A DNA stretch of 64,000 bases from contig JAJYUJ010000002.1 of NCBI GenBank assembly GCA_021792615.1, forward strand, positions 20,157 to 84,156. Reading direction: 5' to 3'. Position numbers and translations under genes: made by a program. Under the pieces are notes generated by a model, which saw only the letters and a program-made list of their open reading frames with translations, made no database searches and was not told the DNA's origin. Each line of letters opens with the position of its first letter. Positions within the stretch are counted from its first letter, which is position 1. Below, one piece after another: positions 1-64,000 of this stretch. Origin of the DNA: a bacterium. Lineage in GTDB: Bacteria; JAMCPX01.

Positions 1-1156
1 TTACTTCTGTTTTCTCAGTCACTGCATCCTCAGCAGGTTCGCGCATACCGGCATACTTTGCGTAAACGATTGCTACAAATCTATACATAAGGTGAGCAAA
101 CTTTGAATACGGTAAATATGCAATCAGGAAAAACACAAACACAAGATGGACAAAATATGTCCAATAGGCAACGGGGGCATTACCCGAAAGTCTTACAAGT
201 TCCGCAAGAAGACCTGTTATGCCTATGATGAACAGTATACCGAGGAACAGCCAGTCATAATAATAGCTTTCACCTGATGTGTCTTTTTTGTTTAACCTGT
301 TGTAAACCGCAATGGTACATCCGGTAATAAGTGCAACCGCACCGATATTTGCGAGTATTTTTACAGGATTTGTCAGTTTAAGCGGGAGTTCAAGGCCAAA
401 CACATACAGACCGAAAAATACAATGGTCGTAACTGCAAAAAGCGCCATAAACCCATAAAATATAGCAAGATGTCCGGAATATCTTAGATTGTTAGCGTCA
501 CACTTTTTAAACTTATTATGGGTGAGTATCTCTTCTGCAGCGAGGATGCCGCTCTGAAGAATACTTTTTTCCCCATAATGATTTCCGTGGGGATTGTTCG
601 TGTCCATATTCTTCCAGAATTTCGTAATACTCATGGCCATGGCCCCTGCAACAATCGCACTCACCGATATAAAGATAGGATCAACATATAAATGGGGAAT
701 AAACTTTGCAAAAACTATTTCGCCGGCAGGAACAGAGATTAAATTCCCAACATGCGCAAGCACGAGCAAAAACAATATCACCGGAACTGCAAAGAGCAGC
801 GGCAGATATTTTGGACTGCTCAGTGCCGTACCCATAAATTTCGGGAATGCATAGTTTTTAAAACTATAGTTCCTTATAGCACCCATTACTTCAGCCGGTT
901 TTGCACCCCTTGGACAATGCACGGAGCAATCTCCGCATTGATAACATCTCCACACATCGGGATCGGAAATAAGCTTATCTTTTAATCCCCACTGTGCCCA
1001 TATCATTTCTTTTCTGGGAAAGGGCTTATCATCCGATGACAGGTTGCATACAACAGAGCAGGTTGCACATTGAAAGCATTTCTTTAAAGAGCCCCCGCCA
1101 AGTTTTGTAATGTCGTTTACAAAATCAATATCGCTTTCTATCAAATTGTTCGCCAT
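1..1156 (-). CDS. qmoC: Quinone-interacting membrane oxidoreductase subunit C (3' end runs off the window)
   Basis: Not in ORF track. ATG at 1156 with AGAGGT SD; my translation gives MANNLIESD...CFQCATCSVVC...CYQCGDCSVHCPRG (two 4Fe-4S motifs), then hydrophobic TM region ending YLPYSKFAHLMYRF; directly follows qmoB. Confidence 0.93.
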   Translation of the reverse strand, partial: MANNLIESDIDFVNDITKLGGGSLKKCFQCATCSVVCNLSSDDKPFPRKEMIWAQWGLKDKLISDPDVWRCYQCGDCSVHCPRGAKPAEVMGAIRNYSFKNYAFPKFMGTALSSPKYLPLLFAVPVILFLLVLAHVGNLISVPAGEIVFAKFIPHLYVDPIFISVSAIVAGAMAMSITKFWKNMDTNNPHGNHYGEKSILQSGILAAEEILTHNKFKKCDANNLRYSGHLAIFYGFMALFAVTTIVFFGLYVFGLELPLKLTNPVKILANIGAVALITGCTIAVYNRLNKKDTSGESYYYDWLFLGILFIIGITGLLAELVRLSGNAPVAYWTYFVHLVFVFFLIAYLPYSKFAHLMYRFVAIVYAKYAGMREPAEDAVTEKTEV

Positions 1157-1166
1157 AGTTACCTCT

Positions 1167-3311
1167 CTAAAAACTCTTATATGGATTGGGACCGAGCTCG
1201 GTTACCTTTGCCATAAAGTCATTCATAATATCCGGCAGCCTGTTATAATCGGAAATCTCGAGTTGCATAACCCTCACCCTTTCAGGTTCAAGCACAAGTC
1301 TTTGAAGCACTTCTTTCAAATTTTCCATTCTTCTGTTGGCAATCTCGCTTCCCTTTATGAAGTGGCACTGATAATCTTCGCCATATTTGCACCCCATAAG
1401 CATTATGCCGTCGATGCCCCTTGATAGTGCATCTGCTATCCAAACAATATTAACGGAACCAAGACACCGAACCGGTATGATCCTTATATTCGGATTGAGT
1501 ATCGTGCGGTTTATACCGGCTATGTCGAATGCAGGATATGCGTCGTTCTCGCATGCAAGCGCAAGGATTCTGAGCTTCTCTTCCTCTTCTCCCGGGACCT
1601 CTATGGATTTTAGCATTGAAGAAACGATATCTACCGAATAGTTCTCAAAGGAAACGATCCTTTCGGGACATGCCCCCATGCAAACACCGCACCTTCTGCA
1701 TCTGTTTGGATTTGGTTTCGGTGAGCCCTTTTCATCCTCATCAATGGCCCCAAACGGACATTCCTCCGTGCATCGTTTACACTGCGTACATTTTTGCATA
1801 AAGAATATCGGATACGATAAATCTCCTGCCCGCGGATGAACAGCGGAACCTATCGATTCGAGCTCAAGGGCCTGGATTGCCTTCAATGCTGCTCCTGTTG
1901 CATCATCTTTGCATGTTTTACTCTCTGCCGGCTGCCGAACACAGCCTGCAGCATAGATGGCTGTCCTCTGGGTCTCATAAGGAAAACAGATAAAATTAGA
2001 ATCAGGGAACCCATACTTCAGCATCGGTAATTCCTTTCCTTGCCTGTACTGGAGATTCAATATGCCCGAATCCGTGGCAGGTACCATGCCTGTTGCGAGT
2101 ACGACCATATCAGCCTTTATTCGTATATCTTCGCCAATCAAGGTATTCTTAATATTAACCTCGAGTGATTTATCCGGGTTCTCTGTTATGCCCGCAATGT
2201 CTCCCTTGGTAAGGAACACCCCGTTATCGGCCTGTTTATCTTTATAAAAATTTTCATATTGCCCCGGGGTACGCATATCCTTATAAACGATGTAAACTTT
2301 GGCATCCGGATTGCTGTTCCTTACGTAAGAAGCCTGTTTCAATGAGGTCAGACAGCATACGGAAGAACAGTAGGGAAGATGATTTTTATCCCTTGACCCG
2401 GCACACTGCACAAACACAATGGATTTTACATCTTTGTTGTCCGATGGACGTTTAATCTTACCCTTTCCCTGAACCGTTATATCTTCCATCATAACATTGT
2501 TAACAACATTGGCATATTTTCCAAAACCAAGACCATCCACTTTGCCAGCATCATAGGGCTTCCAGCCGGTTGATACAATTATTGACCCGGCCCTTTCAAT
2601 AATGGTTTTCCCGTCCTGTTTTATCGAAACATCAAACATGCCGGGTTGTCCGGACACATTCTCTATTTCGGCAGAGGTGAAAAGCTTAATATCGGGATGT
2701 TTCTTCACTTCATTGATCGTCTTTTCAATATCTACATCCTGCAATTCTTTATACGGGGGCCTTTGCGGAAGCTGTTTATACCATCTCCGCATCCAGCCGC
2801 CGAGAACGGAAGCCTTTTCCACAAGTATGACCTTATAGCCTGCTTTTGTAGCTTCAATAGCCGATGTCATACCGGTTATGCCCCCGCCGATAACGAGAAC
2901 GGTCTTAGTGATATTTTCTATATACGGTTTTGGTGCATTTGCCTTCTTTGCCCTTATGATACCCATTCTTATGTAGTCTTCTGCCAGCATCTGCGTATCT
3001 TCCTCTTTCGGTACATGCGACCACGCAACGTGTTCCCTGAGGTTAACCCGTTCTACATACACGGTTGGATCGAAAGAGAATGTATCGAAATGAACCCTTG
3101 GAGAACAGGCAGCAACAACGACCGAGTTTACGCCCTGTTCCTTAATGTCCTTTTTGATAAGCTCTACACCTTCTGCACCGCACAGGTTTGCATGTTTTAT
3201 ACAAACCGGTATTTTTTGTTCTCCCTGAGCAACGGTGAGAAGTTTATCTACCTCAACCGATTCTCCGATATCACAACCCGAACATATATATACACCTAAT
3301 TTTTTATCCAC
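1167..3311 (-). CDS. qmoB: QmoB, HdrA-like flavoprotein with C-terminal ferredoxin and MvhD domains
   Basis: VYICSGC start, GGGITG FAD motif, QCAGSRD..YCSSVCC, CTQCKRC/CRRCGVCMGAC, CENDAYPA..VRCLG MvhD domain; operon context. Confidence 0.96.
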   Translation of the reverse strand: MDKKLGVYICSGCDIGESVEVDKLLTVAQGEQKIPVCIKHANLCGAEGVELIKKDIKEQGVNSVVVAACSPRVHFDTFSFDPTVYVERVNLREHVAWSHVPKEEDTQMLAEDYIRMGIIRAKKANAPKPYIENITKTVLVIGGGITGMTSAIEATKAGYKVILVEKASVLGGWMRRWYKQLPQRPPYKELQDVDIEKTINEVKKHPDIKLFTSAEIENVSGQPGMFDVSIKQDGKTIIERAGSIIVSTGWKPYDAGKVDGLGFGKYANVVNNVMMEDITVQGKGKIKRPSDNKDVKSIVFVQCAGSRDKNHLPYCSSVCCLTSLKQASYVRNSNPDAKVYIVYKDMRTPGQYENFYKDKQADNGVFLTKGDIAGITENPDKSLEVNIKNTLIGEDIRIKADMVVLATGMVPATDSGILNLQYRQGKELPMLKYGFPDSNFICFPYETQRTAIYAAGCVRQPAESKTCKDDATGAALKAIQALELESIGSAVHPRAGDLSYPIFFMQKCTQCKRCTEECPFGAIDEDEKGSPKPNPNRCRRCGVCMGACPERIVSFENYSVDIVSSMLKSIEVPGEEEEKLRILALACENDAYPAFDIAGINRTILNPNIRIIPVRCLGSVNIVWIADALSRGIDGIMLMGCKYGEDYQCHFIKGSEIANRRMENLKEVLQRLVLEPERVRVMQLEISDYNRLPDIMNDFMAKVTELGPNPYKSF

Positions 3312-3342
3312 GCTTTATACCTCCCAATTGCCTTGCCCGGGC

Positions 3343-4605
3343 CTAAACAAATATTTGAATGGCCTTTAGTGCTGCACCGGTTGCATCCTGAATACAGCTT
3401 GCAACATCCGCAGGTTTCTTAGCGCAGCCCGCCGTATAGATTCCGGGTGACTGAAGATCGGGAACAATAAAACCGAATTCATCATAAACAATATCAGCCG
3501 GCATCTGCGACTTTATGCCATTCGGCACCATACCGGTTGCCAGCACAACCATGTCTACCGTTTTATAAATCTTCTGTCCCGAAAGGATATCTTCTGCTAC
3601 CACGGTAAGCGATTTTGTATCAGCGTCTTCTGTAATTTTTGCAACCTTGCCCTTTATAAAGGATATTTTATTGTCGGCTTGAACCTTTGTATAAAAATCC
3701 TCAAATCTGCCCGTTGCTCTTATATCGATATAAAATATATAAATATCGGCATCCGGATATTGACTCCTGACATACGTTGCTTGTTTCATTGACGCAAGAC
3801 AACAAATCGACGAACAATAGGCAAGATGGTTTTCATCCCTCGACCCTGCGCATTGCACAAAGGCTATGCTCTTTATCTCTTTTTTATCGGATGGTCTCAG
3901 GATTTTGCCTTTTGTCGGTCCGTTCGGTGCGGCAAGCCTTTCCATTTCTACGTTCCTCACAACGTTTTTATAAATTCCATACTTAAGATTATCTATCTTT
4001 GCAGCATCATATGACGACCATCCCGTTGCCAGCACAACAGAACCGACGTTGATGTTGAGTGTCTTCGGCTTCATGGATAATTCAATTGCATCGTACTTGC
4101 ACGCAGCTAAACACTTTGCACACTGTTCTTTCAGACAAACCTTGTCATCGATTACGTACTTCATAGGGAAGGCCATCTCGTGCGCGAGGTAAACAGCCTT
4201 TGTTTTATCCATAGCGTAGTTGTAATCGCTTGATCGTTCGACAGGGCACACCTCGGCACATTTGTTGCATGCCGTACATTTATCATTCACATACCGCGGG
4301 TTTAAACGTATCGTTACGTCGAAATTCCCCGGTGTGCCTGAAATCTTTTCAACCTCTGCGAGTGTAAAATACCGAATCTTTGGATTTACCCTTATTCTCT
4401 TGTAGTTTATTTCAACACCGCATTGCGGAGGACAAAGCTTGGGAAAATACTGGTTCATCTGAACCACCCTGCCTCCAAGGGAAGGGGACTTTTCTATGAG
4501 ATATACTTCATAGCCTACTTCTGCAGCTTCTATGGCTGTTGTCATCCCGCTGATCCCTCCGCCAATTACACACACACTTTTATTATCATTAGTCATAGAT
4601 TTCAT
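3343..4605 (-). CDS. qmoA: QmoA, HdrA-like flavoprotein (likely start ATG 4596)
   Basis: GGGISG, YFPKLCPPQCG, CTACNKCAEVC, QCAGSRD..YCSSICC; between aprA and qmoB. Confidence 0.96.
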   Translation of the reverse strand: MKSMTNDNKSVCVIGGGISGMTTAIEAAEVGYEVYLIEKSPSLGGRVVQMNQYFPKLCPPQCGVEINYKRIRVNPKIRYFTLAEVEKISGTPGNFDVTIRLNPRYVNDKCTACNKCAEVCPVERSSDYNYAMDKTKAVYLAHEMAFPMKYVIDDKVCLKEQCAKCLAACKYDAIELSMKPKTLNINVGSVVLATGWSSYDAAKIDNLKYGIYKNVVRNVEMERLAAPNGPTKGKILRPSDKKEIKSIAFVQCAGSRDENHLAYCSSICCLASMKQATYVRSQYPDADIYIFYIDIRATGRFEDFYTKVQADNKISFIKGKVAKITEDADTKSLTVVAEDILSGQKIYKTVDMVVLATGMVPNGIKSQMPADIVYDEFGFIVPDLQSPGIYTAGCAKKPADVASCIQDATGAALKAIQIFV

Positions 4606-4673
4606 TACCTCTTATTACCAGCCTATATACCGAGCATGTTCTGTCAATACGCTGGCATGATAACGTAGTCTGC

Positions 4674-4700
4674 GCAGGGGCAGGATTACCCTGCCCCTGC
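4674..4700. other. Perfect 11-bp GC-rich stem-loop between aprA and qmoA
   Basis: GCAGGGGCAGG-ATTAC-CCTGCCCCTGC; no U-tract follows on the coding (minus) strand. Confidence 0.7.
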
Positions 4701-4720
4701 TGCAAATTTTAATTGTTCTC

Positions 4721-6607
4721 TTACTGTATTATCTTTACTACCGGTTTCTTCGACATCTGCCAGTTCCCTGTCTGTGGATCCCATTTCGAGTTAACAAATA
4801 CCTTCCAGTTTGCTTCATCGATCTTGGGGAAGTCCGATCTATACAGGTAACCAGGATACCGTGTCTCTTCTCTGAACATCACGTGCCTCAGATGGACTTC
4901 TGCTGTCCATAGTCTGTGGTAGTTCTCCCATGCCCTCATAAGCTCGTGCAGATTTTCTGCGCCAAGCTTCTCGGAGTCCTCTTTGAGCATGGCAAGTAAT
5001 TCAAGCCCTCTTTCGAGCATGGGTTTATTGGTTGTATACCATGTTGATGTTCCACCAACATACTCGTCCATAATCTTGTTCAGTCTGAATAAGAACATTT
5101 TTGGCTTGATATAATTCGGATTGATGTTCGAGTCGCTCGATAGTGTTTTGTACTGTTCAAACGTTTTGAGCGGTTTATATGTTTTTTCTTTTAATGTATC
5201 TATCTTCTTCGGATCTATTGTTGGAGCCTCGGGGTGATCCTTTATGAATCTTATCGCTTCTTTACCGGCAATCCTGCCTTCTGTACATGACCCGGATGAG
5301 AATTTGTGGGCATTACCACCTACACCGTCACCTGCTGTAAACAGACCTTGTACGGTACTCATTCTGTTATAGCCCCATGTGTATTCTTTTGGTGCAATAT
5401 CGGCAGGACCGCTCACCCATGCGCCTGCACACGACGCATGCGAACCGATAAAGTACGGCTCTGAAGGCATGATCTCGGAAGGTTTTTCCTCTGGTGAAAT
5501 ATTCATCGATGCCCATAGGCCTGCCTGGGTTATCGTCATATCAAGAAAATCTTCCCATGCCTCTGAGTCGAGCTCTTTCAATCTCTTCTTTTTGTCTTTG
5601 TCCGTACCCGGGGTGGTGTCCGTAATCTTCTTTATGGCCTCTTCTGTTCTCATGTAAACCGGCCCTCTTCCTTCTCTGAGCTCTGTGATCATCTGATGGT
5701 TACGGAGGGGAGTTGGAACCGGTTTTGCACTTGCATACGGCTCCCATTTCTTGATCTCTTCTGCTTGTGTTTGCAAGTAATCCTCACCAAACGCGTTTGT
5801 CGCCCTTGACTTGAAGAGCAGGAACCATGCACCTACCGGGCCATATCCGTCCTTGAACCGTGTAGGTATAAATCTGCTTTCCATCTGGGTCATCTCTGCG
5901 CCTACCTGCAGCATTGTTGCATAGCTTGAACCTGAATTCCATGGCGGGTACCATGCCCTGCCGAAGCCTTCACCGGTTGACCTTGGCCTGAATATATGGA
6001 CAGCACCGCCTGCTGCAACCATAACTGCCTTGGCTTTGAATACGTAGAATTTGTTCTCTCTTACACTGAATCCAACCGCTCCTGCTATCTTATTGGGGTC
6101 CTTTTCGTCCGTAAGAAGATTGACGATAAACACCCTCTCATAAACGTTGTCCATTCCAAGTGCGCTCTTTGCTGCCTCTGCCACGATGACCTTGTATGAC
6201 TCGCCGTTTATCATGATCTGCCATCTGCCTTCATGGACATAATTACCTTTTTCATCCTTCCATATAGGCAATCCCCATTTCTCAAACAGGTGAACAGTGG
6301 AATCAACGTGCCGTGCTATATCATACACAAGGTCTTCTCTTACGGTTCCCATCTGGTCGTTCCTTACATACTTGACAAAATCCTCGGGAGAGTTTGCGCC
6401 GTCCTTAATACCGATGTAGGTGTTGATGGCCGAAAGACCCATTGCAACTGCACCGCTTCTCTCCATCGCTGCCTTGTCGACCAGCGTTACTTTTAATCCG
6501 TTTTTCTTTGCCCAGTAGGACGCTTCAACGGCAGCACCGCATGCAGCCATGCCGCCGCCCACAATCAATAAATCCGTATTTACTTCTATCGTTTCAAAAT
6601 TATCCAT
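4721..6607 (-). CDS. aprA: Adenylylsulfate (APS) reductase alpha subunit
   Basis: GGGMAACG, RSGAVAMGLSAINTY, WQIMINGESYK, RFKDGYGPVGAWFLLFK, HKFSSGS, FREETRYPGY. Confidence 0.98.
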   Translation of the reverse strand: MDNFETIEVNTDLLIVGGGMAACGAAVEASYWAKKNGLKVTLVDKAAMERSGAVAMGLSAINTYIGIKDGANSPEDFVKYVRNDQMGTVREDLVYDIARHVDSTVHLFEKWGLPIWKDEKGNYVHEGRWQIMINGESYKVIVAEAAKSALGMDNVYERVFIVNLLTDEKDPNKIAGAVGFSVRENKFYVFKAKAVMVAAGGAVHIFRPRSTGEGFGRAWYPPWNSGSSYATMLQVGAEMTQMESRFIPTRFKDGYGPVGAWFLLFKSRATNAFGEDYLQTQAEEIKKWEPYASAKPVPTPLRNHQMITELREGRGPVYMRTEEAIKKITDTTPGTDKDKKKRLKELDSEAWEDFLDMTITQAGLWASMNISPEEKPSEIMPSEPYFIGSHASCAGAWVSGPADIAPKEYTWGYNRMSTVQGLFTAGDGVGGNAHKFSSGSCTEGRIAGKEAIRFIKDHPEAPTIDPKKIDTLKEKTYKPLKTFEQYKTLSSDSNINPNYIKPKMFLFRLNKIMDEYVGGTSTWYTTNKPMLERGLELLAMLKEDSEKLGAENLHELMRAWENYHRLWTAEVHLRHVMFREETRYPGYLYRSDFPKIDEANWKVFVNSKWDPQTGNWQMSKKPVVKIIQ

Positions 6608-6617
6608 GTCTTCCTCC

Positions 6618-7061
6618 TTACTTCTTTGGCACTGAAAGTTGAGCTAATCCCAATGAATCCGGCTCAGTCACAAGTAATGGGCTCTTGAGATCATCCGAGC
6701 CCGGCTTGAAATCTGCATACGGCTTAACTTCCCCTTCTGCTGTTGTTCTGATCGGGAACTTAAACCTCTTGATAGTTCCGTTACGGAATTTTACCGTCCA
6801 CATAATATCCTGCGAACCTCGCATGGGTGTTACACTGGCGCCCAGGGGCATAAAATCCGCATATCCTCTCACGTCAATTGCCTGCTGAGGACATATCTTT
6901 ACGCATGAATAGCATTCCCAGCACATCTCCGGCTCTCTGTTGAAGGCCTTCATCTTCTCCCTGTCCAGCACCATAAGGTCGTTCGGGCATATATATTGAC
7001 AAGCTGTTCTTTGAAGCGCCTTGCAACCATCACATTTTTCCGTTATTACATAACTTGGCAT
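6618..7061 (-). CDS. aprB: APS reductase beta subunit
   Basis: CDGCK..TACQYICP, CWECYSCVKICP, FKFPIRTT. Confidence 0.98.
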   Translation of the reverse strand: MPSYVITEKCDGCKALQRTACQYICPNDLMVLDREKMKAFNREPEMCWECYSCVKICPQQAIDVRGYADFMPLGASVTPMRGSQDIMWTVKFRNGTIKRFKFPIRTTAEGEVKPYADFKPGSDDLKSPLLVTEPDSLGLAQLSVPKK

Positions 7062-7088
7062 ATAGTAACCTCCTTTTATTTTTTATCT

Positions 7089-8324
7089 TTATTTATTTTT
7101 TGCGTCCATACCTATGCCTTCGGAAGCTGCATGGGTCTTAATTTCGACCTTGTGTTCCAGATGAGCATAGTAATCCTTCAGGATCTCGAGAACCTCTGGC
7201 CGGCTGAAATCTTCGGAAACAGGTTTACCTTCCGATAAAGATTTACGCAGCGCAGTTCCGCTGAGCAGAAGCCTGTCCTCCTTGCCGTGGGGACATGTTC
7301 TCATAGAAGCCATACCGCGGCACTTTGAGCAGTAGAATGTCCAGTCAATATTAAATGGCTTTAGTTCAAGTGCATCTTTTGGTATCTCGTTAAATATCTT
7401 CTGTGCATCAAACGGACCGTAATAGCTGCCGACGCCTGCGTGGTCTCTTCCGACTATCAAATGGGTACATCCGAAGTTCTGTCTGAATACACCATGCAGC
7501 AAGGCTTCACGAGGTCCTGCGTATCTCATCTCCATTGGGTATCCACCCATGACGACGGTGTTCTTAACAAAATATTTGTCCACAAGGACGTTTATGCATT
7601 TGGTCCTTACATCCGCAGGAATATCGCCTTCTTTCAGTTTCCCAACGAGCTGATGAATAAATACGCCGTCGACAACCTCGATCGCTATTTTTGCAAGATA
7701 TTCGTGCGATCGGTGCATCGGGTTTCTTAACTGCAATGCCGCTATGGTATGCCATCCCTTTTCTTCAAAGATTTTACGGCTTGCTGCAGGTCTCATATAG
7801 ATATCCCCGAACTGCTTTGGATAATAACTTTCGCTCAATACCTTTACCGGCCCGGCAAGATTAATATCCGCCTGTAACATTACCTTTTGAACACCGGGAT
7901 GTTCTGTATCGTTTGTTCTGAAAATCTCTTTACATTCGTAAGCCTTATCGATCGAGTACTTTTCCGTTATCTTCATGGTACCCATAATTTCCGAGGTTTC
8001 TTCATCTACAAGTGCAACCTCTATACCGTTTTTCATGCCATCTGCCACAGATTTTGCTGTTGAAAGGGTTATAGGAATAGGCCAGAACAGACCATTTTTC
8101 ATCTTATATTCTGAACATATACCTTTCCAATCATCATATCCCATAAATCCATCGAGGGGAGTGAATGCCCCGATCCCAAGCATGATCAGATCGGATGTTT
8201 CCCTGCTCGTCATTTTAACCTTTGGTAAGCCTTGAGCCTTCTTGAGCTCTTCCTCCCGTGCTTTTCCTTCCAGCAGAAGGGGCTTTAAAACCTTAGAACC
8301 ATGCGGCGAAATCAATTGTCCCAT
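7089..8324 (-). CDS. sat: Sulfate adenylyltransferase (ATP sulfurylase)
   Basis: [30 protein letters not shown], Zn site YCSKC..TCPH. Confidence 0.98.
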
Positions 8325-8349
8325 CTTGTTACCTCCTTTCCTTTATTAA

Positions 8350-8387
8350 TTATGTATACAATATACAATATATTTATTTTGTGTCAA
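8350..8387 (-). promoter_or_regulatory. Sigma70 promoter of sat-aprBA-qmoABC with overlapping operator
   Basis: TTGACA (8387-8382), TATATT 16 bp downstream; palindrome TGTATA-N3-TATACA at 8353-8367 overlaps the -10. Confidence 0.75.
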
Positions 8388-8440
8388 GTAAATTCTTGTT
8401 TTCTGTGTATGAAAACTCGAAAATGGATTCACCCCTTTAT

Positions 8441-10129
8441 TTAACTCAGCCAGGTATATCCGAACATACCACATTCCATGTAGCTTATACGCTGAAAACC
8501 TTTGTTTTTCAACACAGTATATGCCTCATAGGCACGCGTTCCGTACTGGCAGGTACAAATAATCTCTTTGTCCCGGGGTAACTCATTGATACGGGCGCGC
8601 AGATTTTCCAATGGTATGCACATAACTCTTCCATCATCAATACTCTTGCCTTCCGTTATTTCTTCTTTTGTGCGTAAGTCCAGCACTATAAAGTCTTCCG
8701 TGATTTTAAGCCGGTGCCTTACTTCAGCAGGCGGCATGGTTTTGACCGAGCCTGACAGCTTATTGCGCATGATGTTTGCGGTATGGATAATACTGTCCAT
8801 GGCACCTGCAAACGGAGGAGCATAACAGAGATCCATGGATGCAATATCGTCGATCCTAGCTTTAAAATATAATGCCGTAGCAGAAACATCGAGTCTTTTT
8901 GCAATATCTCCGGTCCCGGCAATCTGTGCTCCAAGAAGTCTTCTGTCTGGCACGGATGCTATCAATTTGATAACGATGTTCTTACTGCCGGCAAGGAAAT
9001 GTGAGGTGTCCCTGGTTACAGAAAGGCATGTCTCTGTCCTATATCCGTATTTCTTTGCCTGTTTTTCCGTCAAGCCTGTTTTTCCTGTCTTTAATCCAAG
9101 ACTCATTAAAATGCAGGAGCCAACAACCCCGGGAAAGGTATCTTTTACGCCTGTTATATTGTTCGCTATAACGCGGCCGTGTTTATTCGCTACGGACCCG
9201 AGAGGCATGTGGATCTTTTCCCCGGTAACAATGTCTGTACATTCGACACAGTCGCCACCTGCATAGATACCGGGTATGTTCGTTTGCATACATTCGTCGA
9301 CTGCTATTGCGCCGGTTGCTCCGATCTGTACACCTGCTGATCGTGCAAGCTCTACATCGGGCGTTATGCCGACTGCAAAAATAACGATATCGGCATCAAG
9401 CTCCCTTTTATCGGTTATGACCTTTTTTACCATAGTATTCTCATCACCGGTAATTTCTACGACGGACTCGGACAAGTATAGATTAATCTTCTCGGAACGT
9501 ATTGTATTGGCAGGATAGTGCGACATATCGCTATCGAGCACATCGGGAAGCACCTGTTCTGCCATCTCTATTATCGTTATAGAAAGTCCCTGGGCATTGA
9601 ATGCATCCGCAAGCTCAAGCCCGACCCTGCCGGCTCCAACGATCACGGCATTCTCTATGCCTTCCGATTCTACAGCCTTTCTGATCGCCTCTGCCTGTTC
9701 AAGGCTTCTCAAAACAAAAACATTCTTTAACTGTATGCCCTTAACCGCGGGGACCTTTGCCTTTGCCCCTGATGCAAGGACAAGTTTTGAATAATCTATA
9801 TTTTTGATTTCACCGGATGCGGTGATGATTTTTATAGTCTTGCCCGCCGGGTAGATAGATTGAACAGAAGTTTTTGTATAAACCGTAACATCCTTTGAAT
9901 CCATGAAGTACTTTGCATCTCTTACCGTACCCCACAGCATGCTCATAAGTTCCGACGGCCGCTCGACCGCACCTGCTATATAGTAAGGCATACCGCATCC
10001 TGCATACGATACATAAGGACCTTTTTCTATCATGACAATTTCCGTATCCGCAGAATTTCTTCTTGCCCGTGCTGCCACCTTTGCCCCGCAAGCCCCGCCG
10101 CCGACAATGACGATCCTCTCTTTATTCAT
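8441..10129 (-). CDS. CoA-disulfide / NAD(P)H persulfide reductase fused to a rhodanese domain (CoADR-RHD, Npsr/Nsr-like)
   Basis: GGGACG FAD motif, SYAGCGMPY redox Cys, GAGRVG NAD motif, YAPPF, C-terminal rhodanese CQYGTR. Confidence 0.88.
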   Translation of the reverse strand: MNKERIVIVGGGACGAKVAARARRNSADTEIVMIEKGPYVSYAGCGMPYYIAGAVERPSELMSMLWGTVRDAKYFMDSKDVTVYTKTSVQSIYPAGKTIKIITASGEIKNIDYSKLVLASGAKAKVPAVKGIQLKNVFVLRSLEQAEAIRKAVESEGIENAVIVGAGRVGLELADAFNAQGLSITIIEMAEQVLPDVLDSDMSHYPANTIRSEKINLYLSESVVEITGDENTMVKKVITDKRELDADIVIFAVGITPDVELARSAGVQIGATGAIAVDECMQTNIPGIYAGGDCVECTDIVTGEKIHMPLGSVANKHGRVIANNITGVKDTFPGVVGSCILMSLGLKTGKTGLTEKQAKKYGYRTETCLSVTRDTSHFLAGSKNIVIKLIASVPDRRLLGAQIAGTGDIAKRLDVSATALYFKARIDDIASMDLCYAPPFAGAMDSIIHTANIMRNKLSGSVKTMPPAEVRHRLKITEDFIVLDLRTKEEITEGKSIDDGRVMCIPLENLRARINELPRDKEIICTCQYGTRAYEAYTVLKNKGFQRISYMECGMFGYTWLS

Positions 10130-10157
10130 ACTGCCTCACTTTCTGTACTGCGCCTGC

Positions 10158-10186
10158 AGATTATTGCATACAGTATACATCGTCAA
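10158..10186 (-). promoter_or_regulatory. Promoter of the CoADR-RHD gene with operator in the spacer
   Basis: TTGACG (10186-10181)-17 bp-TAATCT (10163-10158); TGCATA-CAG-TATACA at 10165-10179. Confidence 0.7.
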
Positions 10187-10271
10187 GAAAGAACGAATAA
10201 ATTGGATTGATAAGAAATTGCATTGAGGAACTACAAAGGACGTGGTGTGTAAAAGAATGCGTTCTTTATTT

Positions 10272-10330
10272 TCATTCCCGTATAAACGGGAATACCAAAA
10301 AGACAGAATTCCTGCTTTCGGAGGAATGAC
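10272..10330. repeat. Pair of dRS3/REP-like palindromic units
   Basis: ATTCCC-N8-GGGAAT (10274-10293) and ATTCCT-N8-AGGAAT (10308-10327). Confidence 0.65.
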
Positions 10331-10348
10331 AGAAATCAAACGTGAGCT

Positions 10349-10377
10349 AAAAAAAGGGCGACCCGCCGGGCCGCCCA
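10349..10377 (-). terminator. Rho-independent terminator of the cytochrome gene
   Basis: Minus strand GGGCGGCCC-GGC-GGGTCGCCC followed by T7. Confidence 0.75.
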
Positions 10378-10398
10378 TAATGCTCTGGTTTAGATAAT

Positions 10399-12972
10399 TT
10401 AATACAGTGTTGCGCCCGGTATATTTGAACCGGTCAGATCGTAGAACGCCTTCTGGAGTAATTCAACATCGAACTCCGTATTGTGAATACCCATACTGCC
10501 TTCATTCGCAACAACATTATAATTGTACACAGCATCCAGTTCTTGTTGAGTAAAGGTGTCCGTAAAACTGAATCCTGCAGTACCATTCGAAGGTGATAAG
10601 ACATTGGCGGTCCCTCTTGCTGTAGGTATATTAACCGTCCAAACCACAGGGTTACCGTTTATATCAACCGTATTTGCCGTGCAGGTGCCTGCAGATGTTG
10701 GAGTACTGGTTGTCGTAATAGCACATGCGATCACACTCAAGAGTCCCTGGACGCGGTCCTGCACTCCTTCCTGGCCCTCAATTGCTGTTGAACCGTCCCA
10801 GTCCGGGACAGAGGTTGCAAGTCTTGGCTCAACCCACGTATCAAAGCCGGTCACGATATTCCCATCACCTGTTCCTGTCGGTACCCCGACTATATGGCAC
10901 TGGGCACACGACTCTGTATCATCAACAAGCCCGTCAGACATGGCAAAGCTATGGTTGCCCGTCGTAACTGTAAAGTACGATGGATTGTACATATGACACG
11001 TCACGCACAGGTCTTTACCGTTCGTAGATGACAGGGCGCCTGTCGTATGCGGTGAACTCTGCACCGTAGCAGCATACGCACCCGCACCTACCAGGGTAAA
11101 TCCTTGTCCCGCTGCAAACACCTCGGCTGTTGTGTGATGTATATCAACTGCTGAAGCGGCTGCTGCTGCTGCTGACGTAGAGCCTGCCTGGCTCAAAGCC
11201 AAAGCGTTCTGAATAGCTGAATTGGGGTTTGACGTCTGGTCCGTATGACACATGGTACATATCGCACCCGCGCCAACGTTGGTGAGGGTAAAGCTGCCAC
11301 CTGCAACAGCCTCCGACCCATAAAGTCTGAGTTGATTTGGATTTGCAGCACTGTGCGGGTCATGACACGCAACACAGTTTACCGGGTATGGATTTGTTAC
11401 TATGGTAGGTGGCTGACCTTCAAAGTTTACTGCCACTATCTCTTGAGAAACGTGGCACTGAACACAGCCTAAATTCTTGGTCACAGATCCGCCTGCTGCT
11501 GTCAGGCTCTGTGCATGTACCGATGTCCTCCATTCATTTGGTATATCCTCGTCATCTGTATCATCGTGGCACTGGAAACACACGGACTGATCGTAGCTGA
11601 GTGTACCGGTATGAACGCTGCCCGGGCCATGACAATTTTCACACTGTATATTGCTCATGTTCTTCAGCGACTGCGGCATAGTGTTCCAATTGTTATAGTT
11701 TATTGCATAGCTGTCATTGTTTGCTACAAACGGGAATATCCATCCGGATGCCTCATAAGCACTCCACCACCCGTTACTTGAAACCGTTTGTTCCGGCGTA
11801 TCCCCCAGTGTATGGCAGCCGGCACAATGAAGTGTATAGTTATCATCATCCTGATAGTCGCCGTTAATCATTTTGGTAAACATGGTTGCATGCTTTGTTC
11901 CGAGCCATGGGCCAACCGTCAAAGGTGCATTTGCCACGTTGCCGTTATGGCACTGCGCACACTCCTGCCATCCCACGTAGGTTCCCGCATTCACGGTGAG
12001 TTCCTGACCCGACACAGCCTCGAGGAACACATACTGTCCCGCAATATCCGGTGTAAAACTGGGTGTTTGAGATGCCGGGTTTGTAAGGGCAGTTACATCC
12101 GAGCCGCCGGGTGCGGAAACAACCTGCCAGTTCCAGGTCGATTGTGTGCCCCCGTTTGTACCGCCGTCAAGGTACTGGGTAATACCTATGGGAACATTTT
12201 TTAAACCGCTGGTCATGGACGCAGGGGCTATATAAACTGTCGTCGTCGAGGTATTCGTACCATCGGAAACGGTGAGCTGAAATGCAAAGTCATTGCTATT
12301 GGCATAATTACCGGCCCCAAGCCAGGCCGAGATACCAAGCATACCAAACCTGTCCGGTATCTGGACCGGCACATCGAGTGATGAGAAAAATTGCTGTAAG
12401 GTCGGCAGTTGAACTTGCAATGTCGCGTTACTTGTACCGTTAAGAAATGTCACGGGCGCGGCTATAAATTGCCCTGCATAGTTTGGAACCTGTGTCCATG
12501 AATAGGTTAACGACTTCCCGGACGCGCTTGTACTTGCACTGCCGTCTATAGTAACGACAGCGCCGTATCCCACATCCCATTGATCTTTACCCGCATTGGC
12601 GATGATCGGTACAGACGGCGGAGCAGAAAGCTGGAATGGTATGTTCATGGTCTTACCCGCGACGATAGAAATATACCCCGTAGTTTGTGATATGAAACCG
12701 CCCATTGACGCTGTGATCTGATAGATACCGACCGGTACATTTTGAATTGTAAAATTGCCGTTTGTATCCGTTGTAGCGGAAAACAAGGCAGGTGAGACTG
12801 TTACCAGTGCGCCGGGTAACGGCTTTTTCGTTGCGGTATCAACAACACTTCCGCTTATGGTACCCGAGCTCAACCCTGCGGAGCCTGTCGAACCTTTACA
12901 ACCTGCCATTACAAGACTTACGAAAAGTCCTGCAATAAATAGACATATATATTGTTTAGAAACTATTTTCAT
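10399..12972 (-). CDS. Lipoprotein multiheme (9 CxxCH) cytochrome c with N-terminal carboxypeptidase-regulatory-like and PKD-like domains
   Basis: Lipobox MAGC; ANAGKDQ PKD-like start; CAQCH, CAGCH, CENCH, CFQCH, CVQCH, CVACH, CTMCH, CVTCH, CAQCH; C-terminal YNY..GSMGIHN..LL. Confidence 0.88.
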   Translation of the reverse strand: MKIVSKQYICLFIAGLFVSLVMAGCKGSTGSAGLSSGTISGSVVDTATKKPLPGALVTVSPALFSATTDTNGNFTIQNVPVGIYQITASMGGFISQTTGYISIVAGKTMNIPFQLSAPPSVPIIANAGKDQWDVGYGAVVTIDGSASTSASGKSLTYSWTQVPNYAGQFIAAPVTFLNGTSNATLQVQLPTLQQFFSSLDVPVQIPDRFGMLGISAWLGAGNYANSNDFAFQLTVSDGTNTSTTTVYIAPASMTSGLKNVPIGITQYLDGGTNGGTQSTWNWQVVSAPGGSDVTALTNPASQTPSFTPDIAGQYVFLEAVSGQELTVNAGTYVGWQECAQCHNGNVANAPLTVGPWLGTKHATMFTKMINGDYQDDDNYTLHCAGCHTLGDTPEQTVSSNGWWSAYEASGWIFPFVANNDSYAINYNNWNTMPQSLKNMSNIQCENCHGPGSVHTGTLSYDQSVCFQCHDDTDDEDIPNEWRTSVHAQSLTAAGGSVTKNLGCVQCHVSQEIVAVNFEGQPPTIVTNPYPVNCVACHDPHSAANPNQLRLYGSEAVAGGSFTLTNVGAGAICTMCHTDQTSNPNSAIQNALALSQAGSTSAAAAAASAVDIHHTTAEVFAAGQGFTLVGAGAYAATVQSSPHTTGALSSTNGKDLCVTCHMYNPSYFTVTTGNHSFAMSDGLVDDTESCAQCHIVGVPTGTGDGNIVTGFDTWVEPRLATSVPDWDGSTAIEGQEGVQDRVQGLLSVIACAITTTSTPTSAGTCTANTVDINGNPVVWTVNIPTARGTANVLSPSNGTAGFSFTDTFTQQELDAVYNYNVVANEGSMGIHNTEFDVELLQKAFYDLTGSNIPGATLY

Positions 12973-13154
12973 AGCGTCTCCCTTCTTGTACTATTCTATT
13001 ACTTTTGGGAATATCTTAAATAAAGAACTTATGCAATAAAAATTTTAACAGTGAGTGGCATAAAAACAATTTACGGACAGTCTGCCCAATGGTGTATATG
13101 CAATCGGTTGTTTTTGTTTTGCTTTAACGATGAATATCGGGTATAAAAACAGGG

Positions 13155-13643
13155 ATGAAGAAGATTTACAATACGGTTATTTTAATTGTCGCCACCGGCA
13201 TGTTTATCGGATACCTGCCCTTTGCACCGGGCACATTCGGCAGTATACTGGGTGGGGCACTCTCTTATTTTGTCTCAAAATATCTGGACCCCTATCAGTC
13301 ACTCATGGTACTCGGCGCGCTGCTGGTCATCGGGACCCTCGCTGCGGGTAAGGCGGAAAAGATTCTGAACGAGCAAGACAGCGGGAAAATAGTCATTGAC
13401 GAGATTGCCGGTATGTATATCACTTTGTTGTTTATACCGCCGGGCATTGTACCGCTAATCATCGGGTTCCTCTGTTTCAGGGCCCTTGACATAAGCAAAC
13501 CCTACCCGATTTCATACCTTGATAAGAATGTCCACGGTGGTATCGGTATTATGCTTGATGACGTAGCCGCGGGGATAGCCGCAAATATTCTTGTCCGTAT
13601 ACTCATTTTTTTATTGGAGATACTGATAGGCCGGTCCCTATGA
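13155..13643 (+). CDS. pgpA: Phosphatidylglycerophosphatase A
   Basis: PFAPGTFGS, DSGKIVIDEIAG, FRALDISKPYPI, GGIGIMLDD. Confidence 0.95.
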   Translation: MKKIYNTVILIVATGMFIGYLPFAPGTFGSILGGALSYFVSKYLDPYQSLMVLGALLVIGTLAAGKAEKILNEQDSGKIVIDEIAGMYITLLFIPPGIVPLIIGFLCFRALDISKPYPISYLDKNVHGGIGIMLDDVAAGIAANILVRILIFLLEILIGRSL

Positions 13644-14212
13644 TAAGGGCGTTTATCGCATTACCCGTAGAAGAAGCTGCACGTTCTGCTTTGCGAAAGG
13701 TCATCGATGAGCTGCGCCCCGTGGGCATGGGCGACAGGTATTCGGTGCGATGGGTTGAAAGAGACAATATTCATCTTACGCTCAAGTTCCTCAATTCTAT
13801 CGACGGGCAGCAGATAAAGCGGGTAACCGGGGCGATGGACACACTCAAGGGAATGAAGGCATTTAGGATCGAGTTGCATACCATAGGTGCATTCCCTTCT
13901 CTTGCAAGACCAAGGGTTTTGTGGATAGGTATAGAACAACAAGAACAGGTAAAGGCATTATTTGACAAGTTAGAAGTTTCTATTCATGACCTCAACGGCG
14001 AAGACAGGCCGTTTACCGCACACATAACCATCGGACGGGTCAATGGTACCGTGGACAATCAAGGCCTTGAAAAAATAATTAAGGTGTGGGATGATATTTT
14101 AATAAGTAGTTCTTTTGTTGACAGGGTAGTCCTGTTTCAAAGTATACTTGGTTCCAAAGGCGCTGTTTACCGTTCTTTATATACTGTAGACCTGAACAAG
14201 GAGGCATTATGA
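13640..14212 (+). CDS. thpR: RNA 2',3'-cyclic phosphodiesterase (2H family)
   Basis: RAFIAL start; two HxT motifs HLTLKFL and HITIGR. Confidence 0.92.
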
Positions 14213-15252
14213 CAGTTATTGATACACAGAGTAAAAAGAAGGCCCTCGATATGGCCCTCGCAAACATCGAAAAACAGTTTGGCAAGGGCAGCATCATGAA
14301 GCTTGGCACGACAGGGGCCATCGTTGATACGCCCGTTATACCGACAGGCTCACTCGGCCTGGACATAGCACTTGGCGTCGGCGGCATTCCCAAGGGCAGG
14401 GTCGTTGAAATTTTTGGTCCCGAATCATCCGGTAAAACGACCCTGACACTTCACATCATTGCCGAGGCACAAAAGGCCGGCGGTGTTGCAGCCTTCATCG
14501 ATGCGGAACATGCCCTTGATATCAACTATGCCCGAAAACTCGGTGTTAATATCGACGAACTGCTTGTTTCCCAGCCCGATTCCGGGGAACAGGCACTGGA
14601 GATAACGGACACCCTGGTGCGAAGCGGTGCCATCGACATTGTTGTCATAGATTCCGTTGCGGCACTCGTGCCGAAGTCGGAGCTTGAAGGAGATATGGGG
14701 GATGCGCAAATGGGCGCCCAGGCAAGGCTTATGTCTCAGGCGCTGCGTAAGCTTACGGCGAACATAAGCAAGACCCAGACAATCGTTATTTTTACCAATC
14801 AGATAAGGATGAAGATCGGCGTATTTTTCGGCAACCCTGAAACAACGACGGGAGGCAATGCCTTGAAGTTCTATGCATCCGTCAGGATAGATATCCGCCG
14901 CGTCAACAATATCAAGGAAGGCGACTCTATCATAGGGACAAGGACCAAGGTAAAGATAGTAAAGAATAAGGTAGCACCTCCGTTCCGGGAGAGCGAGTTT
15001 GACATATACTACGGGGAGGGCGTTTCAAAAACCGGCGAGATCATTGACATCGGGACGGAGATAAAGGCAATAGATAAGAGCGGGGCGTGGTATACGTTCA
15101 ACAACGAGCGTATCGGCCAGGGCAGGGACAACACGAGATTGTTCCTGAAAGAACACCCCGAGATTAGCGAAAAAATAGAGGAAAAGATAAAACAGCATTT
15201 CAGTCTTATTAAAAACGACAAGGCACAAAAAAGGGAACAGGAGAAGGCTTAG
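14209..15252 (+). CDS. recA: Recombinase A
   Basis: [41 protein letters not shown]. Confidence 0.99.
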
Positions 15253-16404
15253 ATGGAGTTAAATGACATCCTTAAGGTTGCAACGAAGGCAAACGCATCC
15301 GATATACACTTAAAGGCAGGGCTGCCTCCCATATTCAGAATAAACGGCTCACTGGTGCCGTACAAAGAAGCCCCGCGGCTTACACCCGAGGACCTCGGAA
15401 GGATGACCTTTGGAATCATGACCCCTGTCCAGAGAGAGAAGTTTAAGACCACCTATGAGCTGGATATGGCGTATGGCGTACCCGGACTGGGAAGGTTCAG
15501 GGTAAATATATTTCAGCAGAGGGGAACCATAGGCGCTGTATTCAGGGTTATACCTTTCGGTGTGCCGTCCTTTGATCAGTTGAACCTTCCAAAGGTTATA
15601 GAGAAAATAGCGTTGGAACAAAGAGGGCTTGTGCTGGTCACCGGGACAACAGGCAGCGGAAAATCGACGACCCTTGCCTCGGTGATCGATCATATCAATG
15701 CGAACAGGACATCCCACATCATGACCATAGAGGATCCGATCGAGTATCTGCTGAGGGACAAAAAGAGTATCGTCAATCAGCGGGAACTCGGTGTCGACAC
15801 CCAGAGCTTCGCGACAGCGCTGAGGAGTGCACTGAGGGAAGACCCGGACGTCATTCTCGTCGGAGAAATGAGGGATTTTGAAACGATCGAAACAGCCATA
15901 ACCGCCGCTGAAACGGGACATCTCGTTCTCAGCACCCTGCACACACTCGATGCAAAGGAATCGATAAACAGGGTGGTGTCTATTTTCCCTCCTTATCAGC
16001 AGAAGGCGGTCCGCCTGCAGCTCGCATCGATTCTAAAAGCAGTTATCTCCCAGAGGCTTGTGCCAAAGGCTGATAATAAAGGAAGGGTACCTGCAATCGA
16101 GGTCATGATAGCGACGGCGAGAATACGGGAGCTTATCGCTGACGAGGAAAGGATCGCGGAGATCCACGACACCATAGCAAAGGGATTTACAACCTACGGC
16201 ATGCAGACATTCGATCAATCCCTGCTTCAATTGTTCAGACAAAACCTCATAACGTATGAAGAGGCACTGCGGCAATCGACCAACCCGGACGATTTTGCCC
16301 TGAGGGTCAAAGGCATAACATCGACCTCCGATATGTCATGGGACGACTTCGATAAAAAATCCGCTGCCGGCAAAGACGAAGATTTCAAGATAGAGAAGTT
16401 TTGA
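15253..16404 (+). CDS. pilT: Type IV pilus retraction ATPase PilT family
   Basis: ASDIHL, GTTGSGKST, TIEDPIE, ALREDPDVILVGEMRD, AETGHLVLSTLHT, GMQTFDQ. Confidence 0.93.
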   Translation: MELNDILKVATKANASDIHLKAGLPPIFRINGSLVPYKEAPRLTPEDLGRMTFGIMTPVQREKFKTTYELDMAYGVPGLGRFRVNIFQQRGTIGAVFRVIPFGVPSFDQLNLPKVIEKIALEQRGLVLVTGTTGSGKSTTLASVIDHINANRTSHIMTIEDPIEYLLRDKKSIVNQRELGVDTQSFATALRSALREDPDVILVGEMRDFETIETAITAAETGHLVLSTLHTLDAKESINRVVSIFPPYQQKAVRLQLASILKAVISQRLVPKADNKGRVPAIEVMIATARIRELIADEERIAEIHDTIAKGFTTYGMQTFDQSLLQLFRQNLITYEEALRQSTNPDDFALRVKGITSTSDMSWDDFDKKSAAGKDEDFKIEKF

Positions 16405-16407
16405 TCG

Positions 16408-19050
16408 GTGAATACGAAAGAAGTCAGAGACACCTTCCTTAGATATTTCGTTTCAAACGGGCATAGGCTTGTGCAGAGTTCTCCGCTTATTCCTCAGAAC
16501 GATCCGACCCTGCTTTTTACCAATGCAGGCATGGTTCAGTTCAAAAAGATATTTACCGGCGAAGAAACAGCCGGCTACACCAGGGCATGCACATCGCAGA
16601 AGTGCGTACGGGCAGGAGGAAAACACAACGACCTTGAAAATGTAGGCTACACGGCACGGCACCATACCTTTTTTGAAATGCTCGGCAATTTTTCTTTCGG
16701 CGATTATTTTAAGAAAGATGCAATCCGGTTTGCATGGGAGCTTTTGACCGAACATTTCAAACTGCCCGCTGAACGGCTGTGGATAACCGTTTTTAATGAT
16801 GACGATGATGCGTACCATCTATGGCAGAACGATATAAAAATACCCTCGAGTCATATCGTGCGGATGGGGGAAAAGGACAACTTCTGGTCCATGGGAGACA
16901 CGGGTCCGTGCGGTCCTTGCTCCGAAATCATATTCGACCAGGGCGAGGCGGTTCCGTGTGATAACCCTGAAGACGGTATAGGCTCCGATTGCGACCGGTA
17001 TCTTGAAATATGGAATCTTGTCTTCATGCAGTACAACAAGCAACAGGACTCATCCTTTGTCCCCCTTCCGAAACCGAGCATCGACACCGGCATGGGGCTC
17101 GAAAGGATAAGCGCCGTGCTGTCCGGGGTAACGAGCAACTACGATATAGATATTTTCAAAAGCATCATCGCCGGTTTGTCCGACACACTTCATACAACGT
17201 ATGAGCGGGACAAACTCACCGGCACCGCGTTGCGGGTAATAGCCGACCATATCAGGGCAGCGGTCTTTTTAATCAACGACGGCGTATACCCTTCCAACGA
17301 GCAGCGCGGATACGTTCTGAGAAGAATCTTACGGCGTGCATTGCGCTATGCGTTTATGATAGGCATGCGGGAGCCGCTCCTGTATACCTCGGCAGGCCGC
17401 GTTGTCGAACTCTACAACGATACTTATACAGACCTTTCCGCACATGAGGCCATAATCAGGTCTACCATTCAAGAAGAAGAAACGAAATTTTTAACGACGC
17501 TTGAAAGGGGGCTGGCGTTTATCGACGAACACCTGCACGCGCTGCAATCATCCGGTGTCAAGACCATAGACGGAGAGTTCGCCTTTAAGCTCTATGATAC
17601 GTACGGCTTCCCCATCGATATCCTGTCCGACATTGCAAAAGAAAACGGGTCGAGCGTTGATTATCCGGCGTTCAGCCGGCTTATGGACGGGCAAAAAAAG
17701 AAGGCACGGGAGGCAAGCAGGTTCGGCAAGGCCCTGGACATAAAAGACACCTCGCTGTACAACCAGATAGTGCAGGCCCTTGGTCCGACGGAGTTTGCCG
17801 GTTACCGGAGATTGACATTAAAAACACCCCTTGAGTACATCATAAAAAACGATCAGCTCGCCGATGAACTTAAAGAAGGAGAGGAAGGTATCCTCATTTT
17901 CAAGGAAACGCCGTTCTATGCAGAGTCGGGCGGCCAGGCAGGTGACAGCGGGATGATATCTGCCGGCTACAACAAATTCGCCGTGTCGGACACGGTCAAA
18001 CCGCTTGAAGGGCTCGTAGCCCACAGAGGAAAGGTAGAACACGGGCGTTTCATAAAAGGACAAAATCTTGAGCTCGCGGTGAATAGGGAGAGCCGTCAGG
18101 CAACAGCTTTGCACCATACGGCAACACACCTTTTACAGGCGGCATTGAGGAAACTGATCGGTTCACACATTACACAGGCAGGCTCATTCGTCAGTCCGGC
18201 GAGGCTCAGGTTTGACTTCACGCACAATCGTCCGGTCAGTCCGGAAGAAATTCTCAGGATTGAAGAAACCGTAAATCAATGGATACGGGAGAACCACGAA
18301 GTCAATATAACCTTTTCGTCATTGGATGACGCTGTAAAGGAAGGCGCCATGGCACTGTTCGATGAAAAGTATAAAGACGTCGTCAGGGTCATCACCATCG
18401 ATAAAATCAGCAAGGAGCTGTGCGGCGGCACCCACATAAAACGTACAGGCGACATCGGCTTGTTCGTTATAACAAAGGAATCGTCCGTGTCGGCAGGCGT
18501 GAGGAGGATAGAGGCAGTGACCGGCGACGTTGCCTATAAATTCGTACGGGAAAAGATGTCCCTGCTCAAAGATATTTCCGCAGAATTGGGAACAGCCGAG
18601 CCGGATATTATGACCGGCCTGAGCAAGCAGCGGCAAAAAATAAAAGAACTGGAAAAAACCGGAACGCACACGGCAAAACCCCTGTCCGAACTTTCAAACG
18701 ATATACTTTCAAAGGCAGTACACCTTGATGGGATGAGAATCGTCAGTGCTGTTCTTGATCAGGGTACGCTCGACGATGTGCGGGCATTATCCGATACCAT
18801 AAAGCAAAAACTGCAATCAGGCATAGGGGCCATAGGGATCACCATCAACAACAAGGCAAACATCATAGTTTTTGTTACGGCTAATCTTACGCAGCGCTAT
18901 GACGCAGGGAAGATAGCGAAACGGATGGCAGTCATTGTCGGCGGCAGCGGTGGGGGTAGGAAGGATTTCGCACAGGCAGGCGGGCCGTCTGTGGATAAAC
19001 TGGGGGATGCCGTCGGGCAGATCGTAACTTTGGTAAAAGAAGAAGCATAG
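16408..19050 (+). CDS. alaS: Alanine--tRNA ligase
   Basis: DPTLLFTNAGM, HHTFFEMLGNFSFGDYFK, HTATHLL, ELCGGTH, GGGR..FAQAGG. Confidence 0.99.
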   Translation: MNTKEVRDTFLRYFVSNGHRLVQSSPLIPQNDPTLLFTNAGMVQFKKIFTGEETAGYTRACTSQKCVRAGGKHNDLENVGYTARHHTFFEMLGNFSFGDYFKKDAIRFAWELLTEHFKLPAERLWITVFNDDDDAYHLWQNDIKIPSSHIVRMGEKDNFWSMGDTGPCGPCSEIIFDQGEAVPCDNPEDGIGSDCDRYLEIWNLVFMQYNKQQDSSFVPLPKPSIDTGMGLERISAVLSGVTSNYDIDIFKSIIAGLSDTLHTTYERDKLTGTALRVIADHIRAAVFLINDGVYPSNEQRGYVLRRILRRALRYAFMIGMREPLLYTSAGRVVELYNDTYTDLSAHEAIIRSTIQEEETKFLTTLERGLAFIDEHLHALQSSGVKTIDGEFAFKLYDTYGFPIDILSDIAKENGSSVDYPAFSRLMDGQKKKAREASRFGKALDIKDTSLYNQIVQALGPTEFAGYRRLTLKTPLEYIIKNDQLADELKEGEEGILIFKETPFYAESGGQAGDSGMISAGYNKFAVSDTVKPLEGLVAHRGKVEHGRFIKGQNLELAVNRESRQATALHHTATHLLQAALRKLIGSHITQAGSFVSPARLRFDFTHNRPVSPEEILRIEETVNQWIRENHEVNITFSSLDDAVKEGAMALFDEKYKDVVRVITIDKISKELCGGTHIKRTGDIGLFVITKESSVSAGVRRIEAVTGDVAYKFVREKMSLLKDISAELGTAEPDIMTGLSKQRQKIKELEKTGTHTAKPLSELSNDILSKAVHLDGMRIVSAVLDQGTLDDVRALSDTIKQKLQSGIGAIGITINNKANIIVFVTANLTQRYDAGKIAKRMAVIVGGSGGGRKDFAQAGGPSVDKLGDAVGQIVTLVKEEA

Positions 19051-19090
19051 TTTTATATAGAAATAATTTAGATTTGAATGGAGGAAAAAA

Positions 19091-19282
19091 ATGGCAAAGG
19101 TTTGCAAAATATGCGGTAAAGGATCCCTGTACGGGAACAATGTCAGTCATGCCAACAACAAAACCAGAAGAAGGTGGGAACCAAACCTTCAGAGGATAAA
19201 AATTGTATTGGACGGCAGTGTCAAAAGTGTTTATGTGTGTTCAAGATGTATAAAATCCGGCAAGATCCAAAAAGCCGTATAA
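19091..19282 (+). CDS. rpmB: 50S ribosomal protein L28
   Basis: [30 protein letters not shown] (Zn-binding form). Confidence 0.97.
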
Positions 19283-19297
19283 CGAAAGGATGTGTCT

Positions 19298-19414
19298 ATG
19301 AGAGAAAAGGATCGTGAACTCCGCAGAAAGCAGAGGAGAAAACAGAAGAGGCTCAAACTGAACAAAAAGGCAGCTATGCAAAAGAAGGCAGAGCAAAAAG
19401 AGGCTGAATCGTAA
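19298..19414 (+). CDS. Small highly basic protein (38 aa), unannotated in ORF track
   Basis: AAGGA SD; MREKDRELRRKQRRKQKRLKLNKKAAMQKKAEQKEAES; directly follows rpmB. Confidence 0.65.
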   Translation: MREKDRELRRKQRRKQKRLKLNKKAAMQKKAEQKEAES

Positions 19415-19537
19415 CACCGGCTTTTCTGCACGGGAACAAAAGCTGCGTCCTTCCGTAAAGGACTATAACGAGCAAATAAAATGTTGTAAATTGTAAAAAT
19501 ATGTTTTACATAGAATAAAAAAACAGGAGGAGGGAAA

Positions 19538-21994
19538 ATGTGTAAAAAACATTTATTTTTATTTCTTTCATTGATGTTTTTTATTGGTTTCACCGGCATG
19601 GCAGGTTGCGGCAGAACCAGCACCAGCAATTCGACACCGGCTTCGCCATACTGGGGAGCAAACGGCTATTCTCTGAGCCCGGCAGGCGTCCAGATCGGGA
19701 ACAGTTCTTTTACCGCGCCTGATCGCAAAGCCATACCCCAACCGAGCGAGATGGCGGTAACGCCGGATGGGAAAACAGCCCTTGTTTTGAGCACAGGATG
19801 GGTCACGTATGCAGGCAAGAGCCACATGATAACGGCCATAGACACTGCGACAGACCAGATTGCCTCATACATTTCTCTGACGACACCACCGCTCGGATAC
19901 GAGAGTTTTGACGGTATGGCAGTCAATAGTTCGAGCACGGACGTGTACATACCGGGTATAGAAGCACAGAGGGGCTACGTGCTTGATGTGGGGATAGGAA
20001 CAGGCAGCAGTCTTAGCTTCAAACAGGCAATACCTCTCAAGCCTTACATAACATCCACCTTTGGTTCACCGACGCAGGTGTGGCCGACAGCAGCAGGCAT
20101 TGCAGTATACGGCAACATCTTAATTACCGCAAATAATGTCGCTTATGACGCCATCGGCAATCAGTGGCCCGGTGAAACAGTCTCTATTATAGACCTTTCA
20201 ACGAATACCCAGACTTTTACCTTAACAACGGGAGGATTTTACCCATGGGCGGTAGCCATAACCCCGAACGGCCAGGATGCTTATGTCGTCAACCGGCAAT
20301 CCAATAACGGTGCGGGGACTGTTTCCGTCATTTCTTCCCTCGGGTCAACACCGACGGTTACAACGATAATACCGTTAAACCAGGTAGGCTCTGCAGCAAT
20401 CATATCTTCTTTGAACGGGAGCAAGATGTACGTTGCAAATACACTGAGCGATACGGTCAGCGTTATTGATACATCAACCAACTCGGTAACCGGCACCATA
20501 TCCCTTGCAATGTTCAGCACCGAGCCTTCCATGGGAGGCATGCCGAACAACCTTGCGCTCTCAGGAGACGGCAAGTACCTGTATGTATCCATGGGTTCTG
20601 ACAATGCCATCGCTGTTATTGATACTGCATCAGATCAGGTTGTAGGAAGGATCCCTACTGCCGTGTACCCATCCGGCGTTGCATTTGACACGGCGAACAA
20701 CCATATTTTTGTTGCGAACATGTACGGAGTGGGACACGGGCCCTATATACCCGCAAGCTATAGTCATGTCTATGACTTTGCAAATTATGCGTGGTTTTGC
20801 TATGGCTCCGTATCGGACATACCCCAGCCATCTACCGCACAGCTTGCGGCATATACAAACCAGGTGCTGAACAATGATTTCGTACCCACAAAGAACCCGC
20901 ACCCGCCTGTTCCGGCAAATATCATGAGTGCATGGTCGAATATAAAGCACGTCATTTATATTCTGAGAGAAAACAAAACAACCGATATGGAATTCGGGGA
21001 TCTTGGTACACAGGCAAATGTCGCTCCCGTTCCATGCCCGTTCCTTTCTGCCGGCAGCATTTATGCTTTCAGTTTATTACCTGCATCGTATGGCTGCAGC
21101 AACCCGAACGCCAACGGAGCCGGTATCGGGTTTACCACACCCAACACCCATGCACTGGCGAGTCAGTTCGCCCTCGATACGAACTTTTATCTCGATATCG
21201 TGCCCTCGATATGCGGACATCCCTCGTCGTTTCAGGGCATGATCAGCGATTATCTCCAGAGGATCTGGTCTATCAATACGGGGTACGGTGGTAAGAACAG
21301 GTCAGGAGATTCCGGCGAACCCATAGCATCGGTCCCGAGCGGGACGATCTTTGATGCACTGAAGAATGCGGGCATAACATTCTCTGTTTTCGGACAGGGC
21401 ATGCCCTCGATCTACAATGGTCCCTTTAACAATAATAATCCGTTAAATTTATTGCCTGAAATTGATCAATCCTACAGCGGGAATGACATTAGCGATGTAA
21501 CAAAGGCAGATTACTTTATTAAGAATTTCGTTCAAACCAACAACCTGCCAGACTTTGTATTTATGTCATTGGGAGACGACGGATACGAACCGACAGATAC
21601 CCCCATAGCTGCTTACACGGAAAACGATGCTGCAACAGCAGCGGTTGTGCAAGCAATTTCAAACAGTAAATACTGGGGCTCTACCGCTATATTCATCGAT
21701 GAGGACGACCCGCAGCCCGGCTTCGATCATATAGACCAGGAGCGCTCGTTTATCATTGTTGTCAGTCCGTACGCGAAGCACGGATATATTTCTACCGCCC
21801 ACTATGGATTTGCGAGTGCGCTCAGGACCATAGAAATTATCCTGAGCCAATCTACCGGCAAAACCCTCTCACCGATGACGGAGTTTGATGCCACAGCCTT
21901 GCCGATGTATGATATGTTTCAGGCAACCCCGATCATGACACCGTTTACGGCAATGCCCGTGACATGGAATTCGGTTGGATGGTCGCGCAATTAG
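19538..21994 (+). CDS. Lipoprotein: YVTN beta-propeller plus phosphoesterase/alkaline-phosphatase-like domain
   Basis: Lipobox MAGC; YVANTLSDTVSVID, LYVSMGSDNAIAVID repeats; IKHVIYILRENK, PNTHALASQF..NFY, EDDPQPGFDHID. Confidence 0.85.
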   Translation: MCKKHLFLFLSLMFFIGFTGMAGCGRTSTSNSTPASPYWGANGYSLSPAGVQIGNSSFTAPDRKAIPQPSEMAVTPDGKTALVLSTGWVTYAGKSHMITAIDTATDQIASYISLTTPPLGYESFDGMAVNSSSTDVYIPGIEAQRGYVLDVGIGTGSSLSFKQAIPLKPYITSTFGSPTQVWPTAAGIAVYGNILITANNVAYDAIGNQWPGETVSIIDLSTNTQTFTLTTGGFYPWAVAITPNGQDAYVVNRQSNNGAGTVSVISSLGSTPTVTTIIPLNQVGSAAIISSLNGSKMYVANTLSDTVSVIDTSTNSVTGTISLAMFSTEPSMGGMPNNLALSGDGKYLYVSMGSDNAIAVIDTASDQVVGRIPTAVYPSGVAFDTANNHIFVANMYGVGHGPYIPASYSHVYDFANYAWFCYGSVSDIPQPSTAQLAAYTNQVLNNDFVPTKNPHPPVPANIMSAWSNIKHVIYILRENKTTDMEFGDLGTQANVAPVPCPFLSAGSIYAFSLLPASYGCSNPNANGAGIGFTTPNTHALASQFALDTNFYLDIVPSICGHPSSFQGMISDYLQRIWSINTGYGGKNRSGDSGEPIASVPSGTIFDALKNAGITFSVFGQGMPSIYNGPFNNNNPLNLLPEIDQSYSGNDISDVTKADYFIKNFVQTNNLPDFVFMSLGDDGYEPTDTPIAAYTENDAATAAVVQAISNSKYWGSTAIFIDEDDPQPGFDHIDQERSFIIVVSPYAKHGYISTAHYGFASALRTIEIILSQSTGKTLSPMTEFDATALPMYDMFQATPIMTPFTAMPVTWNSVGWSRN

Positions 21995-22020
21995 AATTCT
22001 GACTATTGAATCTTCAATTT

Positions 22021-22052
22021 AAAGAGGGCGGGTTTTCCCGCCCTCTTTTTTT
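22021..22052 (+). terminator. Rho-independent terminator
   Basis: AAAGAGGGCGGG-TTTT-CCCGCCCTCTTT then T-run. Confidence 0.88.
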
Positions 22053-22067
22053 ACGCTGGTAAATGAA

Positions 22068-22375
22068 TAATCCGGAAAATGCTACAAGGAAGTTTACTTA
22101 TTCCCGCGATCCACAACCTCCTCATTCCCCCTCGACAGGGGTAAGTCCCCCCTTATCAGGTCGTCCGACAACGCGCTTTTTTGTCCCTCCCTTGACGGGA
22201 GGGATGTAAGGGAGGGTGATAAAATCATTAAATATCCGCAACTTTCACCCTCTCTCTGTCTCCCCCGTCAAGGGGAGAAGTAATTTTATATATTATTGGA
22301 CAGCCTGATAAGGGGAAAAGGGTGGGCTAAAAACGAGCTTTTAGTCTGTATTTTCAAACGCATTTTTCGGGTTAA
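22068..22375. mobile_element. Nested non-autonomous MITE-like/REP element
   Basis: Outer imperfect IRs TAATCCGGAAAATGC / GCATTTTTCGGGTTA (13/15); inner IRs 22149-22171 / 22293-22315 (19/23); internal REP-like hairpins; same ends recur at 44870-44930. Confidence 0.6.
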
Positions 22376-22380
22376 GGGGG

Positions 22381-24372
22381 TTATTTGATCCTTGTCCCGT
22401 TTGCTGCGTCCCTGTCAAGCGTGAGCAGGCCAAGATGCTCGGCATCGCCGGCAGCAAGCAGCATGCCCTGCGATTGTATGCCGAACAACTCCGCGGGCTG
22501 CAGGTTTGCAACAATAATGATTCGTTTGCCCAAAAGCTCTTCGGGTTTATACGATTTCCCGATACCGGCAACAATAGTTCTTCTCTCACCGATATCAACA
22601 TCAAGCTTTATAAGCTTATTCGATCCCTCCACCCTTTGAGCAGCAAGTATGGTGCCGACCTTAAGCTCAACGGTTTTGAACTGGTCTAGAGTAATGAGCG
22701 GTGTAATCGACGGATTAACAGACTGTGCTGCCTGCTTTCCAGAAGCAATCTTTGGCTGAGGTGCAGAAGGCGGTTCTTGCCCTTTTATGCCGGCACCCTG
22801 AGTGCCTGGTCCTGCCTTTGCAGGATCTGTTTTTTTTTCAAATAAAGGTTGTGCCTGGGCAATATTGACAGAAGGCACAGCAACGCCCCATCGGGCTAAT
22901 TGTTCAAGGCTTTTTCCTTTTGTGTCCTGGGCTATGGCATTCAATATCTTGCTTGCCGTATCCGGCATAAACGGCAACAGATAGACTGCTGCAATCCTTG
23001 TTGCCTCGATGGTATGATAAAGTCTTGTGTTCAGCCTTACCGCATTTCCCGATTTTGCATCCTGCCATGGCTTTGTCCTGTCCACATATTTATTTGCCTC
23101 GCCGATAAACTCCCATAAGACCGAGAGCGCAGTATGAAACTCCAAGTTGTTCATGGAAGTTTTATATGCATCATAGAGCTGTGCAGCTTTTTGCTGAAGT
23201 GCTGTATCGAACTGGTCGGGGACATCCGGCACGGGCAATACGCCGCCTGCAAACCGCACGACCATACCCGTTGCCCTTGAAAGCAGGTTACCCAGATCGT
23301 TTGCGAGATCGCTGTTGATACGCGTCTGCATTGCAGTGCCCGAAAAATTACCGTCAAGGCCGAAGGGGACCTCGCGCATCAAAAAGTACCGCGTTGCATC
23401 GGCGCCGTAGTCATTGACCAGGGACTCGGGAGAAACGACGTTACCGAGGGATTTGCTCATCTTCACATCTTCGATGGTCCACCATCCGTGTGCAAATATA
23501 TGTTCGGGCAGAGCTATGCCTGCGGACATGAGGAATGCAGGCCAGTACACGGCATGAAACTTTATGATGTCCTTGCCCACGATGTGGATACTGGGCGGCC
23601 AGAAATCTCCAAACTTGCCTTCATCGCTTGAGAACCCGGCTACGGTCAGATAGTTTAAAAGAGCGTCCAGCCACACATAGATCACCAGCTTAGGGTTATC
23701 GGGGACTTTAATGCCCCATTCAAACCCCGCTCTTGTTATGCTCAGGTCCTTCAGCCCGTCTTTTACAAAGCTCAGGATCTCGTTCCTCCGGGAAACGGGA
23801 AGGATGAACCCGGGATTCGACTCGATATGCCGGAGCAAGGGCTGCTGGTACTTTGACAATCTGAAAAAGTACCCTTGCTCCTGCACCCTTTCCACGTCCC
23901 TGCCGCAAACAGGACACTTTCCGTTTACAAGCTCCTTCTCGGTCCAATACGACTCATCAGGAACACAGTACCACCCTTCGTACAATCCTTCGTAGATGTC
24001 CCCGTTCTGCTTCATCCTTTGCCAGATCTCGTATACAACTTTCGCATGACGCTCTTCGGTGGTCCGTATGAAATCATCGTTGCTTATGTCGAGCAGGCTC
24101 CAGGCGTTTTTAAATCTTTTTACAACGGTATCCGCAAGCGCAATGGGCGTTATGCCCTGCTGCTCTGCAGACCTCTGTATCTTTTTGCCATGTTCGTCGG
24201 TACCGGTCGCAAAAAGCACCTTCTCCCCGCACAGGCGTTTAAACCGTGCAAGAACATCCGCTGCAACCGTTGTATACGCGTGACCTATGTGAGGAACGTC
24301 ATTTACGTAGTATATCGGTGTTGTTATATAAAATCCTTTGTTTTCCGTTTTTAAGATCGGATCTCCCGCCAT
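22381..24372 (-). CDS. metG: Methionine--tRNA ligase with C-terminal tRNA-binding domain
   Basis: ITTPIYYVN..HIGH, KMSKS, C-terminal Trbp111-like domain; start chosen at ATG 24372 with AGGAG SD. Confidence 0.97.
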   Translation of the reverse strand: MAGDPILKTENKGFYITTPIYYVNDVPHIGHAYTTVAADVLARFKRLCGEKVLFATGTDEHGKKIQRSAEQQGITPIALADTVVKRFKNAWSLLDISNDDFIRTTEERHAKVVYEIWQRMKQNGDIYEGLYEGWYCVPDESYWTEKELVNGKCPVCGRDVERVQEQGYFFRLSKYQQPLLRHIESNPGFILPVSRRNEILSFVKDGLKDLSITRAGFEWGIKVPDNPKLVIYVWLDALLNYLTVAGFSSDEGKFGDFWPPSIHIVGKDIIKFHAVYWPAFLMSAGIALPEHIFAHGWWTIEDVKMSKSLGNVVSPESLVNDYGADATRYFLMREVPFGLDGNFSGTAMQTRINSDLANDLGNLLSRATGMVVRFAGGVLPVPDVPDQFDTALQQKAAQLYDAYKTSMNNLEFHTALSVLWEFIGEANKYVDRTKPWQDAKSGNAVRLNTRLYHTIEATRIAAVYLLPFMPDTASKILNAIAQDTKGKSLEQLARWGVAVPSVNIAQAQPLFEKKTDPAKAGPGTQGAGIKGQEPPSAPQPKIASGKQAAQSVNPSITPLITLDQFKTVELKVGTILAAQRVEGSNKLIKLDVDIGERRTIVAGIGKSYKPEELLGKRIIIVANLQPAELFGIQSQGMLLAAGDAEHLGLLTLDRDAANGTRIK

Positions 24373-24383
24373 GCATACTCCTC

Positions 24384-25211
24384 TCAACCGAACAATCCCT
24401 TGAGCTTTACCTCGGTATGTTTGAACTTGGCCTTTTCCCCGTTTTCCAGCAAGACGATCACGTTCATACCCAGCACATCATGACCCACGACCTCGCCGGT
24501 GCCGAGCGGGGTTGAAACCTTCTTGTTCAGTTTCGGCAAAATATTGAGCGCCTCCACATACAGATCGTATTCATACGTCAGACAGCACATGAATTTTCCA
24601 CAGACGCCGGAAAGCTTATGGTATGTCTGTGGTAAGCCCTGCGGCTTTACGTGTTTGAGCGTAACGGAGTTAAAGGTTTTCAAAAATGTGCTGCAGCACA
24701 ATTCCCTGCCGCATGGACCGACACCGCAGATAATTTTCGACCGGTCTCTGGCACCTATCTGGCGCATCTCTATATGCGTGTGGAAACGCTTTGCAAGATC
24801 CTTTATCAGATCACGGAAATCAACCCGTGTCTCCGAGACAAAATAAAACAGCGCCCCGCTGCCGTCAAAGAAAAACTTAACATCGACGACGGAAAGCGTC
24901 AACCCGAGTTCTGTTGCTTTATTCTGGCAGTACATCTTTGCCTCTTTTGCCCGCTGCAGCAGGATTTGTTCTTTCTCGGCATCGTCGAGCGTAAACGGCC
25001 GTACCACCTTTAACAGAGATTTTATATTTTCATCCGGCATTTCCATCTCGAACGGTTCCACTTTGACCCTTCCGGTCGATATCCCGTTCTTTGTCTCGAT
25101 GATGACCTTTTGGTTCCGTTGTATTTTTAAATCCGACGAATCGTATACCTGAAGCTCGTGGGAAAACTCCGGCTGGATTTTTGTAACCCGTTTAGTTGTC
25201 ATTATTGTCAC
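24384..25211 (-). CDS. PSP1/RicT (YaaT) family protein
   Basis: RVDFRDL, IEMRQIGARD, GPCGRELCC, SGVCGKFMCCL; canonical tmk-holB-PSP1-metG order. Confidence 0.92.
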   Translation of the reverse strand: MTIMTTKRVTKIQPEFSHELQVYDSSDLKIQRNQKVIIETKNGISTGRVKVEPFEMEMPDENIKSLLKVVRPFTLDDAEKEQILLQRAKEAKMYCQNKATELGLTLSVVDVKFFFDGSGALFYFVSETRVDFRDLIKDLAKRFHTHIEMRQIGARDRSKIICGVGPCGRELCCSTFLKTFNSVTLKHVKPQGLPQTYHKLSGVCGKFMCCLTYEYDLYVEALNILPKLNKKVSTPLGTGEVVGHDVLGMNVIVLLENGEKAKFKHTEVKLKGLFG

Positions 25212-26181
25212 CTGTTAGTTGGAATAGTACATGCTCCATAATCATTTGAGGGCTTATGTTCAGTTCATAGGCAGAACGCGCCTTTTCGAGGGATACGGCA
25301 GCATTTATTATGGCATGAGACCGGAATTGCCGGGAAAATGCGGTTATTTCCTGCTGGAACCCTTTATTCCGTATCAACCCGGGGTTGTTCTGAATAAGAA
25401 CTGAATCGATGAAGAATGACAACATGATATCGACAATCTGTTCAAAATGTTCTTTATAGGTTTGTAATTTAAATTTTTCTGCAAGTTTTACCATAGAAGC
25501 CGGCTCTTTTAACTCTGCCAGTAATGCTATCATCTTTTTTACATCGTTTTCAATGTCATCCGGTGCCGTATATTTTATACCCCCGTCCGAGAGAAAACTC
25601 AAATAATTTAATTGTTCTTTATTAAGCGTAGTTATAGAGGCAAGTATTTCTTTTATGCTTTCTTCGGAAAGCCTGTTGAACCCGACCTTTATAAGCCTCG
25701 ACTGAACGGTCGGCAGCAGACGCGCATAGGATGACGTTATGAATACGATCGTGACCCATGGCAGCGGCTCCTCAAGGGTTTTCAGCATGGCATTCTGTGC
25801 ATGCACATTCAATTCCGACGCATCGTCCACGACGAGTATTTTTTGTTTGCCTTCAAAAAGCGGCATGTGAAGCCATTCTATGACACGCACCATGGTTTCC
25901 ATCTGCGAAGACTCATCCGGTATCGGTACGGTGATCTGCATGACATCGGGATGAATGTTGTTTTCTATCTTCTTACAGCTTACGCATGCATCGTCGGACA
26001 ACCATGCCCGTTGTTTTTCCCCGATGCAGTTTATGGCCTTTGCCATATTCAAGGCAGTAAGGTGCTTACCGATACCCGGCCTTCCAAAGAAGAGAAACGA
26101 ACTGTTTATACTTTTATTCTCTATAAACTTTTCTATAATGGTTATGGCCCTTTGCTGGCCTTTTATATCGAGGAGTGACAT
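25192..26181 (-). CDS. holB: DNA polymerase III delta-prime subunit
   Basis: LFFGRPGIGK, C..CVSC Zn site, HPD, AQNAMLKTLEEP, LLPTVQSR. Confidence 0.92.
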   Translation of the reverse strand: MSLLDIKGQQRAITIIEKFIENKSINSSFLFFGRPGIGKHLTALNMAKAINCIGEKQRAWLSDDACVSCKKIENNIHPDVMQITVPIPDESSQMETMVRVIEWLHMPLFEGKQKILVVDDASELNVHAQNAMLKTLEEPLPWVTIVFITSSYARLLPTVQSRLIKVGFNRLSEESIKEILASITTLNKEQLNYLSFLSDGGIKYTAPDDIENDVKKMIALLAELKEPASMVKLAEKFKLQTYKEHFEQIVDIMLSFFIDSVLIQNNPGLIRNKGFQQEITAFSRQFRSHAIINAAVSLEKARSAYELNISPQMIMEHVLFQLTGDNNDN

Positions 26182-26200
26182 GTTTTGTTGTTTAAATCTT

Positions 26201-27031
26201 TCATCTTGATTTTTTATTATTGAATCTTGAATTTCTTCCTTCTTGAGTTTGTAATCTTGAATCTTTAATCTTGAGTTTTGAATTTCTTCCTTCTTGGGTT
26301 TGTAATCTTGAATCTTTAATCTTGAGTTTTGAATTTCTTCCTTCTTGGGTTTGTAATCTTGAATCTTTAATCTTGAGTTTTGAATTTCTTCCTATGCCTG
26401 CCCATCCGAAAAAATCATCCCTAATCTGTTCGTGTATCTCACCAACACCCTTATTCGCATCTATAACCGCTATTCTTTCCGGCTCCTGATGCGCTATAGC
26501 CAGATATCCTTCCCTGACTCTCTCGAAAAACACCCTATCCATCATTTCAATGCGTGTTTCGTCGCTCCGCGCCGTCATCCTCCGCTTTGCCGTTTCATAG
26601 GAACAATCGAGCAAAAATGTCCGGTCCGGCCGAACCGGTAAAATAAATATATTCTCCAGCACCTTGATGGTATCCAGGTTCAGGCCCCTCCCGTAGCTCT
26701 GGTAAGCAACCGTTGCATCATGGAACCTGTCGCACAGTATTATTTTGCCCTTTTGCAGCCCGGGTTTGATCGATTCTTCGATGAGCTGTACCCTGCTCGA
26801 GAAAAACAACAAAAGCTCTGCATCGGGCGCTATATAAAGCCGCTTATCCGCGAGCAAAGACCGTATTTTTTCTCCTGCCTTCGTACTGCCGGGCTCGCGC
26901 ATTTTGATCACACCGGCTTTTTTTAATAATAGCTCTTTATACAGCAATTGAAGCTGCGTCGTCTTGCCGGATCCGTCGATCCCCTCGAAGGTTATGAACA
27001 ATCCCCTTTTTATCATTGACCTCTCACTCAT
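26201..27031 (-). CDS. tmk: Thymidylate kinase with repeat-derived C-terminal extension
   Basis: FITFEGIDGSGKTTQ, REPG, CDRF..ATVAYQ; tail (GRNSKLKIKDSRLQTQE)x3. Confidence 0.95.
   Translation of the reverse strand: MSERSMIKRGLFITFEGIDGSGKTTQLQLLYKELLLKKAGVIKMREPGSTKAGEKIRSLLADKRLYIAPDAELLLFFSSRVQLIEESIKPGLQKGKIILCDRFHDATVAYQSYGRGLNLDTIKVLENIFILPVRPDRTFLLDCSYETAKRRMTARSDETRIEMMDRVFFERVREGYLAIAHQEPERIAVIDANKGVGEIHEQIRDDFFGWAGIGRNSKLKIKDSRLQTQEGRNSKLKIKDSRLQTQEGRNSKLKIKDSRLQTQEGRNSRFNNKKSR
26227..26393. repeat. 51-bp tandem repeat, about 3.3 copies
   Basis: Units start at 26227, 26278, 26329 (TTGAATTTCTTCCTTCTTGRGTTTGTAATCTTGAATCTTTAATCTTGAGTT), partial unit 26380-26393. Confidence 0.95.
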
Positions 27032-27243
27032 TCTTTTTTAAAACTCATGCGGCTTTTAGCCGCAACGAAACTTCTCATTCCCGGACTTCTGCGTTACCCC
27101 TCTTATATAAGAGAGGTTAAGGGAGTTACTTTCCTCCATTTCTTATCCGCATTCTGTAGAGAACCTGCAAAGTAAGAATTGAATTCCCCTCTTTGACCTT
27201 CTCTCGGGAAAGGAGGGGAAGACAGCCCGTAAGTTTATCTCTT

Positions 27244-27906
27244 TTATTCATCCCGGACGGATTTCAGCTTCTCGATAGCCCCTTTGTAACTTTTCGATCC
27301 GAATATTGCGGTGCCTGCAACGATTATGTCCGCCCCTGCTTTTACCACAGACGCAGAGTTCTGGACATTGATACCGCCGTCGACTTCTATCATGAGCGCC
27401 GGGTTCAACTCGCGCTTCAGGCCGTCGAGCTCTTTGATCTTTTTAAGCGTCGAACTGATAAATTTCTGGCCGCCAAATCCGGGATTGACCGTCATGATAA
27501 GGACCAGATAAAGCTCTTCTATAATGTCTTTGAGCATAACCACCGGCGTTGCTGGATTCAGGGATATGCCTGCTTTTTTTCCCGCATCCTTTATCATTGC
27601 AGTTGCCTTGTGGAGATGATTGCAAGCCTCGAGGTGGATCGATACGATATCGGCACCGGCATCGATAAAGCTCTTTATGTGTTCCATAGGCTCGGTTATC
27701 ATGAGGTGCACGTCGAGCGGCAGCCGGGTAACTTTTCTTATGGCACTGACCACCGGCTGGCCTATGGTAATATTCGGCACAAATCTGCCGTCCATCACAT
27801 CTATGTGCAGCATGTCTGCCCCTGCCTTCTCTACTGCCTCTATTTCATCGGCAAGCTTTGAGAAATCGCATGCAAGTAATGAAGGTGCTATTTTTATCCG
27901 TTTCAT
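27244..27906 (-). CDS. rpe: Ribulose-phosphate 3-epimerase
   Basis: IAPSLL, HIDVMDGRFVPN, DVHLM, MTVNPGFGGQ, EVDGG. Confidence 0.97.
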   Translation of the reverse strand: MKRIKIAPSLLACDFSKLADEIEAVEKAGADMLHIDVMDGRFVPNITIGQPVVSAIRKVTRLPLDVHLMITEPMEHIKSFIDAGADIVSIHLEACNHLHKATAMIKDAGKKAGISLNPATPVVMLKDIIEELYLVLIMTVNPGFGGQKFISSTLKKIKELDGLKRELNPALMIEVDGGINVQNSASVVKAGADIIVAGTAIFGSKSYKGAIEKLKSVRDE

Positions 27907-27921
27907 ATCGATTTCTTTCCC

Positions 27922-28045
27922 AATCTTTAATTCTTAATTTATATTCTTGAATTTCTTTATCTTGAATCTTTAATATTGAGTTTTGAATTTCTTCCTTCTC
28001 GAGTTTTTAATCTTGAATCTTTACTATTTAATTTTGAATTTCTTC
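27922..28045. repeat. Dispersed degenerate copy of the tmk 51-bp repeat
   Basis: 27960-28023 TCTTGAATCTTTAATATTGAGTTTTGAATTTCTTCCTTCTCGAGTTTTTAATCTTGAATCTTTA closely matches the tmk unit. Confidence 0.85.
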
Positions 28046-28079
28046 ATGATACCAGATGCAATCAACCTGTTTTACTTAA

Positions 28080-28109
28080 GCAGGGGACTCAAAATTTGAG
28101 CCCCCTGCC
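28080..28109 (-). terminator. Stem-loop downstream of dsbA-like gene
   Basis: GCAGGGG-ACTCAAAATTTGAGC-CCCCTGC hairpin; weak U-tract. Confidence 0.5.
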
Positions 28110-28123
28110 CTCTCAGAAGAAAT

Positions 28124-28969
28124 CTACTTCAATATTTCATTGATAATCTGCACAAACGCCTCTTCCGGCTGTGCGCCCTGGACGATCCTGCCGTTTATGA
28201 CAAAGGTCGGCGTTGCACTGACTCCGATGCTGTTTCCCTCTTTTACGTCCCTCTCAACCATCGGCTTCGTCTGCTGTTTGTCAACGCATGTTTCGAATTT
28301 GCTTACGTTCAGCTTGGTATCTTTGGCATATCCCTTGAGCTTGTCACCGACATTATCAGGCGTTATAGAACCCTGCTCCTGAAACAGGTGATCATAAAAA
28401 TACCAGAACGAGGCATGGTTCTGTTCATACGCACAATCAGCGCCGATCGCAGCCTTCATTGCCCACGGATGCATAGGGAGAGGGTAGCTCTTGTATACGA
28501 GCTTTATCTTACCCGCGTATTTCAGCAAAAGATCCTCTACCGTACTGTAAGCCCTTCCGCAGAAAGGACACTCGAAATCCGTAAACTCGACCACCGTGAC
28601 CTTTGCCCCTGCGGCACCCCTTACCGGTGAGCCGTTGAGCGTAATCTTGCTCCAGGTCTCTTTTAACGGGTCCTCATTAAGATTGAAGACCTTGCCGAGG
28701 ATAAGATATTTGCCGTTCCTTGATATATAGATATCCTGGGTTTGCTTCCTTTCACCGATAGAAACATTAACGACGGACTTTTCCAGTCCCGGCACCTCTG
28801 ATGCTGAAATATGTCCAACAGAGATTTTTACATTCGCGGGTATATTAAACGCCTTTCGCATGTATGCGGTAATTTTTTCTTTTAACACGGTCTCATTCGT
28901 CAACCCATAAGCAATACCGCTGCTCAATAAGAGCAATGATAGTGCAACTGCCACATTTTTCAATCTCAT
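28124..28969 (-). CDS. Periplasmic DsbA/DsbG-family thioredoxin-fold protein
   Basis: Signal peptide; FTDFECPFC; GVSATPTF. Confidence 0.9.
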   Translation of the reverse strand: MRLKNVAVALSLLLLSSGIAYGLTNETVLKEKITAYMRKAFNIPANVKISVGHISASEVPGLEKSVVNVSIGERKQTQDIYISRNGKYLILGKVFNLNEDPLKETWSKITLNGSPVRGAAGAKVTVVEFTDFECPFCGRAYSTVEDLLLKYAGKIKLVYKSYPLPMHPWAMKAAIGADCAYEQNHASFWYFYDHLFQEQGSITPDNVGDKLKGYAKDTKLNVSKFETCVDKQQTKPMVERDVKEGNSIGVSATPTFVINGRIVQGAQPEEAFVQIINEILK

Positions 28970-29051
28970 ATCTTCTCCTTTTCGTTGATATTCATTGGTT
29001 TATACGTGAAAGATTTAAAAAGGTCAATCTGATCCTTTCGCAGTTTGCACC

Positions 29052-29080
29052 AAAAACAAAGGGCGGCTTTCGCCGCCCTC
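29052..29080 (-). terminator. Rho-independent terminator
   Basis: Minus strand AGGGCGGC-GAAA-GCCGCCCT then TTGTTTTT. Confidence 0.8.
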
Positions 29081-29106
29081 ATACGTAAGATAATTTTATC
29101 CGGATA

Positions 29107-30258
29107 TTAGAATTTGCAAAGCGGGGAGTTCGGTGTAGGTGTACCGTTTTCAGTTACTGCAGCACATCCGCACGTCTGGCCAGTAAAGGTGAACACATAT
29201 ACGTTGTTCGCTTGAATGGTAAGCCTACCACTGGAAGGATAACCAGGGCATACACTCGGGTCAAATACAATCGAGGAATAGGTCACGATGACCTTTCCTG
29301 AGTATGAACTCGTTCCGGTAGAAGCAGACACACCATAGGTACCGCCGCCGTCCAGAGTCATAGAGCTAACCGGAATACCTGTCGTTGTCATGGTTATTGA
29401 ACCGACACCATAGGTACCGAACTTTGAGCTGCCGGAATCCATCTCGGACCCGTCACTGAAGGTATATATGAGTTGAGAAGGCGTACCGGTAAAGCTATCG
29501 TCAATGTCTATCCATCCTGAAACAGTATAGCTCCCATTTGGATTGGTGATTGTTGCATTGATATTCGTATGGCCCTTTTCCGTGTAGGTGATGCTTGTTG
29601 TACCTGCAATAACACCGGCACCCGTTATTGTTTCACTGCCGTTTAAACTAACAGCTTCATTTACTCCTGTTGTCGGGTCGTCGAGTGTAAACTTAAGATT
29701 ATCCGTTTCTGTAAGATCCATATTCCCTAGGGAGGTGTCATACGTACCTATGACTGTGATCGTTCCGTCGATGGTCATGGTCGAGCCCGAGAAACTGCAT
29801 ATAGCATTATTCCAGGTAACGGTAAAATCAATGTTACCCGTGCTTGAATTGTCTGTATAGGTCGGCGATGTGCAGGAACCGGATGTTGCGGCTTGCTGAA
29901 ACATGGACAGGGCATTCACTGTTGCTCCTTTCATGGACTGGGGCTTTACAATAACATTTTTACTCCCGATTCCCTTCAACAAAAAGGATAAGGTCGGAAT
30001 AGTTGCGCTTGTTGATCCGTTTACGGTGGTCGATGTTATTGTTGATACATCGCTCGGCGGCGGATTGTCTGCACCTTTCAGTGCCTGGCTTGCAGCGCTG
30101 CCAACGTTTTGAACGGTCAGATTTGCAGGCGGTAAAGCATTTAAGCCTGATGACACCTGGTTTCCTGACGATCCGCTTGACGTGCTTCCGCATCCAATAC
30201 CTGCACTGGCTAAACCTATAGCCAGGAGTACTACGGTTAAGATTTTAATTTTCTTCAT
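29107..30258 (-). CDS. Ser/Thr-rich beta-strand lipoprotein of unknown function
   Basis: Lipobox GIGC; GGAGG SD; own terminator; C-terminal CPGYPSSG motif and further Cys. Confidence 0.8.
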   Translation of the reverse strand: MKKIKILTVVLLAIGLASAGIGCGSTSSGSSGNQVSSGLNALPPANLTVQNVGSAASQALKGADNPPPSDVSTITSTTVNGSTSATIPTLSFLLKGIGSKNVIVKPQSMKGATVNALSMFQQAATSGSCTSPTYTDNSSTGNIDFTVTWNNAICSFSGSTMTIDGTITVIGTYDTSLGNMDLTETDNLKFTLDDPTTGVNEAVSLNGSETITGAGVIAGTTSITYTEKGHTNINATITNPNGSYTVSGWIDIDDSFTGTPSQLIYTFSDGSEMDSGSSKFGTYGVGSITMTTTGIPVSSMTLDGGGTYGVSASTGTSSYSGKVIVTYSSIVFDPSVCPGYPSSGRLTIQANNVYVFTFTGQTCGCAAVTENGTPTPNSPLCKF

Positions 30259-30396
30259 AAAACTTCCTCCTTTTTCGTTATAATTCCCATACCCTTATAA
30301 CTTTGTCAATGATCAAGATCACACCGTTCCCGCACCCTGTTTTTTCTTAAAAGCTTGCATTTTATGCATATCTTAATAATACTGAGAAGCAACTTT

Positions 30397-30618
30397 ATGA
30401 AACAGTTACGGGAACTCATTGGAAAAGAAGTGGAGGTTGTAGCCAATGGCATAGTATACAAAGGCGTACTCAAGGATGCGTCCGAGTACGCAATAAGCAT
30501 ACTTTCAATGTCCGGCTGGCTTGAGATTAGTATGTCGTCTATCAACAGGATCAGTGAGGCCGGAACTCAGGTATTTGAACCAAAATATGTTGACCCGTCA
30601 TTTTACAAGGACAAATAA
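30397..30618 (+). CDS. Small hypothetical protein, possible Sm/LSm-like fold
   Basis: LRELIGKEVEV..NGIVYKGVL pattern resembles Sm1; ATG 30397 chosen. Confidence 0.6.
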   Translation: MKQLRELIGKEVEVVANGIVYKGVLKDASEYAISILSMSGWLEISMSSINRISEAGTQVFEPKYVDPSFYKDK

Positions 30619-30708
30619 TAATAAAGAGCCGATGACCCCGCCCTGGCCCACTTCAATAAAAGGGGATAAAAACCAAGGGGGTATTCCTAAAAGGAGGACG
30701 AGCTAAAG

Positions 30709-32160
30709 ATGAAGATAGTGCCCGGTGCAGGTGATTATAAAAAGGCCGATGCGGAATTAAAGGTATATGGATATTTCAAGGACGATCTTGAAGCACTTTT
30801 GAAAGCGCTGGAACCGGATAGTGCCCGGCATATTAAGCCGCAATTAAAGGACCTCAAAAACGGATTAAGGTTTTTGAATAAACAGGGCACGTGGTATTCA
30901 TTTTTAAAACTTGATGAAAAACAGAAAACAACGGCAGAATCATTCAGGAAATTCGGTGCCGCTCTTGCAAAAGAGGCGGATGCAGTATCCGCAAAAAATG
31001 TCGTTGTACTCATGCCTGCGGCGGAAAAAGTAACACCGGATGATGCTGCCGCTGCTTTGACCGAGGGCATTGTCCTCGGTATGTATACTTATGATGAGCT
31101 AAAAACATCGGATAAGAACAACGGTCCCGGATTAAAATCCATAGCTGTCTATACGTGCGGGAAAACCAGAATATCACAGAAGGCCATCGATCGCGCACAA
31201 CGCGTTTCAGAGGCAACCAATGAGGCACGCAGGCTTGCAGACGCTCCGAGCAATCTGATGACACCGGCTATATTCGCCAGGATAGTGACCGGTAAGGCAA
31301 AAAAAGAAGGCATCCGGGTAAAGGTGCTGGAAAGACCTGTTCTCGAAAAGGCTGGCTGGGGTGCATTCCTCGGGGTTGCCCGCGGGAGTTACGAACCGCC
31401 GAAGGTCGTTATTCTCGAATATCATGGCGGCAAAGGACAAAAAAAACACGTCATCGTAGGCAAGGGCATTACCTTTGACAGCGGCGGGATATCGATAAAA
31501 CCAAGCAGCGGTATGGAGGAGATGAAGTTCGATATGGCAGGGGCTGCTGCGGTTGCCATGACCGTCATCCTTGCGGCAAGATTAAAAATACCGGTAAATC
31601 TTGCAGCCGTTATACCGCTTACGGAAAACATGCCGGGAGGCAAGGCGCAGAAGCCCGGCGATGTCGTGAAAACCCTCTCCGGCAAGACCGTCGAAATTAT
31701 ATCCACGGACGCAGAGGGCAGGTTGATACTTGCGGATGCCCTGTACTATGCGGTAAAAACATTCAAACCCGAATCCATCATCGACCTTGCAACACTCACC
31801 GGCGCATGCGTTGTTGCACTGGGAAGTGAGGCAAGCGGTATCATGGGGACCGGGGACGGACTTATCGACGAGATCATCGAGGCAGGAGAGCGGAGCGGAG
31901 ACCGGCTCTGGAAGCTTCCCCTGTGGGATGATTATAAAGACCTGCTCAAAAGCGATGTCGCGGACATCAGGAATTCAGGCTCGCGCTGGGCAGGCGCTAT
32001 ACAGGGCGGCATATTCCTGAAGGAGTTTGTCGGAGATGCCCGCTGGGCACACGTCGATATCGCAGGCACCGCCTACCTTGAACGGCCAAAGGCCTATTTT
32101 AAAAAAGGAGCGACCGGTGCCGGTGTACGGTTTCTTATCAAATTTTTCGAGGAACAATAA
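30709..32160 (+). CDS. pepA: Leucyl aminopeptidase (M17)
   Basis: VGKGITFDSGG, MKFDMAG, TDAEGRL, DLATLTGA, WAHVDIAG. Confidence 0.95.
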   Translation: MKIVPGAGDYKKADAELKVYGYFKDDLEALLKALEPDSARHIKPQLKDLKNGLRFLNKQGTWYSFLKLDEKQKTTAESFRKFGAALAKEADAVSAKNVVVLMPAAEKVTPDDAAAALTEGIVLGMYTYDELKTSDKNNGPGLKSIAVYTCGKTRISQKAIDRAQRVSEATNEARRLADAPSNLMTPAIFARIVTGKAKKEGIRVKVLERPVLEKAGWGAFLGVARGSYEPPKVVILEYHGGKGQKKHVIVGKGITFDSGGISIKPSSGMEEMKFDMAGAAAVAMTVILAARLKIPVNLAAVIPLTENMPGGKAQKPGDVVKTLSGKTVEIISTDAEGRLILADALYYAVKTFKPESIIDLATLTGACVVALGSEASGIMGTGDGLIDEIIEAGERSGDRLWKLPLWDDYKDLLKSDVADIRNSGSRWAGAIQGGIFLKEFVGDARWAHVDIAGTAYLERPKAYFKKGATGAGVRFLIKFFEEQ

Positions 32161-32170
32161 TTGACCTGCT

Positions 32171-32698
32171 ATGGAAGGCCCGGGATTAATTCAGATATAT
32201 ACGGGTAACGGCAAGGGAAAGACCACCGCGTCTTTGGGCCTGGCATTAAGGGCAGCAGGTCATGGCTACAAGACCATAATAATCCAATTCATGAAGGGTA
32301 AGATAGATTACGGGGAGTTAAAGGCACAAAAATTGCTTGAACCCTATCTTAAGATCGTTCAGGCGGGTGGGCCGCATTTTATAAAAAGGGGCAGCCCCTC
32401 TGAACAGGATATAAAGATGGCACATGAAGGTCTTGAAGAAGCAAAAAGGGCCTTTACGGAAGGGTCCTATAACATCGTTATTCTTGATGAATTGAATGTA
32501 GCAATTGACTTCGGGCTTATTACCCTCACCCGGGCACTTGAACTGATAAAACAAAAACCGCCGGATGTTGAGTTGATCATCACCGGCAGGTATGCACGGC
32601 AGGAGATTATAGATATCGCGGACCTTGTGACCGAGATGAGAGAGATAAAGCATTATTACCAAAAGGGAGTGCAGGCACGGGATGGCATCGAAAAGTAA
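32171..32698 (+). CDS. cobO: Cob(I)alamin adenosyltransferase CobO/BtuR
   Basis: [30 protein letters not shown]. Confidence 0.92.
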
Positions 32699-34316
32699 AC
32701 CTATAGACAAGGAAAAATATTCAGGTAAAAGGCTCAAGCGGTATTCGACCATCTCCGATAAAGAGCTTGATTCTATCTATACACCGGAGGATACCGCCGG
32801 TTTTGATTATAACGATAAACTCGGCATGCCCGGCGAATACCCGTTTACGCGCGGCGTTTACGATACCATGTACCGGGGAAGGCTCTGGACCATGAGGCAG
32901 TTCTCCGGATTTGGCACTGCCGAAGAAACAAACAAAAGATTTAAGTATTTGCTGTCGCATGGACAAACAGGCCTGTCCGTCGCATTTCATATGCCAACCA
33001 TCATGGGATACGATTCAGACCACCCGCGCTCTGCAGGAGAGGTGGGTAAATGCGGGGTTTCCATAGATACGCTTCAGGATATGGAGGTGCTTTTTGAAGG
33101 CATTCCTCTTGATAAGATCACGACATCCATGACGATCAACGCACCTGCCATCGTACTGCTTTCGATGTATATAGCTGTTGCCGAAAAACAGGGGGTCAGC
33201 CCGGATGTCATCAGCGGCACTATCCAGAACGACATTCTCAAAGAGTATATAGCCCAGAAATCATGGATATACCCTCCCGAGCCGTCCATGCGTATCATTA
33301 CCGACATATTCGAGTACTGCACCCGGCATGTGCCTCGATGGAACACCATCAGTATCAGCGGCTACCATATACGGGAGGCCGGGTCAACCGCAGTCCAGGA
33401 ACTTGCGTTCACGCTCGCGGACGGTATTGCCTATGTTCAGGCAGGCAGGGAACGCGGATTGGATGTGGATAGTTTTGCACCCCGGCTTTCTTTCTTTTTC
33501 GATGCACATAATGACTTCTTTGAAGAAATAGCGAAGTTCCGCGCAGCACGCAGGATGTGGGCAAAGATCATGAAAGAAAGGTTTCATGCAAAGAAAGAAG
33601 AATCCCTGCGATTGAGATTTCATACCCAGACAGCAGGGTGCAGCCTTGTTGCGCAGCAGCCCATGAATAATATTGTCCGCGTTACGCTCCAGGCGCTTGC
33701 CGCTGTGCTCGGGGGAACACAATCGCTGCACACCAATTCAATGGATGAAACACTTGCACTTCCCACGGAGCAGGCAGTGACCGTTGCACTCCGAACCCAG
33801 CAGATCATTGCCGGGGAGAGCGGTGTTGCAAATGTCATAGATCCGCTCGGCGGCTCGTACTTCGTGGAAAGACTCACCGATGAAATGGAGCAGGAGGCAT
33901 GGGATTATATCAATAAGATCGACCGGATGGGCGGGATTATACCAGCGATAGAAAAGGGCTACCCTCAGATGGAAATAGCGGACGCGGCCTACCGGTACCA
34001 GAAACAGATAGATAATTCACAGAAGGTCGTTGTCGGCGTCAATATGTACAAGATGCAGGAGAAAGAAACAATTCCAACGCTGACGATCTCTCCGCAGGTT
34101 GAGCAAAACCAGATAGAAAAGACCCGGCGCATAAAATCAACGAGGGACACTGGCCGCGTCAGGACTTCGCTTGACCGGTTAATGCTTGCTGCAAAGGGCA
34201 GGGACAACCTTATGCCGTTTGTGCTCGAAGCTGTTAAGGCGTATGCTTCCATCGGAGAGATCATGGACGTTATGAGAGCGGTCTTCGGAGAGTACAGGGA
34301 CCCGGCGCTTTTTTAA
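32682..34316 (+). CDS. Acyl-CoA mutase large subunit, isobutyryl-CoA mutase (IcmA)-type
   Basis: [15 protein letters not shown] (Phe), [12 protein letters not shown] (Gln), [18 protein letters not shown]; lacks B12-binding domain. Confidence 0.88.
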
Positions 34317-34331
34317 ACGGCGATTACCGTT

Positions 34332-35279
34332 TCAGGTGTTGTAGGACTTGCTGTCGAAAAGGGATATCTTGTTTCTTCCGGTGTTTTTCGAAATGTATAA
34401 GGCTTCATCCGCTGATTTCAAAAAATCACTTATACTGTTGATGGCTGATTCGGGCAGGTACGCTATACCGATTGAGCAGGAAACACTCTTAATCTTTCCG
34501 CATATATCGGTAGCGGCATATTCCCGTATTTTGTTCAGATACCTCTGAGCAACCGCAACTGCCCCGGTTTTGTCCGTTTCCGGCAGCATGGTGATAAATT
34601 CATCGCCGCCGTACCGGGCACACACATCCATCCTCCTCAGCCCTGTCGTGAGTATCCTCGAAACAACCGTTAAAACCCTGTCACCCACGGGATGCCCGCA
34701 TTTGTCATTGATGGATTTAAAATGATCCATATCGATCATCAGCAGGGACAGCGTCCTGTTGTACCGTTTCAATCTCTCGAATTCTTTTTCCAGTGCATTT
34801 ACAAAAAATCTTCTGTTGTAAAGTCCGGTCAAAGGATCGATGTTGGAAAGCGTTTCAAGCACCTGAAGTTTCTTCTGTGCTGCCACAAGCTCGTCCTGAA
34901 GTATTTTTATTTTGAGATTGGATTTTACGCTCGCAATCAACTCGATAGGGGTAAATGGTTTTGTCACATAGTCCTGGGCGCCCTCTTCAAGGATATGAAA
35001 CTTATTGTTCAGTTCTTTTTTATTTGCGACGACGAGAACGGGTATTGCATTGAGGTCCTGATGTGATTTCTTCAACTTAAGGAACTTGAACCCATCGGAT
35101 TCCGGCATAAACAGATCGCATATTACAATGTCCGGTCGGCTGGAAACCATCTCTTTAAAACCGGCAAGACCGTCACTCGCTTCATAAAACATATCGAACA
35201 GCCCGGCATCGGTCAGCACGGATCTGATCTGTTTCCTTGTTGCAGCAGAATCATCAATAATAAGTATACTTCTCCGCAT
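34332..35279 (-). CDS. Response-regulator diguanylate cyclase (REC-GGDEF)
   Basis: ILIIDD, ICDLFMP; DPLTGLYNRR, RRMD I-site, GGDEF. Confidence 0.92.
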   Translation of the reverse strand: MRRSILIIDDSAATRKQIRSVLTDAGLFDMFYEASDGLAGFKEMVSSRPDIVICDLFMPESDGFKFLKLKKSHQDLNAIPVLVVANKKELNNKFHILEEGAQDYVTKPFTPIELIASVKSNLKIKILQDELVAAQKKLQVLETLSNIDPLTGLYNRRFFVNALEKEFERLKRYNRTLSLLMIDMDHFKSINDKCGHPVGDRVLTVVSRILTTGLRRMDVCARYGGDEFITMLPETDKTGAVAVAQRYLNKIREYAATDICGKIKSVSCSIGIAYLPESAINSISDFLKSADEALYISKNTGRNKISLFDSKSYNT

Positions 35280-35489
35280 TACACACACTCATGGCAAAAA
35301 CAAGCGCAGATGTCAAGGATTTCAGCGCCTGTTTTAAAGTTTTGAACGGCGCACTTGTTTATTTTTAAACACAACGCTGTCTGTAGAACAGCGCGGGGAT
35401 TTTTTTTGTTCAATCGGAAGCACCGGTATCCCGAAACCGCATTACCTGTCCATGACCATGATCCTGAACGGTATTTGGAGAACAGGTGT

Positions 35490-35794
35490 TTGTTTATCTG
35501 TATGAGAAAGACCGTTGCATGGGCGCCATTCAGTCGCTGGTGTCTCTGTACTTATGATTGACCCTCTGCGTAAAAATTATCCGTCAAACAAAACCTGTCT
35601 GCAAGGGCGTGGCTGTTGGGTGTATATGTTTTCCCGTATATCGCAAGTGCAGGGCCACCGTTTCCCCTGCCGAGGTCACCGAAGCAGGCATCGTATGTTT
35701 TGTTTTCGCGGATGATGAACACGGCATGCTTGAGTTTGCTCCACTGAAAATTGGTGTTTTGCTCCCATGCGTACGGGCAGTTGTTTGCAGCCAC
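35490..35794 (-). pseudogene. Fragment of a phosphoesterase-domain gene paralogous to 19538-21994
   Basis: LKHAVFIIRENKTYDACFGDLG..TPNSHALADRFCLTDNFY; in-frame TAA at 35552-35554, family-like sequence continues (VQRHQRLNGAHAT). Confidence 0.75.
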
Positions 35795-35945
35795 CCGAAT
35801 AGTTGTCGTGCTTATCCTGCGATCACAAATATATTGTCAAACGGAATCCAGAAATGATAGCAGTAAAACAGAAGGGTGCATGAAACAAGCGGTACGCTAT
35901 AACAGAGTTTTAAAATAAAAAGTTTCCATTCTACAGGAACGAGAG

Positions 35946-36929
35946 ATGACGGAAAACAATTGGACAGTCGGTATTGATATTGGTGCAACAAAAATCGAGG
36001 TAGCCGGTATCGATAGAAACGGCAACGTCCTCCACCATATCAGGCGTAAAACGAACACCGGCTCAAGCGCCGAAGCCATAGAGTCCGGGACAGCGGACGC
36101 GGTACGGGAACTCATGAGAACGATTGGTACAAGGCCCGTGGCTGCCGGTGTCGGCATGGCCGGACAGATCGATCCTTTGCAGGGTGTGGTTGTTTTTTCG
36201 CCCAACCTGGACTGGCATAATGTGCCGCTCCGGAAAGGACTTGCCGCAAAACTGGGGATGCCTGTTGCTGTCACGAATGATGTTCGCGCTGCAACATGGG
36301 GCGAATGGCTCTATGGGGCAGGCAGGGGATATGATGATATGGTGTGTGTTTTTGTCGGTACCGGTATCGGCGGAGGTGTTGTCAGCCATGGAGCCATGCT
36401 TACGGGATGCAGCAACACCGCGGGAGAGATAGGACATATAACGATCGATATCAACGGCCCGGTCTGCACGTGCCGCAACAAAGGATGCCTCGAGGCATTG
36501 GCAGGCGGGTGGGCAATAGCACGGGATGCACAGAACGCGGTTGCGGACAATCCGGTTGCTGGCACTGCGATGCTGGAGCTTGCAGACGGAGACCCCAAAA
36601 ACATAACGGCAAAGGTCGTGGCAATGGCTGCACAGAAGGGAGACGCTCTTGCTCTGCAGCTCGTTGAACGCGTATCCGGAGCACTTGTTGCCGGCGCGGT
36701 CAGTCTTGTACATGCGTTTAACCCATGCCTTCTGGTTTTTGGCGGAGGCGTTATAGAAGGTCTGCCCGGGCTTGTCGGCAGCATAGATTACGGCATACGC
36801 AGCCGTGCACTCGGTGCCGCAATAATAAACCTTAAGGTTGTCCGCTCGCAACTTCACAGCCACGCAGGGGTTATAGGGGCCGCGGCATTTGCAAATCATT
36901 CATTCAGAGACAAAGGAGATACAGTATGA
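35946..36929 (+). CDS. ROK-family sugar kinase (glucokinase-like)
   Basis: [37 protein letters not shown]. Confidence 0.92.
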
Positions 36930-39016
36930 GGAAGAAAAAGCTTTCGACGGGATTTTCCAAGATTGACGAGTTGTGTATAAACACGATCCGTTTCCTCTCA
37001 ATAGACGCAATAGAAAAGGCAAACAGCGGGCATCCCGGCATGGTGATGGGAGCGGCCCCCATGGCTTATACCCTCTGGACAGGCTTCCTGAAACACAACC
37101 CTGCAAATCCTGGCTGGTTCGACAGAGACAGATTCATTCTGTCTGCAGGGCACGGCTCAATGCTTTTATACAGTCTGCTTCACCTTACCGGTTATGGGGT
37201 TTCGCTCGATCAGATTAAACAGTTCAGGCAATGGGGCAGCATAACCCCCGGACACCCGGAACGCGGCATTGTGCCCGGTGTCGAGGTGACGACCGGTCCT
37301 CTTGGCCAGGGGTTTGCAAATGGGGTCGGAATGGCGATTGCGGAGGCATACCTTGCATCGCGCTACAACCGTCCAGGGTTTAAGATCATAGACCATTACA
37401 CCTATGCAATCGTGAGCGACGGTGATTTGATGGAAGGGGTGACGTCTGAAGCAGCATCCCTTGCTGGTCATCTTGGACTGGGTAAATTGATATACCTTTA
37501 TGACGACAACCGGATTTCTCTTGCCTCTTCGACGGATATCACCTTCACGGAAAACCGGAAAAAGCGCTTTGAGGCATACGGCTGGCACACGCAGACGGTA
37601 AAAGACGGGAATGATACCGGCGCCATGAAAGCAGCTATCCGTGCTGCAAAAAACGAAAAAGACCGGCCATCCATACTGCTCATAAGAACGCATATAGGAT
37701 ACGGCGCACCAAAAAAACAGGACACATTCGAAGCACACGGGGCACCCCTCGGTAAAGAAGAAACAGCAATGGCCAAGAAGCGTCTGAACTGGCCGGTAGA
37801 ACCTGATTTCTACATACCGGAGCAGGCGCTCGGACATTTCAGAAAGGCACAAGCATCGGGTAAAAAAGCCGAAGCTGATTGGGAATCGAAATTCCGTGCA
37901 TACGCAAAATCGTTTCCCGGACTTGCCGAAGAGCTTCTTCTCTTAAAAGACGGCGGATTGCCGGAAGGCTGGGACAAGAACATCCCTGTATACCCGGCGG
38001 ACGCAAAAGGTATGGCCACGCGTGTGGTGTCCGGAAAGGTCCTGAACGCACTTGCACCGGCGCTACCCCATTTGATAGGCGGTTCGTGCGATCTGAACCC
38101 GTCTACCCATACGGCTTTGAAAGATATGGGTGATTTCGGTAATCCGAAAAATATTCATGAAGACCGGCAGGGTTCTGTCGGCACCTCATGGAGTTTTAAC
38201 GGCAGGAACATCCACTTCGGAGTACGGGAACATGCCATGGGCGCAATGCTCAACGGTATGGCAGCGCACCGGGGTGTTCTGCCGTTCGGTTCCACGTTTT
38301 TGATCTTTTCGGACTACATGCGGCCTGCGATCCGTCTTGCAGCCTTGATGGGTCTCAAGGTTATTTATGTTTTTACCCATGACAGTATCAGTGTGGGAGA
38401 GGACGGGCCCACACACCAGCCCGTAGAGCAGCTCACCAGCCTGAGGGCTATTCCGGATCTGATCATCATACGGCCCGGTGATGCGAATGAAACGGCTGCG
38501 GCATGGCGCGTTGCAGTCGAAACAAAAGACCGTCCGGTCGCACTGATTCTCACGCGTCAGAATGTTCCCACGTTCGACCGCCTGAAAACCGCAGGCGCTG
38601 ACGGACTGAAAAAAGGGGCATACATATTGTCGGATCCGGAAAACGGACGTCCGGACATACTCATCATAGCAAGCGGGTCGGAGGTCAGCCTGGCAATGGA
38701 TGCGGGGCAGAAGCTGGAACGTGAACATGGTATCAAGGTCAGGATCGTATCAATGCCGAGCTGGGAGCTGTTCGAAGAACAATCACCCGGATATAAAGAC
38801 TCCGTGCTGCCCCATGAAATCACCGCGAGACTCACGATCGAAGCAGGCTCCACCCATGGCTGGCTCAGATATGCCGGAGAGAAAGGAGGATCCATTGGAA
38901 TCGACAAATTTGGTGCATCCGCCCCGGGAGGTATCGTCATGAGGGAATACGGCTTTACCGTGGACAATGTCTGTACGCAGGCTATCGGGATCCTAAGACG
39001 GACACAGCAGTCGTGA
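36926..39016 (+). CDS. tkt: Transketolase
   Basis: [49 protein letters not shown]. Confidence 0.98.
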
Positions 39017-39079
39017 CACCCTGGAAGAGACAGGTGGACTTTGGTTACAGGCAGGAAAGATCGTACAGAATGAACCCTT

Positions 39080-39868
39080 ATGAATAAGGATGTTATCATT
39101 ATCGCGATAGGCAGGGAATTGGTCAACGGCAGGACACTGGACACCAATTCAAGGTACCTTGCGAGGAATATCACGATACTCGGTCTCAGGGTCGCAAGTA
39201 TTCATGTGATAGACGATATCCCCGCGGATATCGTTAAAACGATAAGAAGGGCACTCGCCGAAAAACCCTGGCTTGTCATTACGACCGGAGGACTCGGCCC
39301 CACGGTTGATGATATGACCCTTCAGTCAGTGGCAAAAGCTCTGAACAAGGGCCTTGTAAAAAACAAAAAAGCCATGGCAATGCTTGAAAAGCGTTACGAT
39401 GAACTGTATCGTAAAGGGCTGCTGCATACAAAGGGATGGAATGAGGGCAGGATAAAGATGGGCATAATGCCCGCAGGGGCAAAACCCCTGAAAAATCCTG
39501 TCGGTACCGCTCCGGCGGCCTTTATAAAAAAGGATGGGACTGCCCTGTTCTGCCTGCCCGGTGTGCCCGCCGAAGCACAGGCTTTTTTTGACACCTCCAT
39601 ACTCGCGTGGATAAAACAGCATGCCGCAAACAGCTTCTGGTTCGAACAATCGCTCGTGACCAAAAGCTATGACGAAAGTGTTTTAAGGATACTGCTGGAC
39701 AAGGTCTCCGCCGCATTCCCTGATGTGTATATCAAATCAAGTCCTGCGGGATTCTTAAAAGAGAAGTCTCTGGAGGTATTCTTCACATCTGTGGGTAAAG
39801 ACAAGGCTTATGTCCGGGACAGGGTAAACGGTGCAATGGATAGGGTAAGGAAGCTTCTGCATCATTAA
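39080..39868 (+). CDS. CinA N-terminal / molybdopterin-binding-domain protein
   Basis: IGRELVNG..DTNS, TTGGLGPTVDD, NPVGTAP, LPGVPAE; no PncC domain. Confidence 0.85.
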   Translation: MNKDVIIIAIGRELVNGRTLDTNSRYLARNITILGLRVASIHVIDDIPADIVKTIRRALAEKPWLVITTGGLGPTVDDMTLQSVAKALNKGLVKNKKAMAMLEKRYDELYRKGLLHTKGWNEGRIKMGIMPAGAKPLKNPVGTAPAAFIKKDGTALFCLPGVPAEAQAFFDTSILAWIKQHAANSFWFEQSLVTKSYDESVLRILLDKVSAAFPDVYIKSSPAGFLKEKSLEVFFTSVGKDKAYVRDRVNGAMDRVRKLLHH

Positions 39869-39922
39869 CAAATAGCTTGTTTATTTAAAACAGTGTGATA
39901 AAAAATAAATAAAAAGGAGGTA

Positions 39923-40399
39923 ATGGGTATGGCAATTCCTTTTCCAAGTGAAGAATGGATAGCGGAGTACAAGATAAAGATCAATTCAAACCCCAACTAC
40001 AAAGAATCGGGGGCAAACTGGGAACACGGCACCATTGCTCTTATTTTGCAGCTTGACGACGAGAATGCCCTTCAAAAGGCACGGCAGGATCCTATTTTGA
40101 GCAAGCAGCTCAAAGCGGATGAAACCGCAGTCGGGGTATGGCTTGACCTTTACCATGGCGTTTGCAAAGAGGCAAAGCGGGTATCGGTGGATGAGGCAAA
40201 TAAGGCCAAATTCGTGATCTCCGGCGGATATGCACGCTGGAAGGCCGTTCTCAAAAAGGAGCTTGACCCGGTAAAAGGTATGATGCAGGGGAAATTAAAG
40301 CTCAAAGGAGATCTCCCCACAATCGTACGGTTCGTAAAAGCAGCCCAGGACCTGGTAGATTCTGCAACCATGATAGACACCAAGTTTGTGGATGAGTGA
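39923..40399 (+). CDS. SCP2 sterol/lipid-binding domain protein
   Basis: FPSEEW, LDPVKGMMQGKLKLKGD. Confidence 0.85.
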   Translation: MGMAIPFPSEEWIAEYKIKINSNPNYKESGANWEHGTIALILQLDDENALQKARQDPILSKQLKADETAVGVWLDLYHGVCKEAKRVSVDEANKAKFVISGGYARWKAVLKKELDPVKGMMQGKLKLKGDLPTIVRFVKAAQDLVDSATMIDTKFVDE

Positions 40400-40428
40400 T
40401 AAACAGGTTTGATACCGGCAGTGATGTA

Positions 40429-40473
40429 CAGGGGCTTGCCCGGAAAAGTTCAGGCGGGCCAGCCCCTGTTTTT
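40429..40473 (+). terminator. Probable terminator/attenuator after the SCP2 gene
   Basis: CAGGGGCT...AGCCCCTG followed by T5. Confidence 0.6.
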
Positions 40474-40496
40474 AACATTCAGTAAAGGAGTTGTTT

Positions 40497-41657
40497 ATGT
40501 ATGACGCTGATCTGAATTTTATATTTCGTAACCCGACAAAGATCATCTTTGGCAAAGGCTCTGCAAGCGAGGTATTACAGGAGGTAGAAGCCCTGAAAGG
40601 AAAAAAGGTTTTGCTGATAACGGATAAATTCCTTGAAAAGAGCGAGATGGTCGAGAAGGTAAAAAAGGCATTGTCCTCGAAATTCGCGGGTATGTTCTCC
40701 GATATAGAACCGGACACAGGCACCCATATCGTGAATAAAGGCGCGGATTATGCTAAATCCATAGGTGCGGATTGCATCGTAACGGTCGGGGGCGGCAGTT
40801 CCATAGACACGGCTAAGGGCATCGCCATAGTCCTTGCTCTGGGAGGGAAGATAGAAGATCATTCAGGTATAAATTTTCTTAACGGACCCATTACGCCGCA
40901 CATCGTTATCCCGACCACAGCAGGGACGGGCAGCGAGGTCACGTATGCTGCGGTAATAAAAGACCATTCGAAACACAGGAAACTTCTCTATGCGGACAAC
41001 TATATAATCCCGAATGTCGGCATACTCGATCCCCTGATGACCCTCAGCATGCCTGCAAATGTCACCGCAGGTACAGGCATGGATGCAATGAGCCATTGTA
41101 TTGAAGCAATGCATTCCCAGCAGGCAACACCGATCACAGACGGTCTTGCACTGCAGGGGATTCGGTTAATAGTCGAGTTTCTGCCTCAGGCGGTTGATAA
41201 CGGTAAAGATATCAAGGCAAGGGGACAGATGCAGATAGCAGCGAACCTGGCGGGTGTAGCCTTCGGCAATGCACAGGTAGGGGTAGTCCATGCCCTTGCC
41301 CACAGTGTCGGCGGCAGATTCGGTGTCCCGCATGGCGTTGCAAACAGCATCCTGCTGCCGTATTGCATTGAGTACAATCTTGATGCTGTTGCAGACAAGT
41401 ATAAGCTTGCAGCCCAGGCTATGGGTGTCGATATCAAAGGGCTGAGCGATGAAGCTGCGGCACATAAAGCCGCAGAGGCGATCTGGACACTGACAAAGCG
41501 TATAAAAATGCCCCAGAAATTAAGAGAGGTCGGCGTAAAAGAAGACGGCCTGAAACAGGTTGCCGAAGATGCTATATCAGACGGTTCCATTGTATATAAT
41601 GCAAAGCCGATATTCGATCCCGAAGAAACGTTAAAGATACTGAAACAGGCATTTTGA
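40497..41657 (+). CDS. Iron-containing alcohol dehydrogenase
   Basis: GGGSSIDTAK, PTTAGTGSE, GMDAMSHCIE, HALAH, HGVAN. Confidence 0.93.
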   Translation: MYDADLNFIFRNPTKIIFGKGSASEVLQEVEALKGKKVLLITDKFLEKSEMVEKVKKALSSKFAGMFSDIEPDTGTHIVNKGADYAKSIGADCIVTVGGGSSIDTAKGIAIVLALGGKIEDHSGINFLNGPITPHIVIPTTAGTGSEVTYAAVIKDHSKHRKLLYADNYIIPNVGILDPLMTLSMPANVTAGTGMDAMSHCIEAMHSQQATPITDGLALQGIRLIVEFLPQAVDNGKDIKARGQMQIAANLAGVAFGNAQVGVVHALAHSVGGRFGVPHGVANSILLPYCIEYNLDAVADKYKLAAQAMGVDIKGLSDEAAAHKAAEAIWTLTKRIKMPQKLREVGVKEDGLKQVAEDAISDGSIVYNAKPIFDPEETLKILKQAF

Positions 41658-42079
41658 AAATGGCCGGCATCACTATAGACCAATCAGCCCGGGACAATGG
41701 GTTGGCTGCAATGATACGGGACCTTATCACCCAGAATATAGTGAACCACCCGGAAAGGGCGAAGGATTTAAATGCATTAAAGGGCAATATCGGGATCTCG
41801 GCCGGGGATATCGAGGTAAGCCTTACCCTGCAATGTAAGGAAGGTAACGTGGTTATCTATGACGGGATACAGCAGCCGTGCAAACTCCTCATAGCGACAG
41901 ACTCGGACAATATCCTCAAGTTGAGCACCTTGAAGATAAAGGCTGGACTACCGTATTATTTTGACAAGACGGGCAGAGAAATTGTCGGCATGCTCTTCAA
42001 TGGCAAGCTCAGGATTCAAGGGTTGTTCGCACATCTTCTGCTTCTTACCCACGTAACGAAGTTGTTCTCGGTCTATTGA
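41654..42079 (+). CDS. Divergent SCP2-like protein
   Basis: NGLAAMI.DLI.QN, C-terminal GKLRIQG; overlaps ADH stop. Confidence 0.6.
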   Translation: MKMAGITIDQSARDNGLAAMIRDLITQNIVNHPERAKDLNALKGNIGISAGDIEVSLTLQCKEGNVVIYDGIQQPCKLLIATDSDNILKLSTLKIKAGLPYYFDKTGREIVGMLFNGKLRIQGLFAHLLLLTHVTKLFSVY

Positions 42080-42089
42080 GGTCAAACCA

Positions 42090-42503
42090 GTGGAAGGGTT
42101 CAATCTCAAAACACAGGTAAGGGTTCGGTTTGTTGAAACCGATGCCCAGGGTATCGTCAACAACGGCACCTATATGACCTACCTTGAGGTTGCCAGGATA
42201 GAGTTTCTCAGGAAGGCCGGTATATCGGTAAAAGACAGATTGAAATACGGAATAGATTTTGTGCTCGTGGAGGCATGCATCCATTATAAGAGCGCTGCGA
42301 CTGCGGATGATGTCTTAAATATCTATGTCAAATTAAAGGAGTTGAAGGACAGGGCATTTACCCTTGAATACGTCATAACACAGGACGAAGATAACGAGCG
42401 TATCGTTGCGACCGCACATACGGTAACTGTTGCGGTCAACCCTGCAGTCATGAAGGCGTGCATGATTCCACAGAATGTACGGGAAATGTTTTTGTCGGTA
42501 TAA
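42090..42503 (+). CDS. Acyl-CoA thioesterase (YbgC/FadM hot-dog fold)
   Basis: RVRFVETDAQGIVNNGTYMTYLEVAR. Confidence 0.9.
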   Translation: MEGFNLKTQVRVRFVETDAQGIVNNGTYMTYLEVARIEFLRKAGISVKDRLKYGIDFVLVEACIHYKSAATADDVLNIYVKLKELKDRAFTLEYVITQDEDNERIVATAHTVTVAVNPAVMKACMIPQNVREMFLSV

Positions 42504-42506
42504 ATT

Positions 42507-43823
42507 ATGAACATAGGCGATATATCCATAAACACCAATTTTGCCATGAGCCAGTACCTCTCTTCAAAGGACGGCATTCCGGCACATATGATAATGGCGG
42601 CCCAGGACAAAATAAATGTAACCGCTGAGGATCTTCTTCAATCAATAACGAACAATAAGATAGGATTTTTGACTGTCCTTGATGATGCGGCAATGATAAA
42701 AGATATAAAGACCCTTGCCGGGAAATATCCCGCATCGAAATATACAGACATTGTGGTCCTGGGCATCGGAGGTTCCGCACTCGGCGCACGTGCCATAAAA
42801 CAGGCCTTCACCGGCACCTCAAAATCAAAAGTAACCGTCCATATCCTCGACAATATAGATCCGGTACCGTTTTCCGCTCTGCTCCAGGAGATCCATCTGC
42901 AAAAAGCACTCGTTATTGCCATAAGCAAATCCGGCGAGACGGTTGAGACCATGGCACAGCTGTTTATCCTTATTAAGGATTTCAAAAAATTGATTGGCGC
43001 AAAGGCAATGGACAAACACTTTGTGTTTATAACCACACCCGGCAGCGGCGCGCTGTACCAATTGTCCCAGAAGTACGGTATTCCTGTTCTTTCCATCCCT
43101 CAGAACCTTGGAGGCAGATACTCCGTATTGTCTCCGGTAGGATTATTCCCGGCTTCGTTTATGGATATAACCGTATCCGACTTCGTGGATGGCGGAAGGA
43201 AGATCCGCGATGTATTTATGAAAAGCAAGGGCGTGAACATAGGGGAAATAGCCGCCGTATATTACCTTATGCACAGGCAATTGAATAAAAACATCATGGT
43301 TTTTATGCCGTATTCTTCGCTTCTTACGGATTTTACCGAATGGATTGCCCAACTATGGGCAGAAAGTCTCGGGAAAAAGCATTCGAGGGACGGCAAGGAG
43401 ATTTATACCGGCAGTACCCCGGTCAGGGCACTCGGCGTCACAGACCAGCACTCACAACTCCAGCTTTATAAAGAGGGACCCGCCGACAAGCTCATAACAT
43501 TTATCGAGATAGCCAGGACAACTGCCAAAGAAAAGAAGATTGTGCCCATGCCTCCGGTGGATGTTGAATTTGGACACCTTTTCGGCAAAACGCTCGATAT
43601 GCTGCTTCATGCGGAAATGAATGCCACGAGGATGTCGCTGATAAATTCTGCGCGCCCATCGGTAACGATATCCATACCGGAACTTACCCCTAAAATCCTT
43701 GGTGAACTTTTTGTGTTCTTTGAATTGCTTGTCGTGTTCGTTGGGTACCTCTATCAGATAAACCCCTTTGACCAGCCGGGCGTGGAAGAAGGAAAAAGAA
43801 TTCTCAAACAGCTTTTACACTAA
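42507..43823 (+). CDS. pgi: Glucose-6-phosphate isomerase
   Basis: LGIGGSALG, SKSGETVET, GGRYSVLS, QLWAESLGK, DQHSQLQL, PFDQPGVEEGK. Confidence 0.95.
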   Translation: MNIGDISINTNFAMSQYLSSKDGIPAHMIMAAQDKINVTAEDLLQSITNNKIGFLTVLDDAAMIKDIKTLAGKYPASKYTDIVVLGIGGSALGARAIKQAFTGTSKSKVTVHILDNIDPVPFSALLQEIHLQKALVIAISKSGETVETMAQLFILIKDFKKLIGAKAMDKHFVFITTPGSGALYQLSQKYGIPVLSIPQNLGGRYSVLSPVGLFPASFMDITVSDFVDGGRKIRDVFMKSKGVNIGEIAAVYYLMHRQLNKNIMVFMPYSSLLTDFTEWIAQLWAESLGKKHSRDGKEIYTGSTPVRALGVTDQHSQLQLYKEGPADKLITFIEIARTTAKEKKIVPMPPVDVEFGHLFGKTLDMLLHAEMNATRMSLINSARPSVTISIPELTPKILGELFVFFELLVVFVGYLYQINPFDQPGVEEGKRILKQLLH

Positions 43824-43855
43824 TTTTTACAGGACCCGAAAGGCTAACCCATTAA

Positions 43856-44815
43856 ATGCCGGAAAAAATAATAGAACATTGGGCACATAAAGCGGGCAGG
43901 CATTGCGCCTCTACGGCGCTTTCCGACCTTATGAACTTCTACGGCTACGACATGACGGAGCCCGAGTGTTTCGGCGCCGGCGAAGGCATTGGATTCTGGT
44001 ATATCGAAGGGCTGATCCCGCCGAGAATGATGCACTACAGGTCTGCGGATATAGAAAAGAAATTCTTCGAAAACATCGGCGTTGACTTCGCATGGTTCGA
44101 ACTGGACAGGGAAGAAGAAATAAAAGAGGCCCTCATAAAGAGCATAGACGATGCTATACCCGTATTGCTCAGGACCGATATCTTTTATCTCGACTATTAT
44201 AAAAGCAAAACGCATTTCCCGGGGCACTCCATAATTTTATGGGGGTACAACCTTGAGGACGATACCGCCTACATCTCGGACACGGAACGGAAAGGCCTCA
44301 CAAAATGCGGGTTCGGGTCCTTGATTGAAGGGATAATCCATGGAAACTTTCCCGAGGGGGAACATGCACATTTTATCCCCATAGCAAAACCTGTTTTTCA
44401 GCTGCATAAAAAGAAACTGTTTGCTAAGGCTGCGGCTTCCAATGCCGGTGTCATGCTGTCTCCCGGGGGTTTTGAAGGCTACGGGGTAAAGGGCATTCAG
44501 CTTGCCTCAAAAAAGGTTTTGGAATGGAAAGACCTTCCGGACTGGAAATGGCTTTCACGCTTCGCCTATCAGGTGATAGAGAAACGGGGGACAGGCGGCG
44601 GTGGATTCAGAAAAATGTATGCGGATTTCCTTGAAGGCTTTGCGGGCAAAAAAGCTGTAGCCATGATGAAGCAGATTGCAACCCGCTGGACCGATATATC
44701 CATTGTCTTCAAGGAGATAAGCGAATCCGATGTCCCTGATTTCAGTATTGTTTCGGATATGCTCTGGATACAGGCAATCAAGGAAGAAGAGTTTTATAAA
44801 AGCATCATTGACTGA
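43856..44815 (+). CDS. BtrH N-terminal / DUF4872 family papain-like protein
   Basis: GRHCAS, HFPGH, ISDT, EKRGTGGGGFRKMYADFL. Confidence 0.8.
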   Translation: MPEKIIEHWAHKAGRHCASTALSDLMNFYGYDMTEPECFGAGEGIGFWYIEGLIPPRMMHYRSADIEKKFFENIGVDFAWFELDREEEIKEALIKSIDDAIPVLLRTDIFYLDYYKSKTHFPGHSIILWGYNLEDDTAYISDTERKGLTKCGFGSLIEGIIHGNFPEGEHAHFIPIAKPVFQLHKKKLFAKAAASNAGVMLSPGGFEGYGVKGIQLASKKVLEWKDLPDWKWLSRFAYQVIEKRGTGGGGFRKMYADFLEGFAGKKAVAMMKQIATRWTDISIVFKEISESDVPDFSIVSDMLWIQAIKEEEFYKSIID

Positions 44816-44869
44816 TCCCGCACCGTATAAGGATAGGGATAAGCAAATTCCTTTCTTAGATTTTTCAGG

Positions 44870-44930
44870 TTAATCAGAAAAATGCGCACAAGGAAGTTTC
44901 CTTATTTTTCAATCGCATTTTTCGGGTTAA
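44870..44930. mobile_element. Minimal MITE-like element, same family as 22068-22375
   Basis: TTAATCAGAAAAATGCG...CGCATTTTTCGGGTTAA; shares ACAAGGAAGTTT.CTTATT and TTTCAA.CGCATTTTTCGGGTTAAG with the 22 kb copy. Confidence 0.65.
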
Positions 44931-45331
44931 GCAACAGCAAGGAGCTTATCGACCGTTTTTATGAGGAAGTCGCTTTTTACCGGTTTTTCAAGATAGGCCT
45001 CCGGTGCCCGAATTGCGACCCCCTTTAAAAATTTCTTGTAGCTGATATCGCTGTTTGTGTTTGTATCAATGCCCGTTATAATGACGATGGGAATGTCATT
45101 CCAGTTTTGCGATCCACGGATTTTTCTGAAAAGCTTTATGCCCGTTTCCCCGGGCAGTATAAGGTCGAGAGTTATGAGATCGGGTTTTTGTTTTACCAAT
45201 GCCCTTATCGCCTGCGCACTGGTACCGGCAATGACAGCGCTATAGCCGGATTCCTCAACCAGATATTTCAGGAAACCGGCGAAATCAAAGTCGTCTTCAA
45301 TTATTAAGATACTTTTTCTTTGTGTTTTCAT
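44927..45331 (-). CDS. Single-domain response regulator
   Basis: ILIIEDD, PDLITLDLILP, YLEKP. Confidence 0.9.
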   Translation of the reverse strand: MKTQRKSILIIEDDFDFAGFLKYLVEESGYSAVIAGTSAQAIRALVKQKPDLITLDLILPGETGIKLFRKIRGSQNWNDIPIVIITGIDTNTNSDISYKKFLKGVAIRAPEAYLEKPVKSDFLIKTVDKLLAVA

Positions 45332-45351
45332 CCGTACAGCCTTATCGCATT

Positions 45352-46599
45352 TTAAAAATTAACCGCCTGTTTTTTCCCTGCCATGGGCATTGATTCCGGT
45401 TCAGACTCCTCATGGGCATGTAATATTGCCATACGATTAACAATGAACCGGTAGGAAAGAACAAGCATGGTGATAACACCGAGGGTCAGCATAATCTCGG
45501 TCCACCTTGGATAGTATTTTTGTGAAGCCGGCAGGTACCAGTTAAATGCTACGATGGAAACATCCAGTCTGTTCAATACCACCCCGAGGACTGTCAACAA
45601 CCCGGCAAACCGGGTCAACTTTGCATTTTGCTGCCTGACTGCATAGAGGAATATCATGGCAGGAACAAGAACAAAACCCAGGACTTCCACAAGATATAAG
45701 TACCCGTACGATGTGTTCAAATAGACCCAATTCTCCGTGCGCACGAGGTCAAACACCTTCAAGAGAAAATATATGAAGAGTGCTGAGGATGCTGCTTTTC
45801 CAAGCCCGAGGGTAAGTTGATCGAATTCAGCATGATCAAAATCTTTTATCTGGTTTGCAAAAAACCTGTGTGACAGAGCGCTTTCGACGATAACCATGGA
45901 GATACCCGCAAAGATGGCCGAGAGCAGGAAGAAAATCGGGAGCAAAGGCGAGTACCATAGCGGATAGAGTTTCGCCCGTGCAGCAAGGTACAATGCACCC
46001 AGTGCCGATTGGTGCCCGGCAGCTATGATGACACCGAAGATGGTAGCCCAGACAGTCAATTTACTGAAAAAGTCCTTCCATTTTTTTAGATTGAGCCATT
46101 CAAAAAGCACCGGACTGAATTCAACAATGGATATGTTGATGTAGAGGAAGAAATGCCATCCTATCAAGAATAGGATCGAGGTGAACCCCCAGGACCATAC
46201 GAGGAGATAGGGAATACGGTAATACCGGCCGAGATCGAACATCAAGGCAATTACCGCAAAAATGTATCCGAGAAGACTCGAGAGTATAGCAGGGCGGACA
46301 AACGGGTGATACTTTTTCATCCCAAACAGATGGACTGCCGTGCCAAGGGTAAGCCCGGGAGCTGCCAGAGCAATACCCACGAGGATATCGAACCCTATCC
46401 ATAGCCCCCACGGGTAATTATCCGAAAGGTTTGTCGACGGCCCGAGCCCATAGATTATCCTATAGACCATAATTGGAACCGACACACAGAGGATGAGAGC
46501 GGCTATAAGGTTCGGCAGGGTAAGGTTGATCTTCAGGTATTCCTTCGGCGTCATCCCCAGCAGTATTTTATTTTTAAGCCATAAACTTGTATTTTCCAT
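45352..46599 (-). CDS. hmcC: HmcC, NrfD/HybB-family membrane subunit
   Basis: LGPSTNLSDNYPWGLWIGFD, DLGRY, HQSALG, LYPLWYSP, NRLDVS; multiple TM helices. Confidence 0.85.
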   Translation of the reverse strand: MENTSLWLKNKILLGMTPKEYLKINLTLPNLIAALILCVSVPIMVYRIIYGLGPSTNLSDNYPWGLWIGFDILVGIALAAPGLTLGTAVHLFGMKKYHPFVRPAILSSLLGYIFAVIALMFDLGRYYRIPYLLVWSWGFTSILFLIGWHFFLYINISIVEFSPVLFEWLNLKKWKDFFSKLTVWATIFGVIIAAGHQSALGALYLAARAKLYPLWYSPLLPIFFLLSAIFAGISMVIVESALSHRFFANQIKDFDHAEFDQLTLGLGKAASSALFIYFLLKVFDLVRTENWVYLNTSYGYLYLVEVLGFVLVPAMIFLYAVRQQNAKLTRFAGLLTVLGVVLNRLDVSIVAFNWYLPASQKYYPRWTEIMLTLGVITMLVLSYRFIVNRMAILHAHEESEPESMPMAGKKQAVNF

Positions 46600-46624
46600 A
46601 CGTAATCCTTCCTTTTGTTATAAT

Positions 46625-47644
46625 CTACGTTTTTTTCCCGGTGTCCGAAGGTCCTCCTGCGTGTTTGTCGTTTCTGTGTTCGCGAAGTTTCGATACTGCG
46701 TAATATGCTCCGAAAACAAGGGGCCAGGCGCTCACCATTTCGAATATCTTTACTCCTAACAGATACCCTTTCGTAAGATCGGGAACGGGTGTTGTACCGA
46801 CATCCGTCCGAAGGCCTATTTGATCGAAGTCTACCGGTGAAAGATAAAGCCAGCTTGTTCCTCCTGCCTCCTGCTCCCCGTAAATATGGTTTATGTATCT
46901 GCCGGGGTTGCTGTCGATCCTCCGGCGGGCTGTTTTGATCAATTCGCTCCTGCTGCCGAATATGAGAGCGCCGGCAGGACAGTTCTCCACACACGCAGGC
47001 ATCCGTCCATCCACGACCCTGTCGTAGCACATGGTACATTTGGTAATCTGCGGGTGAAAAGCTGAAAAGTATTCATACGCGGGAATGCCAAAGGGGCATG
47101 AGACCATACAATACCTGCATCCTATACACACATTGGGATTATAGATCACGGGTCCTTCGGGCGTTTTTCTGAAGGCGTCTACAAAACAGGCGTTGAGGCA
47201 TGCCGGATCAACGCAGTGCATGCATTGTTTCTTTACATAGACAGGATCACGATCTTTTTTCTCAAACCGGTTGACGACGGTGAAGTTGCCGGCATGGGTC
47301 CTTCTCACGTCATTGAAAACAGAGTTTTTTTCATTCACCGATGCTTCAAACTTTTCTACAGGCTGATTTGGGTTTTTATTCCAGTTGTTGCAAGCCCATT
47401 CGCACCTGCGGCACCCGATACAAAAAGTCGTGTCGACCAATATACCGTACGGTTCACCGTTCGGCTGTGATTGCTTTTTTCTCTTTTCCCATATCTTCCA
47501 GTCTCTTTCATTGGCCGTGTTGTCCGTAAAGAATTTTGAAAAATCTTTTTTATCTGCTGCGTGTGCAATACTGCTGCCGCCGAGCAAGGTAACACCGGCA
47601 ATCGCTGCAGTGCGTTTTAAGAACTCTCTTCTATCGATACCCAT
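46625..47644 (-). CDS. hmcB: HmcB, Tat-exported 4Fe-4S protein (HybA-like)
   Basis: DRREFLK Tat signal; CIGCRRC, CMHCVDPAC, CIGCRYC, KCTMC, IYGEQEAGGT; C-terminal TM. Confidence 0.87.
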   Translation of the reverse strand: MGIDRREFLKRTAAIAGVTLLGGSSIAHAADKKDFSKFFTDNTANERDWKIWEKRKKQSQPNGEPYGILVDTTFCIGCRRCEWACNNWNKNPNQPVEKFEASVNEKNSVFNDVRRTHAGNFTVVNRFEKKDRDPVYVKKQCMHCVDPACLNACFVDAFRKTPEGPVIYNPNVCIGCRYCMVSCPFGIPAYEYFSAFHPQITKCTMCYDRVVDGRMPACVENCPAGALIFGSRSELIKTARRRIDSNPGRYINHIYGEQEAGGTSWLYLSPVDFDQIGLRTDVGTTPVPDLTKGYLLGVKIFEMVSAWPLVFGAYYAVSKLREHRNDKHAGGPSDTGKKT

Positions 47645-47671
47645 ATTCTGCCTCCATCATTGCAAAGGTCG

Positions 47672-47791
47672 TTAATACTTTCTTCTCGGGGTACTCACAA
47701 AGTAATAGAACACTATGAATACAAACAGAGTCAGAATAGCTATGAGGTATTCATAACCTATCGGTGTAAACAATTGTTTTAAGATATACAT
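47672..47791 (-). CDS. Small single-TM protein, HmcD-like (39 aa), unannotated in ORF track
   Basis: AGGAG SD; MYILKQLFTPIGYEYLIAILTLFVFIVFYYFVSTPRRKY; fills the hmcA-hmcB gap. Confidence 0.72.
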   Translation of the reverse strand: MYILKQLFTPIGYEYLIAILTLFVFIVFYYFVSTPRRKY

Positions 47792-47801
47792 TTTTGTCTC
47801 C

Positions 47802-49541
47802 TTATTTCGCCTGATCGGTTTTCACAAACGCATGACAGTCCGCACAAGCCTTCGGTTTTTTGAGTTCCATTTTCGTGTGACACTGGATACACATTTCATG
47901 GTAAGCGGCAAGAAGACGCGGACGGTTTAAAGTCAACGGTTCGAAATACTTGCTATGACATTCGACGCAGGACGGCGGTTCATCTTTTATAATCTGTGCA
48001 TCACGGTATCCATGGTGGTGGCATGCTTCACACAGTGTTTGAATGTTCTCATGAAAATATGTTGCAAGTTTGCTGCTGTTGGAAACCCCGGCTAATTTTA
48101 TCAGTATCTTTTCATGAGGATATTTCACAGGTTTGAATTGGTTTGCAAGCTCCTTTATGGTAATTTCTTTCTTCACAATGTCCGGGTTAAGGCCGGCAGT
48201 AGTTAACGTGGCAGGCATTGCAACCTTGCTGAGGCCATTATGACAACGGGAACACATCCGATCAGAGGGTTCTTTTGCGACTACGGATGGACGGTGGCAT
48301 CCGGAGCAATCCTTTGCTGTTTCTTCTGCCTTATGGCATCCGATACAACTCTTATTGGAGAAGAGGTCATGATAGGCATCGAACACGTTGATTCCTTCGC
48401 CGTTAACACCGCCCTGCAGAGTATGGCATCGAGAGCAGTTGTATAAGGTTTCATGGTGGCAGGCCCTGCAACTGTCGATCTGCTGCGCATGGAATGCGTG
48501 ATCGAAGGGAACAGTCTTCATCTTTGCGTCCTTCACTGTTATCGAACACGTAGCCGGCTGGCCTGCCTGCGGACGCGGAACTTTTGCAAGTTCCGCCGGT
48601 GCCACGGACTTTCTTTCGTGACATTTATAACAGAGCGTAGGGCCGGCTTTACCAGCGCCCTCTGCTTTGGCTATAATCAGATGGCAGTTCAGACACCGTA
48701 TATGAGCGATCCTTTCCATGGTGAGTGCTTTTCTGGTCGTTACGCTCATGTCGGCCGCAAGAAGAGGGCTTCGCTGTGCACCAATAGTGTGGCAATCTTC
48801 GCACGCCCACGACCTGTCTGTCTCCCTGCCGCTTTTATAAACAACCGCGTAGATCATCTTCTTTTGCTCCGGGGAATACTGGTGATGACACAGCGCGCAA
48901 TTTTTCTCCCGGGCCTTTTGTTCTATGAGTTTCTTTTGGCTTTCCTTGAGATTATCCGGTTCGAATTTCACCACAACCGTGGATTCGAGATTAAGGGCTT
49001 GAAGTTCTTCGATCTGTTTCATCTGCAGTTTCTTTGTATGGGTCTCGTGGAGTTTAAAATCGAAGTTCACTCCGGGATACGTATATTTTGCTGCATCTGT
49101 GCCTTTTACATGACAGTTTCCGCACACCACGGGTCCTGCCTTTTTCCCTTGCTCCAACCTCTTTTCATGACAACCTATGCACGCCGTATGGTATGCATGC
49201 ATCAGGGCTTTGGGGGATGTTTGACTTATATCTTTAATACCCTGAGGAAAGATGAAATCTACGAGGTTATGATTTTTGCCATAAAAAGGATGGCAGGCAT
49301 CGCAACCCTTGCCTTCTTTTCCCAAAACCTGCGTATGCTTGTCGTGGTCAAATATTACTGCGGGGTATTCCAATGTTTCAAATACCTTTGTATTTGCAAT
49401 AACAATCTTATCGTCATACGTTGTCTTCACCAGTTTTTCTGCGGGAACACGCTGGACCCCGGAATGAACGACGCCGGACATTCCTGCAATAATCGTAATC
49501 AGTAATCCCGGAATTGCTATGATACTGAACCTTTTTTTCAT
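47802..49541 (-). CDS. hmcA: HmcA hexadecaheme cytochrome c
   Basis: 16 CxxCH motifs counted, cytochrome c3-type FDHxxH, AYH..C..CH, GPxxC..CH modules; N-terminal signal/TM. Confidence 0.9.
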   Translation of the reverse strand: MKKRFSIIAIPGLLITIIAGMSGVVHSGVQRVPAEKLVKTTYDDKIVIANTKVFETLEYPAVIFDHDKHTQVLGKEGKGCDACHPFYGKNHNLVDFIFPQGIKDISQTSPKALMHAYHTACIGCHEKRLEQGKKAGPVVCGNCHVKGTDAAKYTYPGVNFDFKLHETHTKKLQMKQIEELQALNLESTVVVKFEPDNLKESQKKLIEQKAREKNCALCHHQYSPEQKKMIYAVVYKSGRETDRSWACEDCHTIGAQRSPLLAADMSVTTRKALTMERIAHIRCLNCHLIIAKAEGAGKAGPTLCYKCHERKSVAPAELAKVPRPQAGQPATCSITVKDAKMKTVPFDHAFHAQQIDSCRACHHETLYNCSRCHTLQGGVNGEGINVFDAYHDLFSNKSCIGCHKAEETAKDCSGCHRPSVVAKEPSDRMCSRCHNGLSKVAMPATLTTAGLNPDIVKKEITIKELANQFKPVKYPHEKILIKLAGVSNSSKLATYFHENIQTLCEACHHHGYRDAQIIKDEPPSCVECHSKYFEPLTLNRPRLLAAYHEMCIQCHTKMELKKPKACADCHAFVKTDQAK

Positions 49542-49556
49542 CGCGCTTCCTCCGAC

Positions 49557-50903
49557 CTACTTCTTGGCCTTCATGCTCTCTGGCACCTCTATTGCATCAA
49601 CAAGTATATCGCTGATAAATTTCGTATGCATGCCAAGCTTGTAATATCCAATTATGTCCTCTATGCCGCTGTGGCAGTTATGGCATGGCGTAATAACGAC
49701 ACGTGCGCCCGTTGCCTTCATTTGTTCCGCCTTGACACGGTTTCCCTCCATGCGTTTGAGCTTCCAGGGGGGACCGCAGTTGATGACACCTCCGCCTGCT
49801 GCACAGCAATAATTGTGCTCTTTGTTTGGCGACATATCCCTGAAATCTTCACAGATCGCATTCACAACATACCGCGCCATGTCACCAAGTCCCCTCCCCC
49901 GCATTACATTGCACGGGTCATGCAGGGTTACGGGCTCTTTGAATTTCTTAACGATCTTTATCCTTCCTTCTTTGATAAGCTCATAATAAAACTGGATCGC
50001 ATGTATGACCGGCACCGGAGGCATCTTCCAGCCGAACCACCGGTTCCCGACATCGTAGACGGATCTGAATGCATGGCCACATTCGCCCATGACGATCCTT
50101 TTGACCTTCAGCCGCATGGCAGCTTCAAAATGCGCCCTCTTTACCCTTCCCATTATCTCCTGATCCCCGGAAAACATGGCCATATCGCTGTTGTCCCAGC
50201 CGTCGAAAGAAGGGAACGTCCAGTCAATACCGGCAACGTTCATGATCTTGGCAGCATTTCCGATAAGCATGGCGAGGAACTTCGGCTCCGGACCGATGAC
50301 AGAATACATGATATCGGCGCCTTCCTTATCCAAAGGAATCGTAAGATTTTTTATCTCTCTTCTGTAATCGTCCTCCTGCCAGAATAAGGTATCGATCCAT
50401 TCGTCCTGCTTGAGCCACATCTGGTTCATGGTAGCAGCGTGACTGTGTGCGGTATCCTGCAGGTATTGGGGTGTTACACCGAGCAGATGGCATATACGCC
50501 GTACGGAACTTATTATGTAGGCAATATCGATTCCAAAGGGACAGTACATACTGCATCTGCGGCACAGGTTGCACTCGGTGTATGCTATTTCTGCAATTTT
50601 TTTGACGGAATCGGGACTTACACGGCCTTTGTTCTTCAGTATCTCCCACATGGTCTGCTTGACCTTACCGACCGGAGAGAAATGCGGATCACCGTCATGC
50701 GACAGATAAAAATGGCACGCCTCCGAGCATAGTCCGCAGTGGATACAGGTCGAGACATAAGCATCCAAACGTGCACCGCCCATAGCAGCCAGTGCATTGT
50801 TTATCGTTATTTCTATTTTTTCCGGGGTCAGTTTTTTTGCACCTTCTTCTAAGCCAAGATCGATTATTTTTTTCACTTCTTTCTTTTCAGCCGCTACTGC
50901 CAT
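49557..50903 (-). CDS. tmcB: TmcB (HmcF/DsrK/HdrD-like CCG Fe-S protein)
   Basis: CIHCGLCSEAC, CNLCRRCSMYC, QDTAHSH..MNQMW, GECGH, LHDPC, CCAAGGG, PCHNC; start ATG 50903 with GGAGGT SD. Confidence 0.85.
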   Translation of the reverse strand: MAVAAEKKEVKKIIDLGLEEGAKKLTPEKIEITINNALAAMGGARLDAYVSTCIHCGLCSEACHFYLSHDGDPHFSPVGKVKQTMWEILKNKGRVSPDSVKKIAEIAYTECNLCRRCSMYCPFGIDIAYIISSVRRICHLLGVTPQYLQDTAHSHAATMNQMWLKQDEWIDTLFWQEDDYRREIKNLTIPLDKEGADIMYSVIGPEPKFLAMLIGNAAKIMNVAGIDWTFPSFDGWDNSDMAMFSGDQEIMGRVKRAHFEAAMRLKVKRIVMGECGHAFRSVYDVGNRWFGWKMPPVPVIHAIQFYYELIKEGRIKIVKKFKEPVTLHDPCNVMRGRGLGDMARYVVNAICEDFRDMSPNKEHNYCCAAGGGVINCGPPWKLKRMEGNRVKAEQMKATGARVVITPCHNCHSGIEDIIGYYKLGMHTKFISDILVDAIEVPESMKAKK

Positions 50904-50947
50904 TCCATACCTCCATCGTGAACTTGATTCGTCGTACCGCGCATGTT

Positions 50948-51622
50948 TTACCAGTCCCTGGCATGACGCACCATGCCAAACTCCGAACCTGTGTAAGCCC
51001 TTGTGAATACGGAGAACAACATGTGTGCCAGCCTGGTAAAGGGGATCGCAATCAACATAAGTTCTCCGCACAGGATATGAAGCACTATTAATGCTTTATA
51101 CGGGAGAAACAGTTGGTGGTACGCTAAAAATCCTGTGAAAAACGGTAAAAATACAATTGCGAGGATAAAAAAGTCTGAAGGATAGGTAACGAACCTGACC
51201 TCTCTTGCAACAAACCTTCTCAGGAGAAAGAACACACAGGAAAGCATTACGATGAGCGTCATAAGGTCGGCAAGCCCCTCCGGCAGGGTCCACAATCTTA
51301 TGTGCCATGATTGAAACAACAGGATGTTATGTGCCAACAAGAATACCGGCGTTATGATGAGACAAAAGTGAAAAAGAAAGGTTACGGTCGTCATGACAGG
51401 GTGTCTTCTCCAATTAACCGTGCCAAAAGGTGTGGCCCAATGGGCAATGGATCTCAGACCGTATTTAAAACTCATGTACGGCAGAACGACTGCTTCCTTT
51501 TTCAGACCGGAGATTATTTTGTATATCCTGTATGTGCTGCCTGATATGAATACCAGAAAAGCGAGCCATACCATCGGACCTCTCACAAACTCATAGAAAC
51601 CTTCGCTCATAAGGAATTTCAT
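50948..51622 (-). CDS. tmcC: TmcC (NarI/DsrM-like cytochrome b)
   Basis: GPMVW, RSIAHW..PF, FH..AH, LHILCGE..IPFTRLAHM. Confidence 0.83.
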   Translation of the reverse strand: MKFLMSEGFYEFVRGPMVWLAFLVFISGSTYRIYKIISGLKKEAVVLPYMSFKYGLRSIAHWATPFGTVNWRRHPVMTTVTFLFHFCLIITPVFLLAHNILLFQSWHIRLWTLPEGLADLMTLIVMLSCVFFLLRRFVAREVRFVTYPSDFFILAIVFLPFFTGFLAYHQLFLPYKALIVLHILCGELMLIAIPFTRLAHMLFSVFTRAYTGSEFGMVRHARDW

Positions 51623-51641
51623 AGCTTTGTATTCTCCATTT

Positions 51642-53039
51642 TTAAATTTCGTCTAAAGGAACAACATACCGGTAATACTTGCCACCCCCTATGCAACGGA
51701 CGAGAATCTTATCTCCACGGGGGCTGAATACCGGGGACCAGAGTGCGTCAAACATTTTTTTACCTGCCTTGCCGTTTACAGCGACACAGTATTTCCCGTT
51801 GATTTCCGCCTTTGCCGCTACCGTACTTCCGTCCGGGCTAAAAACCGGGTCCCATATCATATCGAAATCCTGATTCCACGGGATACCGTCAACAACGATT
51901 GTCCACCGGTCGTTTCCTTCGATGCTGTGAAGTGACGAGCCCATATTCATAGGATCCTTCGATTCCTTTGCTATTGCCGCCACCCGTTTACCGTCCGGAG
52001 AAAATACGGGGTCTAAAACCGTATCGCTGAATGTTTGCTTCCATGCACTGCCGTCAACAGCTATCGTCCACCTGCCGAATTCAGATGCCACTACAGCCGC
52101 TATCTTTTGACCGTCAGAACTGAATTTCGGGGGCCATACCTGAATAAAGGGTCCCCAAATCGGCTTTCCATCGAGGGCGAGTGTCCAGCCCTTGGCGATC
52201 TTAACCGGAGCGATAACATTGTTTTTTGCCGTAAAACAGGGCTCGCACACACACTTATAGGTTTGCGGCCACATGTTCCCGTCTACGACGACTGCGTAGT
52301 CATACAGGTTTATTCTTGTTTCTGCAGCAACGTGCCTGCCGTCGGGACTGAAGGCGAGGCCCCAGACATTGACAAAGTTTTTATCCCACGGGACCCCGTT
52401 CACAGCGACGGTCCAGACACCCTTCTGAAAATTAAATATGTCGGCCTCTGCAAGCCTTTTTACGGCAACCGATGCTGCTGCCTTTGTCCCATCGGAGCTG
52501 ATGAAAAGGTTTCTTACATCGGCAAAGCCCTGTACCCATGGTTTATCCCCCAGACAAACACCGTATTGATCATCTTTCTTTATGTTGATACCAATGGATC
52601 TGCCATTTGGTGCTATCTGTAAATTCCACGCATAGTCGAACTTTTCATTCCAGGGGATCCCGTCGAGAGCAACGGTCCAGGCATTATCTTTGAGTACAAG
52701 ACATGCTGCCTTACCTTCATTGGTGAATTTAAACGACCATATTTTTTCGTACGTTTCTTCCCATGGATTTCCATTTATGCAGACGGTAAAAGTCTCATCA
52801 TCGTTCTGAACCACAGCTCCTATTTTTTCCCCGTCTTCGCTTACGTTGAAGGGACGCACCTCGGCATATCTGCTTTTCCATTCGTCGGTATTGGCGATCA
52901 TCTTTTCTTTCGTATCCCAATCCATTCTGGACTCCGCATCCTTTCCGCGGTCCAGCGGAGTTGCCGTATGTAATGGGGACGGGATACCCTGTTTTGAGAT
53001 CGGTTGGACTTTTTCTTCTGATTTTTGCGTTGCTTCCAT
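51642..53039 (-). CDS. tmcD: TmcD, Trp-rich beta-propeller subunit
   Basis: Repeated FSPDG and WTxxxDG.PW motifs; directly upstream of tmcC/tmcB. Confidence 0.8.
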   Translation of the reverse strand: MEATQKSEEKVQPISKQGIPSPLHTATPLDRGKDAESRMDWDTKEKMIANTDEWKSRYAEVRPFNVSEDGEKIGAVVQNDDETFTVCINGNPWEETYEKIWSFKFTNEGKAACLVLKDNAWTVALDGIPWNEKFDYAWNLQIAPNGRSIGINIKKDDQYGVCLGDKPWVQGFADVRNLFISSDGTKAAASVAVKRLAEADIFNFQKGVWTVAVNGVPWDKNFVNVWGLAFSPDGRHVAAETRINLYDYAVVVDGNMWPQTYKCVCEPCFTAKNNVIAPVKIAKGWTLALDGKPIWGPFIQVWPPKFSSDGQKIAAVVASEFGRWTIAVDGSAWKQTFSDTVLDPVFSPDGKRVAAIAKESKDPMNMGSSLHSIEGNDRWTIVVDGIPWNQDFDMIWDPVFSPDGSTVAAKAEINGKYCVAVNGKAGKKMFDALWSPVFSPRGDKILVRCIGGGKYYRYVVPLDEI

Positions 53040-54179
53040 TTAATGCCTCCTGTAAGGTATAGAGATCGAGAAGACGGTGCCTTTCGGTGAAGATTCAAAT
53101 GTAATCATGCCGCCGTGGCCGGCTATGATCTTTTCCGTTGTAAGCAATCCGAGTCCTGTTCCCCTGTCATTCTTCGTCGTAAAATAACCTTTAAAAATTT
53201 TATCTTTGTTTTTCCGGGAGATCCCGCATCCATTATCTTTTACAGAAACGAGACACCCGATTCCCCTATAATCACTGCTTTTAATCGTAATGCCATGATA
53301 AGACTTTCTTCGCTTATCCATTCTGCAAGCGTCTATTGCATTATCTGCAAGATTTAAAACAGCATGATAAAGACCATTGCTGTTTCCGTGTATCGTCTTT
53401 ATATCTTTACCGAACACTCTGCTGAATTTTATATGCTCCCTGGCCAGTTTTTCTTTTATCGCAACGGCAACGTCCTCTAAAATCCGGTTCATTTCGACAG
53501 GCTCCGGTATTGAAGGCACGTCTTTTGCATAGTCGAGTAAACGGAGAACCGTATCTGACAGTTTTGTTATGTTCCCCTGGATCATGGACCAGCCCTTGCT
53601 AATTTTTTCCTGTTCTCCACGCATAAGCCCGTTGTTGACTAAATATGTTCCTGCATCCATCAGGGAAACGACGTTTTTTATACTATGAGCGATACCGGAT
53701 AGTGTCTGACCGAGGACCGCGAGTTTCTCGGCATGTTTGAGCCTGGTTATGTCGGTAGCTATCTCTATAACGTGCGAAACATGGCTATGATCACCAAATA
53801 CCGGGAATGATTGAACGAGAATATGGCGGGTTTCTCCATTCAGAAGGATTGGCTCTTCGCGCATGTGTGGTTTGCCGTCATGAAAAGACCTCTCGAGGCA
53901 GCAATCATTACATTTTGCATTTCTATGTTTATAGAGTTCATAACAATGCCTGCCTGCTGTTGTGCCGAAATCCTCGATCACCCTTTCATTGGCCTGTATT
54001 ATATAAAAAGCCCTGTCCTGCATTGTTATGTAACACGGGACAGTATTATAAATGGATTTATAAATGTTAAACTGATTTATGAATGATACCATGCTTTCCC
54101 GGTAAGCCTTTGCAGAAGCAACTACTTTTCCAGAATCAAGCGTCGTTCTATCGATAGTTTTCAATGAAGAGGTTCTCAT
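53040..54179 (-). CDS. Cytoplasmic PAS sensor histidine kinase
   Basis: Cys-rich PAS CYELYKHRNAKCNDCC; AHSIKN H-box; NAIDA, DNGCG, GTGLGL; no TM. Confidence 0.9.
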   Translation of the reverse strand: MRTSSLKTIDRTTLDSGKVVASAKAYRESMVSFINQFNIYKSIYNTVPCYITMQDRAFYIIQANERVIEDFGTTAGRHCYELYKHRNAKCNDCCLERSFHDGKPHMREEPILLNGETRHILVQSFPVFGDHSHVSHVIEIATDITRLKHAEKLAVLGQTLSGIAHSIKNVVSLMDAGTYLVNNGLMRGEQEKISKGWSMIQGNITKLSDTVLRLLDYAKDVPSIPEPVEMNRILEDVAVAIKEKLAREHIKFSRVFGKDIKTIHGNSNGLYHAVLNLADNAIDACRMDKRRKSYHGITIKSSDYRGIGCLVSVKDNGCGISRKNKDKIFKGYFTTKNDRGTGLGLLTTEKIIAGHGGMITFESSPKGTVFSISIPYRRH

Positions 54180-54646
54180 ATCGCCTTTGCCCTTAAGCTT
54201 GAAGTACTTCTTTTTTTAGACGCCAGAATTTTGCGGATAACAGAAATAAGCCTTAACGATTCAACCGGTTTTTCAAAATAACCATCAGGTGGCATTAATG
54301 CCTTGGAATATAAAGCCTTTTTAAAATCTATCCCTGGATGGGTGTTATTGGTATAACTGGTTATTATTATTACGGGAATTGAACAATATTTACTGTTTTT
54401 TCGTATTTCCGTAAAAAATTTTATGCCGGTTTTATTCGGCATTATAAGATCAAGGGTTATAAGGTCAGGCACGATGGATTTCATCAGTTGAAAACCAGCC
54501 ATACCGTCGGATGCAAGCACAGTACAGAATCCAGCCTCTTCCAAAATGATTTTCAGGTAGTAAGAGAATTCAGGATCATCCTCTACAATCAGAATTCTTG
54601 GGATTATTCCGCCATGCTCATAGTTATCTGATACTTTTTTTTCCAT
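54176..54646 (-). CDS. Single-domain response regulator (likely start ATG 54646)
   Basis: ILIVEDD, PDLITLDLIMP, YFEKP. Confidence 0.88.
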   Translation of the reverse strand: MEKKVSDNYEHGGIIPRILIVEDDPEFSYYLKIILEEAGFCTVLASDGMAGFQLMKSIVPDLITLDLIMPNKTGIKFFTEIRKNSKYCSIPVIIITSYTNNTHPGIDFKKALYSKALMPPDGYFEKPVESLRLISVIRKILASKKRSTSSLRAKAI

Positions 54647-54657
54647 AAATCTCTTCG

Positions 54658-54774
54658 CTGGTCTGACCAATAATACAGAGCCATAAATATTCTATATAAC
54701 TGGTCTGACCAGTGATAAAATTATATGGTTCCTGATTCGGTGTCAAGTTATTTTGTGTACAATGTACAATATAC
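54658..54774 (-). promoter_or_regulatory. Promoter of the tmc/hmc cluster with two operator types
   Basis: TTGACA 54746-54741 with TAATTT/TATAAT -10 near 54718-54725; TGGTCTGACCA at 54659-54669 and 54701-54711; TGTGTA-CAA-TGTACA at 54754-54768. Confidence 0.75.
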
Positions 54775-54985
54775 CAATGAGGGCATTATCAAAAATGCAT
54801 AGGGCTGGTACCATCCCTATCCCGGTTTTCGTAAAATACTACCTTCGACAAGCCCCCCCTGCTGAGGTGACATCATTTCTGTGCGGTGAACTGATTCTCC
54901 ATGAGAGGGGGTGAGGGGGAAAATTGTAACAGGTATTGCTTTTTTATAAAAATTCTTATAGAGTGAAAGCTACTGGAGGATACAG

Positions 54986-55990
54986 ATGAAAATTAAGAAT
55001 GTATTATCCCTTATTGCTTTTTTGATTTTTGGTTTAACGGTTTCGAACGGGTGTACTCCTGTCAAACAAACAACTACAGACGCGCCTTCCCTGCACTTTG
55101 ATCAAGTAAGTTATAATTTTGGAAAAATCCCTAAGGGAAAAAAAGTTTCACATAATTTTACGTTTACCAATACCGGTAATGAGAAGCTTGTCATAACCAA
55201 GGTACAACCAACCTGCGGGTGTACGGTGGCGGTTACCTCATCAAAGGAATTGTTGCCGGGAGCAAAGGGCGTAATCAAGATTACATTCGATTCTCAGGGC
55301 TACCTTGGACCTATTACCAAGACCATTACGGTTATGGATAACGACCCTGCAAAACCATCGGTATTGCTGTCTATCAGCGGCGACGTAGTCACAGACGTTA
55401 TGCTCTCTAAACCAGCCCTGTTTTTCGGCTCTATTAAGAAGGGGCAGGGAGCACAGCAATCTGTAGATATTTTCATCTCCAATCCTTCTGTGCACATAAT
55501 GTCCGTCGTCTCGACAAATCCTTATATAAAAGTATCAACCGTCAGCCAGTTTATGTCCCAGGAAACTATCAATGTGTCCGTTCTTCCGGATGCCGGGTAT
55601 GGTCCGCTCAACGCCGATATTCTTATTCTTTCTTCGAGCAAAGAACAACCTGCGCTCCACATACCGGTTATAGGTAACATTGTCGGCGATATTCTTCTGA
55701 ACCCCGATGTGGTAGATTTTGGCGTTGTTAAGGCACACGCCGAACAAAGTATACTGCCTGTTTACCTTTATACTCAGCCGCCGCGCGAATTCTCTTTAAC
55801 AAAGGTAACGGTAAAACCCGATATTGTCCATGTAAAGGTCATGAAACAAAACCAGGGAAGCTATAAGTTAGAATTGCTGTTAAAACCGGTAAAAAGTATG
55901 GGTGGTATTCATGGCACCATAACCGTCCTGACAACAATGAAAAAAATGCCTGTTGTCGTTATTCCGTTTCAAGGAACTATCGAGCCCTAA
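54986..55990 (+). CDS. DUF1573 Ig-like domain lipoprotein
   Basis: Signal ending NGC; YNFGKI..FTFTNTG..L.I..V.PTCGCT. Confidence 0.85.
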   Translation: MKIKNVLSLIAFLIFGLTVSNGCTPVKQTTTDAPSLHFDQVSYNFGKIPKGKKVSHNFTFTNTGNEKLVITKVQPTCGCTVAVTSSKELLPGAKGVIKITFDSQGYLGPITKTITVMDNDPAKPSVLLSISGDVVTDVMLSKPALFFGSIKKGQGAQQSVDIFISNPSVHIMSVVSTNPYIKVSTVSQFMSQETINVSVLPDAGYGPLNADILILSSSKEQPALHIPVIGNIVGDILLNPDVVDFGVVKAHAEQSILPVYLYTQPPREFSLTKVTVKPDIVHVKVMKQNQGSYKLELLLKPVKSMGGIHGTITVLTTMKKMPVVVIPFQGTIEP

Positions 55991-56009
55991 CCCATGACAA
56001 AAAAAACAG

Positions 56010-56041
56010 TTGACTTGTTGAAATGTATATTGTATACATAA
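56010..56041 (+). promoter_or_regulatory. gntR promoter with putative autoregulatory operator
   Basis: TTGACT-17 bp-TATACA; TGTATA-TTG-TATACA at 56024-56038. Confidence 0.7.
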
Positions 56042-56047
56042 AACATT

Positions 56048-56722
56048 ATGGGACTAAGACAAATTGATCTTCAAAAGAAACAAACGCTAAGGGAACAAAT
56101 AGCGGATGCCATACGGGACGCTATCATAAAGGGTATTCTCCAGCCCGAAGAACGTGTGGCAGAAGCAGAAATGGCCAACAAGTTCAACATCAGCAGGACG
56201 CCTATCAGAGAGGCAATACGGCAGCTTGAGACAGAAGGGTTCATAAAGGTACAGGCTCACCGGGGTGCTTATGTCGCTCCGATCACAGAAAAGGACATAC
56301 GGGATTTTTACGAGATCAAAAGCATCCTTGAAGGATATGCCGCAAAGCTTGCGTGCAGCAGGATGAACGAAGACGACATAAAAAAAATGGAAGAACTCAA
56401 CAACAAGCTCGAAGATGCGCATAAAAAAGGTGAATGGCGGCTCGCGTTCAAGCTGCACAATGATTTCCACGATAAATTCCTGCGCAACTGCGGCAACGAG
56501 AAACTGTATCAATTGCTCCAGTCGCTGACCCAGCAATTCCAGAGATTCAGAATAGCCCTGACGATGAGCGGCAAGATTGAAGGTTCTATAAGCCAGCACC
56601 GGGAGATAGTAAATGCATTCCGCAAACGCAATGCAGACCTTGTAGAAAAGCTCGTCAAAGAGAACGCAACCTATGGGAGTGAAACACTTGTCTCAGAAAT
56701 TCTGAGACATGGACAGGTGTAG
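56048..56722 (+). CDS. GntR-family (FadR subfamily, FCD domain) transcriptional regulator
   Basis: wHTH ISRTPIREAIRQL; FCD motifs NDFH, GN..L, QHREI. Confidence 0.93.
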   Translation: MGLRQIDLQKKQTLREQIADAIRDAIIKGILQPEERVAEAEMANKFNISRTPIREAIRQLETEGFIKVQAHRGAYVAPITEKDIRDFYEIKSILEGYAAKLACSRMNEDDIKKMEELNNKLEDAHKKGEWRLAFKLHNDFHDKFLRNCGNEKLYQLLQSLTQQFQRFRIALTMSGKIEGSISQHREIVNAFRKRNADLVEKLVKENATYGSETLVSEILRHGQV

Positions 56723-56723
56723 C

Positions 56724-57326
56724 ATGGGCGTTTTGTCCACAGAGGTTTTAGTTCTCAATAAATCATACCTTCCGGTACATGTAACGACGGTAAAAAGAGC
56801 GTTTACCCTTCTCTACGAAGGCATTGCCAAGGTTGTGGATAAACAGTTTACCATTTATGACTTCAAAAACTGGGCGGAATTAAAAGCAGAATACGATGAC
56901 GATGTTATCGGTATTGTGCAACGAGTGATCAAGGTACCGAGGGTGATCGTGCTTGTTGCTTATGACCGCATACCGAAGAAGCACGTACGGTTCTCAAGGC
57001 TCAACATATTTTCCCGGGACAAAAACACCTGTCAGTATTGCGGAGAATCATTTTCAAGGACGGAGCTTAATATCGACCACATCATACCGCGCTCGGTCGG
57101 GGGTTTAAGCACATGGGACAACGTTGTCTGCAGTTGTTTTGAATGCAATAAAAAGAAAGGCGGGCGTACGCCTGAACAGGCAGGTATGAAATTAATCAGA
57201 AAGCCACGAAAACCCGAATGGACACCCTATGCGGCATTTAATTTCAAACATATCCTTTACGAAGAATGGGCGCCATTTTTGAATATCGTGGATGCGTCAT
57301 ACTGGAATGTCGAGCTCGAAAAGTAA
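56724..57326 (+). CDS. HNH endonuclease (McrA-like stand-alone family)
   Basis: VLVLNKSY; RDKNTCQYCG, IDHIIPRSVGG, WDNVVCSC..CNKKK. Confidence 0.9.
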   Translation: MGVLSTEVLVLNKSYLPVHVTTVKRAFTLLYEGIAKVVDKQFTIYDFKNWAELKAEYDDDVIGIVQRVIKVPRVIVLVAYDRIPKKHVRFSRLNIFSRDKNTCQYCGESFSRTELNIDHIIPRSVGGLSTWDNVVCSCFECNKKKGGRTPEQAGMKLIRKPRKPEWTPYAAFNFKHILYEEWAPFLNIVDASYWNVELEK

Positions 57327-57335
57327 CTATTATAT

Positions 57336-58232
57336 ATGGTAAAAATAGGGCTCGCCCTCGGCGGGGGCGGAGCACGGGGTCTTGCACATATCGGGGTGAT
57401 AAAACAACTCCATAAATCCGGCATTAAATTCCATTGTATAGCCGGAACAAGTGCCGGTGCCATTGTAGGGGCTATTTATGCGAGTTCCCAAGACCCGGAC
57501 ATCATAGAGGAAAAACTCCTGATCATGCTCAGAAGCAAAGAGTTCAGGAGCATAAAACTGGATTACATACGGGGGAAAAAGGCCGAGAAGGACAGCGTTT
57601 TTGAGTCTGTGCGAAGACATTTTTTTACCGGTATGTTTTTTGCCTCTTCCATAACACGGCTTTCTTTTGTAAAAGATCCTACCTACAGAAGCCTTATCAA
57701 TATGCTCATAGACGACGTTCTCATAGAGACCTTGCCCATCAAATTTTCCGCAATAGCCGTGGATATTTTAAACGGTATGGTTTTGAAGATCGAGAAAGGG
57801 GCATTGCGGGAAGCAATCATGGCAAGTTCTGCCATACCCGGCGTACTCCCTGCCGTACAAAAGGACAACATGCTCCTTGTAGACGGCAGCTTTATCGATA
57901 CCGTGCCTGTCCGGCACGTACGCCAGCTTGGGGCCGATATTGTTATAGCCGTCGATGTCTCCTCTCCCCTCGATATTATAAAAACACCGTCAAGGGGGAT
58001 AGACCTTATATGGCGCTCAAACGCCATTTTGCGTCATATCGCAAAGGAAGAACAATTACGGGATGCCGACCTCGTCATTCGGCCTTCGCTTAACGGACTT
58101 GAATGGACGGATTTCGGCAGGTATTCTGACATGATAAAGCAGGGCTTTTATGCAGCAGAGTTGCAAATTAATAAATTGAGTGGTTTAATCGATGTAAAAG
58201 AACAAAGGGGGCTTTATGCCGCTAATAGGTAA
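57336..58232 (+). CDS. Patatin-like phospholipase
   Basis: LGGGGARG, GTSAG, ASSAIPG, VDG. Confidence 0.9.
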   Translation: MVKIGLALGGGGARGLAHIGVIKQLHKSGIKFHCIAGTSAGAIVGAIYASSQDPDIIEEKLLIMLRSKEFRSIKLDYIRGKKAEKDSVFESVRRHFFTGMFFASSITRLSFVKDPTYRSLINMLIDDVLIETLPIKFSAIAVDILNGMVLKIEKGALREAIMASSAIPGVLPAVQKDNMLLVDGSFIDTVPVRHVRQLGADIVIAVDVSSPLDIIKTPSRGIDLIWRSNAILRHIAKEEQLRDADLVIRPSLNGLEWTDFGRYSDMIKQGFYAAELQINKLSGLIDVKEQRGLYAANR

Positions 58233-58494
58233 CGAGGTTGAAGCGAAAAGGCTTGCGAGAGCAATTGCCTCTGACCTTGCCCTGTACAATCAGGAAAAAG
58301 TAAAACAGGGCATAGAAAATGATAATTTTTATGAAGTCATGAAGGATGAAATAGGAGAAGGGAAAGAACTTTTCTTGAGCAGGTTGTCACCGGAATTCAA
58401 GCAAAACAAATCGGTAGTGCAACTCTATGAAAGAGCAATCGCGGATGTTATCATAAAGCTGGCAGGCCAAAGGATAAAATCCAAAATCTGGTAA
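58216..58494 (+). CDS. Small hypothetical protein
   Basis: AKRLARAIASDLALYN motif; translationally coupled in operon. Confidence 0.75.
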   Translation: MPLIGNEVEAKRLARAIASDLALYNQEKVKQGIENDNFYEVMKDEIGEGKELFLSRLSPEFKQNKSVVQLYERAIADVIIKLAGQRIKSKIW

Positions 58495-58495
58495 T

Positions 58496-59455
58496 ATGGA
58501 TCAGGCACACAATCAACTTTTCCTTTTTGCAGAGGATAGGGGGAAAAGGCTTGATGTTTTTTTGACAAACAGCCTTCGGGCGGTCTCGAGGGAAAGGGCA
58601 AAGGCACTCATATCCGCTGGCAAGATCTCCATAAACGGCGTTATCGTTCAAAAACCGGATCACAAATTAAAAGGCGGAGAGAGCATACAGATAGGAACGC
58701 TGGATGATGAAACACCGGTTTTATCGCCGCCCCCTGAATTCATTCCCTTGCCTGTGCTTTACGAAGATGACCATATCATGATCGTGAATAAACCCGCGGG
58801 CGTATCGACACACCCTACCCCCGTCGCTCTTCACAATTCCGTTCTTAACGGGCTGCTCTTCATGAATAAGGCACTCTCCGATATGGGCGACCCTATGCGC
58901 CGGGGCATTGTCCACCGGCTCGACAAACAGACGTGCGGATTACTGATTATAGCCAAGAACAACGAGTCCCATTTAAACCTTTTAAAAATGTTTAAACAAA
59001 GGACTATCCACAAAACCTACATTGCCGTCACGTATAATGTCATGAAGGAACAAACCGGCATTATAGATACCTTCATAGGCCGGCATCCTGTCGACAGAAA
59101 AAAAATGACGACCAAAACAATGAGGGGAAGGAGGGCTGTCACCTCTTTCCGTGTTCTGAAAATGTTCGACGACGCTACGGTTGTAGAACTGTCGCCCCGG
59201 ACCGGGAGAACACACCAGCTGAGAACACAGTTAAGCGACAAAGGGTATCCTATCATAAACGACATGCTCTATTCGAAGAAAAAACCCGTGTTCCGCAGCC
59301 TGCAATTACAGAAAATGGTGTTACTGCTTGACGGCATTGCACTGTTTGCTTATGCACTAAGCTTTCTGCATCCGATCTTTGGCACGCAAATGTCTTTCTC
59401 CGCACCTTTCCCGCTATGGCTGAAGGAGGTATTGAAAGAAGATGAGCTATCTTAA
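58496..59455 (+). CDS. rluD: RluA/RluD-family pseudouridine synthase
   Basis: S4 domain RLD, VNKPAG, GIVHRLDK, TGRTHQLR. Confidence 0.88.
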   Translation: MDQAHNQLFLFAEDRGKRLDVFLTNSLRAVSRERAKALISAGKISINGVIVQKPDHKLKGGESIQIGTLDDETPVLSPPPEFIPLPVLYEDDHIMIVNKPAGVSTHPTPVALHNSVLNGLLFMNKALSDMGDPMRRGIVHRLDKQTCGLLIIAKNNESHLNLLKMFKQRTIHKTYIAVTYNVMKEQTGIIDTFIGRHPVDRKKMTTKTMRGRRAVTSFRVLKMFDDATVVELSPRTGRTHQLRTQLSDKGYPIINDMLYSKKKPVFRSLQLQKMVLLLDGIALFAYALSFLHPIFGTQMSFSAPFPLWLKEVLKEDELS

Positions 59456-60086
59456 GGACGGCTACCTTGAACAGTTTTCCTCAATAGAGCATGGTTTTGG
59501 AACGGCAAGTTCCCTGTGGCCGGAAGATATAATCCTCATGTCTCAGAAACATACGAACCATGTGATAATAATCGAAGACGGTAATGGGGCATACATCCCG
59601 GTTGCCGATGCCCTGTTAACAAGCATACCGGCAAAGCGTCTGGGCGTTAAGACAGCGGACTGCCTTCCAATCCTGCTGTATAATCCCCGGGTAAAGGTAG
59701 CGGGTGCGATCCATGCGGGCTGGCGGGGACTAGCAAACGAAATCATTCTGAACACTATCGATAAACTGCGGACATTTTACGACGCCTCATTGGAAAGCAC
59801 ATTTTTTTCCATAGGACCGGGTATTTGTAAAAACTGCTATGAAGTCGGCAGCGAGGTTATTGACCGACTCAATTCCGTGATCGAGGTCAACGGTGCATTC
59901 AGACAAACGGCGCAACATGCGGGTTTGCTCGACACACGGGCAATAGCAGAAAGGCAGATTCTCAGTGCGGGTGTGCCGCAGTCCAACATATCCCATGTTA
60001 ATTTCTGTACGAGGTGCTCTCCGGGTTTCCATTCACACAGGGCAGGCAGCAAGGAACGGCAGGTGTCTTTTATCAGGATACGGTAA
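59442..60086 (+). CDS. pgeF: PgeF/YfiH purine nucleoside phosphorylase-like protein
   Basis: QKH, TADCLPILL, HAGWRG, IGPGI, CT..SHR; follows rluD. Confidence 0.9.
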   Translation: MSYLKDGYLEQFSSIEHGFGTASSLWPEDIILMSQKHTNHVIIIEDGNGAYIPVADALLTSIPAKRLGVKTADCLPILLYNPRVKVAGAIHAGWRGLANEIILNTIDKLRTFYDASLESTFFSIGPGICKNCYEVGSEVIDRLNSVIEVNGAFRQTAQHAGLLDTRAIAERQILSAGVPQSNISHVNFCTRCSPGFHSHRAGSKERQVSFIRIR

Positions 60087-60177
60087 CCCGGACTATGCAT
60101 TTGGTTGGAACAACAGGGGAATGTATATCATTCATGACGGTATTTACATTGTCTATGAAAGACACTATATTAAAGAG

Positions 60178-60666
60178 ATGGAAAATGCCTTGAAAAAGGG
60201 AAGATACAATGTACTGGCACTTCTCTGCATAGGAATAGGCGGATTGCTGATCCTTGAAAATTATGGATACATAAGAGGAGTGTATAACCTCTGGCCTGTA
60301 TTCCCCCTGATTTTCGGTATAGGGTTTTACCTGCTCTACAGGGACAGGGGCAAAAAGGATTTGCTTTTGCTTGCAATTGGTATATATTTGATACAGTTTA
60401 GTGTACTCGCATTCTATGAGAATTATACTTCATGGTCGAATATGATTTATCTGTGGCCGTTCTTTGTAGGCTTTCTTGGAGTATCGTTTCTATCCATATA
60501 TGTGAGCACGGGACAAGGAATTATATTTTTTCATCTTGCGGTACTGCTTATCGGCTTGTGCGTAGTATTTTTCCTGATATTCTCCGTTGATTACCGGCTA
60601 TGGCCGATTTCGTTGATATTGTTCGGAACAAGTATATTGTTAATAAAGGAGTTTAACAAATCATGA
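60178..60666 (+). CDS. Multi-pass membrane protein (LiaF-TM-like)
   Basis: Three repeated LWP..LI..G hydrophobic segments; start ATG 60178. Confidence 0.7.
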   Translation: MENALKKGRYNVLALLCIGIGGLLILENYGYIRGVYNLWPVFPLIFGIGFYLLYRDRGKKDLLLLAIGIYLIQFSVLAFYENYTSWSNMIYLWPFFVGFLGVSFLSIYVSTGQGIIFFHLAVLLIGLCVVFFLIFSVDYRLWPISLILFGTSILLIKEFNKS

Positions 60667-62078
60667 AAAAAGTTTTGTTCGTGGAACCAAAGGCAGTTGA
60701 GGCAAATGTATTTGCACAATTTATGAACCTGCCCCTCATGGGGCCGCTTTATCTGGGTTCCCTTATAAAGAAAGCTGGGTTCGATGTTAAAATAGTAAAC
60801 GAAAATTTACTGGGAAGAAAATTGACCATGAATGAGCTCGAAGGCGATTTCCTTCTCCTGACTTCGCTGACATCCACCTCCGAGAGGGCGTATGAACTGG
60901 CAAGACAATTCAAACAAAAAAATCCCAATTCCACGGTGATCATGGGAGGCATCCATGCTACGTTCCTTAAAGAGGAGGCGGGCAAGTACGTCGACTATGT
61001 CGTGACTGGCGAGGGTGAGGATGTGATTGTAGATCTTCTCAAAAACGGCTCTGACCAGCGCATTATAAACGGTAAGTTATTGGACACGCTCGATAACCTT
61101 CCGCTCCCGGATTTCAACCTGCTCGTAAACAGCAACAAAATGAGCATTACGCCTATTATGACGTCAAGGGGCTGCCCGTACGACTGCAATTTCTGTTCCG
61201 TGACGAAGATGTTCGGCCAGGGATACAGGACCCTGCCGGTTGACAGGGTGATGGAAGAGCTGCGACAGGTAAAAACCGATTTTGTTTTCTTCTATGACGA
61301 CAACCTCACCGCAAATGTCAACCGCACGCATGAGTTGATGGAGCGCATAGCGAAGGAAAAATTTAAATTCAACTGGTCTGCACAGGTACGAACGGACATT
61401 ACGCGATATCCCGATCTTGTAAAAGACATGAAGAAAGCGGGGTGCGACACGGTGTATATCGGTTTCGAATCCGTCAGCAATGCGACCCTGAACAGCCTCA
61501 GCAAACATCAAACTATCGACGACATACAACGCGCCATAGATGTTTTTCACGGCAACAGCATCCGCATCCACGGCATGTTTATATTCGGCGGAGACGAGGA
61601 TGATAAGTCCATATTCAAAGAGACGGTAAAATTCTCGGTAAAGAACAAGATCGACACTGTCCAGTATATGATCCTGACGCCTTTGCCGGGCACAGAAACC
61701 TATCAGAGGATCGAATCCGAGGGAAGACTCCTGCATAAGATGTGGCATTACTATGACGGCCTGCACGCCGTGTTCCAGCCTAAAAACATGTCGCCGTTCG
61801 AATTGCAACAGGGAATGCTGGATTCCTTTGAAGAGTTTTATTCGTACACGAGATTGCTCAACGAGGCGCTTAATCTTGTCTATGACAGGACCCTGGGAAA
61901 GGCGGTTGGCTTGATCAACTATAAATCTTATCCGGCTTCCACCCTGGCTATAAAATTCGTCGCCAACCATATTGTAAAGAGATGGTCAAAGCTTAACAAG
62001 GATTACATGGCATACCTTTATCAAATAAGGTCCAGTATGAAAAAATCCGCGCAAGCCTTACATCTCAATATGTTTTAG
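60663..62078 (+). CDS. B12-binding domain radical SAM protein
   Basis: GGIHAT, GEGE, SRGCPYDCNFC, DDN, IGFES, LTPLPGT. Confidence 0.9.
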   Translation: MKKVLFVEPKAVEANVFAQFMNLPLMGPLYLGSLIKKAGFDVKIVNENLLGRKLTMNELEGDFLLLTSLTSTSERAYELARQFKQKNPNSTVIMGGIHATFLKEEAGKYVDYVVTGEGEDVIVDLLKNGSDQRIINGKLLDTLDNLPLPDFNLLVNSNKMSITPIMTSRGCPYDCNFCSVTKMFGQGYRTLPVDRVMEELRQVKTDFVFFYDDNLTANVNRTHELMERIAKEKFKFNWSAQVRTDITRYPDLVKDMKKAGCDTVYIGFESVSNATLNSLSKHQTIDDIQRAIDVFHGNSIRIHGMFIFGGDEDDKSIFKETVKFSVKNKIDTVQYMILTPLPGTETYQRIESEGRLLHKMWHYYDGLHAVFQPKNMSPFELQQGMLDSFEEFYSYTRLLNEALNLVYDRTLGKAVGLINYKSYPASTLAIKFVANHIVKRWSKLNKDYMAYLYQIRSSMKKSAQALHLNMF

Positions 62079-62081
62079 GAA

Positions 62082-63527
62082 ATGTACTTTAAAGACCTCA
62101 GGGCATATATCTCCGCCCTTGAAGACAGAGCGGAGATAAAAACAATTAGCAAAGAGGTCTCCCCTGAGCTGGAGGCTGCAGAGATCGCAGACAGGATGAT
62201 TAAGTCGGGCGGACCCGCACTGTTGTTCAAAAACGTCAAAGGCAGCCAATTCCCGCTTTTGATGAATATGTTCGGCACGGAATCGAGAACGGCTTTTTCG
62301 CTCGGTGTCAATGCGCTGAACGACCTCCAGAACAAAATGAAAGTACTGCTTGATCAAAAACCTCCTGAAACGCTCTGGGAAAAGCTCAAGATGATCCCGA
62401 GGTTGAAACAGCTTTCGGACATGCTTCCGAAAATAAACAAGGATGGTCCATGCCATGAGGTTGTCATAAAAGACAATCCCGATCTGAACATGCTGCCCAT
62501 CGTAAAAACGTGGCCAATGGACGGCGGTAAATTCATAACCCTGCCGCTCGTGTTTACGAAAGACCCGGTTACCGGAGAGCGCAATACAGGCATGTACAGG
62601 ATGCAGGTGTATGATGGCAGAACAACCGGCATGCACTGGCATATTCACAAGCATGGAGCCGCACATTTCAGGAAATACCGGCAGCTCGGGAAAAGAATGG
62701 ACGTTGCCGTTGCACTCGGCGTCGACCCGCAGACGATCTACGCTGCAACAGCACCCTTGCCCGACGGCGTCGATGAAATGATCTTCGCGGGGTTCCTGAG
62801 AGAGCAGCCTGTTGAACTTGTACAATGCATCAACTCGGACATAGAAGTGCCTGCTTATGCGGAGTTCGTGCTCGAAGGATATGTCGATCCCGAAGAGATG
62901 CGGACCGAGGGTCCTTTCGGAGACCACACGGGGTACTATTCAATGGAGGACCTCTATCCCGTTTTCCATATCACCGCGATAACGCACCGTAAGGATGCCA
63001 TATATCCGGCAACGATCGTCGGGAAACCGCCCATGGAAGACTGCTTCATCGGCAAGGCAACGGAAAGACTTTTCCTGCCGCTGATCCAGAAGATCCTTCC
63101 CGAAATTGTCGATATCAACCTCCCCATAGAAGGTGTGTTCCACAACATGGCATTCGTGAGCATCGACAAGTCCATACCGGGGCACGCGCGCAAGGTGATC
63201 AACGCACTCTGGGGACTGGGACAATTCATGCTGACCAAAATGATCGTCGTTTTTGATAAGGACGTTGACGTTCAGAACATAAAAGACGTTATCTGGAGGC
63301 TTGGAAACAATGTCGATCCGCAGCGTGATGTCATAATCCAGCAGGGCCCGGTCGATGTGCTGAACCATGCGGCGCCTGAAACAGGTTTCGGTTCGAAGAT
63401 GGGGATCGACGCCACGAAAAAAACCGCTGAAGAAGGACACAGGCGCATCTGGCCTCCGGTCATAGAAATGCCCGATGAGATAAAGGCACTGGTTACAAAA
63501 AGCTGGAAGGAATACGGGTTCGATTGA
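62082..63527 (+). CDS. UbiD-family decarboxylase (MqnL-like, futalosine menaquinone pathway)
   Basis: GPALLF, WPMDGG.FIT, GMYRMQ, EGPFGDHTGYY, GKPPMED, SKMGIDAT. Confidence 0.9.
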   Translation: MYFKDLRAYISALEDRAEIKTISKEVSPELEAAEIADRMIKSGGPALLFKNVKGSQFPLLMNMFGTESRTAFSLGVNALNDLQNKMKVLLDQKPPETLWEKLKMIPRLKQLSDMLPKINKDGPCHEVVIKDNPDLNMLPIVKTWPMDGGKFITLPLVFTKDPVTGERNTGMYRMQVYDGRTTGMHWHIHKHGAAHFRKYRQLGKRMDVAVALGVDPQTIYAATAPLPDGVDEMIFAGFLREQPVELVQCINSDIEVPAYAEFVLEGYVDPEEMRTEGPFGDHTGYYSMEDLYPVFHITAITHRKDAIYPATIVGKPPMEDCFIGKATERLFLPLIQKILPEIVDINLPIEGVFHNMAFVSIDKSIPGHARKVINALWGLGQFMLTKMIVVFDKDVDVQNIKDVIWRLGNNVDPQRDVIIQQGPVDVLNHAAPETGFGSKMGIDATKKTAEEGHRRIWPPVIEMPDEIKALVTKSWKEYGFD

Positions 63528-64000
63528 AAAGATACACCTATCAACAGCTCTCCAGCATCGACAAATCATACCTATGGCATCCATTTACCCAGATGAAGTC
63601 ATGGGAAAAAGAAGAGATCCTGATCATAGAAAAGGGCAGCGGGAATTATCTCATCGACGTAAACGGTAAACGATACCTCGACGGCGTGGCTTCCCTGTGG
63701 GCGAATGTCCACGGGCATAGAAACAAAAAAATAGACGGTGCTGTCGATAATCAGCTGAAAAAGATTGCACATTCTACGTTTCTCGGGCTGAGCCACCCGG
63801 GTGCGATTATTCTCTCCAGGATGTTAATTGACATTGCACCTGATGGATTGAAGAGGGTTTTCTATTCGGACAGCGGGGCAACGGCAGTGGAGATTGCAAT
63901 CAAGATCGCGCTCCAGTACTGGTTCAATACCGGAAAACCGCAGCGGCATATATTCGTTTCACTGAACAATGCTTATCACGGCGACACCATAGGCTCTGTG
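63524..64000 (+). CDS. bioA: Adenosylmethionine-8-amino-7-oxononanoate aminotransferase (partial, runs off window)
   Basis: TTG start overlapping ubiD stop; LWHPFTQMK, YLDGVASLWANVHGH, FYSDSGATAVEIAIK, AYHGDT. Confidence 0.92.
   Translation, partial: MKRYTYQQLSSIDKSYLWHPFTQMKSWEKEEILIIEKGSGNYLIDVNGKRYLDGVASLWANVHGHRNKKIDGAVDNQLKKIAHSTFLGLSHPGAIILSRMLIDIAPDGLKRVFYSDSGATAVEIAIKIALQYWFNTGKPQRHIFVSLNNAYHGDTIGSV

Follow-up and report, generated by a model that had tools for sequence, protein, structure and literature searches.

Why a single 15-mer recurs in front of four transcription units, and which protein reads it, is the question raised by a 64,000-nt window (the whole stretch of DNA analyzed) from the 2.54 Mb genome of an uncultured bacterium (G000). 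The first-pass annotation had placed the element in the promoters of sat, cdr, tmc and a GntR gene, and a rescan with the pattern TGTAYAYTGTAYRCA returned the same sequences at the same coordinates: 8353-8367, 10165-10179 and 54754-54768 on the minus strand and 56024-56038 on the plus strand. A check of background frequency set these four matches against none in each of 100 dinucleotide-preserving shuffles. The genome holds eight strict matches, all with a start codon downstream and TTGAC(A/G/T) adjoining; with up to two mismatches allowed, 28 box strand-hits were counted versus one for the reversed control pattern. The box reads T-GTATAY-T-GTATAC-A, with G2, G9 and C14 invariant, and, because its two GTATAC hexamers are self-complementary and lie one base apart, it is a direct repeat and an inverted repeat alike. 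The sat and gntR copies had been described as sharing 18 identical bp, and the identity is real: TGTATATTGTATACATAA occupies 8350-8367 on the minus strand and 56024-56041 on the plus strand. Genome comparison supports the 15-mer as a real, conserved operator-like element.

Pfam and NCBIfam matches agree with the gene identities first proposed (sat, apr, qmoA/B, cdr, GntR and tmc/hmc). The sat and cdr loci comprise the following features, the genes being assigned by Pfam:

8353-8367, minus strand: box TGTATATTGTATACA of the sat promoter, overlapping the -10 TATATT at 8360-8365
8382-8387: sat -35 TTGACA, 14 nt upstream of the box
1167-8324, minus strand: sat-apr-qmo genes, with short intergenic gaps
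7089-8324, minus strand: sat, ATP sulfurylase
6618-7061, minus strand: aprB, AprB
4721-6607, minus strand: aprA, AprA-like
3343-4605, minus strand: qmoA, QmoA-like
1167-3311, minus strand: qmoB, QmoB-like
2-1156: ORF downstream, beyond qmoB, the candidate qmoC of the first-pass annotation
10165-10179, minus strand: cdr promoter box TGTATACTGTATGCA, within the spacer, 1 nt past the -35
10181-10186: cdr -35 TTGACG, 1 nt upstream of the box
10356-10376: terminator-like hairpin parting cdr from the upstream gene
8441-10129, minus strand: cdr, CoA-disulfide-reductase-like flavoprotein with a C-terminal rhodanese domain

A consensus scan at sat found TTGACA-16-TATATT (11/12 match) with the -10 inside the box; under a stricter -10 rule it called no promoter at cdr, tmc or gntR. 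The cdr product scores 389 bits against the NCBIfam CoA-disulfide reductase model, below the cut-off of 579. Box and spacing at sat are identical in two relatives (G002 and G008), and a third (G007) keeps the boxes of both sat and cdr, its cdr orthologue being preceded by TTGACT followed directly by TGCATATTGTATGCA. In Desulfovibrio, Rex represses sat from a site over the sat promoter and so ties sulfate activation to cellular state. The candidate site described here likewise lies over the sat promoter, but motif and protein family differ, and no Rex-type box occurs within three mismatches at the sat, cdr, tmc or gntR promoter, just as the first reading had it.

The tmc locus, assigned by Pfam and NCBIfam, encodes HmcF/A/B/C-like proteins by Pfam and is laid out as follows:

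54754-54768, minus strand: box TGTACATTGTACACA of the tmc promoter, 7 nt upstream of the -35
54741-54746: tmc -35 TTGACA, 7 nt downstream of the box
54718-54723: candidate tmc -10 TAATTT, weak
44927-54670, minus strand: tmc gene cluster
54176-54670, minus strand: receiver protein
53040-54179, minus strand: PAS histidine kinase
51642-53039, minus strand: TmcD (NCBIfam TmcD equivalog, 510 bits, cut-off 440)
50948-51622, minus strand: 224-aa ORF with no family match
49557-51071, minus strand: CCG/Fe-S protein
47802-49541, minus strand: multihaem cytochrome c
46625-47644, minus strand: 4Fe-4S protein
45352-46599, minus strand: NrfD-type membrane protein
44927-45331, minus strand: receiver protein

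The tmc box is kept, in the same box-N7-TTGACA arrangement, in G002 and G005, and the box of the PEP-synthase promoter on contig C1 is likewise placed 7 nt upstream of the -35. A second, distinct operator-like palindrome, TGGTCTGACCA, occurs downstream of the tmc -10 in two exact copies 42 bp apart (54659-54669 and 54701-54711). These are its only exact copies outside called ORFs in the genome, with one more inside an ORF; one copy is kept in G005.

The fourth promoter belongs to the regulator gene itself:

56010-56015: gntR -35 TTGACT, 8 nt upstream of the box
56024-56038, plus strand: box TGTATATTGTATACA of the gntR promoter, 9 nt before the ATG
56048-56722, plus strand: gntR, 224 aa, GntR (PF00392, 64 bits) and FCD effector domain (PF07729, 89 bits)

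On reading the four promoters, the TTGACN -35 beside each copy and the geometry originally described for them proved correct. In the sat, dsrA and gltA promoters the -10 TATATT is formed by the left half of the box and keeps a constant distance of 14-15 nt from the -35, as would be expected if the 15-mer were bound by no regulator and were a promoter element of the extended -10 kind or an AT-rich repeat arisen by chance. Across promoters, however, the box stands anywhere from 7 nt upstream of the -35 to between 1 and ~37 nt downstream of it, shuffles contain no match and reversed-pattern controls are near zero, and in Geobacter the box works as a negative element from positions +11 to +23 (PMC2817479); we regard this explanation as very improbable.

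What the box may control was examined across the genome and in relatives. The first-pass annotation saw a GntR regulon specific to dissimilatory sulfur respiration, in which activation of sulfate, reduction of persulfide and a membrane electron conduit are switched together, and its forecast of a box at dsrAB was borne out by the genome scan. Boxes at sat-apr-qmo, cdr, tmc, tauE and dsrAB (with dsrC and dsrMK in the same cluster) all speak for such a regulon. The box also heads gltA (citrate synthase), acn-icd-mdh-fum (aconitase to fumarase), nuoA, the PEP-synthase gene ppsA, an MFS gene and cytochrome genes, which counts against sulfur dedication. So do G009 and G010, two relatives that gave no dsrA match and retain the box at gntR, gltA, acn and nuoA, with none at sat; the regulons of distant gntR orthologues, which include mdh, fumarase, an oxaloacetate-decarboxylase/pyruvate-carboxylase subunit and H+-PPase; and the published Geobacter regulon, which contains no sulfur genes (PMC2817479). 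As stated, the dedicated regulon is contradicted by the TCA, nuo and cytochrome sites and by the two relatives without a dsrA match, and we consider it improbable.

All 12 family genomes carry 4-20 box strand-hits at up to one mismatch (controls 0-1), versus 0-2 in 29 genomes outside the family. The gltA promoter has the box in 5/5 genomes examined and the dsrA promoter in all four genomes having dsrA; the expected retention of the gntR and sat boxes in relatives was likewise found, and extends to the cdr and tmc copies. Twenty site-centered loci were retrieved from four relatives, and 14 of them correspond to orthologues of operons that bear the box in this genome (acn 4, nuoA 3, ppsA 2; tauE, dsrA, gltA, sat and cytochrome c-b 1 each). 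Since gntR, gltA, acn and nuoA carry the box in the two relatives without a dsrA match, and sat there does not, the predicted regulon has the TCA cycle and respiratory chain as its conserved core, and the sulfur genes are a lineage-specific addition to it. The entire dissimilatory sulfur pathway of this family is predicted to have come under the box. In G128, the only sulfate reducer inspected from outside the family, neither dsrA nor sat has a box.

The system had also been thought undescribed, but the same box with largely overlapping targets is published. In Geobacter sulfurreducens, gltA, acnB, icd, nuoA and a gntR gene have TTGTATACAGTATACTAA as their repressor site; Ueki and Lovley assigned it in 2010 to the 62-aa, ribbon-helix-helix-like HgtR, and its deletion doubled gltA-lacZ activity (PMC2817479). 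The two boxes are nearly equal (TTGTATACAGTATACTAA there, TGTATA(T/C)TGTATACA here), and gltA, aconitase, icd-mdh, fumarase, nuoA and a gntR gene are common to both regulons; the Geobacter box is a negative element at or after the promoter (PMC2817479), whereas two promoters here carry it upstream of the -35, and dsr, sat-apr-qmo, cdr, tmc and tauE are added here. The initial interpretation thus retains its conserved operator-like box, autoregulation site and dsrAB member, and loses its sulfur dedication and its novelty.

The precedent raises the possibility that the box is real but bound by another protein, such as an undetected HgtR-like ribbon-helix-helix protein, with gntR only one target. 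A published footprint on the box exists for HgtR only, and PMC2817479 describes gntR as a target rather than a regulator. A tandem-repeat reading of the box would also suit a ribbon-helix-helix protein, and small proteins of this type diverge fast, so a functional analogue could escape a search. Yet a profile HMM applied to the six-frame translation of G000 gave no HgtR homologue (best E 1.3), and none was found in any of the five family relatives searched. The seven genomes with strong matches (E<=1e-30) in a 401-genome phylum-level sample, the only such matches there, serve as a positive control. Judged by these searches, the box does not have HgtR, its published binder, as a general partner. 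In that sample at least three boxes occur in 41/51 genomes with a GntR orthologue (E<=1e-60) versus 27/350 without, a tally over related, non-independent genomes with thresholds chosen after the data were seen. Exceptions favor another binder: G128 has 25 boxes and a sole GntR homologue that is 31% identical and lacks a box, and G329 has ten boxes, one upstream of a gltA orthologue, and no GntR orthologue at E<=1e-25. Boxes without a detected GntR match also occur in G011 (84% complete). Against another binder, the gntR-promoter box and invariant helix-turn-helix residues persist in lineages labeled as several different phyla in which HgtR was not found, no box in this genome was found to precede a further gene for a DNA-binding regulator, and the tmc-cluster receivers have no DNA-binding domain by Pfam. 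On balance, another binder seems rather unlikely.

Several findings link GntR to the box. The protein is 79-98% identical in 10/11 family genomes, and the proposed autoregulation gains from the finding that every orthologous gntR locus with upstream sequence in these genomes (G000 and nine relatives, plus G006:C88) has the box in the gntR promoter. Box-like sequences precede at least 12 of 20 distant gntR orthologues (35-56% identity) and 9/10 of the loci whose orthologue comes closest (66-77%) to a Geobacter GntR, and E39, S49, R50, T51, P52, R54, E55 and R58 of the helix-turn-helix are invariant in 22 orthologues (43-92% identity). In G. sulfurreducens, the purified GntR-family protein GSU3370 bound the gltA promoter with "a different binding pattern"; PMC2817479 gives no footprint for it, the sole one on the box being that of HgtR, and leaves its role open, and little is known of it according to a 2023 paper (PMC10599522). 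Geobacter GntR proteins ~50% identical to the window GntR agree at both ends with the translated GSU3370 primers, and the promoter of the matching gene contains the box. In related genomes the GSU3370 primers, and likewise those of the "gntR" target, map to this orthologous gene with 2-5 mismatches. From these primer matches, rather than from G. sulfurreducens sequence, we infer that GSU3370 is the "gntR" target of PMC2817479.

The box is thus most likely the operator of the autoregulated FCD-type GntR repressor encoded at 56048-56722; GntR binding, the sign of regulation and the effector are what we infer from box anatomy, conservation and co-occurrence. A GntR dimer, or dimer of dimers, would bind the box. 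At 12 or more promoters the box occupies the spacer, covers the -10 or follows it closely, and bound GntR would there block RNA polymerase: sat-apr-qmo, cdr, gntR (negative autoregulation), dsrAB and following genes, gltA, acn-icd-mdh-fum, nuoA and following genes, tauE, the MFS gene, two cytochrome genes and probably the H+-PPase gene. At tmc and PEP synthase, with the box exactly 7 nt upstream of a perfect -35 whose partner -10 is weak, binding may activate. A small anionic ligand at the FCD-domain metal site, perhaps a carboxylate of central metabolism, would release GntR from DNA.

Known regulators offer partial parallels. PdhR of Escherichia coli is an autoregulated FCD-type GntR repressor, as proposed for the window GntR, and couples a pyruvate signal to respiratory-chain genes through an operator of the TGGT-N3-ACCA type; the window GntR, scoring 57 bits against an NCBIfam PdhR cut-off of 330, is not a PdhR member. 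Its first label, GntR/FadR, holds as to a GntR with FCD domain but not as to FadR proper, the closest solved relatives being of the VanR-like group. Closest in sequence among solved proteins is PmiR of Pseudomonas aeruginosa (PDB 7xp0/7xp1; E 1e-23, residues 12-208 aligned), whose FCD pocket holds Zn2+ and the tricarboxylate 2-methylisocitrate; its ligand-binding R95 and R184 correspond to basic K91 and K176 here, but its recognition sites are GC-rich, its fourth metal ligand H214 is N206 here and its D143 is H137 (PMC9728974). Atu1419 of Agrobacterium fabrum, a VanR-group FCD GntR solved with DNA, binds the palindrome ATGTATACAT, whose core equals TGTATACA of the window box, through Glu34, Arg45, Thr46 and Arg49, spaced as E39, R50, T51 and R54 here; its operator also overlaps the -10 or spacer, and its FCD domain has a metal site (PMC7797058). 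It is, however, a distant relative (E 6e-10), a tetrameric local regulator of a hydroxycinnamate cluster that uses two separated palindromes (PMC7797058), where here a single 15-mer of two overlapping half-palindromes stands.

With the box in citric-acid-cycle, complex I and sulfate-reduction promoters, one switch may set much of energy metabolism; if GntR binds the box, a single regulator may govern much of that of this uncultured bacterium.

The operator-like 15-mer (the box) that the first-pass annotation had placed in four promoters of the window, those of sat (the head of sat-aprBA-qmo), cdr (a CoA-disulfide-reductase-like gene with a rhodanese domain), tmc (a cluster with TmcD), and gntR, was recovered with the same coordinates and strands: four sites in the window match TGTAYAYTGTAYRCA, against none in 100 dinucleotide-preserving shuffles. 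The 18 identical bases said to be shared by sat and gntR (TGTATATTGTATACATAA) were borne out by inspection, and the TTGACN hexamer claimed to adjoin every copy is present at all four.

Position of the TTGACN hexamer at the four window promoters
sat: hexamer 14 nt upstream of the box
cdr: hexamer 1 nt upstream of the box
gntR: hexamer 8 nt upstream of the box
tmc: hexamer 7 nt downstream of the box

A consensus scan found TTGACA-16-TATATT at sat (11/12, with the −10 within the box); under a stricter −10 rule, it called no promoter at cdr, tmc, or gntR. The Rex-type sequence TTGTGAA-N4-TTCACAA, previously reported as missing, is indeed absent within three mismatches at the four window promoters, and an Rfam scan of the window returned no RNA family. 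The gene assignments also hold (ATP sulfurylase, a CoA-disulfide-reductase-like protein with a rhodanese domain, and a GntR protein with an FCD domain), with AprB, AprA-like, and QmoA/B-like proteins encoded downstream of sat. The third operon, tmc, starts with a receiver protein followed by a PAS histidine kinase, and the cluster encodes a CCG/Fe-S protein, a multiheme cytochrome c, a 4Fe-4S protein, an NrfD protein, and a TmcD that scores above its equivalog cutoff. Just downstream of the tmc −10 lie two exact copies of TGGTCTGACCA (window 54659-54669 and 54701-54711, 42 bp apart), a TGGT-N3-ACCA palindrome of the FadR type. These are the only exact copies outside called ORFs in the source genome, which has one more inside an ORF; one copy is conserved in the relative G005. 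One of two further FCD GntR genes in the source genome (C45:115366-116798, LldR/PdhR-like) may encode the protein that uses this sequence as its operator.

Across the source genome (G000; 2.54 Mb in 77 contigs, with the window at C67:20157-84156), the strict pattern has eight matches, four of them outside the window, and further sites appear at one or two mismatches.

Box sites in the source genome outside the window
C45:117949, strict box upstream of dsrA
C22:47957, strict box upstream of the citrate synthase gene
C21:37313, strict box upstream of an MFS transporter gene
C8:10278, strict box upstream of nuoA
C71:43925, box with 1-2 mismatches upstream of aconitase-isocitrate dehydrogenase-malate dehydrogenase-fumarase
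C45:153717, box with 1-2 mismatches upstream of tauE-DUF1634
C1:2206, box with 1-2 mismatches upstream of a PEP-synthase-like gene (ppsA)
C32:45925, box with 1-2 mismatches upstream of a gene for a multiheme cytochrome c fused to cytochrome b561
C71:21672, box with 1-2 mismatches upstream of a second multiheme cytochrome gene
C7:72970, site with 1-2 mismatches 160 nt upstream of an H+-pyrophosphatase gene

The strict box upstream of dsrA is what had been predicted for a genome scan. At up to two mismatches the genome holds 28 strand-hits, vs 1 for a reversed control pattern. Simple ORF calling, which extends to the first upstream start, put the dsrA, tauE, ppsA, and cdr sites inside "coding" sequence; on inspection, all four lie upstream of start codons having ribosome-binding sites. 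Among 15 sites, G2, A4, T8, G9, T10, C14, and A15 are invariant, and variation falls mostly on positions 1, 3, and 7. The box consists of two self-complementary GTATAC hexamers one base apart, so that three readings coincide: a palindrome with a 3-nt center, a direct repeat of 7 bp, and a TGTATACA palindrome extended on the left; positions 8-15 are TGTATACA in 11/15 sites. At 12 promoters the box comes 1 to ~37 nt after the −35 and so falls within the spacer, on the −10, or beyond it. At two others, tmc and the PEP-synthase-like gene, it sits exactly 7 nt upstream of a perfect TTGACA, and the candidate −10 is weak (TAATTT and TAAGGT, respectively; 3/6 each by hand reading). This box-N7-TTGACA arrangement is conserved at tmc in G002 and G005 and at the PEP-synthase gene in G007 and G008, all family relatives. 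Between the box-bearing promoter and the PEP-synthase-like gene, a short ORF with a ribosome-binding site (MILAAFYR; L009 2297-2323) may encode a leader peptide.

In the dsr cluster, dsrAB is followed by an 88-aa ORF and genes for a DsrL-like flavoprotein, a DsrN-like amidase, DsrC, and a DsrM-like protein. The flavoprotein, of GltD type, and the amidase lie between dsrAB and dsrC/dsrM at 10625-15974 of the extracted locus L001 (G000:C45:110000-126000). DsrL is better known from sulfur oxidizers, and given the DsrL-like protein in the cluster the pathway could run in either direction. At ~5367-7815 of the same locus, a ROK-family gene, whose start codon is abutted by a weaker box (AATATATTGTATACA), diverges from dsrA, and two FCD-type GntR genes come next.

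The comparison set for conservation was the family, comprising the source genome and 11 relatives; the next genome is related at the level of "same class" and those beyond only at "same domain". All 12 family genomes carry the box (4-20 strand-hits at ≤1 mismatch; controls 0-1), and 29 genomes outside the family have 0-2 such hits. An orthologue of the window GntR occurs at 79-98% identity in 10 of the 11 relatives and was not found in G011 (84% complete). The motif is kept at these genes, lying 8-10 nt before the start codon in the source genome and nine relatives, and a split gntR copy (G006:C88) also has it in its promoter. An exact box precedes gltA in 5/5 relatives examined, dsrA carries one in G002, G006, G007, and G008, and at the cdr orthologue of G007 it abuts the −35. 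The 20 site-centered loci drawn from G007-G010 comprise 14 orthologues of box-bearing operons of the source genome, three sites within long ORFs, and three other promoters.

At sat, the box is present in G002, G007, and G008 and missing from G009 and G010, where no match within three mismatches was found in ~1.5 kb flanks of the sat genes. Neither of these two genomes (95% and 92% complete) yielded dsrA, yet in both, gntR, gltA, and the aconitase operon still carry the box, and nuoA also has one upstream. The conserved core is therefore the TCA cycle, complex I, and the regulator itself, and the sulfur genes are, on this comparative evidence, additions to the regulon in lineages having them. 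Of the first-pass interpretation, the conserved operator-like box and the extension to dsrAB stand, and the placement of sulfur genes at the center gives way to a core of TCA cycle, complex I, and gntR. The genera of G009 and G010 (loci L040 and L041) may have shed the sulfur pathway or may never have gained it.

Two relatives carry an exact TGTATACTGTATACA box before a small ORF of 103-125 aa (L115, G008:C2:30100-34200; L120, G007:C8:2100-6200). The small ORF has no homologue in the source genome, and the next genes resemble its C67:18291-19789 at 34-38% identity; the locus looks like a regulon member missing from the source genome. A second GntR copy in G006 (L031, on C121), 69% identical, has in its own promoter a covaried box, TGCATAATGCATACA, at 1479-1493, with the same T-to-C change in each hexamer. 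A search of five family genomes turned up this variant nowhere else.

The window GntR (224 aa, encoded at 56048-56722 on the forward strand) belongs to the GntR superfamily by its PF00392 winged helix-turn-helix (64 bits vs a cutoff of 27; residues 15-76) and to the FCD subfamily by its all-helical PF07729 effector domain (89.1 bits vs 24.3; residues 86-205). None of the NCBIfam equivalogs PdhR, LldR, GlcC, CsiR, NanR, and phnR_burk scored above its curated cutoff, the best being phnR_burk (130 bits vs 271.5), with PdhR at 57 vs 330. The closest solved sequence is PmiR (7xp0; E 1e-23), aligned over residues 12-208 with few gaps, and other GntR-family entries rank next. Three further entries among the best solved matches are presumably the VanR-group proteins PS5454 and TM0439. 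Both are named in a structural paper (PMC7797058). The VanR-like and FadR groups are told apart by six vs seven effector-domain helices; the PmiR effector domain is described as helices α4-α9 (PMC9728974). Metal-dependent FCD proteins coordinate a divalent metal through three His and an Asp or Asn. The PmiR Zn ligands D143/H147/H192/H214 align with H137/H141/H184/N206, so the window GntR has three His and an Asn at the aligned positions, but in a permuted arrangement. A set of 22 orthologues shows almost no variation at H141 and H184 and none at N206, at K91, or, in the helix-turn-helix, at E39, S49, R50, T51, P52, R54, E55, and R58. At the positions of R95 and R184, through which PmiR is described as binding its ligand (PMC9728974), the window GntR has K91 and K176.

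Atu1419, a VanR-group FCD protein, binds ATGTATACAT in crystal structures via Glu34, Arg45, Thr46, and Arg49 (PMC7797058). E39, R50, T51, and R54 of the window GntR are spaced as these contacts are, and the box shares the TGTATACA core with the structurally described site. The candidate operator in the gntR promoter is conserved with the gene among family, distant, and Geobacter-like orthologues. The element is best classed as a predicted autoregulated GntR/FCD repressor with a TGTATACA-type operator. The anatomy, conservation, and co-occurrence of the box are observed; protein binding, the sign of regulation, and the effector are inferred. Beside gntR, an HNH-domain ORF (window 56709-57326) overlaps the gene end by 14 nt; its HNH region resembles that of IscB/Cas9 and scores below cutoffs. 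Three relatives have an ORF of ~200 aa in the same place (L050, L053, and L054).

The box and its core regulon have already been described in Geobacter, under the name of another protein. In G. sulfurreducens, the gltA promoter is protected by a repressor from +11 to +23, TTGTATACAGTATACTAA was the sequence with which genomes were searched, and deletion of the site doubled gltA-lacZ activity (Ueki & Lovley 2010, PMC2817479). The same account reports similar sites before acnB, icd, oorD, ato, frdC, atpG, nad, nuoA, sfrB, iolE, fumA, and a gntR gene, as well as footprints of purified GSU3364 (HgtR; 62 aa, predicted ribbon-helix-helix) on gltA, atpG, nuoA, and gntR. It further reports that GSU3370, from the GntR family, when purified also bound the gltA promoter, "with a different binding pattern", and leaves that protein's role open (PMC2817479). 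The source genome resembles the Geobacter system as described there in having the box (TTGTATACAGTATAC) at gltA, aconitase, icd-mdh, nuoA, and gntR, but differs in that the 62-aa repressor was not detected. An HgtR profile, built from six homologues recovered via the published primer, gave a best E of 1.3 against the six-frame translation of the source genome and matched 0/5 family relatives (92-100% complete).

Geobacter proteins ~50% identical to the window GntR start with MKK.(I/L)EKH, contain ETIRDAI, and end in LH(M/L)D(I/L), two of them in AALHMDI; these stretches agree with what the GSU3370 cloning primers and the primer-extension primer for "gntR" encode when translated by hand. Both sets of primers map to the GntR orthologue gene in related genomes with 2-5 mismatches. 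From these matches we infer that a single gene, orthologous to the window gntR, underlies both GSU3370 and the published "gntR" target. In a 401-genome sample of the phylum around G043, a genome outside the family, the HgtR profile gives strong hits (E ≤ 1e-30) in 7 genomes and weak ones in another 8, and a GntR orthologue (E ≤ 1e-60 to a Geobacter protein) occurs in 51; a primer-pattern search placed hgtR ~6 kb from gntR in G148. At least three copies of TGTATACNGTATACA (≤1 mismatch) are present in 41/51 genomes with the GntR orthologue vs 27/350 without it, a tally of our own with thresholds chosen after the data were seen and genomes related to one another. Among the 10 orthologue loci nearest (66-77%) to a Geobacter GntR, nine read TTGACA, 4-6 nt, box, and then the gene. 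Cases apart from this pattern come from two genomes of the same phylum in which neither a close GntR orthologue nor HgtR was found: G128 has 25 boxes and a sole homologue that is 31% identical and lacks the box, and G329 has 10 boxes, one before a gltA orthologue, and no homologue at E ≤ 1e-25. A 34%-identical homologue in G187 has the box. Overall, these comparisons suggest that the "HgtR box" of Geobacter is primarily the site of GSU3370.

A literature search over titles and abstract openings found no paper assigning the box to a GntR protein. Among literature listings and cited papers, neither its extension to dsrAB, sat-apr-qmo, and tmc nor a comparative case for GntR, rather than HgtR, as its general partner was found.

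Homologues of the window GntR at 35-56% identity occur in genomes labeled Deltaproteobacteria, Thermodesulfobacteriota, Desulfuromonadales, and others, and at least 12 of 20 distant orthologues are preceded, within 160 nt, by a box-like sequence. The box is clearly enriched in two of five distant genomes (26 strand-hits vs 7 for the control in G041 and 29 vs 2 in G044) and not enriched in G045, another of the five. Genes behind the distant sites include homologues of malate dehydrogenase, fumarase, an oxaloacetate-decarboxylase/pyruvate-carboxylase subunit, an aconitase-family protein, H+-pyrophosphatase, an NfnAB-like pair, and ribonucleotide reductase. Neighbors of the distant GntR orthologues (a tandem second FCD GntR, peptidase U32, MTHFR, DUF1015, SelA, and FapA) offer no clue to the effector. 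When dsrA was sought in box-rich genomes outside the family, only G128 was positive; its dsrA and sat have no box within 260 nt, and a sat-like gene in G075 has none either.

In the mechanism we propose, a GntR dimer would bind the box. Where this occupies the spacer, the −10, or the start site, the promoter of gntR included, RNA polymerase would be blocked, and an anionic ligand at a predicted FCD metal site would release the dimer. At tmc and PEP-synthase, box-N7-TTGACA with a weak −10 suggests activation from about −50, on the strength of two promoters only. With the signal present, the TCA cycle, complex I, and the sulfate-reduction pathway would be induced together. A broader reading, which we put forward tentatively and judge on balance improbable, holds that GSU3370-type FCD GntR proteins would be an ancient master regulator, common to several labeled phyla, that governs the TCA cycle and the respiratory chain, with the "HgtR box" originally their operator and HgtR a later arrival in Geobacter and close relatives. 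In the family of the source genome, this regulator would then have captured the entire dissimilatory sulfur pathway (dsrAB-dsrC-dsrMK, sat-aprBA-qmo, tmc, cdr, and tauE); it would repress where the box lies over the −10/+1 and, at tmc and PEP synthase, activate from a fixed distance of 7 nt before the −35, and its signal would be a central-carbon carboxylate.

For the model organism Geobacter, the partner of the box would be GSU3370, a protein that a 2023 paper still presents as little known and of unknown role (PMC10599522). The box is also a handy marker for predicting energy-metabolism regulons in metagenome-assembled genomes. On the broader reading, the window GntR would be the first factor for which direct action on dsrAB is predicted outside Desulfovibrio models. 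In the source genome, one short candidate operator links the sulfur genes (dsr, sat-apr-qmo, and tmc) with those of complex I and the TCA cycle, offering a concrete, testable model of how an uncultured organism may couple carbon oxidation to its terminal sulfur pathway.

Follow-up and report, generated by a model that had tools for sequence, protein, structure and literature searches.

Hmc and Tmc are treated in textbook accounts of sulfate respiration as two distinct complexes, Tmc being seen as a 'simplified Hmc'. For Desulfovibrio vulgaris, HmcABCDEF was reportedly described by Rossi et al. 1993, and the TmcABCD complex of Desulfovibrio vulgaris Hildenborough is said to have been described by Pereira et al. 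2006. A further paper has Tmc transferring periplasmic electrons in the direction of DsrC and describes both Nhc and Tmc as simplified versions of Hmc (PMC4215793). The window analyzed here (a 64,000-nucleotide stretch of a bacterial contig) carries one operon that, judged from its sequence, likely encodes a 'long-form Tmc' (a complex of Hmc type with a Tmc-type inner half), which would belong to an old and widespread family and may link cytochromes and/or menaquinone to DsrC.

ORF and profile analysis of the window identified ten close-packed genes on the minus strand (44927-54670; all genes below are on this strand) in the order: response regulator, PAS-histidine kinase, TmcD, TmcC, TmcB, an HmcA-type cytochrome with 16 CXXCH motifs, a 39-aa peptide, HmcB-like protein, HmcC-like protein, and a second response regulator. 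The intergenic gaps were -4 to 44 nt across the operon and 10-44 nt in the tmc/hmc part. The co-directional, tightly spaced series from TmcD to HmcC listed in the initial annotation was thus recovered in full; its title left out the two response regulators and the histidine kinase that share the span. RR1 (54176..54670, with the ATG at 54646 as an alternative start) is a single-domain response regulator (Pfam Response_reg, 62 bits) that shares 4 nt with the kinase gene; among NCBIfam models it scored best on the DVU0259 family (80 bits, short of the 160 cut-off). The cytoplasmic PAS-histidine kinase (53040..54179; Pfam PAS_9 and HATPase_c) has a stop codon directly abutting the tmcD start (0 nt gap), and RR2 (44927..45331), also a single-domain response regulator (Pfam Response_reg, 61 bits), lies 20 nt after hmcC. 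Among genomes of the same genus, RR1 was present in G005 and not in G002, RR2 was present in G005 and not in G001, and the presence of the kinase varied. A promoter and terminator scan of 44300-55300 returned fewer sites than shuffled sequences (12 vs 18.3 and 8 vs 10.6). Three same-study metatranscriptome runs contained almost no matching sequence words, and no other RNA run was found.

The three genes that follow the kinase were assigned to the Tmc families, each scoring above its NCBIfam cut-off: TmcD (51642..53039; NF045725, 510 bits, cut-off 440); TmcC, a NarI/DsrM-like membrane subunit (50948..51622; NF045723, 308 bits, cut-off 240); and TmcB, a cytoplasmic HdrD/DsrK-like iron-sulfur protein (49557..50903; NF045724, 790 bits, cut-off 735). 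With 21 W among its 465 residues, no cofactor motif, and an AlphaFold model (pLDDT 90.7) composed of all-beta repeats, TmcD is predicted to be a cytoplasmic tryptophan-rich repeat beta-propeller protein; a fold search of the model matched generic propellers alone (TM 0.2-0.4), and a hydropathy scan found no TM segment. TmcC has hydrophobic segments and four His residues (85, 98, 182, and 200) that are invariant among 32 homologues and would fit two haems b. TmcB, whose start at 50903 agrees with the homologue lengths of 443-460 aa, displays a CCG domain, two CxxCxxCxxxC motifs (at 53 and 111), and Cys275 within a GECGH motif. One study proposes that the cysteine of this motif is catalytic in DsrK, HmcF, and TmcB (PMC10861901). 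The codon at this position was found to be TGA in 13 relatives, which, together with the proposed catalytic role, was counted as support for the long-form reading.

If the genes upstream of hmcA were instead HmcE and HmcF, the locus would be an ordinary Hmc of permuted order. A run of this kind is annotated so in Thermodesulfovibrio sp. N1 (PMC5165239), and one sampled locus (L087) truly has HmcE-HmcF upstream of hmcA. Against this, the window TmcB scored 790 bits on its own model vs 367 on HmcF (cut-off 750), with 211 bits on DsrK (cut-off 400), and TmcC scored 308 vs 196 on HmcE (cut-off 275). HmcF and TmcB-like proteins were also separated in the tree at 100/100 support, and a TmcD gene, missing from canonical hmc loci, is present. 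A permuted canonical Hmc is hardly credible on these grounds and was ruled out by the family scores and trees, which place the C/B pair with Tmc rather than HmcE/F, as the initial annotation had proposed. Within the tree (built without L257 and 10 duplicate rows, and with an unsure root), the window TmcB fell inside a 100/100 clade that also contains classical TmcB and in which the tree gives no resolved branching order of the long-form and 4-haem lineages. The DCB type of the window lineage is the one closest to classical Tmc.

The outer half of the operon begins with the HmcA-type periplasmic cytochrome c (47802..49541; NF045713, 425 bits, cut-off 400), which has exactly 16 CXXCH motifs and a signal-like N-terminal hydrophobic segment at residues 7-25. 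All TmcA-like tetrahaem proteins (69/69) aligned best with residues 1-160 of this cytochrome, and the alignments indicate that tetrahaem TmcA corresponds to its N-terminal domain. Between hmcA and hmcB lies the gene for the 39-aa single-TM peptide, p39 (47672..47791), whose MYIxEQLF...EY motif was conserved across 20 loci. A profile from 37 long-form peptides found the small ORF after hmcC, named HmcD by position alone, in 11 of 13 canonical loci (E<=0.013); on this match the peptide is an HmcD homologue, in agreement with the earlier assignment. The HmcB-like periplasmic four-cluster ferredoxin (46625..47644) matched a TAT (twin-arginine) signal model and has four Cys motifs and a hydrophobic C-terminal stretch, in which a simple hydropathy scan called no TM helix; its best family was NF045715 (360 bits, cut-off 420). 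The HmcC-like NrfD-family integral membrane protein (45352..46599; Pfam NrfD, 71 bits), with about ten hydrophobic segments and a presumed quinone site, likewise had its best family match, NF045714, at 446 bits (cut-off 550). These two scores below the NCBIfam cut-offs, and the occurrence of the modules apart, count against the long-form reading. The HmcC-like proteins of long-form loci formed a lineage separate from canonical HmcC. Complex prediction of HmcC (26-row alignment) with TmcC (32-row alignment) returned a score of 0.00.

Profile searches of the window genome (99.55% complete) recovered neither tmcA nor hmcE/hmcF, in keeping with what had been noted for the cluster itself: (i) the TmcA model had no match above the cut-off, both of its matches lying inside the 16-haem gene; and (ii) the HmcF model matched nothing but TmcB, DsrK, and, weakly, two CCG proteins, with no HmcE/F elsewhere. 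The genome encodes its own dsrAB-dsrC-dsrMKJOP, with dsrMKJOP on contig C45, and has 21 ORFs that carry two or more haem-binding motifs. None of the usual donors was found in it: NiFe and FeFe hydrogenase, FdhA, Qrc, and a c3 other than HmcA are all missing. As regards the electron partner of the complex and the direction of flow, this counts against the long-form reading. The cluster was detected in 4/5 other genomes of the genus and 0/7 other genomes of the phylum, while dsrA was found in 10/13 genomes of the phylum set. Within this small phylum, as sampled by these 5 other genus and 7 other phylum genomes, only one genus carries the full cluster.

The initial annotation had viewed the locus as an unusual chimera, and this did not hold. 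The order D-C-B-16-haem cytochrome-HmcB-HmcC was found in one Nitrospirota class, at every one of the 19 HmcA loci that had DNA upstream (the complete genomes sampled from this class had the full order including p39), and in 23/40 HmcA regions of a Desulfobacterota sample, compared with 12/40 for canonical hmcABCDEF. Each of the 35 TmcB-like proteins tested that are encoded upstream of a 16/17-haem cytochrome gave a better score with the TmcB model (497-774 bits) than with HmcF (340-398 bits), and the 7/7 proteins tested from canonical loci scored in reverse. Sulfate reducers thus often have this layout, which is no rare chimera, and a gene order already in common use is what the initial annotation itself had named as refuting it. 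It is also in print: in the cultured Thermodesulfovibrio sp. N1, THER_1440-1444, whose gene run matches, appear simply as an "Hmc complex" (PMC5165239). A full-text literature search returned no paper naming the Tmc-type nature of such loci or TmcBCD joined to HmcA-D, and reviews beyond its reach may describe the layout. Among the sampled genomes, TmcDCB with HmcA-D-B-C is more frequent than canonical Hmc and is carried by a whole Nitrospirota class; the window taken alone is one further member of the long-form family. The combination is a third, intermediate architecture so far filed under 'Hmc', and the 'Hmc' calls of many genomes conceal Tmc-type inner subunits.

A recent origin was also weighed, in which a classical tmcDCBA fused with a canonical hmcABCDEF and tmcA and hmcEF were then lost. 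Tandem arrangements of tmcDCBA followed by hmcA exist at three sampled loci (L073, L188, and L198) and in Desulfococcus multivorans (PMC5109826), and the window TmcB shares its 100/100 clade with classical TmcB. However, the window hmcC falls among those of long-form loci, with 60-70% identity, and apart from the 13 canonical sequences, which all lie on one side of a branch; the window HmcA, HmcB, and HmcC are only 29-32%, 42-51%, and 44-50% identical, respectively, to those of canonical loci; and the layout is widespread and deep-branching. A recent fusion is very improbable on this evidence.

The suggestion that the arrangement is ancestral or recombined fared better than that of a rare chimera, as exchange between modules proved real. 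Loci L206 and L204 share 85, 95, 86, and 89% identity in HmcA, p39, HmcB, and HmcC and 54, 58, and 46% in TmcD, TmcC, and TmcB, and locus L014 has two DCB sets in tandem. The sequences indicate that the DCB and A-D-B-C modules have discordant histories and that DCB has been exchanged between loci; a component of recombination is therefore real. In the window lineage, DCB was probably placed before hmcA by such an exchange. The modules were also encountered apart: in genome G443 (locus L207) hmcA-D-B-C is unlinked from the TmcB-like gene; three genomes with a 16/17-haem cytochrome, HmcB, and HmcC (G533, G447, and G353) had no TmcB-like gene at E<=1e-60; and 8/79 DCB loci were without any cytochrome. 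Classical 4-haem TmcABCD looks like a reduced descendant of the long form by outgroup parsimony. The grade topology was set aside as proof of an ancestral long form, as an AU test did not reject a tree uniting all 27 long-form rows (p-AU 0.129), and the ancestry claim rests on outgroup parsimony instead.

The separate histories of the modules, and their occurrence unlinked or alone, also fit two complexes on one transcript: a cytochrome-less TmcBCD, acting as a DsrMK-like menaquinol:DsrC-type reductase, and an Nhc-like HmcA-D-B-C cytochrome:menaquinone oxidoreductase, coupled through the quinone pool only. Nhc without E/F is a known stand-alone form (PMC4215793). Yet in the 19/19 and 23/40 regions the two modules always lie side by side and on the same strand, the window gaps are 10-44 nt, two papers treat the homologous subunit sets of DsrMKJOP as one complex (PMC5109826, PMC10861901), and the TmcA of classical Tmc corresponds to the N-terminal domain of the window HmcA. 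We regard two separate complexes as unlikely.

In the long-form Tmc favored here, the outer, quinone-facing module would comprise the periplasmic 16-haem HmcA, Tat-exported HmcB, NrfD-type HmcC, and small HmcD, and the inner module TmcC (dihaem b), TmcB (DsrK/HdrD-like, with Cys275 in GECGH as the putative catalytic residue), and the beta-propeller TmcD. Subunit by subunit, this set parallels both DsrMKJOP and HmcABCDEF. The complex would exchange electrons between a cytoplasmic thiol/disulfide, most likely DsrC, and periplasmic multihaem cytochromes, the menaquinone pool, or both; we infer that DsrC is bound and that the subunits make up one complex. A more specific scenario, tentative and rather doubtful, is that in this acid-mine-drainage sulfate reducer, which lacks the usual donors, the long-form Tmc serves as a conduit wiring a periplasmic/extracellular multihaem network and menaquinone to DsrC, and that the long form was the ancestor of classical Tmc through loss of all but the first domain of the cytochrome, with DCB as an exchangeable cassette. 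If the conduit reading were true, sulfite reduction would be coupled to the uptake of electrons through cytochromes or to their discharge to iron. For evolution, the layout offers a concrete intermediate for the simplification story, with modules shown to be exchanged; for experiment, cultured carriers could serve to ask whether electrons from a 16-haem cytochrome reach a DsrC reductase of the DsrK type.

Compared with TmcABCD, the window operon is alike in (i) TmcB, TmcC, and TmcD above the equivalog cut-offs; and (ii) the D-C-B-cytochrome transcription order, the flanking regulator genes, and the GECGH cysteine. It differs in having the 16-haem cytochrome in place of TmcA, an acidic tetrahaem type II cytochrome c3, and in adding HmcD-, HmcB-, and HmcC-like genes that are missing from classical Tmc. 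With HmcABCDEF it shares the 16-haem HmcA, a Tat iron-sulfur protein of HmcB kind, an NrfD-type protein of HmcC kind, and small HmcD, as well as the general plan in which a b-cytochrome and a CCG protein are coupled to a cytochrome module; unlike Hmc, it has the paralogous TmcC/B instead of HmcE/F, an added TmcD, the order D-C-B-A-D-B-C rather than A-B-C-D-E-F, and HmcB- and HmcC-like proteins below the equivalog cut-offs. THER_1440-1444 of Thermodesulfovibrio sp. N1 correspond to it in CCG ferredoxin, 16-haem cytochrome, one undescribed gene, periplasmic ferredoxin, and NrfD protein, whereas that paper is silent on TmcD- and TmcC-like genes and on a Tmc-type nature (PMC5165239). Nhc (the nine-haem cytochrome complex of D. 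desulfuricans ATCC 27774) likewise has a cytochrome-HmcB-HmcC-type module without HmcE/F (PMC4215793), while the window has 16 haems and a TmcDCB module directly upstream. DsrMKJOP differs in its cytochrome of 3 haems vs 16, in lacking the extra TmcD and HmcD, in the score of the window TmcB below the DsrK cut-off (211 vs 400 bits), and in being encoded in full and separately on contig C45; nonetheless, a one-to-one analogy can be drawn of TmcC with DsrM, TmcB with DsrK, HmcA with DsrJ, HmcB with DsrO, and HmcC with DsrP, and the DsrK-type catalytic cysteine motif is common to both.

Ten co-directional ORFs were found on the minus strand from 54670 to 44927, separated by gaps of -4 to 44 nt. 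These encode, in order, a response regulator (RR1; Pfam Response_reg), a PAS-histidine kinase (Pfam PAS_9 and HATPase_c), TmcD (family model 510 bits vs cut-off 440), TmcC (308 vs 240), TmcB (790 vs 735), an HmcA-type cytochrome with exactly 16 CXXCH motifs (47802-49541; 425 vs 400), a 39-aa single-TM peptide (p39) recognized by a conserved motif and profile search, an HmcB-like Tat ferredoxin (360 bits, under the 420 cut-off), an HmcC-like NrfD protein (446 bits, under the 550 cut-off), and a second response regulator (RR2; Pfam Response_reg). The genome (2.54 Mb, 99.55% complete) was also searched with the TmcA model, whose matches were confined to the inside of the 16-haem gene, and with the HmcF model, which beyond TmcB and DsrK matched just two CCG proteins, both weakly. 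Based on the gene identities, spacing, and genome-wide searches, the cluster noted in the initial annotation is therefore a real operon with a correct gene list, and its lack of a tetrahaem tmcA or separate HmcF extends to the rest of the genome.

The assignment of the TmcC/TmcB pair as Tmc-type rather than HmcE/F was likewise upheld, as the HmcE model scored TmcC at just 196 bits and the HmcF and DsrK models scored TmcB at 367 and 211 bits. Among 46 B proteins scored in all, the 35 encoded upstream of a 16/17-haem gene each favored the TmcB model (497-774 bits) over HmcF (340-398), while those of canonical hmcA-B-C-D-E-F loci (n = 7) scored 875-937 bits with HmcF and 345-375 with TmcB; a carefully built 50-row tree split HmcF from TmcB-like rows at 100/100. 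The p39 peptide was conserved in 20 loci, with an MYIxEQLF...EY motif and TM helix. Since a profile of 37 p39 peptides from long-form loci (tmcD-C-B upstream of a 16/17-haem cytochrome and hmcB-hmcC), when searched against 6610 small ORFs, matched the small TM ORF directly downstream of hmcC in the canonical loci (11 of 13 at E ≤ 0.013, the remaining two at E 0.16-0.19), p39 is an HmcD homologue of variable location. Four histidines were invariant in TmcC, and the predicted TmcD structure was a repeat beta-propeller (pLDDT 90.7) with generic structural matches only. TmcB carries two ferredoxin motifs, a CCG domain, and a GECGH motif with Cys275, a cysteine proposed by Barbosa et al. (PMC10861901) to be catalytic in DsrK, HmcF, and TmcB. 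While the window's TmcB has Cys at this position, 13 TmcB-like genes of relatives have an in-frame TGA exactly there, in place of the Cys of (T/G)ECGH (loci L014:6271-7629, L144, L149, L150, L152, L156, L157:1881-3215, L159, L200, L201, L204, L205, and L029:16793-18052), with a second TGA in L156 at the PCHNCH cysteine. These codons probably encode selenocysteine, and their placement is consistent with a redox-active residue.

The distribution of this gene order was surveyed in two rounds. By similarity to the window's TmcB, the nearest 79 loci were mostly classical, with tmcD-C-B and a 4-haem gene (64 loci); a 16-haem gene was present in 3, no cytochrome in 8, and 4 ended too early to tell. 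A second survey was seeded from HmcA rather than TmcB. In the Nitrospirota class of locus L014, HmcA was detected in 31 of 201 sampled genomes, and 20 regions from 19 of these displayed the order D-C-B-16haem-(p39)-hmcB-hmcC wherever upstream DNA was available (19/19). In Desulfobacterota/Thermodesulfobacteriota, HmcA exceeded the cut-off in 41 of 401 sampled genomes; among 40 regions from 38 of the 41 (leaving out G477, G044, and G043, the latter two corresponding to loci L087 and L025), 23 had the window's layout (two cut by contig ends), 12 were canonical hmcA-B-C-(D)-E-F, and 5 took other forms. In Thermodesulfovibrio sp. N1, THER_1440-1444 is described as an 'Hmc complex' of NrfD protein, periplasmic ferredoxin, 16-haem cytochrome, and CCG ferredoxin, said to be present in all four other Thermodesulfovibrio genomes (PMC5165239). 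The layout is therefore common rather than rare and already in print under the name Hmc; a full-text literature search found no paper stating its Tmc-type nature. The operon is a member of a widespread Tmc/Hmc intermediate, under-described rather than unique. Separately, a Desulfobacterales MAG (L087:3-5775) has its hmcA-B-C-D genes preceded by true HmcE-HmcF (937 bits on the HmcF model), and this set adjoins a classical tmcDCBA operon; thus, a permuted E-F-A-B-C-D order exists with canonical subunits.

Within the organism's phylum (13 species genomes in the collection, dsrA in 10), the HmcA-type gene was present in 4 of the 5 further genomes of the genus and in none of the 7 outside it. The seven-gene core was constant across the genus, while the regulators varied: G005 matched the window, G002 was without RR1 and the kinase, and G001 was without RR2. 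The 16-haem cytochrome was 68-77% identical to those of these three genomes, much below TmcB (91-94%), TmcC (86-88%), HmcB (85-88%), and HmcC (76-88%).

Phylogenetic analysis of TmcB placed the 16/17-haem-linked rows in several deep clades (112-row and 50-row trees), with all 4-haem rows and some cytochrome-less rows in one nested clade (support 99 and 100/99, respectively). The window, the L014 second copy, L206, and L015 joined the 4-haem clade at 100/100, and this support was retained with more classical TmcB added; inside it, these four formed a polytomy with two 4-haem/cytochrome-less clades. Forcing all 27 long-form rows together, a group chosen after the tree was seen, was only 10.4 log-likelihood units worse (p-AU 0.129). 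The root of the TmcB tree is not secure; because the outgroup HmcF is itself part of a 16-haem/HmcBC complex, we infer by parsimony that 4-haem Tmc is the derived state under either rooting. For all 69 TmcA-like proteins, the best-aligning part of the window's cytochrome was residues 1-160, which is consistent with truncation.

The two halves of the operon do not share one common history. Between L206 and L204, HmcA/p39/HmcB/HmcC were 85/95/86/89% identical but TmcD/C/B only 54/58/46%. In the Nitrospirota MAG locus L014:4289-15370, two complete tmcD-C-B sets lie in tandem before one 16-haem-p39-hmcB-hmcC set; the first is near L144 (77/83/85%), as are its HmcA/p39/HmcB/HmcC (71/71/77/86%), and the second is near the window (TmcB 77%). 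This tandem resembles module replacement caught midway. The window's hmcC clusters with those long-form loci, apart from canonical hmcC. Given the discordant halves and this grouping, the window's locus is best interpreted as a long-form operon with a tmcD-C-B module of the lineage nearest classical Tmc, placed there by module exchange. At this level of detail, the initial proposal of a 'recombined' arrangement is thus partly right.

Sulfur metabolism genes were also encoded in the genome. At 1167-8324 (minus strand), sat, aprB, and aprA stand in a row with two HdrA-like genes of the QmoA/B type, so that the sulfate-activation genes share a contig with the operon, 37 kb away; dsrAB, dsrC, and full dsrMKJOP were on contig C45. 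The genome had no match over cut-off for NiFe hydrogenase, FeFe hydrogenase, FdhA-type formate dehydrogenase, or Qrc, and neither of its two small tetrahaem ORFs is a class III c3. Because hydrogenases, FdhA, and free c3 are missing, the role of periplasmic partner must fall to other multihaem cytochromes or to the quinone pool, and electrons may run in either direction. The genome has 21 ORFs with at least two CXXCH motifs (maximum 17). A large multihaem cytochrome of 857 aa with 9 CXXCH (10399-12972, minus strand) had as its sole family match a weak one to the haem region of a UshA-like (seleno)protein model. On contig C32 (43872-51708), four multihaem cytochrome ORFs (11, 7, 9, and 17 CXXCH) may form an extracellular electron-transfer locus. 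On contig C5 (1749-4368), roughly 2 kb separate a small tetrahaem cytochrome, not of the class III c3 type, from a QrcC/DsrO-like ferredoxin gene; this may represent another small cytochrome-ferredoxin membrane module. A 205-aa ORF (56709-57326, plus strand), overlapping the end of a GntR-family gene and 93% conserved in G002, weakly matched (57 bits) the HNH region of IscB and Cas9d models.

The main alternative for how the products work is two co-transcribed yet separate complexes, in agreement with loci that have the modules unlinked or alone. In the more probable single-complex model, electrons would be exchanged between HmcA and cytochromes in the periplasm, HmcB and HmcC would provide the link to menaquinone, and TmcC would carry electrons across the membrane to TmcB, which would reduce a disulfide or trisulfide with DsrC as its most likely substrate. 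The seven products would then form one transmembrane conduit, by analogy with DsrMKJOP and HmcABCDEF.
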